A stretch of DNA of 64,000 bases from the NCBI GenBank assembly GCA_963736015.1, contig CAVTNG010000007.1, forward strand, positions 171,803 to 235,802. Reading direction: 5' to 3'. The first letter of the stretch is position 1; every line of letters starts with the position of its first letter. This document shows, piece after piece, positions 1 through 64,000 of this stretch. The notes beneath the pieces are model-generated. The model did not search any database, was not told where the DNA came from, and worked only from the letters and a program-made list of their open reading frames with translations. The translations under genes and the position numbers were made by a program. Source of the stretch: an uncultured Chloroflexia bacterium. Its GTDB lineage: Bacteria > Chloroflexota > Dehalococcoidia > DSTF01 > JACRBR01.

Positions 1-351
1 CAGCCGCAGCCCCGCGTACCCGGGTCGACCCACTCTGGCTGGCTGTTCGGATCCGCCGCCAGCGTGAAACCCACGACGACATCGCCCTCGAGTGCGACGA
101 AGGATGCCGGCGCGTCCACTTCCGCTACCGGGAAGGCCCGCTCCCACTCACCAGCTCCATACCCCTCGAGCCCGCGGTCGCGGAACGCGTCGTTGTACGC
201 CGCCCTGATGCTCGTGTGCGCGCCGCGCGACCATGACGCGATCGCGACTTCGCCGACGTGCCGTACGGGCGGCGCTGTCAGCGTACGCATATCGCACACC
301 ATCTCGTGCTCGATGTACTTCAGTCCAAAGCCGAGCGAGCATACAGCGCGG

Positions 352-741
352 TCACTGCCGGTGGTAGTTCGGCCGCGCGGGTGCAAGGACGCGCTCGATG
401 CGCTGGACATCATCGGCGGCCGGTGCCCCGCATCGGTCGAGCAGTGAGCGCAGCACGTCGTCGTGCAGCTCGGACCGGGCAGGGTCCGCGAGCGCATACA
501 TCAGGTCGCGGTGCTGCGACCCCGCTGAAACGCGCCGCACCCACCCCGCCGCGACGACACGACCGTCGGATGTGGCGATGAGCGACAATGCGCGGCCGCC
601 GCTGCGCCGCAGCTCATGACGGAGTCCATCGACCACCGTTGTCTCAAGCGTGCCGTACGCCTCGTCGCATCTTCGCGCGAGCGCTTCGACCTCGGGCACT
701 TCGTCGAGCGTGGCATCGCGCCACACCAGCTCGTCGCTCAC
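352..741 (-). CDS. GNAT-type acetyltransferase-like protein (rimI-like position next to tsaE), probably frameshifted; a GNAT C-terminal motif (LYARLGFGLKYIE) is readable in another minus-strand frame below 352
   Basis: ORF 352..741; N-terminus VWRDATLDEVPEVEALARRCD resembles RimI-type starts; location downstream of tsaE. Confidence 0.25.
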   Translation of the reverse strand: MSDELVWRDATLDEVPEVEALARRCDEAYGTLETTVVDGLRHELRRSGGRALSLIATSDGRVVAAGWVRRVSAGSQHRDLMYALADPARSELHDDVLRSLLDRCGAPAADDVQRIERVLAPARPNYHRQ

Positions 742-1212
742 GGTGTCCGCGGAGCCAGCGCCGACGCGAGCGCGCGGTACCGATCGCCGTCGCCTTCGAT
801 CTCGATCGAGCGCCCCTTCGCGCCGTCGTACGACAGGCGCACGACGAGGCGCTGGTCAGGCAGCTCCGCCGGCGCGCGCTCCGGCCACTCGACGACGAGC
901 ACGCCGCGCGATGCCAGCTCGTCGAGCGCCAGCTCCGCCACCTGCTGCGGGTCCTCGAGGCGGTAGAGGTCGGCGTGGAACAGCCGCAGCGACGCGCCGT
1001 CGTACTCGTTCATGATCACGAACGACGATGACTTGATCGCGTCCGCGCACGCCCATGCCCGCGCCCGATGCCCTGCGCCAGCACCGTCTTCCCCGCGCCA
1101 AGCTCGCCCGACAGCAGCACGACGTCGCCCGCGCGCAGCCGTGCGGCCGATGCGCTCGCCGATGCGCCGCGTCTCGCCCGGCGTCGCTGTGTGTAGCTCG
1201 AGAGCCGTCACG
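738..1212 (-). CDS. tsaE: tRNA threonylcarbamoyladenosine biosynthesis ATPase TsaE (YjeE), split across frames by compensating indels
   Basis: Walker A LLSGELGAGKTVLAQGIGRG in one minus frame (about 1050-1120) and AIKSSSFVIMNEYDGASLRLFHADLYRLEDPQQVAELALDE...VLVVEWPER in the 738..1433 frame; putative GTG start at 1212. Confidence 0.6.
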
Positions 1213-1214
1213 CC

Positions 1215-2218
1215 GGCGTCCGCTCGGCTGCGCAGGTGGTCCCAGCCCGCGACTCGCCAGCGCGATCTCGCGCCGTCTGCATCGAGCAGACGCACGCCCC
1301 GCCCGCCGACGATGCGCCCGATGTGGTGACGTCGCCGCCGCCCTGCGCGCGCGACGCCGGCGATCGCTCGCGTCTGCGCCGACCAGGACCAGCTCGTAGT
1401 CTTCGCCGCCGCTCGTCGCCAGCGCGAGCGCATCGTCCGGGTATGTCGCCGGCGAGCGCGCGGATCGATCGGCAGGCGCGCGGCATCGATCTCGGCGCCG
1501 ACAGCCGCTCGCGGCGCAGATCGTGTCCGAGGTCCTGCACGAGCCCGTCGCTGACGTCGATGGCGCAGCGCGACGCCCGCCGCAATGGCGGCGCGCCCGG
1601 CATCGATGCGCGGGCTGCGGCCGCGCGTGACGCCGGATCATCGCATCGACGGCAGCGGTCGCTCGGCGTGCTCCTTCATGCACGCAGCCCGCCGGCGGAG
1701 CCGCCGAGCGCGCCGGTCACCGCGACGGCATCGCCTGGTCGCGCCGCGTCGCGTCGCAGGAGCAGCGGTGAGCCGTCGGCGGCCACCGCGGCGTCGCCCG
1801 TAAGCGCGACCGTGATCGCGAATTCCGTGCCGGAGACGATGTCGCCGCCTGCGATCTCGACGCCGTACGCCTCGGCGCACTCGCGCAGCCCCGCGTACAG
1901 CGCATCGATGTCATCGACCAGGGTGTCCGGCGGCAGAACGAGCGTGACGAGGGCGAACGACGGCGTCCCACCCATCGCGGCGATGTCGCTGACGTTCACG
2001 GCAAGCGCCTTCCAGCCGACGTCGCTCCACCGCGCCCTGTCGGGCATGAAGTGGACGCCGGCGACCAGCGTGTCCGTCGTCGCGATGGTGTAGCCGCCGC
2101 CGCTGCGCCAGACCGCGGCATCGTCGCCAGGGCCAAGCAGGAGGCGCTCTCCGGGAGCGCCCATCGTCTTGCGCAGGCGCTCAATCAGGCCGAACTCGCC
2201 GAGGTCGCGGACGTCCAC
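1215..2218 (-). CDS. thiL: thiamine-monophosphate kinase ThiL (AIR-synthase-related), frameshifted at least twice; 3' end runs into tsaE without an in-frame stop
   Basis: ORF 1676..2218 MDVRDLGEFGLIERL...DAAVW...IATTDTLVAGVHF; continuation IDVSDGLVQDLGH, SGGEDYELVLVGAD and C-terminal VTxIGRIVGGRGVRLLDADG in other frames. Confidence 0.65.
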
Positions 2219-2257
2219 GCCGATAGCGTACCGCCCGTCGCGCGGCTAGCATGCCGC

Positions 2258-2993
2258 ATGCGCGTCGCCATCGTCTCGGATGTCCACAGCAACATCGAAG
2301 CGCTCACGGCCGTGTTCGCGCACGCTGTCTCGGGCGGCGCGCGTCGATGCGATTTGGTGCCTCGGCGACATCACGGGCTACGGCCCCGACCCCTCCGCCG
2401 TCATCGCGATGCTGCGGCAGGAGCGACTGACCTCCGTCGCCGGCAACCACGATCTCGCCGCCTGCGGCCGCATGGGCGTCGAGGAGTTCAACTCCCAGGC
2501 CGCCGCGGCGGCGAGATGGAACGCCGGCCAGTTGACGGATGACGAGCGCGCGTTCCTCCACGGGCTGCCGCTCATCGAGGTCGCCGGCGACTTCACGCTC
2601 GCCCACGGGTCGATCGCGCGGCCGGAGTGGGAGTACCTGCTCTCCGGCGAGCAGGCGCTGACCCAGTTCGAACTGCAGAAGACGCACGGCAGCATCGTCG
2701 GCCACTCGCACCTGCCGTTCTGGGTCGAAGAGCGTCCGGCCGGCATGCCACTGCTCATTCCGGTGGGCGATGGCGATGTGCTGAAGCTCGGCGGCCCGCG
2801 CGTGATCCTCAATCCGGGCAGCGTCGGCCAGCCGCGGGACGGTGATCCTCGCGCGTCATACATCCTGTACGATGATCAGGCGAAGACCGTCACGTGGCAC
2901 CGCGTCGAGTACGACATCGCCGCGACGCAGGCGAAGATGCGGGCTGCCGGGCTGCCGCAGTGGCTCAGCGACCGCCTCGCCATCGGGCGCTAG
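2258..2993 (+). CDS. calcineurin-like metallophosphoesterase (YfcE/Icc-type), one frameshift near 2330
   Basis: MRVAIVSDVHSNIEALTAVFAHA (frame of 2051..2542) then VDAIWCLGDITGYGPDP...NHD...GHSHLPF (ORF 2280..2993). Confidence 0.6.
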
Positions 2994-3028
2994 CGATTTC
3001 GACTGTTAGCTGAAAGCTGATTGCCTGC

Positions 3029-4087
3029 ATGGCCTGGACCGTCGCCGGACACGACTCCGTCATCCAGTCGCTCACGGGCGCCCTCGAGCAGGGGCGGCTG
3101 TCGCACGCCTACGTCTTCACCGGCCCGCAACACGTGGGCAAGACGCTGACGGCGCTCCAGTTCGCGCAGCTCCTGAACTGCACGGGGCCGGAGCCGCCCT
3201 GCGGCCGCTGCCGCCAGTGCCAGCACATGGCCGGCGGCGCGCATCCGGACGTCGAGATCGTCGATATCGGCGGGCTCTGCGACGAGGCGGAGCACGCCAC
3301 ACCGCCGACGACTCGCGGAGCATCCGCGTCTGCCAGGTGCGGCGGCTGCAGCACGTCGTCACGCTGGCGCCTTCGAGGGCCGTTACCGTGTCGTCATCAT
3401 CGAGCCGGCCGAGGCGATGGAGCCTGTCGCGGCCAACGCGCTGCTCAAGACGCTCGAGGAGCCGCCCGACAATGTCGTCATCATCCTCGTGACCGACAAG
3501 GAGGAGATGCTGCTGCCGACGATCCGCTCGCGCGCCCGCCGCATCGCCTTCTCCGGCATGGCGATCCGTGATTCGAGCGCGCGCTGCGCAGCCGCTGGGA
3601 CGTCGATCCGAGCCGGGCGGCCGAACTGGCGCGCCTTTCGGGCGGGCGCCTGGGCTGGGCGGTCCTCGCCCTCCACGACGAGGGGCTGCTCGAGCGCCAG
3701 CGCCAGGAGCTGGACCGCGCCGAGGCGCTGGCGTCGGCGCCGCTGGCCGAGCGCTTCGCCGTCGCCGGCGATGTCGGCGGCCGCTACACGCGCGACCGTA
3801 CCGGCGTGCAAGCGACACTCGAGACCTGGCAGGCGTGGTGGCGCGACATCCTGCTCATCGCCGCCGGGCGCGAGGCGGGCGCGGATCACCGCGACCGGTT
3901 GGACAGCCTGCGACCGCTCGCGGCACAATGCGACGTGCCCTCGGCCGTCCGGGCGGTGCGGGCGATCGGCGACGCGCGCCAGCAGCTCGCCGAGAACGCC
4001 AGCCCGGTGCTCACGATCGAGGCGATGATGCTCGCGCTGCCGCGGCTGCGGCCGAACCTCGTGGCCAGCCGCCTGGCGAGCCAGTGA
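3029..4087 (+). CDS. holB: DNA polymerase III delta-prime subunit HolB, in three frames (frameshifts about 3300 and 3790)
   Basis: MAWTVAGHDSVIQSLTGALEQGRLSHAYVFTGPQHVGKT...CGRCRQC; ANALLKTLEEPPDNVVIILVTD...TIRSRARRI in ORF 3417..; C-terminal domain in ORF 3806..4087. Confidence 0.65.
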
Positions 4088-4133
4088 CGAATAGCAGCGC
4101 CGCTTCCAGGGGAGCGGGGCGGGACGACGCGAT

Positions 4134-5223
4134 ATGACAGAACAGCACCAGCGCATGCCCATCGGCGTGCGATTCAAGGAAGCCGGCAAGGTCTATTACT
4201 TCGATGGCGGCGGCGCGGAGCTTGACGTCGGCAACTACGTTGTCGTCGAGACAACGCACGGGCTTGAGATTGGGCGTGTCGTCATCTCCGCCGAACAGGT
4301 GATCGCCAGCGACATCAAGGAGTCCCTGAAGCCCATCGTCCGCCCCGCCACGCCGGAAGACCTGCGCCAGCGCGACGAGCTGCAGCGCAAGGCGGCCGAT
4401 GAGCTGCGAGAGGCGAAGCACGAGGTGGCGGAGCGCGACATCGATATGCAGATCGTCTCCGGCGAGTACGACCTCGGCGGATCCGCAGATCACCTTCTAC
4501 TTCACCGCCGCAGATCGCGTGGACTTCCGGCCCCTCGTCCGCGACCTCTCGTCGCGCTTCGGCGTGCGGGTGCAGATGCTACAGGTGGGCGACCGGGACC
4601 GCGCGAAGCTGATCGACGGTTACGACGTCTGCGGCCAGCGGCTCTGCTGCGCGTCATGGCAGACGGCGTTTCCGGCGGTCTCCATCAAGATGGCGAAGGA
4701 GCAGGATCTGCCGCTGAACCCGCAGAAGATCTCCGGCGTGTGCGGCCGCCTCTACTGCTGCCTGACGTTCGAGTACGAGGGCTACCGCGAGCTGCGGGGC
4801 CAGATGCCACGCGTCGGCTCGATGGTCTCGACGCCTGTCGGCGAGGCGAAGGTCAACAGCGTGAACGTCCTGCGCAAGACCGTGCGGCTGTGGCTCACAG
4901 AGCAGAAGCAGGTGCTCGAGATGCCGGCCGTGGACCTGCAGATGCAGTACGGCCTCACCGTGCGTCCGGTCGAATTGGTCGAGGAGATCGAAGCGCCGCT
5001 ACGCGAAGCCGTGCCCGAAGACGAAGCCCCGCAGCTCAGCACGCCCCCGGTCGAGACGCGTCCCGCCGGTGATGCCGCGCCGCACGAGGGCGGGGCGCGC
5101 AAGCGACGGGGGCGACGCGGTGGCCGTCAGCGCCGGCGCGGCGGGGGCGGGGATCAGGCGCCGCAGGGCGGATCACCGCAGGGCGCGCCTCCGGGCCCAC
5201 CGCCGGGGCCGCCCGGGCCCTGA
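4134..5223 (+). CDS. yaaT: PSP1-domain protein YaaT/RicT, one frameshift about 4480; Pro/Gly/Arg-rich C-terminal tail
   Basis: MPIGVRFKEAGKVYYFDGGG...VVVETTHGLEIGRVV then ITFYFTAADRVDFRPLVRDLSSRFGVRVQMLQVGDRDRAKLIDGYDVCGQRLCCASW; conserved holB-yaaT linkage. Confidence 0.6.
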
Positions 5224-5239
5224 GCGAGCCGGACCCTCC

Positions 5240-5617
5240 TTACGCGGCCACCCACTTCTTTGCATCGTCCAGTTGGGCCACCTCGAACACTTTCACGTCC
5301 CCGGGCATTGCGAAGCCGAACGCCTTCACGGCCGTGCGGTACACGTCGTGGTCCGTGACGAAGGCGATTTTCTCGAACGAGCCCATGTGCGACAGCCCGA
5401 CGCGCGCGTCGTCCCACATCGCGCCGGGCGAGTAGCTCTCGAACTCGGCGCCGAGCAAGTAGAGCATGCGAAGCTTCTCGTTCTTCTTCACGCTTGCCTC
5501 GACGGCGGGCATGATCACGTCCTTGTAGTCGTCGCCGGTGACCTTTCCCATCGCCTCGAATCCCAGGACGTTGTCCGGCAGCCCCTCAATCATACGAATC
5601 GCCATGATCGCCTCCAC
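5240..5617 (-). CDS. STAS/SpoIIAA-like domain protein (intact)
   Basis: ORF 125 aa MEAIMAIRMIEGLPDNVLGFEAMGKVTGDDYKDVIMPAVE... Confidence 0.45.
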   Translation of the reverse strand: MEAIMAIRMIEGLPDNVLGFEAMGKVTGDDYKDVIMPAVEASVKKNEKLRMLYLLGAEFESYSPGAMWDDARVGLSHMGSFEKIAFVTDHDVYRTAVKAFGFAMPGDVKVFEVAQLDDAKKWVAA

Positions 5618-5663
5618 GCTCTTGGTGTGTGACCTCGTCTGAGGATATGCGATCGGCGATTTA

Positions 5664-6506
5664 TTACGACAGATTCTGCACCAGCAGCACGGCGTAGATG
5701 AACAGCCCCAGCCCGACGCGGTACCAGACGAACGGGATCAGCGTGTTCGTGCGCAGGAAGCGCATCAGGAACGCCACCGCCACGTAGCCGACGACAAACG
5801 AGAACAGGAATCCGGTGAGGAAGAACAGGAAGTCATCGCCGCCCCGCGTGCCGTCCGCGAACTGACCGATGATTCTCGGCATCTCCTTCAGTCCCGCGCC
5901 GGCGATGATGGGCGCAGAGAGCAGGAACGCGAATGTCGCCGCCTCCGGCCGTTTGAGGTCGCGGAAGAGGCCGGCGCAGATCGTCGCGCCAGAGCGTGAG
6001 ACGCCCGGCACCAGCGCGAGTGCCTGTCCGAATCCGACGAACACGGAGTCGAACCAGCGCATCGCGTGCATGTCGCGGGTCCGCTTGCCGATTGCTTCGG
6101 CGGCGACGAAGACGGCGCTGAACGCGATGAGCATCGTCGCGACGAGGAAGGCGTTCCGGAACGCATCCTCCACCTTTGATTCGAGCAGCAGGCCGATGAT
6201 CCCCGCAGGGATCGTGCCCAGCACGATGAGCCATGCCAGCCGTCCCTCGGCATCACCAAGTGAGCGTTCCTGCAGCGTATGGATGCCGCCGCGCGCGAGA
6301 CTGAGCCAGCGCCGGCGGAAGTAAATCAGGATCGCGATGAGCGTGCCCATGTGTAGCGAGACATCGAATGGCAGGCCGTAGGTGTCCTTGTCCACGCCGA
6401 GCACGCGCTCGGCGAGGATGAGGTGGCCCGTGGAGGAGATGGGGAGGAATTCCGTGAGGCCCTGGACGATGCCGAGGATCGCGGCCTTGATCAGGTCTTC
6501 GTTCAT
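5664..6506 (-). CDS. uppP: undecaprenyl-diphosphatase UppP/BacA (intact)
   Basis: 280 aa, LGIVQGLTEFLPISSTGHL...SRSGATICAGL motifs, multiple TM segments. Confidence 0.85.
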   Translation of the reverse strand: MNEDLIKAAILGIVQGLTEFLPISSTGHLILAERVLGVDKDTYGLPFDVSLHMGTLIAILIYFRRRWLSLARGGIHTLQERSLGDAEGRLAWLIVLGTIPAGIIGLLLESKVEDAFRNAFLVATMLIAFSAVFVAAEAIGKRTRDMHAMRWFDSVFVGFGQALALVPGVSRSGATICAGLFRDLKRPEAATFAFLLSAPIIAGAGLKEMPRIIGQFADGTRGGDDFLFFLTGFLFSFVVGYVAVAFLMRFLRTNTLIPFVWYRVGLGLFIYAVLLVQNLS

Positions 6507-6661
6507 CGGCCGCGGCGATCGCCGTCGCTACCAGGCACCGTCGAGCGTATGCGGAAGGCCGCCGGGCGCGCAATGTGAATGCGTCAACCTAGGCAGGCGA
6601 TGCATCGAGGACGATGCGCCGGTTCGTTGATTCCAGGTGCCTCAGCGGAGGCGCGACCCGT

Positions 6662-8326
6662 TCAGTTTCCAGCCGCGAGCGCCAGCGTTCCGCCGGCGGA
6701 TGCGGGCACGTTGTCCTTCTCGCCGGGCTCCAGGTTGTAGCGCGCGCGCGTGCCGCTGCCGGCGCAGGACGCGCCCTCGCTCTGGTTCTTCGTGAGATCG
6801 CCGTCAAGCACGGGCGAGGCGCCCGAGAACATGCCCCACGGGCTCTCGCAGCCGGGGACGATCCACACGTGGTTCATCCAGCCGTTGCCGCCGTTCGCCT
6901 TCTTCCCGCCCATCGCTGCACACTGCTCCTCCGTCGTCGTGCTGTCGCCGATGACGCCAGTCGCGTTCGTGCAGAGCCCGATGTGGCGGTGGAAGTGGTC
7001 GTTCGGTCCGGTGAAGCCCTGCGTCGGTTCCGCGTCGCCCTGGTGCAGGATGTAGTACGAGAGGCCGATGACGTGCGAGCTGTCGTCCGTGCCGTCGTAG
7101 AGGAGCATCTCCGGCTTGTCGATCTCGAACTTGTCATCGACGAGCGAGAAGTTCATGAAGTGCGCCGCGATGCCGGGTACGTACGGCGTCACCTGCCGCC
7201 AGCCCGCGGCCTTCGCGTCCTTCACGGTCGGGTACGTGAGCGCGGTGTCGCGCGCTTCCGCCAGCTCAGACTCGAGCTGCTGGCAATCGCTCTTGCTGGT
7301 CATCGCCGTCCAAGGCTGCGGGCCCAGGTGGCCGCCCATGCCGGTGTCGTCCGGCGCTGCTGCCGAGCTGGTGGTCGTGCTCGTTGTCGTGGTCGTGCTG
7401 GCGCCGTGGACGTGGTTGGCCTTGCCCGAAGCGCCGAGCCAGCGCAGCCAGTTGTCGTAGACCTCGTCGTTGACCTTGGACAGCGCCAGCACCATCTGCG
7501 CGTCGCCGATCTCGCCCTTCACCGTCGTGTGCAGGCCGATGAGCTTGTCCAGCTCCGGCGAGCCCTGGATCGCGCCCACGGTACCCGGGTTGTCGCCGCC
7601 GGTCACCGTGTCGATGCCGGCCAGCGTCGTTTCCTGCCAGTAGGAGGCGGGGTTGATGCCGAGGTCGCAGCGGCTCTTCGCGAGTGCCGCCAGCGCCGCG
7701 GCGTCCGTCGTGCCGCCGCCGCTGCCGTGCGTGTGGCCGCTGGCCGTCGAGACGAGACCGCTGCCGGCGTCGCTATGGCTGTGCTGTACCAGCTCCGGGT
7801 CGGAGAGCCCGACCGACGTCGCCGCCAGCACCAGTACCGGGATCGCCGCAGCGACGGCGATCGTTTCGAAGGAGAGCCCCTTCGTCCCGCTCTCGACCTC
7901 CCCGAGGTTCGGCTTCGCGAGAAGCAGCGCCGCGCACGCCACCAGGCCCGCCTCGAAGATCGTCGTCATCAGGTCGATCGCCTCGACCGGCTCCGCCACG
8001 CCCGGGTTCGTGCCCACGGGTAGCCCGACGGTGCGGCTGATGATGTAACCGACGATCACGGCTGTGTTCAGCACGATCGTCCCGACCAGCACCTCGCGGC
8101 TCGGCCGTACGAGCAGCGCGATCGCCAGCACGATCTGCGCCCAACCCACCACGGCGAAGCCAATGGCCTCGGTGGAGGAGCTTGGGGCGTGGATCGGCGA
8201 CATCGCCAAGTGCACCGCGCCCGCCGCCAGCGAGAGCGAGGCCGGCAGCAGCCGCGCGGCCAGCCCGAGCGAAGATTTCGCGGCGGCGGCCCGAGATTCA
8301 GATTGGGAGTGGGTGATCGATGCCAT
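6662..8326 (-). CDS. large membrane protein: N-terminal 4-5 TM helices, Thr-rich linker (TTTTSTTTSS), Cys-containing extracytoplasmic domain; function unknown
   Basis: intact 554-aa ORF; hydrophobic stretches in first 180 aa; low-complexity T/S linker; no recognisable catalytic motif. Confidence 0.45.
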   Translation of the reverse strand: MASITHSQSESRAAAAKSSLGLAARLLPASLSLAAGAVHLAMSPIHAPSSSTEAIGFAVVGWAQIVLAIALLVRPSREVLVGTIVLNTAVIVGYIISRTVGLPVGTNPGVAEPVEAIDLMTTIFEAGLVACAALLLAKPNLGEVESGTKGLSFETIAVAAAIPVLVLAATSVGLSDPELVQHSHSDAGSGLVSTASGHTHGSGGGTTDAAALAALAKSRCDLGINPASYWQETTLAGIDTVTGGDNPGTVGAIQGSPELDKLIGLHTTVKGEIGDAQMVLALSKVNDEVYDNWLRWLGASGKANHVHGASTTTTTSTTTSSAAAPDDTGMGGHLGPQPWTAMTSKSDCQQLESELAEARDTALTYPTVKDAKAAGWRQVTPYVPGIAAHFMNFSLVDDKFEIDKPEMLLYDGTDDSSHVIGLSYYILHQGDAEPTQGFTGPNDHFHRHIGLCTNATGVIGDSTTTEEQCAAMGGKKANGGNGWMNHVWIVPGCESPWGMFSGASPVLDGDLTKNQSEGASCAGSGTRARYNLEPGEKDNVPASAGGTLALAAGN

Positions 8327-8446
8327 GTGGGACCCCTGGCTCGGGCGTCGCGCCCGTTTCCGGGCAACGCTGCCGCCTGGCTTTATTAGAGAACGTTAGT
8401 ATGACGGATCAGGCACGGCCCCGCATCAGCCTGCGCGTGCGTTGCG

Positions 8447-9386
8447 CTACCGCGTGCGCGGGTCCAGCGCGTCGCGCAGGCCGTCGCCGACGAACGTGAA
8501 ACAGAGCATCAGCAACGCCACGGCCGCGGCGGGGAAGACGACGTTCCAGACGTTGCGCTGGATGACGGCGTAGCCCGAGCTGACGAGCGTGCCGAGGCTG
8601 GCCGCAGGCGGAGGTAACCCGAGCCCCAGGAACCCGAGCGCCGCCTCGGCGAAGATCGCTGCCGGGATGCGCGAATGTGACTGCGACGATCACCGGACCG
8701 AGCGTATTCGGCAGCATGTGCGTGGAGACGATGCGCCACCGCGATGCCCCCAGCGCGCGCGCGGCGATCACGAAGTCGCGCTCGGCGAGTGAAAGCATTT
8801 GGCCGCGCACCAGCCGCGCGACGGTGATCCACGCCACCAGGCCGATGGCGAGGATGATGATCATCTTCTTGTTCGTCACCACGGGCCAGCTATGCCCGAT
8901 GAGCACGGACCGCAAGAGAATGATGGCGAGGATCTCCGGCAACGAAATCATCACGTCGGCGAAACGCATCAATAAGTTGTCGGACCACTTCCCGCCCATC
9001 GCCGCCGCCGCCCCCACGGACAGGCCCATGATCAACACGACGAGGGCCGCGCCGACGCCGATCTGCAGCGAGATGCGGATCCCCTCGAGCACGCGGGCGA
9101 ACATGTCGCGCCCGAGCTGGTCGGTGCCGAACCAGTGTTCCGCCGAGGGGCCCTGCTGCACCGCGTCGTAGTTCTGATCGTTGGAGTCGTAGCGAGCCAG
9201 AGGCCCGACATAGGCGCCCACGAACGCGATGAGCGTGATGGCTACGAGCAGGACGACGGCGGTGATCGCGAGCCGATTACGGATGAGCCGCCGCCAGGCG
9301 TCGGTCCATAGCCCCCGATGCTGCTTGGGCTCGGGCGCCGCTTCCAGCGTCGAGATGCCGCCGCGCGCGACTTCCTGCGTCGCCAT
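8447..9386 (-). CDS. oppC: peptide/nickel ABC transporter permease (OppC/DppC), one frameshift near 8650-8700
   Basis: ORF from 9386 with permease core; true C-terminus CFTFVGDGLRDALDPRTR* is in a different frame ending 8447. Confidence 0.7.
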
Positions 9387-10342
9387 CAGGAGTACCTGAT
9401 CCGCGGATCGACCACGGCGTACAGCAGGTCGACGACGAGGTTCGCGATCGTCACCACGAACGCAAAGACGAGCGTCGTACCCATGATCACGTTGTAGTCG
9501 CGCGCGGAAACTGCGTTGATCGTCTCGCGCCCCAGGCCGGGGATCGAGAACATCGTCTCGATGATGAAGGAACCGGTGACCAGCACCGCAAACAGCGGAC
9601 CCATAACCGTGAGCACGGGAATCAGCGCGTTCTTGAGGGTGTGCCGCAGCACCACCACCCGCTCGCGCAGGCCCTTCGCCCGCGCCGTGCGGATGTAGTC
9701 GGTGTTCATCACCTCCAGCACGCTCGCGCGCGTCACCCGCGCGATGTACGCGGCCGACAGCGCCGAAAGCGCCACGACGGGGAGTACGACCTTGCGCCAG
9801 TCATAGGCGGCCGAGTCGAAGATGTCCGAAGGCTGGAGCGGACCGCCCCAACCGCTCAGTTTGAAGATCTGGATGTTCACGGCGAACATGATCGCCAGGA
9901 ACGATCCCAGGATGAACCCGGGCACGCTGGCGAAGAACGTGGCAAAGCCCACTCCGATGTAATCGAGCGGCCCATTGTGGTTCAGCGCCGAGAGCGTGCC
10001 CAGCACCAGCCCGACCGACGCCGCGACGATGAACGCGAGCACGCCGAGCTGGAATGTCACGAACCAGGTGCGGCGGATGATATCGGTCACCTCCAGGTCG
10101 CCGCGCGTGGAGATCCCCAGGTCGCCCTGCACTATGTTGCGCAGGTAGTACCCGTATTGCACGTAGAGCGCATCGTTGAAGTGGTAGCGCGCTTCCTGCG
10201 CCTCGATCACCGATTCAGGCTTGGACTTGTCCTCGGTGAAGGGCCCGCCGGGAACGGCGTGCATCAGCAGGAAGGTGATCGTGGCGACCGCCCAGAGCAC
10301 GGGGATCGCCCAGAGGAGCCGTCGTATGGTGTAGCTGATCAT
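9386..10342 (-). CDS. oppB: peptide/nickel ABC transporter permease (OppB/DppB), intact
   Basis: 318 aa, MISYTIRRLLWAIPVLW...IETMFSIPGLGRE...DPRIRY; start overlaps oppC. Confidence 0.8.
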   Translation of the reverse strand: MISYTIRRLLWAIPVLWAVATITFLLMHAVPGGPFTEDKSKPESVIEAQEARYHFNDALYVQYGYYLRNIVQGDLGISTRGDLEVTDIIRRTWFVTFQLGVLAFIVAASVGLVLGTLSALNHNGPLDYIGVGFATFFASVPGFILGSFLAIMFAVNIQIFKLSGWGGPLQPSDIFDSAAYDWRKVVLPVVALSALSAAYIARVTRASVLEVMNTDYIRTARAKGLRERVVVLRHTLKNALIPVLTVMGPLFAVLVTGSFIIETMFSIPGLGRETINAVSARDYNVIMGTTLVFAFVVTIANLVVDLLYAVVDPRIRYS

Positions 10343-10424
10343 CGTCGATCTGCTCTTGAAGGCGGGCGGAGGCCGCGTTTGCGGCCCCCGCCCCCTTGCT
10401 CATCCGTAGATTATCGTCTCTCCG

Positions 10425-12200
10425 TCAGGAGTTCTTCACGTACCAGCACTCGGGGCAGTAGTTGCCCGGCTGGCCCGCGTCGATCGTCCCGTTGGCCACG
10501 ACGCCGCCGAGCTTCTCGCTCACCAGGTACGGCTTCGCATCCTGGAACATGGGGATGATCCCACAGAGGTTCTTGACGATGAGGTCCTCGACCTTCTGGT
10601 AGGCGGCGATGCGCGCGTCGTCGCTCGTCGCGTTCGCTGCCTCCTGGAACGCCGCGTCGACATCCGGTCGCGAGCAGTTGTAGTGGTTCTGGCCGCCGCC
10701 GGTGTTGAACAGGCCGACCAGCGGGTTCTCGATGTCCGGGTAGTCGAGTTGCCAGCCGCCGTTGAACAGCTGGAAGGTCTCGGCATTGAACGTCGCCGAG
10801 CGCGTCTTGCTGTCGACGAACTCGGCCGTCGTGTTGATGCCGAGCGTGTCCTTCCACGTCTTCGACAGGTAGTCGAACTCGTTGCGGCGCTGCTGGGTGT
10901 CGCGGTAGGTCATCTTGAAGGCCGGCAGGCCGGCGCCGTTCTCGTAGCCGGCGTCCTTCATAGCCTGCTTCGCCGCGTCGGGGTCGTAGCCGATCGTGCT
11001 CTCGAACGGCTCGTTGCCCTGGAAGCCCTTCAGGCCCTTCACGACCCAGTAGTTCGCGGGTGTGTGCACGTCGTCGTAGACGACCTTCACCAGCTCCTCG
11101 CGGTTAATCGCACGCGACATTGCCAGCCGCAGCTTGAACGCCTTCTCCTTGGCCGCGTCGTCGAGGCCGTTGGCGCCCAGGATCGGGTCGTCCATCTGCA
11201 CTTCAATCGTCGTGATGCGCGCCGACGGCACAATCAGGACGTTCTTCTCGAGTGACGAGTCGTTCTTCGCGACGGTGGTGTCCGTCGCCTGGATCTCTGT
11301 CTCGTCGAGCTCGCCGGTCTGGAACTGCTTGAACGCCGCGGGCAGGTCATCGATGAACTTGATGGTGATCTGCTGGAGCGCCGGCGTCTGGCCGTACCAG
11401 TTCGGGTTCGGCTTGAGCGTCACGTGGTCTTTCGGCACCAGCTCGGACAGCGTGAACGGGCCGTTCACGACGATGTTCGCCGGGTCTGTCCACTTGTCAC
11501 CGAACTGCGTGATGACGTCCTTGCGCGACGGGAAGGTCGCCCAGAGCGACCAGATCGTCTTGAACGTCGCGACCGGCTTGTTGAGCGTGACGACGAGCGT
11601 CGTGTCATCGGGCGCGGCGACACCGACGGCGGCGGTCAGCGCTTCCTCCTGAGCCGCGTCCTTGTTGTTGAACAGCTCGTCGCAGCCCTTCACCTCGCCG
11701 GCACCCGCGCCCAGGAGGTACTGGTACGGGCTCGCGACGGCGGCGGTGCACTCACGCTGGACGCCGTATACGAAGTCGGCCGCCGTGATCGGCTTACCGT
11801 CCGACCACTTGAGCCCGCTCTTGAGCTTGATGGTGTAGACGTTGCCCGAGATCTGGGGATCCCCGTCGGCGATGGAGTCGACGATCTTGACGCCGCCGTT
11901 GCCGTCATCGGTCTGCAGCCAGAGTCCACGGAAGAGCATGCGCTCAACGCCGATGTCCTGCTCGAAATTCGAGCGGTGCGGGTCGTAGAACTCCGGCTCC
12001 GCGAGCTGCATCGTAACGTTCTGCTGGTCGGCCGGCGCCTTGTCGGCCGCGCCGGAGGTCGTGGTCTTTGCGCCGCCGCCTGCCCCGGCAGTGGCCGTCT
12101 TGTCTGAGTCGCTCGTGCCGCCGCCGCATGCCGCCGCCGCGACCAGCGCCGCCGTAATCGTCCCTGCCAGGAGCAGGAACCAGCGGTTCCGTTTCGTCAT
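10425..12200 (-). CDS. oppA: ABC transporter substrate-binding lipoprotein, family 5 (OppA/DppA)
   Basis: MTKRNRWFLLLAGTITAALVAAAACGG lipobox, Gly/Thr-rich linker, SBP_bac_5 body; GGAGG RBS; the 750-aa ORF upstream extension is read-through. Confidence 0.75.
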   Translation of the reverse strand: MTKRNRWFLLLAGTITAALVAAAACGGGTSDSDKTATAGAGGGAKTTTSGAADKAPADQQNVTMQLAEPEFYDPHRSNFEQDIGVERMLFRGLWLQTDDGNGGVKIVDSIADGDPQISGNVYTIKLKSGLKWSDGKPITAADFVYGVQRECTAAVASPYQYLLGAGAGEVKGCDELFNNKDAAQEEALTAAVGVAAPDDTTLVVTLNKPVATFKTIWSLWATFPSRKDVITQFGDKWTDPANIVVNGPFTLSELVPKDHVTLKPNPNWYGQTPALQQITIKFIDDLPAAFKQFQTGELDETEIQATDTTVAKNDSSLEKNVLIVPSARITTIEVQMDDPILGANGLDDAAKEKAFKLRLAMSRAINREELVKVVYDDVHTPANYWVVKGLKGFQGNEPFESTIGYDPDAAKQAMKDAGYENGAGLPAFKMTYRDTQQRRNEFDYLSKTWKDTLGINTTAEFVDSKTRSATFNAETFQLFNGGWQLDYPDIENPLVGLFNTGGGQNHYNCSRPDVDAAFQEAANATSDDARIAAYQKVEDLIVKNLCGIIPMFQDAKPYLVSEKLGGVVANGTIDAGQPGNYCPECWYVKNS

Positions 12201-12660
12201 CGTCCCTCCTCGGCGAAGGTTCTCCTTCGCCTCCTCCACTTTTCGTCCGAGATTGGTCCATTGGACCAGACGGGGTTTCCTCGGCCACACCTCCCTTACT
12301 GATGGCCGTCTCAGATTCGGCAAACTCACAGCGATGGTATCAGCGCTGTCAATATCCTTCAATTCTGAGAGACGGCTGTTCCGGCCCGCCTGAACCTGAT
12401 TGTGAGGCCGCCGGGACTCACGTCGCCGCGTATTTTCCGAAGTGCGGCATCGCGATTTCATCGCACCGCACGCGCATCTATACGGGATCGATGCCCGGGC
12501 GGACTTCCGCCTCCCACCCCAAGAGCCTCGGCCGCGGCACGCATAATCTTGATGACGCCGGGGCCTGCCCGCCCGGATTCGACTGCGGCCCGGCGATGCG
12601 GCATCGAGATTCAGGGGATATCCTTTCGCGTCGCCGCCCACTGCCTCGAGGAGCCATGCC

Positions 12661-13970
12661 ATGAGCACCGTCACCAAGGACCTCTACGACGTCGCCGAAG
12701 CGCCGCCCGTCGGCCACGTACCGGCTCGCATGCACGCAATGGCCATCCGGCGCGAGAGCTTCGGCGAGCCCCGCCAGGCCTTCCGCGACGAGGTGGTGGA
12801 TGTGCCCGAGATTGGCCCGCGCGAGGTCCTCGTCTACGTCATGGCGGCGGGCATCAACTACAACAATGTATGGGCGGCGCTCGGCATCCCCGTCGATGTC
12901 ATCAAGGTGCACGAAGCGTCCGGAGACACGACCGGCTTCCACATCGGCGGGAGCGACGCCTCCGGCATCGTCTACGCCGCCGGCGACGAGGTCACGAACG
13001 TGAAGGTCGGCGACGAGGTGGTCATCCACTGCGGCTCATGGGACCCCGAAGCCGAAGACATCAAGGCCGCCGACGACCCGATGTTCGCGCCCTCGTTCCA
13101 GATCTGGGGCTACGAGACGAACTGGGGCAGCTTCGCGCAGTTCACGAAGGTCTGGGCCCACCAGTGCATGCCGAAGGCGAAGCACCTGACGTGGGAGGCC
13201 GCGGCCGCCCCGACGCTCGTCGGTGCGACCGCCTACCGCATGCTCACGAACTGGAAGCCGCATAACGTCCGGCCGGGCGACGTCGTGCTGGTCTGGGGCG
13301 GCGCCGGCGGCCTCGGGACGATGGCGATCCAGCTCGTGCGGGCGTTCGGGGGCGTGCCCATCGCCGTCGTGTCCAGCGACGCGAAGGGGGAGTACTGCAA
13401 GAAGCTCGGCGCGCAGGGCTACGTGAACCGCAAGGACTTCAGCCACTGGGGCCGCATGCCCGACTGGGACAACGACGAGCAGTACGGCGAGTGGGCGCGC
13501 GGCGCGAGGGCCTTCGGCAAGGCGGTGTGGGATGCGCTCGGCGAGCGCAAGAACCCGCGCATCATCTTCGAGCATCCGGGACAGGACACGATCCCGACGT
13601 CGATCTTCCTCGTCGATAACGGCGGCATGGTCGGTGATCTGCGCGGGCACGAGTGGCTACAACGCCGACGTCGACCTGCGCTATCTCTGGATGCGACAGA
13701 AGCGCCTGCAGGGCTCGCACTTCGCCAACGACGACCAGGCCTACGCCTTCAACCAGCTCGTGGTGGAGGGCAAGATCGATCCCTGCCTGTCGCGCGTGTT
13801 CCCGTACGACGGCGTCGGCGAATGCCACCAGCTCATGTACGAGGGCAAGAATCCCGGACGGCAACATGGCCATCCTCGTCGGCGCGCCGCGCGAGGGCAT
13901 GACCACAGTCTCTTATGTGCCGGGCCCGGCATCGCACATCGATTCGGATGTACAATCGCGTAGACGATAG
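12661..13970 (+). CDS. ccr: crotonyl-CoA carboxylase/reductase-like enoyl reductase (MDR superfamily), frameshifts about 13640 and 13860
   Basis: [14 protein letters not shown]...[19 protein letters not shown]...[17 protein letters not shown]; continuation [31 protein letters not shown] and [18 protein letters not shown] in other frames. Confidence 0.6.
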
Positions 13971-13993
13971 ACGCGCAACGTTCGAACAGGGGA

Positions 13994-14224
13994 GTGAGGT
14001 TCCGACTGGCACCAGCGCTGCGCAACGTTCGCCAGGAAGCGGCAGTTCGGGCGTTCGTGAAGGCCGGCGGCGTCGAGCGCGCCGGTAAAGGTAGCCACCG
14101 GATCGTTAAGATGCCTAACGGCAAGCTGCTTTCGCTTCCGGCCGGCGCATTGAAGACGGGCCTGCTCCGACACCAGATTAAGCTGGCGGGGCTGACCGAG
14201 GACGAGTTCAGTGAGTTCCTCTGA
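13994..14224 (+). CDS. hicA: HicA-family toxin (mRNA interferase)
   Basis: AAVRAFVKAGGVERAGKGSHRIVKMPNGKLLSLPAG...LLRHQIKLAGL; overlaps downstream hicB. Confidence 0.6.
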   Translation: MRFRLAPALRNVRQEAAVRAFVKAGGVERAGKGSHRIVKMPNGKLLSLPAGALKTGLLRHQIKLAGLTEDEFSEFL

Positions 14225-14486
14225 GTCGCGTGACGTGGGTGCCCGGGATTCCGTGGAGACGGTGTTCACGATCCGTGTGCACGAGGCGGAAGACGGAGAA
14301 ACCGGTTACTGGGGCGAAGTACTCGAACTCGAAGGTTGCGTCTCGCAGGGAGAGACACTCGACGAACTCACCGAGAACTGCAAGGAAGCAATCGTCGCGT
14401 GGGTGAGCGCGCACAACGAAGATGAGGGTTCTCATCCGCCGAAGCCGGCCATCACCATGACCGTTCCGGTCGTCATTCCCGCATAA
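14211..14486 (+). CDS. hicB: HicB-family antitoxin (UPF0150)
   Basis: FTIRVHEAEDGETGYWGEVLELEGCVSQGETLDELTENCKEAI. Confidence 0.6.
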   Translation: MSSSESRDVGARDSVETVFTIRVHEAEDGETGYWGEVLELEGCVSQGETLDELTENCKEAIVAWVSAHNEDEGSHPPKPAITMTVPVVIPA

Positions 14487-14537
14487 GTCGGCTCCTCTCC
14501 GCTTGCCGCGCGTGCTCGCGCCTGCGATGGTGCGCCC

Positions 14538-15461
14538 GTGACGCGCGCCATCGTCATCTCGAACCCCGCTGCCCGCAACCACACCGATGCGGCGTCGCTC
14601 GATGATGCGCTGTCCGTCGCCCGCGCCGCCGGCTGGGACGTGACGCTGGCGCCGACGACGCATGCCGGCCACGCCATGGAGCTGGCCCGCGCGGCCGCCG
14701 CCCAGGGCGTCGATGCGGTCATCGCGCACGGCGGCGACGGCACTGTGAACGAGGTAGCCAACGGCCTCGCCGGCACGCGGACGGCGCTGGCCGTGCTGCC
14801 CGCCGGTACCGCGAACATCTGGGCGAAGGAGACGGCGATGGAACGCCAGCCGCGCGCGGCTATGCGCCAGATCGTCGGCGGCGCGCGGCGGCGCATCGAC
14901 CTCGGCCGCGCAGGTGAGCGCTACTTCCTGCTCATGGCAGGCATCGGCCTCGATGCCGTCGTCATCCCCCGCGTTGGCCGTGACATGAAGCGGCGCCTGG
15001 GCGCGGCCTCGTTCCCGCTCATGGGCGCGCGCACCGCGCTCGGCACCAAGCCGTGGTCCGTCGACATGCGCATCGATGGCGACGCAGCCAATCCGTCGCT
15101 GTACTGGATGGTCATCGGCAACACGCGCTCATACGGCGGCCTCACGAAGATCGCCCGCCGCGCGATCGCCGATGATGGCGCGCTCGATGCCGTCGTCATG
15201 CGCCGCGGGGGGGCGCACCGCCTCGTCCGCGACGGCGTCATGCTGCTGCTCGGCCGTCACGAGCGCTCGCCGAACATCGGCTACACGCGGGCTCGCACCA
15301 TCGAGATCGCGACGCCGGGTGTGCCGGTGCAGGTCGACGGTGAGCTCTGCGGAGAGACGCCCATGCGCTTCGAGGTCGCCCCGGACGTGCTGGACGTGAT
15401 CGTCCCTGCGGACCTGCACACTCCGCTGTTCATCCGGGCGCCGGAGTCAGCGCGCGACTGA
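14538..15461 (+). CDS. diacylglycerol/lipid kinase catalytic-domain protein (YegS/BmrU-like)
   Basis: 307 aa; AIVISNPAAR...VDAVIAHGGDGTVNEVANGL...LAVLPAGTANIWAKE; GTG start. Confidence 0.7.
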   Translation: MTRAIVISNPAARNHTDAASLDDALSVARAAGWDVTLAPTTHAGHAMELARAAAAQGVDAVIAHGGDGTVNEVANGLAGTRTALAVLPAGTANIWAKETAMERQPRAAMRQIVGGARRRIDLGRAGERYFLLMAGIGLDAVVIPRVGRDMKRRLGAASFPLMGARTALGTKPWSVDMRIDGDAANPSLYWMVIGNTRSYGGLTKIARRAIADDGALDAVVMRRGGAHRLVRDGVMLLLGRHERSPNIGYTRARTIEIATPGVPVQVDGELCGETPMRFEVAPDVLDVIVPADLHTPLFIRAPESARD

Positions 15462-15588
15462 GCGGCGCTTCGGCGCGCTCAACGGCAGATCCTCTCACCC
15501 CGAAGTGCGGCCATCTGCGGTGAAAGCAAGACACGCAAACAGCCTCGCGTCCCTGCGAGGCCATTCGCGTGCTGCGGGGCAATGTTGG

Positions 15589-15723
15589 TCAGGCGGCGAG
15601 GCGCTCGTCCTCGGCCGGAGGGAAGTACTCGATCGGCTCGTCGTTCCCGGCATCGAAGAAGAACTTCTTCGCGCCGAACGCCGCGACGGCGACTACGCCC
15701 GCAATGACGACGAACTTCAGCAT
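15589..15723 (-). CDS. possible small membrane protein (44 aa: one TM helix plus acidic tail), not in ORF track
   Basis: MLKFVVIAGVVAVAAFGAKKFFFDAGNDEPIEYFPPAEDERLAA with GGAGGA RBS 5 nt upstream. Confidence 0.3.
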   Translation of the reverse strand: MLKFVVIAGVVAVAAFGAKKFFFDAGNDEPIEYFPPAEDERLAA

Positions 15724-15837
15724 GGGAATCCTCCGGGGCTGGCTGCTTCCTCAGGACACGATCGTAGAACGCGAGCTGGAGCCCGACCACCGGCGGTTCA
15801 CCGCATTTCGGGGACTGATTCCCCTATACGAACGGGC

Positions 15838-15935
15838 GGGAAGCGAGAGGCGAGAAGCGAGAAACGGGATCAGTCGCGCGCGCCATCCCGCCTCCACTTC
15901 CCGCTTCTCGCCTCGAACAGCGCTTCTCACTTCCC
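15838..15935. repeat. imperfect palindromic purine-rich intergenic repeat (GGGAAGCGAGAGGCGAGAAGCG ... CGCTTCTCGCCTC...CACTTCCC)
   Basis: read directly from the sequence; related copies at 19060-19094 and 31712-31750. Confidence 0.45.
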
Positions 15936-15953
15936 ATCCCGTAGGATCGAGCC

Positions 15954-17276
15954 ATGCCCGACTACGTCACGATGCCCGAGCAGCGCGTGCCCGTGATCGC
16001 CGAGTGCGATGTGCTCGTCGTGGGCGGCGGCGCGGCGGGGATGTCCGCGGCGATCGCGGCGGCGCGGCAGGGCGCCGATACGGTGCTCGTCGAGCGCTAC
16101 GGCTATCTCGGCGGGCTCGCGTCGGGCGGGCTCATCGTGCTGCTGCTCACGCTCGACGACGGCGACGGCCACCAGGTCGTCGCGGGCCAGTGCCAGGAGC
16201 TGGTGGAGCGCCTCGAGGCGCGCGGCGCCTGCTTCTATCCCTCGAAGGACGAGTGGGGCCAGCTACGACGAGCAGCTCGTCGAGAAGTACCGCCGCTGGG
16301 GCCTCGTCTGGGGCTCCGGGCCGCACCGCGTGCGCTACTCCGTCGCGTACGACCCGGAGGAGTACAAGTACGTCGCCAACACGTGGGTCGCGCGAGGCGG
16401 GGGTGCGGCTGATGTACCACCGCTGGGCCACGGACGTGATCCGTGAAGGCGACGGGATCACGCACGTCGTCTTCACGTCGAAGGCCGGACGGCAGGCGAT
16501 CCGCGCGTCGCAGGTGATCGACGCCACCGGCGACGGCGACGTCTTCACGATGGCGGGCGAGCCCTCCGAGAAGGAGCAGATCCACCCGTGGCTCTGGTTC
16601 CGCATGTCGGGCGTGCGCGACGTCGATGCGGCGCAGTCGGCGCGCGCCGGCTTCTTCTTCCGCACGGTGCAGCCGGGACAGGTGCTGATGCCGTGGGGCG
16701 CGGCCGAGCGCATCGCGCGCCGCATCGACGCGACGGACCCGGACGACCTGACGTTCGCGGAGGTCGAGTGCCGGCGCATGGTGATGGACGAAGTCGCCCG
16801 GCTGCGCGCGCAGGTGCCCGGCTTCGAGGACGCCTACCTGACCGACGTCGCGCTGACGCTCGGCGTCACGGAGTCACGCCGCCTCACCGGCGCCTACACG
16901 CTCGCGCGCGACGACGCCGGCCGCGTGTTCGATGACACGATCGCGACGACGGGCCACTGGACCAAGTACGGCGCCGTCTACCACATCCCCTATCGCAGCC
17001 TGCTGCCGCAGCGCGACGCCGAACCTGCTCGTCGCGGGCCGCTGCATCAGCGTCGACCATCGCGTGCACCACGCGACGAAGGAGATCCCGCCCGCGTTCG
17101 CGACGGGCGAGGCCGCCGGCATCGCCGCCACGCATGCGCTCCGCGCGTCGTCGCCCGTGCAGTCGCTCGATGTGGCGTCGCTGCAGTCGGCGCTGCGGAA
17201 GGCGGGGGCGTGGTTGCCCGAATGTATGCGGCCAACTCGTTCTCCGTCCGCTGCAGTACCCAATGCGCCGCTCTAG
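15954..17276 (+). CDS. FAD-dependent oxidoreductase (pfam12831-like), in at least 4 frame segments
   Basis: MPDYVTMPEQRVPVIAECDVLVVGGGAAGMSAAIAAARQGADTVLVERYGYLGG; later segments ...IDATGDGDV..., ...LLVAGRCISVDHRVHHATKEIPPAFATGEAAGIAA. Confidence 0.55.
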
Positions 17277-17599
17277 CCGACGGCCATCAATCCTGTTCGA
17301 GCGCGAGCGAAGACATCGCAGACCGATACATCGTGCGACCGTCCAGATGGACGTGCGTCCGAAGTGCGTCGCGAGCCTCGCGAAGTCCGCGGCGTTCATG
17401 CGACTGCCGCGAGCGCGGAGCGCGTCTCGTCGACGCTGACGGAGGCTCTCGACGTTTGCTACCTCGTCGGTCCCGAGCTGATTCGAGCTGTGGGCAGATG
17501 CGGACGGCCGCACCGTGACTTGGATGCGCTGACTAGCGCGCTCGAGGCAATGGTGGTCGCGAGCTCGTATCGCGGAACGCGCGCGATGGCCGCCTCTAC

Positions 17600-18181
17600 G
17601 ACACCATGTTCGTCGCCGAGCCCGGCGGCGGACTGCACCGGCACGCGAAGCGCACGCCGATCTGTCACGGAGCGGGCCGACCATCGACGCAGCTGCGACG
17701 ATCCAGTCGCGGTCACATCGCTCGGGCGCATGGGCAAATTGATCTGCGCCGGGGATCGAGCGTGCACGCGATGTTGCCGTCCGTATGACGGGAGTGTCGA
17801 CGGTACGGTTCTTCTCGCGGTCGTGGCGCTCGACGCGTTCGACGCGGCGGTCCTGCTGGCATGGCAGGCGCGCTGCACGGCAGGACCTCGTCCGCCGTGG
17901 GTGCTCGACGGCGCCGATATCGACTCGACGTCGCAGCATCGTGCGGCGTGTGCGTAGACGAAGGTGAGATCCGTTCACGTCCTGCACGCGCCGTTCTTCC
18001 CGGACGCTCAGGCGCCTTCTCGACCGGGTGAACGGCCTCGGGCATCGCCGCCGAACACGCGCGCCCGCAATCGACGGCGGTGATGTCGAACACGGCGTAC
18101 GACGTCGCCGGCGCCCAGCGCGCGCGCGACGCGTGCGGCTTTCCGACGGCGGGAGGGCCGTAGATGACCACGAGCTTCATG
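17600..18181 (-). CDS. P-loop NTPase/kinase-like protein, degraded (frame lost right after the Walker A motif); extent uncertain
   Basis: MKLVVIYGPPAVGK at 18181 with ATGA start/stop overlap to the upstream gene. Confidence 0.25.
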
Positions 18182-19025
18182 CAATCACCGACACCATCTC
18201 CAGCACGCGCGACGCGAGCGCATCGTCGCCCTCGAGCTGCGCAAGCGGCCGCGCACCGCGCCGGCGTGATCGCCTTCGTGAAGAGGCGCCACGCCGTGTC
18301 CTGGTCGAGCGTCGTGACGGCGTCCGGCGCGGTCTCGATGCCCTCGTACAGCGTCCACACGTCGCGTCGCAGCAGGGACCACGTGCCGCCGGCGTCGCCG
18401 GTGATGCGCAGCATGACGTGTGTGCCTTCCGGCGCATCGATGCCCTCGAACGTGAGCGGCAGCGCCCGCGCGTAGGCATCGAGCACGGGGTGCATCATGC
18501 GGCGGTCCTTCAGGCCCGAGGCGGAGGCGTCGCCGCGCGCGGCATCGATGGCGTCGCGGATCTGCTGCTGGTGCGCCCACCGCTCGGTGTACTCGCGCGC
18601 AACGTCGAGCCAGACCGGTGCTGCGTCGGCGCTCACCCAGTCGACAGGATGGCCCATCGCATCGAGGTCCAGCGACCGGAACTGCGAGATGGCGCGCTCG
18701 CTGGAGAACGCCGAGCAGCTCGATGAGCAACTGCGGGCTCAGGCGCCGCATCGCTTCCACCCACGCCTCGTTCTGGGCGTTGATGTATGCGATCAGCTCC
18801 TCCCACGGCCCTTCGAACCACGACGCGGTGTAACCGTCGCGCCCCCGCGACACCCCGCCGAGATCGTCGGCGAGGATGTGCGCCGCGAGGTCCTTCACCG
18901 ACCAGCCGCGCGCACACCGTCGGCGCGCGCCACTCCGCATCGGACAGCGAGCGCAGCAGGTCGAGCAGCGCCGCGCGCTCCGGCGCGAAGAGATCGATGG
19001 TATCGATGCGGCCGGCGGGCTTCAT
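18177..19025 (-). CDS. TIGR03083/DinB_2-type (mycothiol maleylpyruvate isomerase N-terminal-domain) family protein, in 3 frame segments
   Basis: MKPAGRIDTIDLFAPERAALLDLLRSLSDAEWRAPTVCA; WSVKDLAAHILADDLGG...; ...WLDVAREYTERWAHQQQIRDAIDA...; C-term LEGDDALASRVLEMVSVIA*. Confidence 0.5.
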
Positions 19026-19059
19026 GCGCGGGATTGCACCGCAGGGTCGGGCGGGCAAG

Positions 19060-19094
19060 GGGAAGTGGGAGGTGAGACGTCCGTCCCACTTCCC
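19060..19094 (-). terminator. perfect 11-bp-stem hairpin (GGGAAGTGGGA / TCCCACTTCCC) just downstream of gltA; also a member of the purine-rich repeat family
   Basis: inverted repeat read from the sequence; lies between the gltA stop (19119) and the next minus-strand gene start (19025); no U-tract. Confidence 0.35.
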
Positions 19095-19118
19095 ACTTCT
19101 AGTCTTCGCACTTCCTAC

Positions 19119-20250
19119 CTAGGCACGCTCCGCGGTCGGGCGGTAGCGCAGGTGGCGCGGGCCCGTGTACTCGAGCAGCGGGCGGATGTCAGCACGTTGT
19201 CCTCGTACTGCTCCAGGACGTGCGCGACCCAGCCGGGCATGCGGCCGACGGCGAACATCGGGATGAACTGCTCGTCGGGGATGCCGAGCAGCGAGTAGAC
19301 GGCGCCGGCGTAGAAGTCGACGTTCGGGTAGATGCCCTTCGCGCGGTAGGGCTCCATCGCGCGCTCGATCTCCTGCAGGATCTGGAACCAGGTGTCGTTG
19401 CCGATCTCGTGGCCGAGCTCGCGTGCGACGCCTCGCAGCTCCTGCCCGCGCGGGTCATCGGTCTTGTAGACGCGGTGGCCGAAGCCCATGACCTTCTCGC
19501 CGGCCTTGATGCTGCTCCTCGATGTAGTCGATGGCGCGCTGCGGGTCGCCGATCTCCTCGACCGTCTTCTGCACCGCCTCGGCCGCGCCGCCGTGCAGCG
19601 GGCCCTTCAGCGTCGCGATCGCGGCCACGATGCACGAGCCGATGTCCGCCGCCGTGCCCGCCGCGACGCGCGCGGCGAACGTCGATGCGTTGGAGCTGTG
19701 CTCGGCGTGCAGCACGAGGTCGAGGTCGATGATCTTCGCGTCCTCGGGCTTCGGCTCCTGCCCGAACATCATGTAGAGGAAGTTCGCGGCGTGCGAGAGG
19801 TCGTCGCGGGGCGAACCGGATCGAGGCCGTTGCGGATGCGGTGCATCGCCGCGACGATCGTCGCCACCTGCGAGATCAGCCGCACGCCGACGGGCTGCGC
19901 CACCTCGACCTTCGCCTCGTGGCTGTTCTCGTCGAGCGCAACGATTGCCGAGACGGCGGTGCGCAGGATGTCCATCGGATGCGCGGCCTTGACCCGCTCG
20001 ATGACGTCCAGAACCGGCTGCGGAATCGCGCGCCCGGCCTTCAATTCACGGTCGAAGCGCGCCAGCTCGTCGCGCGTCGGCAGGGCGCCGTACAGGAGCA
20101 GGTAAGAGACCTCCTCGAAGTCGTGGCGTGCTGCGCCAGGTCGTGGATGTTGTAGCCGCGGTACACGAGCTTGCCGGCATCGCCATCGATGAGGCTGATG
20201 CGCGTCTCGTCGAGTACGACGCCCTTGAGTCCGGTACCGAGGCTGCTCAT
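19119..20250 (-). CDS. gltA: citrate synthase (small, type-I-like), in 5 frame segments
   Basis: MSSLGTGLKGVVLDETRISLIDGDAGKLVYRGYNIHDLA; ...HAEHSSNASTFAARV...LKGPLHGGAAE; GFGHRVYKTDDPRG...YPNVDFYAG...; C-term DIRPLLEYTGPRHLRYRPTAERA*. Confidence 0.75.
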
Positions 20251-20736
20251 GCGGGTGTGCTCCTTCAGGCTGGCGGTGCAAGAAGACGGTTTTGGGCCAG
20301 TAAACGTCCGATTGGAATATTCAGACCGTGAATCGATGCGATAGAGCGTCTTTATGATAACACCGCCGCTTCAGCGGGCTCCCGCCGGCATGTGAACATC
20401 GCGTTAACGACCGATCGCGCGCACATGGTCAGATTCAAATCCTGGGGGCCTGTCGTGGCTCCCGAACGCATTGCGAAGGCGCGCGCGCGGCTGTTACCAT
20501 TCCGTTCGCGTGTCCAGGGGACCGCGATCAATAAGAGACTGGCTACAGCGCTCTACAGGAGAGACGACCCGGGGCCTGGCTGGCAGCATCCGCGAACGGG
20601 AGCGGGACTGCCGGGGGCCTTTTGCGTTGTCACAGGAGATTCGGATGGACGGCGGTAAACCGACCGGCTTCACGTAGCGTTCCGGGTTTCGCCCGGGCAT
20701 TCACCCTCGCTTGCAACGAGGGGAAAGGACACGAGA

Positions 20737-21153
20737 ATGCACGTAACGATCGATGGGTTCGGCGGAAACCCTGCGCAGCTCTCCAACGTGGAACTGGTCC
20801 GCAACCTGCTCGACCGCTATCCGGACGAAATCGGAATGACGAAGATCTCGGAGCCGCACGTCTTCGAGTATCGGGGTGAAAAGCCGGACGACTGGGGCGT
20901 GTCGGGGTTCGTCCTCATCGCCGAGAGCCACATCGCTATCCACACCTTCCCCGAGCACGAGCAGGTCTGGGTGGACATCTTCTCCTGCAAGGGGTTCGAT
21001 GAGCTGCCCGCCATCGACCGCATTGTCGATGCCTTCACGCTGTCCAGCACGCGTGTGCACAAGCTCGAGCGCGGCCTCGAGTACCCGCACGACGTGGGCG
21101 CCAGCATCCCCCTCAACCGCACCGAACGCCGCGAGGTGACCCCGGTCGCCTGA
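20737..21153 (+). CDS. speH: S-adenosylmethionine decarboxylase proenzyme, pyruvoyl type (SpeH/SpeD), intact
   Basis: 138 aa; SGFVLIAESHIAIHTFPE processing motif; GGAAAGGA RBS. Confidence 0.8.
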   Translation: MHVTIDGFGGNPAQLSNVELVRNLLDRYPDEIGMTKISEPHVFEYRGEKPDDWGVSGFVLIAESHIAIHTFPEHEQVWVDIFSCKGFDELPAIDRIVDAFTLSSTRVHKLERGLEYPHDVGASIPLNRTERREVTPVA

Positions 21154-21265
21154 GGCGGCGCGCCCTAACGTAGCCGTACCCGCGGACCTCATCCGAGGTC
21201 CGCGTTTGTCGTTTCGCCTGAACTGGCTTGACGCCGGGCCGACGCCTCCGTGATAAGATCGCGCG

Positions 21266-22606
21266 ATGGAGCAGCGGGTCCAGTTCTGCACAACGAGCGA
21301 CGGCGTCCAGATCGCCTACAGCGTGATGGGCGAGGGCTATCCGCTCGTCCTCGTGCCCGGCTGGGTGAGCCACCTCGAGCTGGATATGGAGCCCGATTCC
21401 CCGAACCGCGAGTTCTTCGAACGCCTGGCCGAACGCTACATGCTCGTCCGCTACGACAAGCGCGGCACAGGGCTCTCCGACCGCGGCGCAACCGACTTCA
21501 GCCTGGAGCCACGACTGCGCGACCTCGCTGCCGTGATCGATCGCCTCAAGCTCAACCGCTACGCCATGCGCGGTCAGTCCGAGGGCGGCCCGGTGGCGAT
21601 CGCGCACGCCGTGCGGCACCCGGAGCGCGTCTCACACCTGATCCTGCTCGGCACCTTCGCGCACATCGGCCACTCGGAGACCACTGACGCCCTCATCGCG
21701 CTCATTGGCGCGGAGTGGGGCCTGGGTTCCGCGACGATGGCCAGCATCTTCGTGCCATCGGCATCGAAGGAAATCCAGGAGCGGTTCGTCCGCTTCCAGC
21801 GCGAAGCGGCGACGAGGACCGATGCCGCCGCGATGCTCAAGGCGAACGTCGAGACGGACGTGCGCGATCTGCTGCCGCAGGTGCAGGCGCCCACGCTTGT
21901 CATCCACAGCGAAACGGACAGGGCCGTTCCGTTCGAACACGCGCGCCGTCTCGCCGCCACGATCCCGAACGCCACGCTGGCGCAGTACAAGGGCGACCAT
22001 GCGCCCATCGATGCGTACGACAGGATCCTCGAGCTGATGGAGGACTTCGTGCAGCCGGAGAGCGTAGCCGACGCGCAATCCGAGGTCGCGGCCGCGCCTT
22101 CGGGCTTGCTCACGATCATGTTCACGGACATCGAAGCATCGACGTCGATGACGCAACGTCTCGGCGATGCCGGCGCGCAGGAGGTGCTGCGCGGTCACAA
22201 CGAGGTCATCCGCGCCGCGCTCAAGGACAACGGCGGCACCGAGGTGAAGCACACCGGCGACGGCATCATGGCCTCGTTCGGCAAGGCATCGTCTGCGCTC
22301 GGCTGCGCGGCGTCGATCCAGCAGGCGTTCGAGGCGCGTAACGAGACCAACCCCGACTCGCGCGTACGGGTGCGCATCGGCCTCAACGCCGGCGAGCCGG
22401 TGGCCGAGGACGGCGACCTCTTCGGAACGGCGGTGCAGATGGCCGCGCGCATCTGCGCCCGCGCCGAGCCCGGCCAGATCCTGGCGGCGAACGTCGTGCG
22501 GGAGCTGGCGGCCGGCAAGCAGTTCCTCTTCGCCGACCACGGCGACGTCGTCTTGCGCGGCTTCGAGGACCCCGTCCACGTCTTCGAGGTCAGCTGGCGG
22601 CGGTAG
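21266..22606 (+). CDS. alpha/beta-hydrolase fused to class III adenylate/guanylate cyclase domain (LipJ-like architecture), intact
   Basis: 446 aa; N-term hydrolase fold (VLVPGWVSHLE...RGQSEGGPVA); C-term CHD LLTIMFTDIEASTSMTQRLGD...VKHTGDGIMASF. Confidence 0.75.
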   Translation: MEQRVQFCTTSDGVQIAYSVMGEGYPLVLVPGWVSHLELDMEPDSPNREFFERLAERYMLVRYDKRGTGLSDRGATDFSLEPRLRDLAAVIDRLKLNRYAMRGQSEGGPVAIAHAVRHPERVSHLILLGTFAHIGHSETTDALIALIGAEWGLGSATMASIFVPSASKEIQERFVRFQREAATRTDAAAMLKANVETDVRDLLPQVQAPTLVIHSETDRAVPFEHARRLAATIPNATLAQYKGDHAPIDAYDRILELMEDFVQPESVADAQSEVAAAPSGLLTIMFTDIEASTSMTQRLGDAGAQEVLRGHNEVIRAALKDNGGTEVKHTGDGIMASFGKASSALGCAASIQQAFEARNETNPDSRVRVRIGLNAGEPVAEDGDLFGTAVQMAARICARAEPGQILAANVVRELAAGKQFLFADHGDVVLRGFEDPVHVFEVSWRR

Positions 22607-22851
22607 CGGCGGGATCGCGCTGAGTCGTCATGCGGGGTGCCCCGGCCTGTCATTCTGAGCGTCGCGAAGAATCTAGCCCGTGATGGCACGGCCTCATCAA
22701 ACGTGCACGCGGGGTCGTTGGATGCGCTCCCGATCGGCTGCGGCGTGTCCTTCCAGCGATCGCCCTGACCGGAGAAGATCCCTCGCTACGCTCGGATGAC
22801 ATGCGTGGAGCCGAACCTGCTACCATAACCACTGCCGGGAGGTGACATACC

Positions 22852-24819
22852 GTGCCAGCCTTACGTTCCCTTGACTCCGTCTTCGCCCGCGTCCAGAAGC
22901 CGGCCCGGTACACGGGCGGCGAGTTCAACTCGATCACGAAGGACTGGGACGCCTGCGACGTGCGCGTCGCGCTCGCCTACCCCGACCTCTACGACATCGG
23001 CATGTCGAACCTGGGGCTGGGCATCCTCTACGACATCGTCAACCGGCGCGAGGGCATGCTCGCCGAGCGCGTCTTCGCGCCCTGGTCCGACCTCGAGGCG
23101 ATCATGCGCGCGGAGTCGATCCCGCTCTGGAGCCTCGAGACGCGGCACCCCCTGCGCGAGTTCGATGTCATCGGCTTCTCGCTGAGCTACGAGGGCACGT
23201 ACACCAACATCCTCAACATGCTCGACCTGGCGGGCCTGCCCGTGCGCGCCGAGGAGCGCACCGACGCGCACCCGCTGATCATCTGCGGCGGCTCCGGCGC
23301 GCTGAACCCCGATGCGCTCGCTGACTTCGTCGACGTCTTCTGCCTGGGCGATGGCGAGGAGACGATCCTCGATGTCGTCGACTTCGTGCGCGAGTGGAAG
23401 CGCCAGGGCCGCGGCACGCGCGAGGAGATGCTGCTGCGCCTCGCGAAGATCTGGGGCATCTACATCCCGCGCTTCTACCAGCCCGAGTACAACGCCGACG
23501 GCACGATCAAGGCGGTCGCGCCCGTCGTCGAGGGCCTGCCGCCGCGCGTGACGAAGCGCTTCGTGCAGGAGCTGCCGCCAGCACTGACCACGCCCATCGT
23601 CCCGTACCTGCAGACCGTGCACGACCGCGCCGCCATCGAGATCCAGCGCGGGTGCACGCAAGGCTGCCGCTTCTGCCAGGCCGGCATCATCTACCGCCCG
23701 CGGCTCGAGCGCTCGCCCGAGGAGGTGCTGCAGGCGGCGAAGGACCTGGTGCGCAACACCGGGTACGACGAGTTGTCGCTCGTCTCGCTCAGCACGACCG
23801 ACCACTCGCGCATCGTGCCGATGGTCGATGGCCTGCGCGCGGAGTTCGGCGGGACGCTGACGATGTCGCTGCCCTCGATGCGCGTGGACAGCTTCTCGGT
23901 GCGCATCGCCGAGGCGGTCGCGACGCGCGGCAAGCACAGCATCACCTTCGCGCCGGAGGCGGGGACGGAGCGCCTGCGCATGACGATCAACAAGATCGTC
24001 ACCGACGACCAGCTATACGAGGCGGCGGAGAACGCCTTCTCGACCGGCTGGAGCAACGTAAAGATGTACTTCATGGTCGGCCAGCCGACGGAGACGCACG
24101 AGGACATCGAGGGCATCGTCACGCTGGCGAAGCGTGTGCGCGAGATCGGGCGCCGGCACCACGGCGGCCGCGCGCGTGTGCGCGTCAGCACATCGAACTT
24201 CATCCCGAAGGCGCACACGCCGTTCCAGTGGGCGTCGCAGGCGCGCCCCGAAGTCCTGCGCGCGCGCCACCACTACCTCCGCGACGCGCTGAAGAAGGCG
24301 GGCGTGCAGTTCTCGTGGGAGGACCCGGAGCACAGCCTGCTCGAAGCGGTGCTCTCGCGCGGCGACCGTCGCCTGGGCGGCGCGATCCAGCGCGCGTGGC
24401 AGGCGGGCGCGCGCTTCGATGCCTGGCACGAGCACTACGACTGGCCGCGCTGGGAGCAGGCGCTCGCCGACAGCGGCCTCGATGCGGGGTTCTTCGCCTA
24501 CCGCGAGCCGGGGCTGTGGGATCCGTTCCCGTGGTCGCACATCAACATCGGCGTCACGGAGTCGTACCTGCGCGCGGAGTGGCTGCGCACGCTGAAGGGC
24601 CAGCAGACGGCCGACTGCCACAAGGAGCCGTGCAACGTCTGCGGCGTGCAGAACCAGAACGCGACCGATTGCCTCGACCGCCTCGACCTGCGTCTCGCCG
24701 CGCAGGGCAAGCCGCGCGAAGGACCGCACCGGCCTCGTGCGCCCGATCGAGATGTTCTCGCTGACGTAGGTTCGGGTGCAGCACGGGGCCACAGAGAGCG
24801 CAGAGGTTGGTTGGGGTGA
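22852..24819 (+). CDS. radical SAM protein with N-terminal B12-binding-like domain (TIGR03960 family)
   Basis: 655 aa; VALAYPDLYDIGMSNLG...; CTQGCRFCQAG radical-SAM cysteine motif; GTG start with GGGAGG RBS; last about 40 aa may be off-frame. Confidence 0.7.
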   Translation: MPALRSLDSVFARVQKPARYTGGEFNSITKDWDACDVRVALAYPDLYDIGMSNLGLGILYDIVNRREGMLAERVFAPWSDLEAIMRAESIPLWSLETRHPLREFDVIGFSLSYEGTYTNILNMLDLAGLPVRAEERTDAHPLIICGGSGALNPDALADFVDVFCLGDGEETILDVVDFVREWKRQGRGTREEMLLRLAKIWGIYIPRFYQPEYNADGTIKAVAPVVEGLPPRVTKRFVQELPPALTTPIVPYLQTVHDRAAIEIQRGCTQGCRFCQAGIIYRPRLERSPEEVLQAAKDLVRNTGYDELSLVSLSTTDHSRIVPMVDGLRAEFGGTLTMSLPSMRVDSFSVRIAEAVATRGKHSITFAPEAGTERLRMTINKIVTDDQLYEAAENAFSTGWSNVKMYFMVGQPTETHEDIEGIVTLAKRVREIGRRHHGGRARVRVSTSNFIPKAHTPFQWASQARPEVLRARHHYLRDALKKAGVQFSWEDPEHSLLEAVLSRGDRRLGGAIQRAWQAGARFDAWHEHYDWPRWEQALADSGLDAGFFAYREPGLWDPFPWSHINIGVTESYLRAEWLRTLKGQQTADCHKEPCNVCGVQNQNATDCLDRLDLRLAAQGKPREGPHRPRAPDRDVLADVGSGAARGHRERRGWLG

Positions 24820-24840
24820 ATCGAACTTGCGGTCGGGCTG

Positions 24841-25378
24841 ATGCTTGTTGTCGGTAGCGGCGTGTTGGGAACGGTGCGGGCGGCGTCCGCCGAACAAGCG
24901 TCAATGGATATAAGCCCTGCGACGGGGCCGTGCGATGCTACCGTAACGATCACGCTTGACGGCATCACGCCGAACTCGGAAACGCCGATCGATATTGCGC
25001 GGCCGTCATCGGACGAGACTCTCGGCCGCGTCGGCTTCATCTCCGTCGATGCAAGTGGGCACGGGGAGCAGATGGTGACACTCGGCGCGCCCGGTTGTCA
25101 GGCCGCGGCGCTTGACGACCGGCTCGGCGGCTCGCAACCTGGGCATGTCGCGCAGATCCACCTCTATACAGGCTTCAATCCGGATACGTTGAGCGTCCAA
25201 ACGCGGACAACCTATGGCTACACGACCACGCAGACCGACTCCGGACGGCTACCCGCCGTGGGATCGGGGGACGCCCAAATCGGACAGCACAGCATTCTCC
25301 GTCGGTGGCCCTCATCGCCGGCCTGACAGGCGCCGCGCTCGTCGGTGGTGTCGCCGCGAGGCTGACTCGCCGCCTGTA
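24841..25378 (+). CDS. hypothetical exported protein with C-terminal hydrophobic anchor (frameshift near 25290)
   Basis: ORF 24841..25326 plus in-frame tail VALIAGLTGAALVGGVAARLTRRL* in the next frame. Confidence 0.3.
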
Positions 25379-25463
25379 GACCGCGGTTCTGTCACTTCCC
25401 GCGTCTCACCCGCGATTGACAGCCCATGCGATAATGGCATCCCACACACAGGAGGCCCGCATC

Positions 25464-26346
25464 ATGACCACCGACACCACTACCACCGAGATCATCGAGA
25501 AGAGCGGAGTGCTCGTCGGGCCGCACCGGCGGCCGCGTAACCTGGCGATTAACCAGCGGGGCAGCATCCACGACGACGCGACGGCGCAGAAGCTCGGCTT
25601 CCGCGGCGGCACCGTCGCCGGCTCGATCCACATGGAGCAGTTCCCGCCGATCCTCGTGCGCGCATTCGGCGAGCGCTGGTTCGAGAGCGGCAGCCTCTCC
25701 TGCTACTTCCGCAACGCCACCGTCGACAACGAGGCCGTGCGCCCGCTCGTGGAGGTTCCGCCGACTGGCGCGGCCGATGCGCAGATCAACATCTGGATGG
25801 AGCGCGACGACGGCATGCAGGTGCTCGAAGGGCACAGCGTCAGTCGGCGATCCGGCCGAGCCATCGATGCTGCGGCGAAAGCTCGCGGAGCCACGCGAGC
25901 GCGGCGAGCTGCGCATCCTCGCCGACCTCAACGCCGGCGACGCACTCGATACCGTCCCGGTGCGCCTCACACGCAAGGAGTCCGCGCCGCGCCTAGAAGT
26001 GATCACAGAGCCGATGTCCTGGTACGAGGACGCGTCGCCTTGGGGCGGCGCCGTCGTCAACCCCGGCCTCGTCGTGCATATGATGGTGCAGGCTCAGGCC
26101 AGCATGCGCACGCGCGCGCGCGCCGTCGGCCTCTATGGCGCGATCGAGGTGCGGCACCTGCGCGGCCCCGTCTTCGCCGAGCACGACTACGAGGTCTCGG
26201 GCACGATCCTCGCGCTCGGCGACACGCCGAAGACGGAGTACCTCTGGTACGAGACCATCATGCGCGAGCCCGGCGGCCCCGGCGTCGCATCGATGCTGAT
26301 GATGCTGCGCTTCATGAAGGGCTCATCGAAGCTCTGGGCTGAGTGA
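25464..26346 (+). CDS. MaoC-like (hot-dog fold) dehydratase-type protein, probably double hot-dog; one frameshift near 25830
   Basis: MTTDTTTTEIIEK...GSIHDDATAQKLGFRGGTVAGSIHMEQF (MaoC motif) then second segment ORF 25777..26346; AGGAGG RBS. Confidence 0.4.
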
Positions 26347-26407
26347 CCGTTGCTCTCACGGCGAACGCGTCCGTCTGCGCGCGCTCGAACCCGGCGACGC
26401 GCCCACG

Positions 26408-26917
26408 ATGTGGCGCTGGTATCGCGACCACGAGTTCAGCCTGCTCGACGGCAACCCCTATCCCTCGTCGCTCGGCGCCATAGAAGGCTTCATCCGCTCG
26501 CTACCGGCGCCGTCGTACTCGGACGTGTCGCTCGGGATCGAGATAGAAGATCGAGAACTGATCGGCATCGTCCGCCTGAAGCGCGGCGCGCAGGAAGATC
26601 GCCGCGCGGACTTCGGCATCGCGATCGAGCGCGCGCGCTGGGAGCAGGGGTACGGCACTGATACCACGCGGACGATCCTGCGCTTCGCGTTCGAGGAGAT
26701 GGGGCTACATCGCGTCGAGCTGGGCGTGCTGGACTCGAACGAGCGCGCGCATCACGTGTACGCGAAGTGCGGCTTCCGCGACGAGGCTCGATTGCGCCAG
26801 CGGCACTATCGCCTCGGCGCATGGCGTGACGTGATCCTCATGGGCATCCTGCGAGACGAGTTCCAGAGCGCGCTCGTGAGCAGGCGAGATGCCGCTGCGA
26901 TGCGTCGGGACGGATAG
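26408..26917 (+). CDS. GNAT family N-acetyltransferase (N-terminus may extend upstream to about 26345 with a non-ATG start)
   Basis: ...RWEQGYGTDTTRTILRFAFEEMGLHRVELGVLDSNERAHHVYAKCGF. Confidence 0.7.
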   Translation: MWRWYRDHEFSLLDGNPYPSSLGAIEGFIRSLPAPSYSDVSLGIEIEDRELIGIVRLKRGAQEDRRADFGIAIERARWEQGYGTDTTRTILRFAFEEMGLHRVELGVLDSNERAHHVYAKCGFRDEARLRQRHYRLGAWRDVILMGILRDEFQSALVSRRDAAAMRRDG

Positions 26918-26947
26918 TTGAAGCCCTGTGCTGAGTAGCCGCGGTCA

Positions 26948-28261
26948 TCAGCCCGCGCGCACGGCGAATACGCGCACCGGCTCGGCGATACCCTTGAGCT
27001 CGTACTCGCCGCGATCTCCGAACGTCACTCCTGCCGACGATCGCGCCATCCCTCGCACGACGTCCGACACCAGGATCTCGCCGGGTGCGGAGAGCCCGCA
27101 GATCCGCGCGGCGATGTTCACCGCGCCGCCGTACACATTGTTGGACTCGACGATCACATCGCCCGCATGCAGGCCGATGTGCAGCGGCAGCCCCGCGTCG
27201 TCACCCGCCGCGAGCACAGCGAGCGCGCCTCGTACGCCCTCGGACGCCGACTGGAACGTCGCGAGCACGCCATCACCCACCAGCTTGCCCTCAATGAGGG
27301 TGCCGCCGTGGCCTTCGATGACCGACCGGAGCGTGCCGTCCAGCCCGCGCGCCCTTGCCCGGAACGACTCGTCGCCGAGTGCCTCCGTCAGACCCGTCGA
27401 ATCCGCGATGTCCGCAAACAACAGCAGGGCCATCCTCTGCGGCGGAGACACCGGCACGGCCAGTTCGGGCACGCCGAGAAAGCTCCACGTCGCGGCCGGC
27501 ATCGCCTGCACTTCTTCCTCGGTTTCCATCTCGACCAGTTGCGCGTTCGGGAGCGTCGCCGCGATCCGCCGCGTTGGCTCCAGGAAGATCGCCTGCGGGC
27601 CCGCCCGATTCGCGATAAGCAGGGTCGGGCACGTCACATGAGGGAGGATGCCTTCCACATTCCAGGAGGTGACCTGCTCGAAGAAGGTCAGCAGGGAGGC
27701 CGGCGTCGTGCTCGCGCGGATCATCTCGGCGATGCTCGCCGCCAACTCGTGGTCCCCCCAGCCGAGCGCGACTCGGGCGAGCGTTTCCGTGGTGATGGTC
27801 CAGTCCCGTTCGGCGAGCGAAACGATAGCCGCCGTGGAGGGATCGGCGATTTCGTCGAACCGCGAAAACGCGCGGTTCAGGACGAGGTGTGAAACCCGTT
27901 GCGGGTTGCGTGCGGCGTAGGTCAGCGCGATCGGGGTCGCAAGCCCCGTTGCGTCCAGGGCGAAGGTCTCGCATCCGACGCGATCTACAACGGCCTCGAT
28001 GTCATCCGCGCACGCGTCGAGCGAGAAGTCAAGAGCGTCCCGCTGCGACCGCCCGAAGCCGTGCAGATCGAATCGCACGAGCGTCCGGTATCGCGCGACG
28101 CGGTCGGCGTGGAGCCTGGACCCCGGCAGGTCGAGCTCCATCTCCAGGTTGCTGACGGGCACCGAGGGAATGGCGACGATCGCCGGGCCGTTGCCGGCCA
28201 CGTGGTAGGCGATGGTGACGCCGCTGCGGGTCTTCGTATAGAGCGCTCGGACATCGCTCAC
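26948..28261 (-). CDS. alpha/beta-hydrolase--class III nucleotide cyclase fusion protein, paralog 2 (intact)
   Basis: 437 aa; C-term LLFADIADSTGLTEALGD...GDGVLATF...GLHAGDV; same architecture as 21266..22606. Confidence 0.75.
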   Translation of the reverse strand: MSDVRALYTKTRSGVTIAYHVAGNGPAIVAIPSVPVSNLEMELDLPGSRLHADRVARYRTLVRFDLHGFGRSQRDALDFSLDACADDIEAVVDRVGCETFALDATGLATPIALTYAARNPQRVSHLVLNRAFSRFDEIADPSTAAIVSLAERDWTITTETLARVALGWGDHELAASIAEMIRASTTPASLLTFFEQVTSWNVEGILPHVTCPTLLIANRAGPQAIFLEPTRRIAATLPNAQLVEMETEEEVQAMPAATWSFLGVPELAVPVSPPQRMALLLFADIADSTGLTEALGDESFRARARGLDGTLRSVIEGHGGTLIEGKLVGDGVLATFQSASEGVRGALAVLAAGDDAGLPLHIGLHAGDVIVESNNVYGGAVNIAARICGLSAPGEILVSDVVRGMARSSAGVTFGDRGEYELKGIAEPVRVFAVRAG

Positions 28262-29599
28262 TCGACGACCGCCTCCCGCACCGCAAACACTCGCTGGGGT
28301 TCGGCAATCCCTTTGAGTGCGTGCTCACCGCGATCCTCGAACGTCACGCCGGCGGAACTGCGGGCGAGATCGGCGACGGTGCGCGAGACGAGGACCTCGC
28401 CCGGAGGCGCGAGCGCGCTGATGCGCGAGGCGATGCTGACCGCGCTGCCGAATACGTTGCTCCGGCCGTCTGCATCGACCTCGCGGAGCACGTCTCCGGC
28501 ATGGAGGCCGATATGGAGGCCGAGGCCCGTCGGACGCGGCGGCGGCCTCCAACGTAAGGGCTGCCGCGATGGCCTGCGAGGCTGCGGGGAACGTCGCGAG
28601 GATGCCATCGCCGAGGGTCTTCCCATCGACCACCGTGCCTCCGTGGTCGCGCACGGCGATGCGCAGCGCCTCGTCGAGGGGGCGTGCCTGTTCGCGGAAG
28701 GCGGCGTCGCCGATGCGCACGGTATGCGCGGTGTGGTCGGCGATGTCGGCGAAGAGGATGACGGCGGTTCCTGATGCCAACGCGTCGTCGCCCTCCCCGT
28801 GCGCGGCCAGGAACTGCTCGACGATTGTCGCGTACGTTTGTTCGGAGCCCGGCTTGATGGTGGCGAACTCCGCGTTCGGCAGCAGCGTGACAAGCTTCTT
28901 CCCGAAGCGACTCGCTTCTTGAGTGCGCCCTCCAACGGCGGTTGGGGACGTGTCCTCGATGACCAGGGCTGGCGACGTCACGTTGGGCAACTCAGGCGTC
29001 GAGTCGAGTTGCTCAAGCTCGCTCATCACACGGTCCCAGGACTCTGCCGTGAACTGTCTTGAGGTGTGTTCTACCCATCTCTTCGCACCGCGCGCTCGGT
29101 CCCATCCGAACGTACGCAGCGCGGCCAGCTGCAGGTACTCGTGAAAATGCGTCTGCTCAATCACGGGGAGACCGGCGAGCGCCGCCCTCCGCATCGACGA
29201 GCCCGGTGGTGAGGGATTCCAGAGCGCGAGCCGCCGTACGCGCTCAGGATGCCGCGCGACATATGCCAGGGCGGTCTGGGCAGGCGTCAGGTGTCCCAGA
29301 AGGTCGAATCGATCGAACTGGAGTGCGTCGGCGACGGCCTCAACGTCCCGGACCGAGGATTCGAGGGTGTACTCCGGTTCGGAACCGGCGGAAAGGCCAA
29401 GCCCGCGCGGGTCCCAGATTACGACCGTGCGGTGATCCGCAAGTGAGAGCCACGGTGCGTCACTGTCCGAAGCAAGCTCATCGTCGACGGCCAGTCGCAG
29501 GATCGCCCGCACAATGAGAAGCGGCGGACCGCTACCGGCGATGGCGTAGGCGATGTCCGCTCCATCGGACGTTCGCGCGTATCGAATGCGCGGCTCCAT
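28258..29599 (-). CDS. alpha/beta-hydrolase--class III nucleotide cyclase fusion protein, paralog 3 (frameshift about 28530 inside the cyclase domain)
   Basis: ORF 28325..29599 gives hydrolase part and ILFADIADHTAHTVRIGD...GDGILATF; cyclase C-term GLHAGDVLREVDADGRSNVFGSAVSIASRI...GIAEPQRVFAV in ORF 28258..28935 frame; ATGA overlap with paralog 2. Confidence 0.65.
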
Positions 29600-29841
29600 C
29601 AGCCCGCCCCCGGCACGCGCACCGCATACACACGCACCGGCTTGGCGATGACCTTGAGTGCGTGGTCCCCGCGGTCGTCGAACATGACGCCCGCGGAGGT
29701 GCGTGCCAGATCGGCGACGGTGCGTGAGACGAGCGCCTCGCCGGGTTCGGCGAGGGTGCTGATGCGTGCGGCGATGTTGACGGTACCGCCAAAGACGTTG
29801 CTCCGCCCGCCGGGGTCGCGTTTACGGACCATCGGCGCCAT
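29599..29841 (-). pseudogene. 3' remnant (last about 75 codons) of a further cyclase-domain paralog
   Basis: GGRSNVFGGTVNIAARISTLAEPGEALVSRTVADLARTSAGVMFDDRGDHALKVIAKPVRVYAVR; no upstream hydrolase domain; abuts proS upstream region. Confidence 0.55.
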
Positions 29842-29918
29842 TATCGCCGCGTCCGCGGTTTGAAGTCACGCAGCAGCGCGCGTACTGCCACCCGCGCACG
29901 TCCGATAGAATCCGCCAC

Positions 29919-31633
29919 ATGCGAATGTCCCGCCTCTTCGGCAAGACGCTCCGCAACGCACCCGCCGAGGCCGAGACGCCGAACCACCAGCTCATGCTGC
30001 GCGCGGGGCTCGTGCAGCAGCTCGCGGCCGGCATCTACTCTTACCTGCCCACCGGCTGGAAGGTGATGCGCAAGATCGAGCAGATCATCCGCGAGGAGAT
30101 GGACCGCGCGGGCGGGCAGGAGATCGTCATGCCCGTCGTGCAGCCCGCCGAGCTGTGGGAGCTGTCCGGCCGCGCCCGGACCATGCACGACGTCCTCTTC
30201 CACCTGAAGGACCGCCGCGAGCGCGACCTCGTCCTCGGCCCGACGCACGAGGAAGTGATCGTCGATCTCTTCAAGAAGCAGGTGCAGAGCTACCGCGACA
30301 TGCCGCTCATGGTCTACCAGATCCAGACGAAGCTCCGTGACGAAGCGCGCCCGCGCGGCGGCCTGATGCGCGTGCGCGAGTTCACCATGAAGGACGCCTA
30401 CTCCTTCGACGAGAGCTGGGAGAAGCTCGACGACTCCTACGACGCCGCGCGCGAGGCCTACGTCCGCATCTTCGAGCGCTGCGGCGTGCCGACGGTGCCC
30501 GTGCAGGCCGACTCCGGCGCGATCGGCGGCAAGGACAGCGAGGAGTTCATGTTCATCGCCGACTCCGGCGAGGACACCGTCCTCTTCTGCCGAACTGCGA
30601 CTACGCCGCCAACGACGAGAAGGCCGGACACCGGAAGCGGCGAGTTGCCGCCCGAGGAGCCGCTCCCGCTCGAAGAGGTCGCCACGCCAGGCCAGAAGAC
30701 GATCGATGACCTGGTGAAGTTCCTCGGCGTGCCGCACGACGAGGACGCTGAAGGCCGTCTTTTACGAGGCCGACGGCGAGCCCGTGTTCGTCGCCATCCG
30801 CGGCGACCTCGAGGTGAACGAGGTCAAGCTCGCGAACGCGCTCAAGGCTACGACGGTCGCGATGCTCGACGACGACGGGCGTCCGCAAGCACGGCCTCGT
30901 CGCCGGTTCGGCGTCGCCCGTCGGCCTCAAGGACATCCGCACCATCGCCGATGACACGGTGCTGACGTCGCCCAACCTCGTCGCCGGCGCCAACAAGCCG
31001 GACACGCACTACCGCAACGTCAACCACGGCCGCGACTGGAGCGCCGACTGTCGTCACGGACATCTCGCTCGCGCGCGAGGGCGACCTCTGCCCGCGATGC
31101 GGCGGCGCGGCTCGCAGGCCAAGCGCGCGTACGAGATGGGCCACGTCTTCAAGCTCGGGCACGATGTACACGGAGAAGATGGACGCGCTCTTCACCGACG
31201 AGAACGGCGATCTGCAAGCCGGCCGTCATGGGCTGCTACGGCATCGGCGTCGGCCGCGTGTTCGCCGGCGCGATCGAGGCCAACCACGACGAGCGCGGCA
31301 TCATCTGGCCGGCCGGAGCTGGCGCCGTACGACGTGCACCTCGTCGCGCTCGGCTTCGACAAGCCGGGTGTGCGCGAGAGCGCGGAGCAGGTGTACCAGC
31401 AGCTCCAGGACGCCGGGCTCGAGGTGCTCTACGACGACCGCGAGGAGGGCACCGCCGGCGTGAAGTTCAACGACGCCGACCTGCTCGGCATGCCCGTACG
31501 CGTCACCGTAAGCCCCCGCAGCATCGAAGAACGGCGGCGCCGAGGTGAAGCGCCGCACGGAGAAGGACGCCCGCGTCGTCCCGCTCACAGACGCAGCTTC
31601 AGCGGTGAAGGAACTCGTGCCGCAACGCACCTA
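29919..31633 (+). CDS. proS: prolyl-tRNA synthetase (bacterial type), split into at least 6 frame segments
   Basis: [47 protein letters not shown]...; later segments [96 protein letters not shown], ...ELVPQRT*. Confidence 0.7.
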
Positions 31634-31711
31634 GCCTGCGCAGGCCATGTCATTCCGGGTGTACCGAGGAGTCTCTCGTCTGCGGACTGAAGCGCCCCGA
31701 ATCGACGCGTC

Positions 31712-31750
31712 GCTCGCCTCACTTCCCACTCCCGGCTTCTCGCCTCTTAC
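31712..31750. repeat. half-copy of the purine-rich intergenic repeat (CGCCTCACTTCCCACTCCCGGCTTCTCGCCTC)
   Basis: shares CACTTCCC and CTTCTCGCCTC blocks with 15887-15935. Confidence 0.3.
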
Positions 31751-31842
31751 TTTCGGGGATCCCACATCCCGCCCGTGGATAACCCCCACCCCATCCGTTA
31801 CCATCGGCAGGTTGACTCGCGTGTGCTGATGCGGAGGTCTGG

Positions 31843-33132
31843 ATGATGATTGCGAGACGACTCCTGCCCGCCCTTGTGTTGCTCGCGGTCGTCGCCGCCA
31901 TGTCCGCGACGGGCGCCGTTCGCGCGCCGCACGCCGAGGCCGCGGACTGCAACAAGATCGCCTTCCCGAACAACATCCAGCAGATGATCGATGCCTCCGC
32001 GCCCGGCGACGTGATCTGCCTCACGCCCGGCGTGTTCATCGGCCCGGTCACGGTCAATGCGAAGCGCAACCTCACGCTGCGCGGGCAGGGCCAGCAGCAG
32101 ACGATCATCGCTGGCGGCGCGAAGGACGCGATGCTGATCTTCAATAGCTCCGACATCACGGTCGAGAACTTGAAGCTGTTCTTCGGGCATCTCGCTGACG
32201 CCTACGTCTGGCAGAGCACCAACGTTACGTTCCAGCACATCGATGCGGGCGGCGGCGACATCGGCATCCACTACGACGTCAACAGCACCGGCCGCATCAG
32301 CGATTCGTTCATCTACGCGCTCACCGGCGATGCCGTGCTCATCCGCCGCGGCTCGAACGTCAGCGTCGAGCGCAATTGGATCTTCCTCAACGGCGGCGTC
32401 GGCGTCTCCACCGTCGGCGAAACGGCGACGACGACGATCACGCGCAATATCATCTCCGACAACCAGGGCCCTGGCGTGTTCGCTGGGCAGACGCCGTGCG
32501 CCCTGCTGCCGCCGGGCCACGTCGAGGTGCCGCAGTGCTACCTGGTGAACCTGCAGGCGTTCGTCGGCAGGGCGAACATCATCCTCAACTCGAACGTCAT
32601 CCAGTCCAGCCAGAGCACCGGCATCGTCATGTTCCCGGGCACGCAGGCGACGATGTCGAACAACCACATTTGGCGCAATCACCTCACCGGCCTCTTCGCG
32701 TGGGGCGCGAACGTTAGTTCCCAGGGCGATGAGTACTCCGGCAACGACGAGCACGCCATCGAGTTCCGCGCCTACCCCGATCCCCTGAAGTACGGCCAGG
32801 TCGGCGACAACTTCCCCGTGCGCGCCGCGGGCAGCCTCAACGCCAACGACATCCACGACACCGTCGTGCTGCCCGAGACCGGCACGCTCGGCGGCGGGGT
32901 GCTCGGGCAGGGCGCGAACCTCAACGTCACAAACTCGCGCATCCACAACAACCGCGGGATCGGCGTGTCGTACGTAAACACATCGCTCGGGACGATCAGC
33001 GGCAACACGATCACCGACAACCGGGGCTCTGCCATCTGCATCTATCACGCGGGCGACGTGCGCACGTCGGCCAACGTCACCCACGGCAACGCGGTCGACA
33101 CCGTCGGCGTCTGCCACGAAACGACGCCGTGA
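31843..33132 (+). CDS. secreted right-handed parallel beta-helix repeat protein (NosD/pectate-lyase-like fold), intact
   Basis: 429 aa; signal peptide MMIARRLLPALVLLAVVAAMSATGAVRA; repeated ...N.I..N.g.G. turns. Confidence 0.55.
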   Translation: MMIARRLLPALVLLAVVAAMSATGAVRAPHAEAADCNKIAFPNNIQQMIDASAPGDVICLTPGVFIGPVTVNAKRNLTLRGQGQQQTIIAGGAKDAMLIFNSSDITVENLKLFFGHLADAYVWQSTNVTFQHIDAGGGDIGIHYDVNSTGRISDSFIYALTGDAVLIRRGSNVSVERNWIFLNGGVGVSTVGETATTTITRNIISDNQGPGVFAGQTPCALLPPGHVEVPQCYLVNLQAFVGRANIILNSNVIQSSQSTGIVMFPGTQATMSNNHIWRNHLTGLFAWGANVSSQGDEYSGNDEHAIEFRAYPDPLKYGQVGDNFPVRAAGSLNANDIHDTVVLPETGTLGGGVLGQGANLNVTNSRIHNNRGIGVSYVNTSLGTISGNTITDNRGSAICIYHAGDVRTSANVTHGNAVDTVGVCHETTP

Positions 33133-33644
33133 CGGACGACGCCCGGCGTCAGAACCAGCCGCTGGCGGATGTCCTCCGCTACAACCGCTGGGCGAACCTC
33201 ACCCTGTTCGAGGCATGTCGCGCGCTTACCGACGCTCAGCTCGACGTTGCCCCGCCTGGGCGCGACTCCGTGCGCCACCTGCTCGTGCACATCACCGGCA
33301 GCCAGCAGACGTTCGTGCTGCGCACGAAGGGCCGCCAGCACGAGGGCGAGCTGAACCGGCGCAGCCCTTGGCCCGGCTTCGATGTGCTGATGCAGATCAT
33401 CACGCAGACGAGCGACGAGCTGATCGCCATCGCCGAAGGCCTGGGCGAGGATCGCGACATCGACCTGTCGTACATGGGGCGCACCTCGCGCCTGCCGGTG
33501 AGCTTCTTCCTGGCGCACGCCATCGAGCACGGTGCCGAGCATCGCACCGAGATCAAACTCGCGCTCGAGGGCGCCGGCATCGGGACGCCCGACCTCGATG
33601 GCTGGGCGTGGTCAGCGGCCGCCGGCTACGGGCGCGAAGTCTGA
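33129..33644 (+). CDS. DinB/YfiT-like family protein (intact), GTG start overlapping upstream stop
   Basis: 171 aa; RYNRWANLTLFEACRALTDAQLD...HLLVHITGSQQTF...LAHAIEHGAEHRTEI. Confidence 0.6.
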   Translation: MTDDARRQNQPLADVLRYNRWANLTLFEACRALTDAQLDVAPPGRDSVRHLLVHITGSQQTFVLRTKGRQHEGELNRRSPWPGFDVLMQIITQTSDELIAIAEGLGEDRDIDLSYMGRTSRLPVSFFLAHAIEHGAEHRTEIKLALEGAGIGTPDLDGWAWSAAAGYGREV

Positions 33645-33645
33645 G

Positions 33646-35034
33646 CTACGCCGGCGCGTTGCGGCGCGCCGCCTGCCATCGCGCGCGCATGTCGTCCGTC
33701 GCGCGCTCGTCGGCGTGGATCTGGCCGTAACGCGACGCCGTAAATGCCGCGCTCACCTCGCCCGGCACGGCGGAGCCATAGTGTGCATCGAGCGGCGGCG
33801 CGAACTGCATCGGCGTCGAGGCGGGCGGGCGTTCGAGCCCTGACGATGCAGCGTCGGCGAGCATGTCGAAGTAAAGGCGCTGAACGCCCGTCGCGGCTGG
33901 CCGCCCCGCCCCGCGCCGGAACCGTCCCGTGAGGTCGCCCCACAGCGCGCGCAGATCATCGCCGAGCGAGACGTCGCGCTCGACCTGCGTCCGCACCTCG
34001 CCCGGCTTGCCCTTGCGCGCGGCGAAGCGCCGGTACGCGAACCAGAGCACGATGAGCAGCGCGATTCCGAGCGCGGCCACCACCCCGCCGGCGACGACCC
34101 AACCGAGCACCTGCTGCCAGAGCGGCCGCGTCGTGTCGTGCTCGAGCGGCTGTTGCGGCGTCTGCTGCTGGTCGGGGGGCGGCGGCTGGTCGAGCGACGG
34201 GAAGAGGTGCCGCAGCAGCCGAATCGGCGCCGCGAACAGCGGCTCCAGCACGTAGCGTCCGAACAGCTCGAGTGGCGCCGCCAGCGGCCGGGCCACAGGC
34301 TCGAGCGCGCCCGCCGACGATGGGTCGAAGGCCGCGGCGACCACCGCCAGTACCGCCGCGGCGCCGACGAGCAGCCCCGCGCCGAGCGCCCAGCGCGATA
34401 CGAAGCCCGTCACCGGCGCGTCGGGCTCCGGAGCCTGGAACAGGGCCAGCGCCGCGAGCCCCAGCAGCAGGTACAGCACCCCCAGCGCGCCGAAGACGTC
34501 CGGCCCGCGCGTGTCGGGCGCCACGATCGCCGCGATCAGCACGACCGCGAGGCCGAACGCCGCCGTCCCGAGCACGTCGTCGTATTCCAGCGGCTGCTGC
34601 CCGCGTGAGACGCCGCGCACCCACAATCCGATGAGGACGATGGAGCCGCCGAACACGCCGCGATGCTCGTCGAAGCTCGTCGCCGTCTCCGTGACCAGCG
34701 CGCGCAGCCAACCGAGGTCCCACGGCGCGGTCGACGCGGCGTACTCGAAGTGCAGGATCGCGAACATCGCCAGCACGCTTGCCGCCACGCCCACGCGCCG
34801 CATCGACGTTTCGTCGAGGTCCATCTCGGCGAGCACTCGCGACAGCGCGAACAATCCGGCCACCACGGCCGTCACCGTCGTGAGCGATGGCCCCGCGCCC
34901 TCGCCCTTCGACAGGACGCCAACGATGAGCGCCGCCAGCGCATAGCCCGAGATCACGTCGAGCGCGACGGCCAGCGGCGTCCGCGCCGCGCGCACGGTCA
35001 TCGCGAGGCCTCCGCGGGCGAGGCGGCGCTCCAC
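33646..35034 (-). CDS. multi-TM membrane protein with C-terminal DUF4129-like domain (third gene of a MoxR-DUF58 operon)
   Basis: 462 aa intact; about 8 hydrophobic segments; C-term QRLYFDMLADAASSGLERPPASTP. Confidence 0.5.
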   Translation of the reverse strand: MERRLARGGLAMTVRAARTPLAVALDVISGYALAALIVGVLSKGEGAGPSLTTVTAVVAGLFALSRVLAEMDLDETSMRRVGVAASVLAMFAILHFEYAASTAPWDLGWLRALVTETATSFDEHRGVFGGSIVLIGLWVRGVSRGQQPLEYDDVLGTAAFGLAVVLIAAIVAPDTRGPDVFGALGVLYLLLGLAALALFQAPEPDAPVTGFVSRWALGAGLLVGAAAVLAVVAAAFDPSSAGALEPVARPLAAPLELFGRYVLEPLFAAPIRLLRHLFPSLDQPPPPDQQQTPQQPLEHDTTRPLWQQVLGWVVAGGVVAALGIALLIVLWFAYRRFAARKGKPGEVRTQVERDVSLGDDLRALWGDLTGRFRRGAGRPAATGVQRLYFDMLADAASSGLERPPASTPMQFAPPLDAHYGSAVPGEVSAAFTASRYGQIHADERATDDMRARWQAARRNAPA

Positions 35035-36231
35035 GCGTTCTCGACGTGCGAGACGTCGTGCACGGGCACGGCCTCAAGTAGCTCCGGCCACGTCTCGCCG
35101 GAAGTCGAGAGCACCAGCACCTGTTGGCCGCGGCTGCGCAGCCGCAGCAGCGTCGCCGCCAGCGCCTCCGGCATCGTCGCCGTCACGACGACAATCGTCG
35201 TGCCGATGCTCAGTCGGTGCTCCTCGCGGTCCAGCATTGCCGCCAGCGGCTCCAGCACGAACGGCGTCACGACGCCCAGCGCTTCGAGCACGCGGATGAA
35301 CTGCTCGGCGCGCTGCCCCGGCGCGATGCGGATCGCGCGGTCGGCGTCAGGCACCGTGCTGTTGACCAGCAGGCCGACGCTGTAACGCCGGTCGTAGGCG
35401 TCCGCGCGATCGATGCCGCTACCACGAGCGCGCGCTCCAGGTAGTCGTGGATATACCCCGCCCAGGCCGGCACCATCGTCTGCGTGTTTACGCACAGCAG
35501 CAGGTAGCGCGACGACGTCGGCTCGTACACCCGCGACTGCATCTTCCCCAGCCGTGCCGTCGCGCTCCAGTCGATGCGCCGCATGCTGTCGCCGGGCCGA
35601 TAGTCGCGGATCCCCGCAACGCGCGACGGGTCCTCGAATACGGGGAGCCCCTTCGGGCGGTCGCCGTACGGCCGGCGCGCTGGCAGCCCCAGGTCGTCGA
35701 GCAGATCACCTGCGGGTACACCACCACGCGCGTGCGGCGCGTCTCGACATGCTCTTCCTCGAACAGGCCGAACGGATCGCCGGAGCGGATGTGCGTCGGT
35801 CCGATCTCCCAGATGCCGCGCTCGGGGCGACGCAGGTCCATCGAGCGGCTGATGCGCTCGTAGCCGCCGGCGCTCGTCTTCCAGCGCAGGCTCACGGAGC
35901 CCACCTGGCCGACCTGGGCCAGCTCATCCTTCGAGCCGGCCAGCATCGCCTCCGGGAACTGCTCGTCCACCTCGAGGCGGGTGAGGGGCAGCGGCTTGCG
36001 GTTCGTGATGCGGAGCGTCAACGGCACGCTCTCGCCCGCGAACGCGCGGTCTTCCGGCAGCAGGCGCTCGTGCTCCACGCGACGCAGCGACCAGCGGGCC
36101 CACAGCGCCGCGCCGCCGCAGGCAAGCGGCACGCCGAACCCAAGCATCGTCACGATGCCGCTGCGCGCCACGATCCCGGCGATGATGATCGCAAGTGCAA
36201 CCCACGGCCACAGCTCGCGCACGTCGCGCAC
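35010..36231 (-). CDS. DUF58 (vWA-like) domain protein, in at least 3 frame segments
   Basis: N-term ORF 35488..36231 (TM + LRITNRKPLPLTRLEVDEQFP); core MRRIDWSATARLGKMQSRVYEPTSSRYLLLCVN in ORF 35267..35584; C-term in ORF 34998..35495. Confidence 0.55.
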
Positions 36232-36235
36232 GGGC

Positions 36236-36551
36236 CTAACCCTCGACCGGGACGGGGAGTTCGTCCAGCAGCTCGCGCACCAGGCTCTCGGCGTCGCGTC
36301 CGCGCAGCCGCGACTGCGAGCCCAGCGTGATGCGGTGCGCCAGCACCGGCGCCGCCAGCGTCTTCACATCGTCAGGCATCACGTAGTCGCGTCCGCGTAC
36401 CGCTGCCAGCGCCCGCGCCGCGCGGAACAGCGCCAGGGATGCGCGGGGCTCGCGCCCAGCTCCACGGCGTCGTGCGCGCGCGTCGCCTGCGTCAGGCGGA
36501 CGATGTAGTCGCGCACCGATGGCTCGCAGTGCACGGCCGGCAGCATTAGGC
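36236..36551 (-). pseudogene. moxR: MoxR-family AAA ATPase, only the C-terminal (lid) third present; 5' part missing at the G8 tract
   Basis: ...[66 protein letters not shown]... with one internal frameshift; no Walker A/B upstream. Confidence 0.55.
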
Positions 36552-36587
36552 GGGGGGGGGCCATGTTTCTGCTCAACAGTTCGTCTT

Positions 36588-36809
36588 CCTACAGCGACTG
36601 CAGGATCAGCATCCGGAACATCGGGATCGCGTCGAACGGCTTGCGACCCGCACGGCTCTTCTTTTCCGCGTCCGGGGTCAGTGCCACCGCTTCGATGTCG
36701 GCCCGGAAACTCCCCAGGGAACCAGCGCCGCAATCGCTTCCAGCGGATCACCCTTCTTCGACAGCGCCGCTAATCGCTTCTCCGCATCGAAAAACCCCGA
36801 CTGTCCCAT
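36588..36809 (-). mobile_element. IS5-family (IS1031/ISRm-like group) transposase N-terminal fragment, frameshifted and truncated
   Basis: MGQSGFFDAEKRLAALSKKGDPLEAIAALVPW then (other frame) SFRADIEAVALTPDAEKKSRAGRKPFDAIPMFRMLILQSL*. Confidence 0.6.
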
Positions 36810-37310
36810 CGTCTCGCTCCGCAAAATCAGCGTCCTCACAAACGAGATTCGCATAGCGCCGCGCCACAGCCAATTATTCGAGGTCCCCTTGATCTCCTCG
36901 AGGACGCAATTCAGTCTGGGCGAAAATCTTTCCGTCCTGATGCGTGATCCGGCGGGAGAATTTCATGGCGTGCGGAAGCAGGAGACGGGCCCCGCGAAGA
37001 TAAGTCGCGCCCTTTGTGAACGGCGGTCAGGATCCGCGCAAAGTTGGCGGAGCGAGATTTTTCGGCATGACATTTGCAGACGGATTGGCCGGACCTTGCC
37101 GTCGGCCTCTTGGTGGCAATCAACGGCCGGGTGGCAAGCGCTGTCAACGCCGTAAGCCGCCGGAGGCGGGGGCCGAAGGCCCGCGTTGATAGAGGTTGCA
37201 ACCCGGCCATCCTTGGCCACCACAGCCGTCGGCCAACCGTCACGGTGCGGTTTTCTCCGCCAACTTTACGCGGAAACGCGCCGCCGGTAACACCCTTCTG
37301 CCGCATTACC

Positions 37311-37524
37311 GTAAGCGCTGTTTTCAGGCCACGTTTCTGAGCTTCGAGGCGGTGGGAAAAGCCCACGGGAGCAGGTCGTCGATCTGGCTGTTGGGATGAC
37401 CGTTGACGATCTTGGTGATGACGTCGGCGAGATAGGCGTGGGTGTCGACATCGCAGAGCTTGCAGGTCTCGACGAGCGAGGCGATGACGGCCCAGTGCTC
37501 GCTGCCGCCGTCCAAAGCGGCCTC
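37311..37524 (-). mobile_element. classical IS66-family tnpC, C-terminal fragment plus right inverted repeat (GTAAGCG... at 37311)
   Basis: ...ALDGGSEHWAVIASLVETCKLCDVDTHAYLADVITKIVNGHPNSQIDDLLPWAF*; IS66-type IR end GTAAGCGCTG. Confidence 0.55.
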
Positions 37525-37782
37525 ATGATGCCCGGAGTTCTGGGGCATGAGGTGAAAGTCACCTATCCGTTCCACCCGTTGTTTCAGCGGTCGGCGACCG
37601 TGGTCGCCGATCAAATGCACAACGGTAGTCGGCATCTGACTTTGCGTTCCGGCGACGACCGCTCGTTTCTGGTGCCGGCGTGGATGCTCAGCCCCGATGC
37701 GGCGTCGATCAAAATCCTTCGAAGTTCCGTGCTTTCCCATCGCCCGTCTCTTCGAGTTACGGGCGCTCTTGATTCGAGCTAG
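37525..37782 (+). CDS. recombinase-associated conserved hypothetical protein (copy A); paralog of 40645..40930
   Basis: MMPGVLGHEVKVTYPFHPLFQRSATVVADQMHNGSRHLTLRSGDDRSFLVPAWMLSPDAASIKILRSSVLSHRPSLRVTGALDSS aligns with FEVVVRYPHHPRAGERVMVLRRLRCADCPHFVIEQPGGSRLLLPAWMTE... Confidence 0.45.
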   Translation: MMPGVLGHEVKVTYPFHPLFQRSATVVADQMHNGSRHLTLRSGDDRSFLVPAWMLSPDAASIKILRSSVLSHRPSLRVTGALDSS

Positions 37783-37821
37783 CCTCTTGCGTGCGGGGTG
37801 AGATCTCCGAGAGAAGCGAAC

Positions 37822-38004
37822 ATGGCAAAGCAATTGGTGAAGATTCAGCTGGATTTGTTCGAGCAGCCACCGCCGGAGATGAGAATGGCGCTTGCGCCGG
37901 TGCAGCGCGCGAGCGCGCTGGAACAAATCCAAGCGCTGTTGATGGAGGCGACGGCGATCTTGGAAGACGGGCAGGAGGCGGGCGATGACCAAGATCAAGC
38001 CTGA
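37822..38004 (+). CDS. small recombinase-associated protein (copy A), 60 aa
   Basis: MAKQLVKIQLDLFEQPPPEMRMALAPVQRASALEQIQALLMEATAIL; similar QLDL..R..A......L..LL.E pattern as the 57-aa ORF 40468..40641; 3' end overlaps recombinase start. Confidence 0.35.
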   Translation: MAKQLVKIQLDLFEQPPPEMRMALAPVQRASALEQIQALLMEATAILEDGQEAGDDQDQA

Positions 38005-38400
38005 TCACCTGGCGCGTGATGCGATCGTCTATGTTCGCCAATCAACGACATTTCAGGTCGCGCAAAACCTTGAGAGCCAGCGACGGCAATACGGCTTGGT
38101 CGACCGGGCTCGTCAGCTCGGCTGGCCCGATGCCGAAGTGATCGACGACGATCTCGGGCGATCGGGCGGCGGCGGACGTCGGCCTGGCTTCGAAAAGCTT
38201 TTGGCAGCGATCTGCGAAGGGCGTGTCGGCCCGTGCTCTCGCTGGAAGCCTCACGACTGGCGCGCAATGGACGGGATTGGCACACGCTGCTCGAGTTCTG
38301 CGGCTTCGTCAGCACGTTGATCATCGACGAGGACGGTATCTACGACGTGACCTCGCCCAACGATCGACTTCTGCTCGGCATGAACGGGACGGTGACATGA
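37985..38400 (+). pseudogene. large serine recombinase copy A, N-terminal resolvase-domain fragment (about 138 aa) ending at the nested insertion
   Basis: MTKIKPDHLARDAIVYVRQSTTFQ...VIDDDLGRSGGGGRRPGFEKLLAAICEGR then frameshift ...ASRLARNGRDWHTLLEFCGFVSTLIIDEDGIYDVTSPNDRLLLGMNGTVT*; 70-80% identical to the N-terminus of 38418..40475. Confidence 0.65.
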
Positions 38401-38420
38401 TGCAGTACCTCGTCATCTCA
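38393..38420. promoter_or_regulatory. imperfect 28-bp dyad TGACATGATGCAGTACCTCGTCATCTCA centred on GTAC at the junction of copy A and copy B; candidate recombination (att-like) core
   Basis: 19/28 positions self-complementary; contains the stop codons of both the copy-A fragment (38398-38400) and copy-B recombinase (38418-38420). Confidence 0.3.
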
Positions 38421-40475
38421 TTGAAAAGGCAGGTTTTGTTGTCGCGCGTCGCGTGATATTGCGCGGCCGTTCGCGATCGCCTGCCGGACTGCCGGCCGAT
38501 CGAGAGCCTCTTCGGGGATCACATAGGGCGCGCCCACGCAGACCTGCCTCGCCGGCAGCACTCCATCGCGGATCAAGCGCACCACGGTCATCTTGCTGAC
38601 ACCGAGGCGGCGCGCGGCTTCGTGCAGGATAAGCTCGTGCCGCGCCGCGCGTTCGCCCTCCCGATAGCCCGCAATCCGATGCGTGCCGCGGAAGTTGCGG
38701 ACCCGCAACTCAGTCCAGGTAAGGCCTTTGCCCGAGCGGATACCGAGCCGGTTGAGAAGGGGAGCGATGCTGTGGTCCGGCAGGATGCGCGCCAGCTCGC
38801 GCACCAGCTGCACGGTCGCCACGTCGGTCTTCCAGCGATTCTGGCCAGACCGGTTCTTCACCACCTCAAGCCGCGTGTGATCTCCGCCCTGCCAATGCAG
38901 CACCAGGTGCAGCCGACCGGGCGCGACCGTGACGATGATCTCCTTGAGAACGGCCCGCAAAATCCGCTTGCGGGTCTCGGGAGAGGCGGCAGGATGGTTC
39001 CACAGGCGCGGCAAGTCTGTCGCCAAAGCGAGCATCTCGCGCCGCTCGGCTTCGGTCGGCGCCGGCGCCTGCGTTTCTCGGGCGACGCGCATCTCTTCTT
39101 CGAGCCGCGCCATTTCGCCAAGCTTCTCATTCCAGCGTCGCTCAAGATCGCTGGCCACCAGGCGATTGTCCGGATCGACCGCGTCATATTGCCGGTGTGC
39201 CCGCGCCGCCTCGTAACGGGCTTGCTCTAGGGCGAGCTCCATCTGCCGCAGCCGCGCCGCATCAGCCCCCTCGTGATCGGCGATCGACTGGACCGCCGCC
39301 TCAATGGCCAGCGGCGAGATCGCACCCAGGACTTCCGCCGACACCGCAGCATCGACCCGCGCATTGCTGAAGGCGATGCACCTCTTGCCGGTTGGGGAGG
39401 CGATCTCGGCATCACAGTGATAGCGCGCGTCGCGCCGGGCATGATGCCGAACCTTGAGCTTGCGGCCGCAGTGCCCGCAGCGCAGCAGCCCGACGAGAAG
39501 CGCGTCGCCACTGCGTACCGAGCCTGGCACCATCGCCCCCATCCTGTTCGCATTGCCGGCGATTACCTTCTGGTTGCGATCATACTCCTCCCAGGAGATG
39601 TAGCCATCATGGTGGTCGCGGATCAGCACCGTCCACTCTTCGCGCCGGCGCGCAACCCCGTGAGTGATGACCTTGCGACCGCCTTCGAACCGGGCCCGGG
39701 AGGCGGTGCGCCCGAAGACATAGGCTCCCCCGTAGACCGGATTGGTCAGCAGCCGATGAATCGCATGGTAGCGCGGCGGGCGCCACTGCACGGTCCGTCC
39801 CTGCGGGCCATAGACGGCAACCGGCAGCTCAATCCCCTCCTGCCGCAGCCACAAGGCGAGCTGGCGCACGCTGCCAATCTCGCCGAACTTGCGGAACACC
39901 AAGGACAGCACCTCGCGGATTCTCAGGTCCGGGTCCAGCTCCAGACGATCGTCAGCACCGCGCACGTAGCCGATCGCGAGCGTCGTATGCAACTCGCCGC
40001 GCGCGGCCTTGAGGCGCAGAGCTTCCTGGGAGCGCTGCCGGAACATCGAGAGCTCCAGCTCGCTGAAAGTTCCTTTCATGCCCAGCAGCAAGCGATCGTT
40101 GACCAGACGCGGATCATAGACCGCGTCCTCGTCAATGATCAGGGTGTTCAGCAGCGCACAGAACTCCAGCAGCGTGTGCCAGTCGCGCCCGTTGCGAGCC
40201 AGGCGCGACGCCTCGATCGCGAACACCGCGCCGGCGCGCCCCTCACAGATCGCCGCCAGCAGGCGCTCGAAGCCGGGGCGCGCCGTCCCGCCGCCCGAAC
40301 GGCCGAGATCGTCGTCGATGACAACCACCTTCTCCCAGCCGAGGGCGCGAGCGCGCGTCGGGAGGGCATACTGGCGCCGCCGGCTCTCCGGATTGTGGAG
40401 CATCTGGCCCAGGGTGGATTGCCGCACGTAGACATAGGCGCTGCGCGCCAGGTGATCGGGCGTGATCTTAGTCAT
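38418..40475 (-). CDS. large serine recombinase (resolvase catalytic domain + recombinase + zinc-ribbon + coiled-coil), 685 aa, intact
   Basis: MTKITPDHLARSAYVYVRQSTLGQ...EASRLARNGRDWHTLLEF...; CxxC...C.C zinc ribbon (RCGHCGRKLKV...YHCD); long Ala/Glu/Arg-rich coiled-coil; C-terminal HTH. Confidence 0.85.
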   Translation of the reverse strand: MTKITPDHLARSAYVYVRQSTLGQMLHNPESRRRQYALPTRARALGWEKVVVIDDDLGRSGGGTARPGFERLLAAICEGRAGAVFAIEASRLARNGRDWHTLLEFCALLNTLIIDEDAVYDPRLVNDRLLLGMKGTFSELELSMFRQRSQEALRLKAARGELHTTLAIGYVRGADDRLELDPDLRIREVLSLVFRKFGEIGSVRQLALWLRQEGIELPVAVYGPQGRTVQWRPPRYHAIHRLLTNPVYGGAYVFGRTASRARFEGGRKVITHGVARRREEWTVLIRDHHDGYISWEEYDRNQKVIAGNANRMGAMVPGSVRSGDALLVGLLRCGHCGRKLKVRHHARRDARYHCDAEIASPTGKRCIAFSNARVDAAVSAEVLGAISPLAIEAAVQSIADHEGADAARLRQMELALEQARYEAARAHRQYDAVDPDNRLVASDLERRWNEKLGEMARLEEEMRVARETQAPAPTEAERREMLALATDLPRLWNHPAASPETRKRILRAVLKEIIVTVAPGRLHLVLHWQGGDHTRLEVVKNRSGQNRWKTDVATVQLVRELARILPDHSIAPLLNRLGIRSGKGLTWTELRVRNFRGTHRIAGYREGERAARHELILHEAARRLGVSKMTVVRLIRDGVLPARQVCVGAPYVIPEEALDRPAVRQAIANGRAISRDARQQNLPFQ

Positions 40476-40641
40476 CGTCCACCTCCGGTCTGCCGGCCGC
40501 GGCGACGGCGCACTCGCTCAGCAGAACCTTGAGGAGATTGACGATCTCCGCGCGGGTTGCCGGGTCGAAGCGCCGGCGCGCGAGATCGCGGGCCGCCAGC
40601 ACGAGAAGATCGAGTTGCTGCCTTCGGGCATGCTGTTCCAT
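40468..40641 (-). CDS. small recombinase-associated protein (copy B), 57 aa, ATGA-type overlap with recombinase start
   Basis: MEQHARRQQLDLLVLAARDLARRRFDPATRAEIVNLLKVLLSECAVAAAGRPEVDDD; counterpart of 37822..38004. Confidence 0.35.
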   Translation of the reverse strand: MEQHARRQQLDLLVLAARDLARRRFDPATRAEIVNLLKVLLSECAVAAAGRPEVDDD

Positions 40642-40644
40642 CAT

Positions 40645-49851: not shown

Positions 49852-50096
49852 GCTGCGAACACGGGGGTGGGTCGGCCGGCTCCGCTGCCCGGACCTCGCG
49901 CACAGCTCGCGGCCATCCGACTTTATCGTCCAACAGCATCGTCCAACAGCGGCGTGATGCTTTCGGAGTTCTCGCTAATGTGCATTGCAGCATTCATGGT
50001 GCGGTGCAATAATGTCGAGTTCACAGTCAGGCCCAACTTCGAGGGTTTCAAAATAAATATAGTTGTGCATCAATGGCTTGCGAGCCATCGGACGTT

Positions 50097-51749
50097 TTAG
50101 GCGCCACACGATCGGGCTGGTTCGGGCGCGGGCGGGATCTCCTGGAAGACGGGTGGCAACGTGATGCCAAGGGCGCGGCATAGGGGATCGATCGTGGCGC
50201 CTGGGGCGGTTCGCAGCAGCGCGCGGCGGCCATCCTGCTCGACCTCGATTTCGCTGAGCTCGTCGAGATCATCGACGATGTGCTGCCATTCGAGATCGCC
50301 GTGACGGCGCGCGGCGAGGCGGTCGAACAGCTCCTTCCTCAGCAACACTGCAAGGAAGCTGCAGAAGATGTGACCGCGGATGGCCGCATCGGTTTTGTGG
50401 AAGATCGGCCGCGTGGTGAGCAGCGCCTTGGTGGTTTTGAATGTGTCCTCCACCGCCAGCAAGTTCCGATAGCGCAGGACGACCTGCAAGGCCGATAACT
50501 TGGTGTTGGTGCGCAGGACGAACAGCCCGTCGAACTTCGCATCCGCCTCGGCCTTGTCGTAGTCGATCGAGAAGTTGCCGGATCCGATGGTCTTCACGAA
50601 GCGCCGGAAGCCTTTGTTGCTGACCAGCGCCTTGTCGCCATGGGCGAGCTTGCGGTCAAGGCCGGCCAGAATGGCTGCCCGTCGGTCGGCATCCTTCCTG
50701 GCCTCCTCCTCGTTGCGGCAGAGCACATAGCGCCGCCCCTTCAGCGTCGTCTCCTTGATGGCGAGCTGGGTCTCGCCCTTCTGGCGTGGAATGACGAGCG
50801 GCACCGCCACCCCGTCATCCTCGATCACCTCGTTGCGGACCTCCTTGGTGGACCGCTCGCGCACGCCGAGAATGTACGCGAGGCCGGCCTTCTCCAGCGC
50901 CGCAATGGTGGCGGCGCTGATCATGCCGCGGTCGGCGACGATGCACACCTGGGCGATGCCAAAACGCTCGCGCAACCGCTGGACGACCGGCATGAGCCGC
51001 GTCACATCGGCGGTGTTGCCGGGCCACAGGAAGGAGGCGAACGGCCGGTCGTCGCCGTCGAGAACCATGCCGAGCACCACCTGCTTGAGGTGCGGACGAT
51101 AGTCTTTGCTGTGGCCGAACTGGCCCAGCGTCTGTCCGCCGGCACCCTCGAAGTACAGCGATGTCGTATCGAAGAAGGCGATCGACACTTCGCCAAACAG
51201 CTCCTGCCGATGGCGGTAGAGGTCCTCTTCGATGGCATCCGTAGTGGTGCGGCCGTCGGCGACCTCCTCGCCGAGCCAAATCATCGCGCGGTAGGCGTGA
51301 TCGAGCGTCAGCTCTTCAGCGCCGGGAATGCGGAAGCCATGGTGCCATCGGCTGGCATGGCGATCCGAGCCCGAGACCATCAGGCGATGCAATACCGTGA
51401 GATAGATCGCTCGCTCGACGTCGAAGCCGAACCGTCGCCCGACAAGCAGGGCACGGATCACCTCGGCGCAGCCGGTCTCCCGCCACAGCCGACCGAACAC
51501 AAGATCAGGGCCGATGCTGACCCGCCGCAACTCGGCAAGCTCGCCGCGATAGAAGCGCGACAGCACGATCGAGCGCCGCGAATGCCGCGCCGCCGATGCC
51601 ACCAGCGCATCCAGCATCCCGGACGCCTCGACCTCGTCCCGACGTCCCAGCGCTTTGACCACGCGCTGTACGTGCCGTCCGCCCTCGCGGGCGTTCTCGA
51701 CGAGATAGAGATACTCGTAGGCGCCGATCTTCTTGACCCGGACGAACAT
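50097..51749 (-). CDS. IS1634-family (IS4 superfamily) transposase, intact about 550 aa
   Basis: MFVRVKKIGAYEYLYLVENAREGGRHVQRVVKALGRRDE...; DDE region ...VADRGMIS...; ORF track start 51803 includes an upstream extension. Confidence 0.75.
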   Translation of the reverse strand: MFVRVKKIGAYEYLYLVENAREGGRHVQRVVKALGRRDEVEASGMLDALVASAARHSRRSIVLSRFYRGELAELRRVSIGPDLVFGRLWRETGCAEVIRALLVGRRFGFDVERAIYLTVLHRLMVSGSDRHASRWHHGFRIPGAEELTLDHAYRAMIWLGEEVADGRTTTDAIEEDLYRHRQELFGEVSIAFFDTTSLYFEGAGGQTLGQFGHSKDYRPHLKQVVLGMVLDGDDRPFASFLWPGNTADVTRLMPVVQRLRERFGIAQVCIVADRGMISAATIAALEKAGLAYILGVRERSTKEVRNEVIEDDGVAVPLVIPRQKGETQLAIKETTLKGRRYVLCRNEEEARKDADRRAAILAGLDRKLAHGDKALVSNKGFRRFVKTIGSGNFSIDYDKAEADAKFDGLFVLRTNTKLSALQVVLRYRNLLAVEDTFKTTKALLTTRPIFHKTDAAIRGHIFCSFLAVLLRKELFDRLAARRHGDLEWQHIVDDLDELSEIEVEQDGRRALLRTAPGATIDPLCRALGITLPPVFQEIPPAPEPARSCGA

Positions 51750-51963
51750 CGTGGGCACCCTGGCGGTCCCACGAAAGCACCACGAAAAGCGCGATTCGGT
51801 CAAGACAAAGCGCGCCGAACATCTAGATCATTTAGCACCACAAAATCGACCGCGGGCGCAGAAACCCAGCATTTGCAGCGTTTTCCAACACTATCAAACG
51901 TCCAAACCCTCGAAGTTGGGTCAGGGCCGAGACCGGATCCCGCCAGCGCGACAGGAGAGTATT

Positions 51964-52068
51964 ATGACCAAGGGCACCACACGGCCATTGGAAATCCCCA
52001 AGGAAATGCAGGCCGTGACAGAGCAAAGCGTTGAACAAGCCAAGCTGGCGTTCAATAGTTACTTTCAG
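51964..52068 (+). pseudogene. phasin (PHA-granule protein) N-terminal 35 codons, cut by IS66-family copy 2
   Basis: MTKGTTRPLEIPKEMQAVTEQSVEQAKLAFNSYFQ with AGGAGA RBS; ends exactly at the IS66 IR (52070). Confidence 0.4.
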
Positions 52069-53090
52069 GGTAACTGCCCAGGTTGTGGACTTGGTTCAGA
52101 ACAGGCGGAGGGAATTCGCCAGGGATGTCGGATCGCCGGTCAGGGCGTCGATGATGGCCCAGCCTTGCTTCTTGGCGGTTGATAGGAATGAGCGGATGAG
52201 CGCGAAGTCCATGGCGCCTTCGATCGAACGGAACCCGCCGGAGATTTTCTGGCGCAACTTCATCATGCGGCCGTCGCGCTCGGCCTGATTGTTGGTGAAG
52301 GGGACCGCCGGGTCGTGAAGGAAGCGCAGCGTGTCCTGCTTGCGGGCCGCCAGACGCAAGAGAAGATTGTGCCCGGTTCGGCGAGGCGCACGGCCGCGCG
52401 GTTTTCGTCCGCCCGTCACGGATCGCGCGAGGGGCGCCTGGGCCGTATGGAAGGCCAACCCTTCGGCGACGACGGCATCGTAACGTCGCTCGATCAGGCG
52501 ATCAGAGACGGCTTCGGCGGCCCTCCTCGTTCGCGTGCAGATTCGCCGCGTGACAGGCGCGGCGCAGGAGCCGTTGCATTTTGCGCGCCCACTCCTCTTC
52601 TCGATCTCGACGAGCGCCTTCAGCTCGCGCACGTGATGGGCGTTGCACAAGGCGTGCAGCACGCCCGGCATGGTGTAATGGGCTTCCAGTGATCGTGGAC
52701 GACGATGCCGGCGACATTCGCCAAAAGGCTGCCGCGCTTGGTGCAGACGTGATCGAAGGTCAGCTGCGCCGTGCAGGCGACATGCAGCCATCGCGTCTTG
52801 CCGCCGATCCGAAAGCCGGTCTCGTCCATGTGCTTGACCGGCGCCGCGGCGATGTGATCCCGCACCACATTTGCGAAGCCTTGAAAGCGCCGGGCAAAGT
52901 CCCGGCTGATCCGGGCGATGGTCGCGGCCGCCAGCGTCACCCCGAGGAGATCGGCCATCAACTCGACCAGACGCTTCTCGGGCAACAACTGGTAGTGCAA
53001 GAGATAGAGTACAAACGCACCGATCCGCGGGCCGTACTGCACGGGCGCGTTGACGCCTTCCGGAAACGGCGCCCGCGTTTGCGCGCCGAT
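52069..53090 (-). mobile_element. IS66-family (ISBst12-like group) copy 2, degenerate: small indels/frameshifts and 5' truncation at about 53090
   Basis: IR TAACTGCCCAGGTTGTGGAC at 52070; ORFs 52096..52791 and 52620..53285 reproduce the transposase C-terminal two thirds of 46223..47650 with frame breaks. Confidence 0.6.
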
Positions 53091-53285
53091 GCCCTTCTCG
53101 CCAACCAGCAGGACGAAGGCTGTTGCCTCGGCGATTTCCCGGGCAAGCTCAGGCAGCCATAAGCCCCCGACCCTCTTCGGGGCAAAGAACACTTTCGCCT
53201 CCAGGCGCGGGCGCGACCGATTCCAACGGCCGCTGTTGGCAGCACGGACGATAAACACTGCAAGCAAACGCAGGATCGCGAGCAT
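53091..53285 (-). pseudogene. N-terminal about 65 codons of an unknown gene joined to the truncated IS66 copy
   Basis: MLAILRLLAVFIVRAANSGRWNRSRPRLEAKVFFAPKRVGGLWLPELAREIAEATAFVLLVGEKG then abrupt switch to transposase sequence. Confidence 0.25.
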
Positions 53286-53564
53286 CGAATGCGATGATGC
53301 GCTGATTCTGCCTCACCGCGCGAATCCGGCCGAGGAACTCGGGAGCCACACCTCCAAATATTCCGCCCAGATCAGACCTTCGGCACTCCCCTGATGGGGC
53401 TATGTCTCTTGTTCGGGGTAGGCGTATATTGGTACTGGGCTAACTACGTTGCCAAATAGTTTCTCGAAGAATAATTTGCCACGAGCCGGCCCCGCTGCGC
53501 CCTGCTCGCGCCGACCGCGGATGTACCGGCGGCCGGGCGGTCACCACAAAAATCGAAGCCTTAT

Positions 53565-53909
53565 TCAGCTTTCGAGCGCTTCTTGTTCCCGAAGTGCAAT
53601 TCGAGCCGCAGCGAGGCCAATCTCTGCGCGCCACTTTAGCTCTAATTCGCCATCGTTCTCAGCATCCTGTTTGACATCCTCAAACATGCGCTCAAGCATC
53701 GGCAACGTAGCAGGATGCAAAACCGCAAATAATTCCGCGACAAAGACGGTCAACAGATTATCGGAGGCACAATCCTTGGGTCCGGCGCTCGACCGTACCG
53801 GCTCATGGAGCGGTGTGAATACTGGTCCCACGATCTCCTTGCCGACGCTCTCCTGATCGTAAATCAGCATGTCGGCCCTCCTCGTCACGTTTGGTCGATC
53901 GTGGCCCAT
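53565..53909 (-). CDS. hypothetical protein in a lower-GC patch
   Basis: 114-aa ORF; local GC visibly lower than surroundings (53560-54060). Confidence 0.3.
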   Translation of the reverse strand: MGHDRPNVTRRADMLIYDQESVGKEIVGPVFTPLHEPVRSSAGPKDCASDNLLTVFVAELFAVLHPATLPMLERMFEDVKQDAENDGELELKWRAEIGLAAARIALREQEALES

Positions 53910-54712
53910 TATTTTCCCTGATCAGCGCAAGGAAAATCCTACTCATGTCTGCCGGAACACATTCTGAAGTACGTATGAACTAATTCACTCTTGCGTTTTT
54001 TTGCTCAGGGCGCTTCCCCGGCACTGGTCCGTCCGCGATGCCTCTGCTCGAGCCTCCGATGAGCTTGTATCTCAAGTTGGCGGAAACGCCTGATACATCT
54101 TTTTTGGATTGACCTGACGTCTCCGCCCGGTAGCGGGTCCAACCGCGACCTCAAGAACGCGATCAACCGCCGAAGCGATCGCGCTTGTGTGGGTCATTTC
54201 GGGAACCTGTACGACAATTACTGCCGTGATCGGGGGCCACGGTGAGGCTCGGATATATCGCAGCGATGACGGCCGGCGGAGCTATGGCCAGGCCGGGGAC
54301 CGCGAAAAGCGAGATCTCGGTCGAATGTGGAATGAAGGCCGCTACGGCGCCGCCGTAGATGGCGCCGCCAACCGTGCCGGAACGGCCGGAACCGCACCTC
54401 AACCTCCGCCTCGCGGGCGAGCGGGGCGATCCCCATCACTGCCGGAATAGGACGAGGCAAATTCGAACCAGAAATCAAGACGGGGTCGATGCATCTCGGT
54501 GGTCCTTGGCTCGCGCTCGGCGGCCTCCCTTTTAGTGAGCTCATAAATGGGCGCCGAGGCGTATTCCCACTCCGCCCCCCGGGTGCAGAAATCCGCAGCC
54601 GACCGGCGATAGGCCCAGCCGTGCGAGACCTGCGCCATGTCCACGGCCTCGTGCAGCGCGGCGCAATCGGCGGCCAGTCGGTGCGCGAGGGCGAACCCGA
54701 CACCCTGCTAAG

Positions 54713-54740
54713 AAAAAGCCCGGGCTCGGGCCCGGGCCTT
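54713..54740 (-). terminator. rho-independent terminator of groEL (GCCCGGGC tcgg GCCCGGGC followed by a T-run on the minus strand)
   Basis: hairpin plus AAAAA on the plus strand about 50 nt after the groEL stop. Confidence 0.5.
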
Positions 54741-54788
54741 CCGTTAGTGGCTCCGCTTCTCCAAGCCCGGAGAGCGTAAGTTCGCGAC

Positions 54789-56426
<1,638 letters not shown>

Positions 56427-56562
56427 TTACTCCCTTGTCACCTCATCCAAGGAGGCGCTCAGGGCCCTCTCAAAGAATGAGGTCGATGAGGTTCGTGATT
56501 TTCCTGGGTCTCGTTTGCGAGATGCGCCTGCGGGGCGCTCGTAAGAACGGGGAGTGTTGGGG

Positions 56563-56877
56563 TTAGGCGGCCTTCTTCTTCGCCTCCGTGTCGGTCAGCA
56601 CGCCCATGATGTCGCTTTCCTTCATGATCAGGTACTCGACGCCATCGAGCTTGACCTCGGTGCCCGACCACTTGCCGAACAGAACCCGATCGCCGACCTG
56701 GACATCGAGCGGGATGAGCTTCCCAGTCTCGTCGCGCCCGCCGGGCCCGACGGCGATAACCTCGCCCTGCTGCGGCTTCTCCTTGGCGGTGTCCGGAATG
56801 ATGATGCCGCCGGCGCTCTTTTCCTCGGCTTCGATGCGCTTGACGACGACACGGTCGTGAAGCGGACGGAACTTCAT
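56563..56877 (-). CDS. groES: co-chaperonin GroES
   Basis: [46 protein letters not shown]. Confidence 0.95.
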
Positions 56878-57003
56878 GCTGTCCTCCTGGATGTAAAGAA
56901 AGAAAGGTTGCGTGCTTCATTCCGATGGCGATCGCGGACCCGGCCGGTCCGCTCGGCTGCAATAGAGGAAGCGAATGCCGTTCAAGAGGAGCCTCGAAGA
57001 AAT

Positions 57004-57030
57004 TTGGCACTCCCCTCGATCGACTGCCAA
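57004..57030. promoter_or_regulatory. CIRCE-like HrcA operator, distal copy (TTGGCACTC-N9-GACTGCCAA)
   Basis: 9-N9-9 inverted repeat upstream of groES. Confidence 0.4.
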
Positions 57031-57036
57031 GCCCCA

Positions 57037-57063
57037 TTAGCACTATTCGGCCGAGAGTGCCAA
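57037..57063. promoter_or_regulatory. CIRCE HrcA operator (TTAGCACTA-N9-GAGTGCCAA), near-consensus
   Basis: matches TTAGCACTC-N9-GAGTGCTAA at 16/18 positions; about 160 nt upstream of the groES start. Confidence 0.6.
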
Positions 57064-57263
57064 GAGGGATGCGCGTGCGCCGCGACGCGCTCCTGATTGT
57101 GGCGTAACCGCAAACATGCCTGCGAACCAAGCTCCCGGATGGAGGCGTTGTTAGCACCGCCGGCCGTATGCTGCTAAAACATTGAAAATAAACATTTTGT
57201 TTATCCTTTCCGCTTGCAATGACCAGCTCAAAGGCGAACATTATTGCGCGCAAGGAGGGCAGG

Positions 57264-57533
57264 ATGGCCTCTCAGGATTTTTGCCGGCAGCTCAGCGGCT
57301 ACGGTCTGACCACAGCCCACATTTTCTATCGCCGTCCGGATCATCCGTGGCTGCTGCAAAGCTATGTCTGGCAGGAATACGATCTTTGCCCGCATTTTCC
57401 CGTGCTGAACCGCTTTCTTGGTTTCTGGCGCGAGCAGCTCGAAGCCCCGCTGCATTCTGTGACCGTTGCCCATTCGCGGCTAATCAAACCGGCGGAGATC
57501 AAGGCAATCGACGGGATATTCCAAGTGCATTGA
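57264..57533 (+). CDS. usg: Usg-family protein
   Basis: MASQDFCRQLSGYGLTTAHIFYRRPDHPWLLQSYVWQEYDLCPHFPVLNRFLGFWREQLEAPLHSVTVAHSRLIKPAEIKAIDG; AAGGAGG RBS. Confidence 0.7.
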   Translation: MASQDFCRQLSGYGLTTAHIFYRRPDHPWLLQSYVWQEYDLCPHFPVLNRFLGFWREQLEAPLHSVTVAHSRLIKPAEIKAIDGIFQVH

Positions 57534-57941
57534 ATCCCGTGCGAGTCTGAACCGCGCGCAAAATGACCGCTTTGCGTCACTGGATGAGCCCCGATCATTC
57601 CCCTCGACCTCGTGTTCCCCGGCGACGACAAGAATCGACTCAGACGCACTTTTCCAAGCGTACGCCATCGTAAACGAGGTGCTCTCAGGAAAAGAACGTT
57701 CGACCATTCACTCGATAGATTAGAAAAATAGGCCACCCGTCGGCCTTCCTGGTCATCTAGTGCGGCAATCAGGCGTCGAATGCCTCGGCCTCGTCGGACA
57801 TTTCCGCCCCAATGTCCCTCGCCAACCCGTGCTCGCTCGGCGTTCCGGCCGTCTCCTCGACCGCCCTACTTGGATAGCCGCCCTGAGTGTCGCCCTCCGG
57901 GCCCGCTTGGCTGCACGAGATAAAGCACGACGGCTACCGCC

Positions 57942-58316
57942 TCATGACGCGCCTGGAAAGGGCCGACGGTGCGGACGCGGCGGAACACTCAGCGTGAGAA
58001 AGTTCCGGCTGCCGGGGCGGCCGGGCATGGACCTTGCGACGGCTCGGTCTAAGCAGGCGCCGATTTCGGCTCGGTGTTTTGCGGCTGCACCGCCGCTGTG
58101 CGCGCGGGTGCCGCTGGCTTCTTGGGAGCCTTGGCTGTCCGCAAGCGTTGCGACTTTTGCGCCGGCATAAGCCGACATGACAATCACGGCCGCCACCTCT
58201 CGCGAAACCAAGGCCCAGCGGTCATATGCGATCCTCTGATCGTTCGTGGCCTGTCGCGACGTCCAGTAGCTTGCCGCATTCACTGCCATTGCAACGTTGG
58301 CGTAGGAGTAACTCAT
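57942..58316 (-). CDS. hypothetical protein (weak call), divergent from ku
   Basis: 124-aa ORF starting MSYSYANVAMAVNAASYW; no recognisable motif. Confidence 0.2.
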   Translation of the reverse strand: MSYSYANVAMAVNAASYWTSRQATNDQRIAYDRWALVSREVAAVIVMSAYAGAKVATLADSQGSQEASGTRAHSGGAAAKHRAEIGACLDRAVARSMPGRPGSRNFLTLSVPPRPHRRPFPGAS

Positions 58317-59186
58317 GGCACCGCGTGCAAACTGGAAGGGATACCTTCAACTCTCCCTCGTGTCCTGTCCGATTGCGCTGTATCCGGCGACCTCGGATCG
58401 TGAAAAGGTCTCCTTCCACCAGATCAACAAGCAAACCGGCAACCGCGTCCGCATGCAGCGGGTGGACGAAGCCACGCACGAGCCGGTGGACTTCGCAAAC
58501 ATCGTCAAAGGCTATGAGGTAGCCAAGGGCAGTTATCTCGAAGTGACCGATGAGGAGCTTGAGGCGATTGCGGTCGAGAGCAAGCGAACCATCGACATCG
58601 ACGAGTTCGTGCCGAAGGAGGAGATCGACCAGCTCTACAATGTTCGCCCATACTACATCGCGCCGGACGGCAACTCGGGAACCGACGCCTTCGTCGTTTC
58701 CGCGACACCATCAGGGACATGGGCAAGGTGGCGCTTGGCCGCGTCGTGCTCACCAACCGGGAGCACGTCATTGCGTTGGAGCCCCGCGACAAGGGTATCA
58801 TGGGAACGCTGCTGCGGTATCCGTACGAGGTGCGCGACGCGACGGAGTATTTCGCGGAAATTCCGGACCTGAAGCTGCCCAAGGACATGATGGACATCGC
58901 CCGGCATATCGTCGAGCAGAAGTCGGGTCATTTCCGGCCGGACAAATTCGAGGACCACTACGAGACAGCGCTCAAGGAGCTGCTTCGCAGGAAGCAGGCA
59001 GCCGGCGAGACGATCGTGCCGGCTGAAGCACCGCGACCGGCCAAGGTGGTCAACTTGATGGACGCGCTCAAGCGGAGCCTCGACGCCCAACGCAAAGAAC
59101 AGCCGTCGGTCGCTCCGCGCCGGTCCGCGAGCAGCACCAAGAAACCGCGCGCGCGGGCTTCACACAGCCGCCGGAAGGCGGGGTGA
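58315..59186 (+). CDS. ku: non-homologous end-joining protein Ku, one frameshift about 58700
   Basis: MAPRANWKGYLQLSLVSCPIALYPATSDREKVSFHQINKQTGNRV...; second segment ...KVALGRVVLTNREHVIALEPRDKGIMGTLLRYPYEVRD... Confidence 0.7.
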
Positions 59187-60356
59187 GCGCTCTGGGGCAT
59201 CGCCCAAATCAGCTAGGGTCTCGCAAACGCGAGGTCCTGGAGCTGGCTGAGACTGCCGACGCATCCACGAGTTCTGCACCTCCCAGCATCTCGCGCGCAC
59301 ATTTTTACGTCATGCAGAGGGAAGGCTGGGGAACGCGACCGATGTATCTTGGCGCCAGCGTAAGAATCTCACCGGAAGCGCGTCGAGATTGGCGGCGCGA
59401 GCATGAGTTGTGCGGCTGCCGGAATTCGGCGTGGCAAGAACTGAGAAAGCTGTGCCCCGCTCTGATTATGTTACTGGAGCCGTTAATCCTCACGGGCTCC
59501 GGGTTTCGCACCGCGTCGTAGGGCAGAATGAATTCGCCGAGCTGTTGGGAAATAGCTTAGGGGTGTGCTTATAATGCGCCCGACACTCGAGGAAGGATTG
59601 GGGGCTGCGGTTATCCGTAAGTACAAGGCTGAGCTGTCGAAGATCCAGGAATTAGCCAGCCGGGAAGACCCTGACGCGCTTTTTCATCTTGGATTGATGC
59701 ACTACGAAGGTTGGGGGATTCCTCAGAATTACGCCGGAAGCGAAAGCGCCCCGTGACTAACGGAAAAAGCTTCGTGATGAGCAGTCGAAACAGAGAGAGC
59801 AACCAGGCGGCGACCCCAAAGAGCGCCAAGATGGCCAGAAGGTCGTCGGTTGGCATATTTGCCTCCCGTTAGCTTGATTAGTCCCCTCACCCTCGCGCGC
59901 TTTCGCCGCTCGCTGCGTCTTAGTTCGCGTTCGCTGCTTCTCGCACGAAGTCTATTCGATTTTCTCTTACCTCCGGACACTGACTATGCGGGCGCGCTCG
60001 GGGAACCGCGCGATCATGTCCTCTGCCGAGAGAGTCCCGCCCTCTGGATCATATCAAAACGACCGAGCGATGCATCAACGAGCTGGGGGCGCTAGTAGCG
60101 AATTTCAAAAGATGTTGTCCGCACGTGACATCGGCCTCTATTCGAATGGCCGATCATGGCCGCGATGGTCGGCTCAGTATATCCGAAATCTGAGGCCACT
60201 GACGCATATGCATGACGAAGCCCGTGAGGTGTCAGAGATAAATTGGTGACCGCGGGCCCGCATCGGCACGAGACGAATGGTAAGCTCGGGCTGCCGTGCG
60301 ACCCACGCTGAAGTGCGTCATGAGGTCCGCTCTAGGTCGAGCTGTCGGCTCAGCGG

Positions 60357-60965
60357 CTAGGATGCGCTCGGCGCCTTGCTTGAAAATGCCCCCGCCGGCC
60401 TTAACAGGCGGGAGTGGAAATCGACATAAGCGGCGGCGAAGCTCTGACTGTCGACCACCAGTTCCCGCATGACCGACAGCGGCGTCGGATGCGGGTTTTC
60501 CATCTTGCCGATCACGGTGCCGAAATCGAAGGTGAGTTCGGCGTCGAACTTGCGGGCGAGCTGCTGCATGCGGTGGTTTCCCGCGAGGCAGTATGCGTGC
60601 AGGAGCTGGACGCCGCGATTGCGCGCGGCGAGCAAGCTGCGTTCGAGCAGCGCCGAGCCGACACCGTGGCTTTGCCACGGCTTCTCGATGCTGAAGGCGG
60701 CCTCCGCCTCGCGCCGATAGAGCGGCCCGAGAATGCGCAGATCGGCGGCGCCGCGGAGCACCCCGTCCACGAAGAAGCCGTGCACGATCACATCGCTGCC
60801 GCGCGCGGTTGCGGCGTAGGTGCGAACCATGTCGTCGGCGATCGCGCCACTGAAACGACTACGGCGGCTTTCAGCATCCAGCCGGAGCAGATGGTCGCGA
60901 TAGGCGTCCGTCTCGATGCTCCAGAGCTTCCGGATCACGCCGTCTTCGATAAAGACTTGCTGCAT
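60357..60965 (-). CDS. GNAT family N-acetyltransferase
   Basis: 202 aa; ...QSHGVGSALLERSLLAARNRGVQLLHAYCLAGNHRMQQLARKFD. Confidence 0.6.
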   Translation of the reverse strand: MQQVFIEDGVIRKLWSIETDAYRDHLLRLDAESRRSRFSGAIADDMVRTYAATARGSDVIVHGFFVDGVLRGAADLRILGPLYRREAEAAFSIEKPWQSHGVGSALLERSLLAARNRGVQLLHAYCLAGNHRMQQLARKFDAELTFDFGTVIGKMENPHPTPLSVMRELVVDSQSFAAAYVDFHSRLLRPAGAFSSKAPSAS

Positions 60966-61298
60966 CGGGGGTCTCCGCTGCGTTCTTCTGCGTTTGCGGT
61001 TTCCCTCGTCGAGCGCATCCTCCTCACCGGACGCTGTTCATCCGGTTTTCCGTTCGTGCATGTAGGCCATAGTTCGCAGAAGACAAGCGCGGCAGTTGCT
61101 GCCTTTTTGAGCACGCGTTTAACTTTCTGTAAAAGCAATTGCAATTTGGTATTCGAAGTATTGGATGAGCGAAAAAAGGCAGGTGCGGCTCTGCGATCCA
61201 ACCCGAACACGGACGCGCGTCATTCTTTTGTCGCTGAGTAAGCCTATCACACGCGCTGACTCGATCAGACGTGAGACGATCGACTGAGGAGGCGGACA

Positions 61299-61877
61299 AT
61301 GTTAAATCCACACACAGAAAACGCCAGCCAGGCCGTGCAAGAGACGGCGCGTGAGGGCGCCGAACAGGCCAGCCGGATTGCGGAAATATCCACGGATATT
61401 AGCGAGCGGGCGGCGCGCGCCGGGACGGAAATGCTCCAACGCAATGCAGAGACCATTCAGGAAGCGGTACAATCGAGCGCCGAGATTGCGGCGCGCCTTA
61501 CGGAGTGTTCGGCGGATCAGTTCGGCCGTGTATTCGGCATTTCGGGCGATGAGGCGTACAAGGCTGCGCAGAAATCGTCCGACAATCTCAATGCGATCAT
61601 CCAGTCGACCTCCGTGCTCGCCGTGGTGACTCAGAGCATCTCGCGAGAATGGGTGAATTTCACCCGCGAACGCATGGAGCAGAATTTCAATCGGTTCGAG
61701 AGCCTGTTGCGTTGCCGCACCCCGCAGGACCTCGCAGCGGTGCAGAGCGAAGTCCTGCGTGACAATCTGGAGAGCTTCCTTCAGTGCACCCGCCAAATCG
61801 CGGAAACGTCGTTGCTGATGGCCGACGAAGCGACGAAGCGGACGGCCGAATCGGTAGAGCGCCCCCAGGCGGCCTAA
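61299..61877 (+). CDS. phaP: phasin family protein (PHA granule-associated)
   Basis: 192 aa, alanine/glutamine-rich amphipathic helices, phasin_2-like; GAGGAGG RBS. Confidence 0.7.
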   Translation: MLNPHTENASQAVQETAREGAEQASRIAEISTDISERAARAGTEMLQRNAETIQEAVQSSAEIAARLTECSADQFGRVFGISGDEAYKAAQKSSDNLNAIIQSTSVLAVVTQSISREWVNFTRERMEQNFNRFESLLRCRTPQDLAAVQSEVLRDNLESFLQCTRQIAETSLLMADEATKRTAESVERPQAA

Positions 61878-62167
61878 GCTCGATTTCTGCAAGAAACAGT
61901 GCAACCCGACAGCCGCTCGCGATTTTGCGGGCGGCTTCCGCCCTCAGTGACCCGCGCCCGGAGCGCTTCTGTGTCCGTTCCGGCGTGCCGCATCACAATG
62001 ATGTCTTCCGGGCTGGCCTTGCCGCTCGCAAGCAAGGCGCGCGCTGCGGAGAGCAACGGTGTCTCAGACACGCACAGCACCGCATCGCTCCCAGCGAGAC
62101 GGGCATCAAACGCGTTCGGGTTTGGTGCCGTCCGTCCGAAGGTGCGGCGAGACGACCACTTGCAAGA

Positions 62168-62392
62168 TCATGCAGTCAGCCCGTCGACTTTCACTTGCGC
62201 TAGCCACTCTTCAACGGTCGCACACACGGGGGGCATGATCATAAAGGGCAGCCCTTCGGCTTCGGCCAGAGCAAGTGCTTCCAGTTCCTCCGCTGTAGGA
62301 GGATCGCTCATGCCAACGACGAAATTGCGCACGCCCGCCCGCTTCCGCGTCTCGAGCGCCGTGAGTTGCGCGGCCACGCTGCGCCGGGTCAT
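62168..62392 (-). CDS. hypothetical small protein
   Basis: 74-aa ORF MTRRSVAAQLTALETRKRAGVRNFVVGMSDPPTAEELEALALAEAEG. Confidence 0.2.
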   Translation of the reverse strand: MTRRSVAAQLTALETRKRAGVRNFVVGMSDPPTAEELEALALAEAEGLPFMIMPPVCATVEEWLAQVKVDGLTA

Positions 62393-62920
62393 TTGCCACT
62401 CCCCGTGGTTTCAAGTGCCGCAAGACGGCGCTCGTGCTCGTGCAGATCGACCGCGCTCACAAATGCACTCACGACCTTGGCGAGGTAAGACGCCTACCGA
62501 CGCGGTCGCGGCATCGAGCGCGATCGTTGCGGCCGTGGCGGCGGGCGGCCCGGGGTGTTACGGTCGCGTGAGTGGGTCCATTGACCCAACATGCCTACGA
62601 TTGGGAGTCCGAATAGCAAGGAGGACGATGTGTATGCGGTCGTGAGAACCTACTCGGGCGTCGGAGCCAAGGACTTTTTCGACCTGCTGGAGAAGCGCAA
62701 GACCGAAGTAGAAGCCGTCATGCGTTCTGTGCCGGGGCTTGTAAGTTCAGACCTCCTGACATAGCGGATTTCCACGACTGAAATCACTGGCCTTTCCGTC
62801 CCCCGAGGTGCGGACCAATAGCTGTCCGGTTTTTCGGGTCTGCAAGACGCAACCCGCTGCGCCGGCGAAGGTTTTGCGGCAGAGCTTGCGGACTCAAACT
62901 TGTCCGCTCTAGCTCGTCGC

Positions 62921-64000
62921 ATGAGCGCCCAACAAGCCTTGGCGCTGCCCTCGCCGGCGGCATCGAATACCGTGGTCATCAATGCGCGCTGCAGCTTGCG
63001 GATCGAAGCGGATCAGCGCGTGATCGTCGTCGCCGGACTGCCGGTGCATCACTATCGCGGGGAGGATGCGGTCGCCGAGGCCTATGCGATGGTGTTCTTG
63101 GTGGAGTCGGGCTTTGCCCAGCAAACGGACGTGGCGCGGGCGTTTGCCCGATCGGTGCGCACCGTGCGGCGGTACCAAGGGCGCTATGCGCAGGGCGGGA
63201 TGGGGGCGCTCGGTCGCGCGGAGGGTTGGTGTCGCGGTCGACGACGGATCTCCGGGAAACGTCTGCGCAGCATCGAGATGCTGAAGACCCAGGGGATGAG
63301 CAACCGGGCGATCGCGCACCGGCTGGGCGTCAGCGAGAAGGCCATCCGCAAGCTGGTCGGACCTTCGAAGCCCGCCGAGAGCGGGCAGCTTGCGCTCGCC
63401 GGAATCATGACCGCAGTGGGGAGGCCGCCGGCAACTCGCGTGCCGTCTGCAACGTCGACCGGCAATGATGTGGATGGCGCCACGTCATCGGCGGAGGACC
63501 GCGCCGGCGACCGCGATCCGATCACCGCGCCTGCGGAAGACGGTGAGCCGGTGCCGATGAGCCTCGACCGCGATGCAAGCGATCGGACCTTCGATCGGCA
63601 GCTCGCCTATCTCGGGCTGCTCGATGATGCCGCACCGCTGTTTCGCGAGGGGTGCTCGGTTCCCGGTGTCGGTGTCCTGCTCGCGCTGCCGTGTTTGCTC
63701 GAGAGCGGGCTGCTCCGGATCAGCCGCAAGCTCTACGGTGAAATCGGTCCGGCGTTCTATGGCCTGCGCACGACGTTGCTGACGCTCCTGTTCATGGCGC
63801 TGCTCCGCATCAAGCGGCCCGAGCATCTCAAGGAACGAGACCCGGCCGCGTTCGGCAGCCTCCTCGGGCTCGACCGAGCGCCGGAAGTGAAGACGCTGCG
63901 GCGGCGGCTCACTCGCCTTGCGGCGCACCATTGCGCCGAGCAGCTGGGTGCGGAGCTTGCGCGTCTGCGTGTCGATCAGCGCGGACATCTCATGGGGTTT
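62921..64000 (+). CDS. mobile-element protein, probable transposase with N-terminal HTH; runs off the window end (no stop)
   Basis: open frame of more than 360 codons: MSAQQALALPSP...AYAMVFLVESGFAQQTDVARAFARSVRTVRRYQ...MLKTQGMSNRAIAHRLGVSEKAIRKLVG...VPGVGVLLALPCLLESGLL... Confidence 0.4.
   Translation, partial: MSAQQALALPSPAASNTVVINARCSLRIEADQRVIVVAGLPVHHYRGEDAVAEAYAMVFLVESGFAQQTDVARAFARSVRTVRRYQGRYAQGGMGALGRAEGWCRGRRRISGKRLRSIEMLKTQGMSNRAIAHRLGVSEKAIRKLVGPSKPAESGQLALAGIMTAVGRPPATRVPSATSTGNDVDGATSSAEDRAGDRDPITAPAEDGEPVPMSLDRDASDRTFDRQLAYLGLLDDAAPLFREGCSVPGVGVLLALPCLLESGLLRISRKLYGEIGPAFYGLRTTLLTLLFMALLRIKRPEHLKERDPAAFGSLLGLDRAPEVKTLRRRLTRLAAHHCAEQLGAELARLRVDQRGHLMGF

What the first reader, a model, noticed from the sequence alone, without database searches (positions are those of the whole stretch)
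1..36550. Pervasive small-indel frameshifts, including in essential genes
These genes need 2-7 reading-frame pieces each to reconstruct the protein: tsaE, thiL, holB, yaaT, oppC, ccr, the FAD oxidoreductase, the TIGR03083 protein, gltA (5 pieces), cyclase paralog 3, proS (6 or more pieces), DUF58, the MaoC-like gene and the phosphoesterase. Several frameshifts are compensating pairs (tsaE, proS). Neighbouring genes of similar length are intact (uppP, oppB, oppA, both 440-aa cyclases, the 655-aa radical SAM, the 429-aa beta-helix protein). Multiple hits in proS, holB and gltA are not compatible with a viable cell. Uncorrected long-read indel error is therefore more likely than true pseudogenisation. 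The right-hand half is much cleaner (685-aa recombinase, GroEL and three transposases intact; only ku is broken).
Basis: seen in the sequence. Interest (0 to 1): 0.55.

Follow-up and report, generated by a model that had tools for sequence, protein, structure and literature searches.

The report
Assembly indel errors, not pseudogenes
The many broken genes in the left 36 kb of this soil Chloroflexota contig are almost certainly one-base consensus errors of a noisy metagenome assembly rather than real gene decay, so the finding is a data-quality warning and not biology.

Summary
Frameshift-aware alignment to intact orthologues from four short-read relatives finds about 43 frame breaks in 15 genes between 1 and 36550. 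These include proS (11), thiL (7), gltA (4), holB (3) and tsaE (2). Ten neighbouring genes are unbroken.

- Stitched proteins match full-length NCBIfam models, with TsaE, RicT, Ccr, GltA and ProS above the curated cut-offs.
- There is no in-frame stop in 7,529 aligned codons.
- dN/dS is the same in broken and intact genes.
- About 31 of the 43 breaks are one-base insertions.
- A sister assembly of a 87-95% identical genome from the same ENA accession series carries about 90 breaks of the same kind. They fall in other genes, including rSAM, oppA and oppB, which are intact here.

The breaks are not at homopolymers. They are clustered, enriched beside codon third positions, and 6 of 24 recur at homologous sites in the sister assembly. 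That suggests site-dependent or polymorphism-linked consensus errors.

The right half is not clean (at least 14 breaks). It is Rhizobiales-like mobile DNA joined inside a truncated MoxR gene, so the contig may be chimeric.

The parts
747..1172 (-). tsaE, 3 frame pieces. Breaks at 1139 (+1) and 1051 (-1 or +2) form a compensating pair.
   Evidence: (TIGR00150, 99.8 bits against a cut-off of 60.1, profile 8-132 of 135).
1230..2218 (-). thiL, 8 pieces. Seven breaks lie between 1323 and 1678, mostly +1.
   Evidence: Two references agree on 1503, 1522, 1571 and 1614.
2258..2990 (+). Metallophosphoesterase, one +1 break at 2341-2342.
   Evidence: Deleting one base gives 244 aa, the length of the orthologue.
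3029..4075 (+). holB (DNA polymerase III delta'), three -1 breaks at 3296, 3365 and 3570.
   Evidence: (the stitched protein aligns end to end with NF005972, profile 13-326 of 328, but scores 155-168 bits, below the curated holB cut-offs of 181-340).
4134..5220 (+). yaaT/ricT, one +1 break at 4483-4485.
   Evidence: (NF041131, 2-212 of 213).
8450..9389 (-). oppC, one +1 break at 8669-8671. The same extra base is present in sister assembly L166.
12661..13910 (+). ccr (crotonyl-CoA carboxylase/reductase), +1 breaks at 13632-13634 and 13852.
   Evidence: (TIGR01751, 567 bits, 3-397 of 398).
15951..17249 (+). FAD-dependent oxidoreductase, +1 breaks at 16260, 16392 and 17016.
   Evidence: The break at 16392 is shared with L166.
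18180..19019 (-). TIGR03083/MDMPI_N family protein, +1 breaks at 18258, 18713 and 18909.
   Evidence: The 89% identical short-read scaffold L167 lacks all three extra bases and encodes an intact 282-aa protein.
19122..20229 (-). gltA (citrate synthase II), breaks at 19188-19190 (+2), 19511-19513 (+1), 19813 (-1) and 20119-20120 (-1 or +2, in an ACGACG repeat).
   Evidence: (TIGR01800, 463.5 bits against a cut-off of 421.3).
25464..26343 (+). MaoC-like dehydratase, one +1 break at 25828-25833.
28261..29602 (-). Hydrolase/adenylate-cyclase paralogue 3, one +1 break at about 28528-28531.
   Evidence: Five references agree.
29910..31628 (+). proS, 11 breaks between 30591 and 31527 (one -1, ten +1). 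There are none in the first 680 nt.
   Evidence: (NF006625, 682 bits against a cut-off of 558, 1-558 of 559).
35022..36231 (-). DUF58 protein, -1 breaks at 35404 and 35703.
36239..36543 (-). MoxR-type AAA ATPase. Only the C-terminal ~100 aa are present, with a -1 break at 36450. Synteny with Chloroflexota relatives ends here.
4933..7660 (.). Control stretch (uppP and neighbours) with no breaks. It is 99.85% identical, with 0 gaps, to an independent Logan contig from run ERR11523661.
20737..24819 (+). Control stretch of intact genes: SAM-decarboxylase-like gene, cyclase 1 and radical SAM. The radical SAM and SAM-decarboxylase-like genes are broken in the sister assembly L166; the cyclase 1 stretch has no counterpart in L166.
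36544..64000 (.). Right half: lower GC, Rhizobiales-like mobile DNA (recombinases, IS630, IS66, IS4-like elements, groES-groEL-usg, ku), with at least 14 frame breaks of its own.

Best explanation
The frame breaks are consensus errors of the assembly, not mutations in the organism.

The window comes from a 238,362-bp contig of an uncultured high-GC Chloroflexota genome. Its consensus carries extra or missing single bases at roughly 1 per kb, and at about 1 per 100 bases in two bad stretches (1050-1680 and 30590-31530). Each such base shifts the frame of an otherwise perfectly conserved gene.

The errors are not the classical homopolymer miscounts. They are mostly one-base insertions placed beside codon third positions, often leaving two alternative synonymous bases side by side. 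Some recur at the same site in an independent sister assembly.

The most likely process (inferred, not shown) is a consensus built from few reads, or from reads of closely related co-occurring strains or species. At variable or hard-to-call sites, both alternatives end up written into the sequence.

Shown: the breaks, their types, their contexts, and the same error type in sister assemblies.
Inferred: the sequencing platform, low coverage, and the strain-mixing mechanism.
For: 1. Stitched translations match full-length NCBIfam models in one stretch. Five are above the curated cut-offs (TsaE, RicT, Ccr, GltA, ProS). holB aligns end to end but scores below its cut-offs.
2. Removing one base per site restores proteins of orthologue length.
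3. There are 0 in-frame stops in 7,529 aligned codons, 4,632 of them in broken genes.
4. dN/dS is 0.16-0.56 in broken genes and 0.13-0.69 in intact genes.
5. About 31 breaks are +1, 8 are -1 and 4 are ambiguous between +2 and -1.
6. The breaks are clustered: variance/mean per kb is 2.15, P=0.003.
7. Sister assembly L166 (ENA ERZ25039520, contig_142479) is syntenic and 87-95% identical. It has about 90 breaks, nearly all +1, and no stops. They hit rSAM, oppA, oppB, the DAGK-like gene and the SAM-decarboxylase-like gene, all intact in the window.
8. Another sister contig, L081 (ERZ25039490), has about 30 one-base insertions in 1.2 kb relative to two window copies of an IS630 transposase, one of which is an intact ORF.
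9. The two IS66 copies in the window differ by 4 one-base gaps against 2 mismatches.
10. Short-read relatives L083, L086, L087, L104 and L167 all have intact genes.
11. Where an independent contig of the same population exists (L165), the window has no frame break and the two agree with 0 gaps.
12. On mechanism: 15 of 24 insertions are 'synonymous doublets' at the wobble position, against a simulated null of 0.37-0.39 (P about 0.01). Only 1 of 24 is a pure homopolymer extension, against a null of about 0.25. Six of 24 sites recur in L166 against 1.4 expected (P=0.002), and three of them carry a different inserted sequence.
13. The literature reports that long-read consensus indels cause frameshifted gene calls, and that metagenome bins below about 40x coverage need polishing (PMC9262707).
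Against: - No reads or accurate independent sequence cover any of the 43 sites, so no single break is directly disproved.
- Eight reconstructed 'corrected' proteins for five single- or triple-break genes are not in the 15-billion-protein collection. No near-identical intact ProS or TIGR03083 protein exists there either; the best hits are 85% and 89% identical.
- The absence of any homopolymer association is atypical of polished Nanopore or HiFi assemblies.
- Two break sites (oppC 8669, FAD 16392) have exactly the same sequence in the window and in L166. That could in principle be shared ancestry.
- The dN/dS test cannot exclude very recent inactivation, because the references are distant (dS 0.3-1.0).
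Confidence: 0.93

Rival explanations
1. True pseudogenisation: the organism is undergoing massive genome decay and these genes are really inactivated.
For: Breaks are present in 15 genes. A related genome (L166) is also full of breaks. Six sites coincide between the two.
Against: - proS carries 11 breaks, and holB, tsaE, thiL and gltA are also hit.
- There are no nonsense codons in 7,529 codons.
- dN/dS is not raised.
- Insertions outnumber deletions about 3:1, opposite to the deletion bias of bacterial decay (background knowledge).
- L166 and the window break different genes. rSAM, oppA and oppB are intact here and riddled there, which is incompatible with inherited decay at 87-95% identity.
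- Short-read relatives at 89% identity are intact.
Confidence: 0.03
2. A minority of the breaks are real. The candidates are the two sites with identical sequence in the window and L166 (oppC 8669, FAD oxidoreductase 16392). These would be either shared frameshift mutations or sites of programmed +1 recoding, and the rest would be errors.
For: The extra base and its flanks are identical in two independent assemblies, whereas the short-read relatives lack it. The recurrence exceeds chance.
Against: - Downstream sequence stays conserved in the shifted frame, as for all the other error sites.
- Three of the other four recurrent sites carry different inserted sequences in the two assemblies, which points to error hot spots rather than ancestry.
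- There is no slippery motif or homopolymer at the sites.
Confidence: 0.04
3. Classical homopolymer-length errors of long-read sequencing, as the reader suggested checking.
For: This is the general expectation for Nanopore assemblies (PMC9262707).
Against: - The longest homopolymer within 3 nt of a break averages 2.16, against 2.14 at random coding positions (P=0.47).
- Only 3 of 43 breaks lie near a run of 4 or more.
- Pure homopolymer extensions are rarer than for random insertions, 1 of 24 against about 25%.
Confidence: 0.03

Closest known systems
Frameshifted gene calls caused by residual indels in long-read (Nanopore or PacBio) assemblies, especially low-coverage metagenome bins (PMC9262707)
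   Same: One-base indels split otherwise conserved genes. Essential genes are hit. Density varies along the contig. Sister assemblies show the same defect at other places. One-base corrections restore full length.
   Different: The breaks are not concentrated in homopolymers. They are insertion-biased, enriched beside codon third positions and partly recurrent between assemblies. This fits consensus trouble at variable or hard-to-call sites better than homopolymer miscounting.
Pseudogene-rich decaying genomes (Mycobacterium leprae type; recalled from background knowledge)
   Same: Many genes are interrupted by frameshifts while their neighbours are intact.
   Different: Real decay mixes frameshifts with nonsense mutations and larger deletions, is deletion-biased, spares indispensable genes such as aminoacyl-tRNA synthetases, and is largely shared between close relatives. 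None of this is seen here.
Chimeric contigs in metagenome assemblies (for the junction at about 36.55 kb)
   Same: GC content, taxonomic affinity and error density change abruptly inside a truncated gene, next to IS fragments.
   Different: This was not tested with reads. A real integration of a mobile element, for example by the adjacent large serine recombinase, cannot be excluded.

Membership tests
Assembly consensus indel artefact | Removing or adding 1-2 bases per site restores a full-length, well-conserved protein. | tested here: met
Assembly consensus indel artefact | The damage is indel-only: no nonsense codons, no larger deletions, no relaxed selection. | tested here: met
   0 stops in 7,529 codons. 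dN/dS is the same in broken and intact genes.
Assembly consensus indel artefact | Other assemblies from the same data series show the same error type at other positions. | tested here: met
   L166 has about 90 breaks in other genes. L081 has about 30 insertions in 1.2 kb.
Assembly consensus indel artefact | Accurate independent reads or contigs of the same strain lack the indels. | tested here: inconclusive
   The only same-strain contig found (L165) covers 4933-7660, where the window has no break; the two agree with 0 gaps. No such sequence was found for the broken sites.
Assembly consensus indel artefact | Indels sit in homopolymer runs (classical long-read signature). | tested here: not met
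   (P=0.47).
Assembly consensus indel artefact | The sequence derives from noisy long reads at low coverage. | not testable with these tools
   There is only indirect support. The source contig is 238,362 bp and held by NCBI and ENA. Sister contigs have Flye-like names ('contig_N') in ENA ERZ25039490, ERZ25039502 and ERZ25039520. The accessions were not found in the literature.
True pseudogenes / reductive genome decay | A mixture of frameshifts, nonsense mutations and deletions, with deletion bias. | tested here: not met
   No stops. About 31 insertions against about 8-12 deletions.
True pseudogenes / reductive genome decay | Indispensable single-copy genes remain intact. | tested here: not met
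   proS has 11 breaks, holB 3 and tsaE 2.
True pseudogenes / reductive genome decay | Inactivating lesions are shared with close relatives. | tested here: not met
   18 of the 24 comparable window breaks are absent from L166. L166 breaks genes that are intact here. L167 is intact.
Programmed ribosomal frameshifting | A single conserved site per gene, with a slippery motif. | tested here: not met
   There are up to 11 sites per gene, no homopolymer or slippery context, and the sites are absent from the relatives.

The most novel reading that the evidence does not exclude
The two frame breaks that are sequence-identical in two independent assemblies of related genomes (oppC 8669 and FAD oxidoreductase 16392, both in a TCGCGC context) could be genuine conserved +1 sites that the cell reads through by recoding. 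The other breaks would still be errors.
Probability: 0.02. Interest if true: 0.65.

Novelty: not a real feature. Interest (0 to 1): 0.1.

Why it matters
The finding has no biological significance. Its practical value is as a warning.
- Gene calls, completeness estimates, pseudogene counts and metabolic reconstructions from this contig and its sister assemblies are unreliable until the sequence is polished.
- The contig may join DNA of two phyla.

A methodological point may interest people who build long-read metagenome-assembled genomes. The errors here avoid homopolymers, favour insertions beside codon third positions and recur between assemblies. Homopolymer-centred quality checks would therefore miss them.

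Tried and rejected
- **Flanks of the radical SAM gene in 80 GTDB genomes.** Only the gene itself is conserved and there is no synteny, so these were useless as references.
- **Exact look-ups of window proteins to find independent contigs.** rSAM, oppB, cyclase 1, the beta-helix protein and the SAM-decarboxylase-like protein are not on record. Only GroEL and UppP were found.
- **A concatenated query (ThiL, TsaE, TIGR03083, HolB) to fish for near-identical fragments.** All hits were 419-995 aa long, so the search apparently favours proteins of about the query's length. It gave nothing useful.
- **Eight reconstructed 'corrected' proteins looked up exactly.** None is in the collection.
- **tblastn with composition correction switched off.** High-GC noise flooded the output. 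I replaced it with my own frameshift-aware alignment.
- **Tracing accessions ERZ25039490, ERZ25039502 and ERR11523661 in the literature.** Nothing was found, so a link to the Microflora Danica long-read project (PMC12313526) remains a guess based on naming style.
- **A single sequence motif at the recurrent sites.** None is evident.
- **Homopolymer association.** Tested and rejected.
Full report
**What the window is.**
- GC is 64-72% up to about 36 kb and 60-65% beyond.
- The left half belongs to an uncultured Chloroflexota/Dehalococcoidia-like lineage. The radical SAM protein at 22852-24819 is up to 87% identical to proteins of Chloroflexota genomes.
- The UppP and GroEL proteins of the window occur exactly on a 238,362-bp contig held by NCBI and ENA. 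That contig is presumably the source.

**Checking the observation.**
- A codon-usage Viterbi segmentation, trained on eight unbroken genes of the window, already showed many same-strand frame switches in the left half.
- Translations stitched along that path match full-length NCBIfam models in a single stretch:

| Gene | Model | Bits | Cut-off | Profile span |
|---|---|---|---|---|
| TsaE | TIGR00150 | 99.8 | 60.1 | 8-132 of 135 |
| RicT/YaaT | NF041131 | 246.5 | 70 | 2-212 of 213 |
| Ccr | TIGR01751 | 567 | 378.55 | 3-397 of 398 |
| Citrate synthase | TIGR01800 | 463.5 | 421.3 | 2-364 of 368 |
| ProS | NF006625 | 682 | 558 | 1-558 of 559 |

- HolB (NF005972, 13-326 of 328) and OppC (NF045476, 3-276 of 278) also align end to end, but score below the curated cut-offs of those models.
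- I then fetched syntenic relatives whose gene sets are normal and intact:
  - L086 and L087 cover window 777-21147.
  - L104 covers 9378-20213.
  - L083 covers 25459-36544.
- I aligned their proteins to the window with a frameshift-aware dynamic programme. Independent references agree on the positions.
- The result is 43 frame breaks in 15 genes, listed under 'parts'.
- Ten neighbouring genes have none: uppP, oppB, oppA, the DAGK-like gene, the SAM-decarboxylase-like gene, cyclases 1 and 2, rSAM, the beta-helix protein and DUF4129.
- The compensating pairs in tsaE and proS are real.

**What kind of lesions.**
- Nucleotide alignments to the closest relatives (82-89% identity) show the events base by base.
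- About 31 are one-base insertions and 8 are one-base deletions. Four are either +2 or -1 depending on the reference. One example is 20119-20120, inside an ACGACG repeat.
- No in-frame stop occurs in 7,529 aligned codons, of which 4,632 are in broken genes.
- Nei-Gojobori dN/dS against the relatives is 0.16-0.56 in broken genes and 0.13-0.69 in intact genes. proS, with 11 breaks, has dN of 0.086.
- Deleting one base per site gives proteins of orthologue length: MaoC 293 aa, phosphoesterase 244, OppC 313, YaaT 362.

- The longest run within 3 nt of a break averages 2.16, against 2.14 for random coding positions (P=0.47).
- Only 3 of 43 breaks lie near a run of 4 or more bases.
- The breaks are clustered: variance/mean per kb is 2.15 (P=0.003).
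- Two bad stretches stand out: 1050-1680 with 9 breaks and 30590-31530 with 11. Clean stretches of 4-6 kb lie between them.

**Evidence from other assemblies.**
- L166 is ENA ERZ25039520 contig_142479, 295,776 bp. It is syntenic with window 7388-33224 at 87-95% nucleotide identity.
- Its own gene calls are already fragmented: proS as 433 + 57 aa, rSAM as 339 + 256 aa, citrate synthase as 255 + 129 aa.
- The same alignment method finds about 90 breaks in it, nearly all +1, and no stops: proS 15, rSAM 6, ccr about 10, oppA about 18, oppB about 9, the DAGK-like gene about 8.
- rSAM, oppA, oppB, the DAGK-like gene and the SAM-decarboxylase-like gene are intact in the window and broken there. The beta-helix gene is unbroken in both, and the TIGR03083 gene, which has three breaks in the window, is called as a full-length 282-aa protein in L166.
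- Decay inherited by two genomes this similar cannot give that pattern. Independent error processes can.
- L081 (ERZ25039490 contig_21805) overlaps the right half of the window. It carries about 30 one-base insertions in 1.2 kb relative to two window copies of an IS630 transposase, one of which is an intact ORF.
- Within the window, two IS66 copies are 99.4% identical and differ by four one-base gaps against two mismatches.
- L165 is a contig from run ERR11523661 in the Logan collection. It matches window 4933-7660 at 99.85% identity with no gap. That stretch has no frame break in the window, so the window is accurate exactly where it looks accurate.
- L167 is a farmland scaffold 89% identical to the window. 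It lacks all three extra bases of the TIGR03083 gene and two of the gltA ones, and it encodes an intact 282-aa protein.

**How the errors may arise (suggestive only).**
- In gene orientation the extra base usually sits directly after a codon, and differs from the wobble base before it (gtc|G, aat|C, ctc|G, gaa|G and so on).
- I classified the 24 cleanly resolvable insertions. In 15 of them, deleting either of two different adjacent bases gives the same protein, so they are 'synonymous doublets'.
- Random insertions simulated in the same genes give 37-39% of that class (P about 0.01).
- Pure homopolymer extensions are 1 of 24, against about 25% in the simulation.
- At 13632-13633 the two bases, C and G, are the two alleles seen among the relatives.
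- At 19188-19190 the window reads ctGAcatc where the relatives read either ctgatc or ctcatc, as if both versions had been written in series.
- Six of 24 window breaks coincide within one residue with breaks in L166, against 1.4 expected (P=0.002).
  - At three of these sites (proS 31311, gltA 19511, gltA 20120) the inserted sequence differs between the two assemblies.
  - At proS 31113 the same extra C is present in both, within flanks that otherwise differ.
  - At two sites (oppC 8669, FAD 16392, both TCGCGC) the sequence is identical.
- This pattern fits consensus errors at variable or hard-to-call sites. Candidate causes are few reads, mixed related strains, or context or modification effects.
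- I formed this hypothesis after seeing the data and the P values are modest. I rate the specific mechanism at about 0.5. The artefact verdict itself I rate at about 0.93.

**Provenance.**
- Contig size and 'contig_N' names resemble Flye output.
- The literature states that long-read consensus indels cause frameshifted gene calls, and that metagenome bins below about 40x coverage need polishing (PMC9262707).
- I could not link the accessions to any paper. The platform therefore remains an inference.

**The right half.**
- It is not 'only ku broken'. Using intact paralogues or L081 as references, I count at least 14 breaks: a second recombinase copy 5, a third copy 1, an IS630 copy 2, a partial IS66 copy 4, an IS66 fragment 1, and ku 1.
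- It also has a different origin.
  - groES-groEL-usg is 79-84% identical in DNA, and syntenic, with Mesorhizobium, Sinorhizobium and Bradyrhizobium plasmids.
  - The best plasmid matches of the 685-aa recombinase are alphaproteobacterial. The plasmid collection is biased, so this point is weak.
- Chloroflexota synteny stops inside moxR at about 36543, where only the last ~100 codons are present. IS fragments follow.
- The contig may therefore be a chimeric join, or may carry a real mobile-element insertion. Reads are needed to decide.

**Verdict.** The feature is an assembly artefact, so its biological interest is low. It is useful mainly as a caution about this contig and its sister assemblies.

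Noticed in passing
window 36544-64000; junction at 36544-36680: The right half has lower GC and Rhizobiales-like content: groES-groEL-usg is 79-84% identical in DNA to Mesorhizobium, Sinorhizobium and Bradyrhizobium plasmids, alongside serine recombinases, IS66, IS630 and ku. It begins inside a truncated Chloroflexota moxR gene. This is either a chimeric contig or a real mobile-element insertion.
   Followed up: partly
window 29614-29859 (-), and L083 4644-9920: Only the last ~80 codons of a fourth hydrolase/cyclase paralogue lie next to proS. Relative L083 has four complete tandem paralogues. L166 has no counterpart of window 26863-29899, the cyclase 2/3 array. This could be repeat collapse in the assembly or real copy-number change.
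   Followed up: partly
window 8669, 16392, 19511, 20120, 31113, 31311, and the homologous sites in L166: Frame breaks recur at the same sites in an independent sister assembly: 6 of 24 against 1.4 expected. Two of them (8669, 16392) have identical sequence in a TCGCGC context.
   Followed up: partly
L081 7120-8301, against window 47730-48875 and 45422-46184: The sister contig has about 30 one-base insertions, many of them T, in 1.2 kb of an IS630 transposase. Both window copies lack them.
   Followed up: partly
window 46197-47219 and 52070-53088: Two IS66 copies are 99.4% identical. The second is partial and differs by four one-base deletions against two mismatches.
   Followed up: yes
window 1-1172 (-): Sequence resembling GNAT acetyltransferase domains (my reading of the translation; no family search was run) follows tsaE directly. 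In relatives, TsaE is fused to acetyltransferase domains (P0121, 465 aa, PF02367 + PF00583) or to ThiL (P0122). It is unclear whether the window gene is such a fusion, because of the frame breaks.
   Followed up: no
window 13853-13975: After correction, ccr runs 21 codons past the stop position of its relatives, whose C-terminal ends also differ from one another. This could be a further undetected error or a real difference.
   Followed up: partly
window 14051-14462 (+): A small gene pair looks like a HicA/HicB toxin-antitoxin system. This is my reading of the translations; no family search was run.
   Followed up: no
window 6662-8326 (-): An intact 554-aa protein has N-terminal hydrophobic segments and a Thr/Ser-rich linker. 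No function was assigned. Independent contig L165 confirms its sequence from 6662 to 7660.
   Followed up: no

Follow-up and report, generated by a model that had tools for sequence, protein, structure and literature searches.

A tandem row of hydrolase-cyclase fusion genes in a Chloroflexota genome: apparently old paralogues with a predicted sensor domain

The window analysed here, which is the whole stretch of DNA at its length of 64,000 nucleotides, carries on its minus strand two abutting genes for an alpha/beta-hydrolase domain followed by a class III nucleotidyl cyclase domain, together with a remnant of a related gene. Another gene of the same domain order is found on the plus strand. 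The features referred to throughout are the following.

21266 to 22606, plus strand: gene D, intact, 446 aa
26948 to 28261, minus strand: gene A, intact, 437 aa
28258 to 29599, minus strand: gene B, 1342 nt, frame broken by one extra base
28531, minus strand: the extra G behind the frameshift of gene B, TCC[G]ACGGG, without counterpart in a related contig
29599 to 29841, minus strand: remnant C, an 80-codon ORF holding the 3' end of a cyclase only
29840 to 29869, minus strand: sigma-70-like promoter match, GTGACT-18-GATAAT, a consensus match only

Gene B appears as two ORFs, one of 424 aa at 28325 to 29599 and the other, in a different frame, at 28258 to 28935 (both minus strand), and removal of the extra base at 28531 leaves an uninterrupted ORF of 446 aa. 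A preliminary description of this DNA had given the same lengths for A and for the frameshifted ORF of B, while its ATGA overlaps have to be corrected: the B/A junction is GTGA, where the stop of B and the GTG start of A overlap by 4 nt, and the C/B junction is TGATG, where the stop of the remnant and the ATG of B overlap by 1 nt. The sequence GGGAGG lies 10 nt upstream of the GTG start of A. Gene D is indeed a full-length paralogue on the opposite strand but is not upstream, since it sits 4.3 kb past the 3' end of A and converges on it. The neighbours of the array are proS, a GNAT acetyltransferase gene and a radical SAM gene.

Pfam matches to Abhydrolase_1 and Guanylate_cyc were found above the gathering score in A, B (in two pieces) and D. 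The scores were 33.2, 42.5 and 61.3 bits, respectively, for PF00561 (cut-off 25.8) and 29.5, 38.3 and 56.6 bits for PF00211 (cut-off 21.9). Remnant C matched Guanylate_cyc alone, again above the gathering score (24.0 bits). In A the hydrolase fold spans approximately residues 1 to 262 and the cyclase approximately residues 278 to 437. The cyclase motifs (FADIADST, FADIADHT or FTDIEAST, plus GDG) are present. The remnant, previously counted as 75 codons, matches only the final 70 or so cyclase residues, from the DPGGRS-NVFGG motif onward.

Comparison of the four copies found them diverged and far from identical. A and B share 43% amino acid identity, D shares 34 to 35% with either, and the remnant shares 71% (77.5% at the nucleotide level) with B. 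An assembly duplication was rejected because the copies are only 34 to 43% identical. D falls in a separate, Ma1120/LipJ-like subfamily and appears to be a distinct gene outside any local amplification, contrary to its earlier inclusion in the array.

The array had been taken as a sign of recent gene-family expansion. The same-strand, head-to-tail order with overlapping junctions, and a 5-residue insertion common to the remnant and B, are what a recent amplification of a single gene might leave behind. Against this, of 213 homologues found in other organisms, over 200 lie nearer to A, and likewise to B, than A and B lie to each other, and the remnant resembles copies from other genomes (71%) no less than it resembles B. 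Intact orthologues of B occur elsewhere at 63 to 71% identity. In one related locus (L002) the A orthologue is preceded by a gene with only 41% identity to B, and in another (L082) the B orthologue is followed by a gene with only 38% identity to A. Across the whole family, too, neighbours are seldom best matches. Recent local amplification is thus very improbable, and A, B and the remnant appear from these comparisons to be old, diverged paralogues.

The broken frame of B had been read as decay. A 98%-identical contig (L001) lacks the extra G and reads through the site in frame as S-T-G-L-G-L-H, and an independent orthologue (P0134) is also in frame there, as P-T-G-L-G-L-H. The 5' part of B compared with L001 gave a pN/pS of 0.07, indicating strong purifying selection. 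Neither a disabling mutation shared with these relatives nor relaxed selection, the marks of a pseudogene, was therefore found. A programmed frameshift was ruled out, since the orthologues lack it. To count frameshifts across the window we used colinearity on protein profiles, a GC3 frame plot being too noisy. The housekeeping gene proS (29919 to 31620) shows at least 10 frame switches while remaining colinear on the ProRS profile, and citrate synthase consists of four colinear pieces with at least 3 frame switches; with such noise, one indel in a 1.3-kb gene is expected. L001, too, has indels in A, B, D and proS, but not those of the window. Two ORFs at 25416 to 26346 also resemble one broken gene; they have no Pfam match and were left out of the tally.

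Some observations would fit a genuine, very recent pseudogene in an array undergoing active birth and death. The frameshift is present in the sequence, the extra base lies outside any long homopolymer, and a real dead fragment adjoins B. Partial or split copies occur in some related arrays as well. Indel errors are also unevenly distributed, with A, D and the 2-kb radical SAM gene intact. A scan of metagenomes for the 37- to 38-nt sequence around the site, with or without the extra base, returned no contig. Since the indel is private to the source assembly, the selection on B is strong and housekeeping genes of the same window are broken in the same manner, we consider a pseudogene unlikely, although a real mutation at 28531 private to this strain is conceivable. 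The frameshift is most likely an assembly or sequencing error and B probably an intact gene. Frameshifts in this window should be read as pseudogenes only with read-level support.

Remnant C presents a different case. Its 5' end is truncated 77 bp from the start of the divergent proS, and L001 carries the same 80-aa ORF, confirming the earlier report of a decayed copy. Among 79 related loci checked for a full-length ancestor beside proS, none had proS nearby. We regard the remnant, from its sequence, as a real dead fragment and the apparent relic of a third family member. Its pN/pS against L001 of 0.34 (pS 0.25) nevertheless denotes some constraint, which would not be expected of a pure relic.

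The remnant could instead be kept because B and A depend on it for expression, either as an 80-codon leader ORF that is translated or simply as 5' leader sequence. Although the window and L001 differ here at 12% of nucleotides, the ORF is open and equally long in both, the pN/pS is significantly below neutrality (binomial P = 0.003), and the stop overlaps the ATG of B. The only promoter-like match in positions 26700 to 30100 (0.3 expected) lies at its 5' end, in the region between it and proS. However, only 31 changes were counted, stops seldom arise in GC-rich sequence, and gene conversion from paralogues could imitate constraint. The promoter is a consensus match whose -10 box overlaps the ATG of the remnant, its predicted start would fall downstream of that ATG, and no Shine-Dalgarno sequence was found ahead of the ATG. 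A retained leader is therefore possible but doubtful. Of the birth and death proposed for the array, only the decay of the remnant can be upheld, that of B being probably an assembly error.

The residues that a class III cyclase requires are largely in place, so the possibility that all copies lack them can be set aside. In A they are D284, K326, D330, N375, N382, R386 and K423. The two metal-binding Asp (D284 and D330 in A) are present in A, B and D and are invariant across a 33-sequence alignment, while the corresponding region is missing from the remnant. Of the substrate pair, A, B and D have the Lys; at its second position D has Asp, and A, B, the remnant and most of the A/B subfamily have Asn. 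All four copies have the transition-state Arg; the transition-state Asn is found in A and the remnant and is replaced by Gln in D and by Ser in B (AVSIASR), which also has the 5-residue insertion (DADGRS) before its NVFG motif. The full D-K-D-N-N-R-K signature occurs in 122 of 143 A/B-like copies (85%). An AlphaFold (AF2) model of A has a pLDDT of 89.6, and its cyclase domain superposes on Rv1900c (1YBU) with a TM of 0.91 and an rmsd of 1.6 A. PDB sequence matches were to Rv1900c, Ma1120 and 3mr7. Comparison with L001 gave pN/pS values of 0.15 for A and 0.07 for D.

The missing Asn of B and D need not abolish activity, because relatives without it are active: Ma1120, an active homodimer, has Ala there (PMC4215837), and in Rv1900c the residue is His (PMC4886424). 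The strongly conserved output domain carries the residue set that a homodimeric enzyme would require, namely a pair of metal-binding Asp, the Lys that marks adenine, the Asn and Arg of the transition state and a Lys that binds phosphate. The product of the A/B family, with its Lys/Asn pair, is most likely cAMP, as suggested by the adenine-marker Lys.

The hydrolase domain shows the opposite pattern. The catalytic Ser and His are gone in A, B and approximately 98% of their subfamily, and of 151 A/B-like copies just 3 retain a complete Ser-Asp-His triad. The nucleophile elbow reads ATGLA in A and GHLTP in B, and both lack the His. D, on the other hand, keeps the triad at the sequence level (GQSEG elbow, Asp218 and His245). 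The N-terminal domain of the A model still matches esterases (3OM8 and 5H3H, TM approximately 0.8). Mean pairwise identity is 72% in the cyclase domain and 28% in the hydrolase lid, the most variable region of the hydrolase fold. Because the catalytic residues are lost and the lid is variable, the dead fold would act as a ligand-binding or regulatory sensor rather than an enzyme, and different paralogues would probably sense different inputs. The N-terminal fold of A and B is thus most likely a sensor, and the two proteins most likely adenylyl cyclases under the control of such a domain.

The array is not a local novelty. At E <= 1e-30, 1,093 representatives (50%-identity clusters) match the family, and at least two copies are present in 52 of 82 sequences examined, with at least 21 copies in one MAG. 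Related MAGs routinely carry abutting rows of up to six. Of 61 neighbouring pairs, 39 show an overlap of 4 or 1 nt. Median identity between neighbours is 51%, and in only 4 of the 61 pairs is the adjacent copy also the closest one. Exact-sequence look-ups of A and D returned no match, and a literature search for accounts of the hydrolase-cyclase family in Chloroflexota or Dehalococcoidia returned nothing relevant. These data indicate a very large, uncharacterised family of apparently soluble class III cyclases in soil Chloroflexota (MAGs labelled Dehalococcoidia). The locus itself would consist of a B-then-A pair, a two-gene operon to judge by the GTGA overlap of 4 nt, and ahead of it the relic of a third family member that has lost its 5' part; this relic may now be mere leader sequence. 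As a whole, the explanation of old tandem cyclase paralogues with dead sensor domains, an intact B, a relic and a separate D seems to us rather likely to be right.

Two other functions were weighed. Co-translated neighbours might form heterodimeric cyclases, in which a degenerate partner such as B gives the Asp pair and the canonical A gives Lys/Asn/Asn/Arg. The GTGA and TGATG overlaps favour coupled expression, and the Ser at the Asn position is kept under purifying selection in both B and its orthologue P0134. In L002 the gene preceding the A orthologue keeps both Asp but carries Arg in place of Lys and Ser in place of Asn, and several B-clade proteins show the same pattern, some also with Lys changed to Arg. 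Yet the copies with the full canonical set could homodimerise, complementary degeneracy is not systematic, B-like and A-like genes follow no fixed order (L034, P0123), and, as noted, relatives lacking the Asn work as homodimers. Such pairing is quite unlikely, and it is no less of a long shot that each dimer, like mammalian C1-C2, combines an active site with a regulatory one. We give an equally slim chance to the idea that tandem rows encode subunits that mix, each with a different dead-hydrolase sensor, and so allow combinatorial small-molecule sensing through one second messenger. An anti-phage role as Pycsar-like pyrimidine cyclases was suggested by weak PADLOC matches to PycC (E 6e-7 to 5e-3), which amount to generic cyclase-domain homology. 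This candidate was dropped because the matches are weak and no effector adjoins the array, as its neighbours listed above attest. The adenine-marker Lys is conserved, and a gene family with conserved arrays and dozens of members in each genome does not resemble known defence systems. A Pycsar-like function is accordingly hardly credible, and adenylyl cyclases with a sensor-like hydrolase fold remain the preferred reading.

Taken by itself, the locus is typical of a generically annotated family and has little significance. The wider pattern is of moderate interest: soil Chloroflexota hold dozens of cyclases of one architecture, in old, overlapping tandem rows maintained under purifying selection, in which the cyclase stays constant and the dead hydrolase varies. 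If the dead hydrolases are ligand sensors, they would constitute a large sensory repertoire, so far unexplored, in a soil lineage that is abundant and mostly uncultured.

LipJ (Rv1900c) of Mycobacterium tuberculosis is a single gene and is not known to stand in a tandem row. The likeness to it drawn in the preliminary description is borne out by the domain order, alpha/beta-hydrolase then class III cyclase as in A, B and D (PDB 1YBT, 1YBU), by the best PDB sequence match of the A cyclase domain (E = 2e-21) and by the TM of 0.91. Membership of LipJ proper is not supported. The NCBIfam profile NF058673 (LipJ, bifunctional lipase/adenylate cyclase) aligns in hydrolase-then-cyclase order over 12 to 448 of its 449 positions for A and 8 to 444 for D, with scores of 162.2 and 196.1 bits against an equivalog cut-off of 800, and the GxSxG Ser, Asp and His of the LipJ hydrolase, while present in the sequence of D, are not complete in A and B, where Ser and His are lost. 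The substrate pair of Rv1900c is Asn/Asp, in contrast to Lys/Asn in A and B; it too departs from the canonical residues, with His at the transition-state Asn position (PMC4886424).

The deposited name of 3MR7, an adenylate/guanylate cyclase/hydrolase from Ruegeria pomeroyi, denotes the same type of fusion. Its cyclase domain, a match to A at E = 5e-17, has the canonical Asn (GDAVNVAAR), but the protein is proteobacterial and uncharacterised, and its second substrate residue is Asp. Ma1120 of Mycobacterium avium (PDB 4WP3, 5D0E) is the best PDB match of D (E = 1e-27) and, like it, has a Lys/Asp pair and a residue other than Asn at the transition-state position; Ma1120 is an active adenylyl cyclase (PMC4215837). 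The crystallised constructs contain the cyclase domain only, whereas D has a full hydrolase with an intact triad, and where Ma1120 has the Asp of its substrate pair, A and B have Asn.

For the N-terminal domain, the closest analogy is with the D14/KAI2 receptors, in which an alpha/beta-hydrolase fold serves ligand perception. D14 and HTL structures are among the fold matches of the A model (TM approximately 0.73 to 0.75). D14/KAI2 retain the catalytic triad, unlike A and B, and no sequence kinship beyond the fold was found. As for the number of copies, the 17 class III cyclases of M. tuberculosis (Shenoy et al. 2004, PMC2447327) are likewise a large set of paralogues in one genome, with diverse N-terminal domains; in the Chloroflexota, by comparison, a single architecture has been multiplied, one MAG having at least 21 copies, and stands in overlapping tandem rows of up to six.

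Consecutive minus-strand hydrolase-cyclase reading frames (A, B and the 3' remnant C) and a further copy on the plus strand (D) were borne out by ORF and Pfam analysis:

21266-22606, plus strand: gene D, an ORF of 446 aa
26948-28261, minus strand: gene A, an ORF of 437 aa
28258-29599, minus strand: gene B, seen as a 424-aa ORF and continued in another frame as 28258..28935
29599-29841, minus strand: remnant C, an 80-codon ORF

Abhydrolase_1 and Guanylate_cyc were both matched by Pfam in A, D and B (in B over its two pieces), and the sole match in C was the end of Guanylate_cyc. The frames overlap at their junctions, but not by the ATGA described previously: the junction between the B stop and the GTG start of A reads GTGA, and that between the C stop and the B ATG reads TGATG. 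The remnant exists, although as an 80-codon ORF rather than 75 codons, and its homology is confined to the last ~70 residues of the cyclase domain. There is no room for its missing 5' part, since the start of the divergent proS lies just 77 bp from the ATG of C. Overall, the observation made in the preliminary description is confirmed and its interpretation is supported in part: the locus is an unremarkable representative of a large family with generic annotation, and it contains one true relic and one probable artefact of sequencing.

A pairwise matrix indicated that the copies are not near-identical. Protein identities were 43% (A-B), 34% (A-D), 35% (B-D), 71% (C-B) and 65% (C-A), and the highest DNA identity was 77.5% (C versus B). 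These low values rule out an assembly duplication. The array had also been read as a recent gene-family expansion through local amplification, and this reading was not supported. A and B each have thousands of homologues of the same architecture, and an exhaustive search returned 1,093 50%-identity cluster representatives at E <= 1e-30; nearly every homologue with an organism name comes from a soil or groundwater MAG labelled Dehalococcoidia or Chloroflexota. The relatedness of A and B was tested on an alignment of 216 full-length members, of which 208 lie nearer to A than B does and 204 nearer to B than A does; the smallest clade to include A and B together spans 200 of the 216 tips. Orthologues of B were found at 63-71% identity (proteins P0121-P0125 and P0134, and positions 11311-12624 of the related locus L034) and one of A at 76% (locus L002), with flanking genes that are non-orthologous to the window neighbours. 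Upstream of the L002 orthologue of A lies a gene with 41% identity to B, downstream of P0134 one with 38% identity to A, and the B orthologue of L034 comes last of three genes. The similarity of C to B is not above that of C to copies in other genomes.

Tandem rows were surveyed in 82 sequences (79 loci from GTDB representative genomes, L002, the window and L001, a related 403-kb contig from another assembly). Two or more cyclase copies were present in 52, with abutting same-strand runs of up to six. In L018, L045, L068, L051, L028 and other related-MAG loci, four to six hydrolase-cyclase genes abut in a row; L051 carries seven cyclase copies in 21 kb, and MAG JALYKW01 at least 21 in the stretches analysed alone. 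Overlaps of 4 or 1 nt join 39 of the 61 adjacent pairs. Identity between adjacent copies has a median of 51% and exceeds 80% in one pair only, and the best match of a copy is its neighbour in 4/61 pairs. Recent local amplification is thus unsupported, since the copies are old and diverged and tandem rows are normal in relatives; the window offers a small and typical instance of an old gene arrangement found across the lineage. Some proteins of the family (P0237, 813 aa; P0238, 1026 aa; P0273, 1014 aa; P0003, 653 aa) have two or three times the usual length or additional N-terminal sequence; they may be true fusions of neighbouring copies or gene calls that read through.

The frameshift in B, previously taken as decay, has to be viewed against its neighbours:

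19115-20250, minus strand: citrate synthase, split into four colinear parts that lie in different frames (Pfam Citrate_synt 1-39, 35-144, 156-244 and 251-352)
22852-24819, plus strand: radical SAM protein, 655 aa (Radical_SAM_N2 and Radical_SAM; a B12-binding match lies under the Pfam cut-off)
29919-31620, plus strand: proS (prolyl-tRNA synthetase), at least 10 frame switches needed to read it

The proS pieces, in different frames, are colinear on the ProRS profile (1-224, 269-308, 322-372, 435-463 and 466-533), a sign of a noisy and probably long-read assembly rather than of a decaying gene. L001 matches the window in gene order, 80-aa remnant included, and is 94-99% identical to it, yet ~170 gaps occur over ~15.6 kb aligned. 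L001 has private indels of its own, at sites other than those of the window, that disrupt A, B, D, proS and the radical SAM gene; the last is whole in the window and two genes (406 and 234 aa) in L001, so the two assemblies carry different indels. At the frameshift of B, the window has an extra G (28531) without counterpart in L001. Its removal opens a 446-aa frame reading ...AAAASTGLGLHIGLHAGD..., and P0134, an independent B orthologue from a JGI metagenome, is in frame at the site and reads ...AAAEPTGLGLHIGLHAGD.... The 5' part of B differs from L001 by 11 synonymous and 2 non-synonymous changes (pN/pS 0.07; A 0.15, D 0.07). The extra G could also be a very recent real mutation, but given this strong constraint and an indel confined to this visibly noisy assembly, B is most likely an intact gene. 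Two overlapping plus-strand ORFs at 25416-26346 (308 and 189 aa, in different frames), neither with a Pfam match, resemble one frameshift-broken gene.

C has the same length and junction in L001, and is therefore a real 5'-truncated fragment. Its non-synonymous changes (15 of 31) fall below the neutral expectation (P = 0.003, pN/pS 0.34). The sole promoter-like match in 26700-30100 lies at the 5' end of C, which may survive as a leader sequence for B-A, or else gene conversion may blur its constraint signal. Between the window and L001, C is 88% identical in nucleotides (pS 0.25), D 96.7% (pS 0.11) and the flanks 93-95%, versus 98-99% (pS 0.03-0.04) for A-B (26948-29599, paired with L001 8666-11315). 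Based on this difference, the A-B segment may have been exchanged recently by homologous recombination between the two lineages.

The L001 alignment ends at window position 36545, while the L001 locus continues. GC content drops from ~0.68 to ~0.61 over ~36500-52000, a region that may be an integrated mobile element and contains:

38418-40475, minus strand: large serine recombinase
50097-51803, minus strand: DDE transposase

No tRNA genes and no Rfam matches at the gathering threshold were found in the whole 64 kb (1-64000).

AlphaFold models A as a two-domain protein (pLDDT 89.6). The N-domain has the alpha/beta-hydrolase fold, includes a helical lid and resembles the esterases 3OM8 and 5H3H (TM ~0.8). 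The nucleophile elbow lacks Ser in A (ATGLA) and B (GHLTP), and His is absent in both; D keeps all three triad residues (GQSEG, D218 and H245). Ser, Asp and His are all kept in 3 of 151 A/B-like copies (a loss in ~98%) versus 5 of 18 D-like copies. Mean pairwise identity across the family is 72% for the cyclase domain, 37-46% for the hydrolase core and 28% for the lid. The simplest reading is a one-component signalling protein in which the cyclase output is conserved and the hydrolase-fold input is diversified and non-catalytic; this input may bind ligands.

The cyclase domain of A contains the two metal-binding Asp together with the Lys, the C-terminal Lys and the Asn/Arg pair, and the D-K-D-N-N-R-K signature is found in 122 of 143 A/B-like copies. 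The second base-contacting residue of A is Asn, not Asp; M. tuberculosis Rv0386, an adenylyl cyclase with guanylyl side activity, has Asn at the second substrate position (Gln/Asn pair). D has a Lys/Asp pair and Gln at the transition-state Asn position. B has Ser there, a rare variant shared with P0134 and some members of the B clade, a few of them with Arg for Lys as well. Loss of this Asn does not imply inactivity, since Ma1120 has Ala and is an active adenylyl cyclase in which introducing Asn abolishes activity (PMC4215837), and Rv1900c has His (PMC4886424), as also seen in our alignment. Some weakly suggestive observations favour heterodimeric cyclases formed between co-translated neighbours, but this reading is unlikely.

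A literature search found no paper on the Chloroflexota hydrolase-cyclase family. Multi-copy class III cyclase repertoires are already well known; PMC2447327 gives 17 for M. tuberculosis. Pycsar cyclases were rejected as a match, with weak model matches and no effector gene nearby. The 3MR7 protein has the architecture of the window genes. The likeness to mycobacterial LipJ (Rv1900c) noted in the preliminary description is upheld: A, B and D have the same domain order, and the modelled cyclase domain of A superposes on Rv1900c and Ma1120 (TM 0.91, rmsd 1.6 A). They differ from LipJ in that A reaches only 162 bits and D 196 against the equivalog cut-off of 800, and A and B lack the Ser nucleophile and the His expected of a LipJ lipase.
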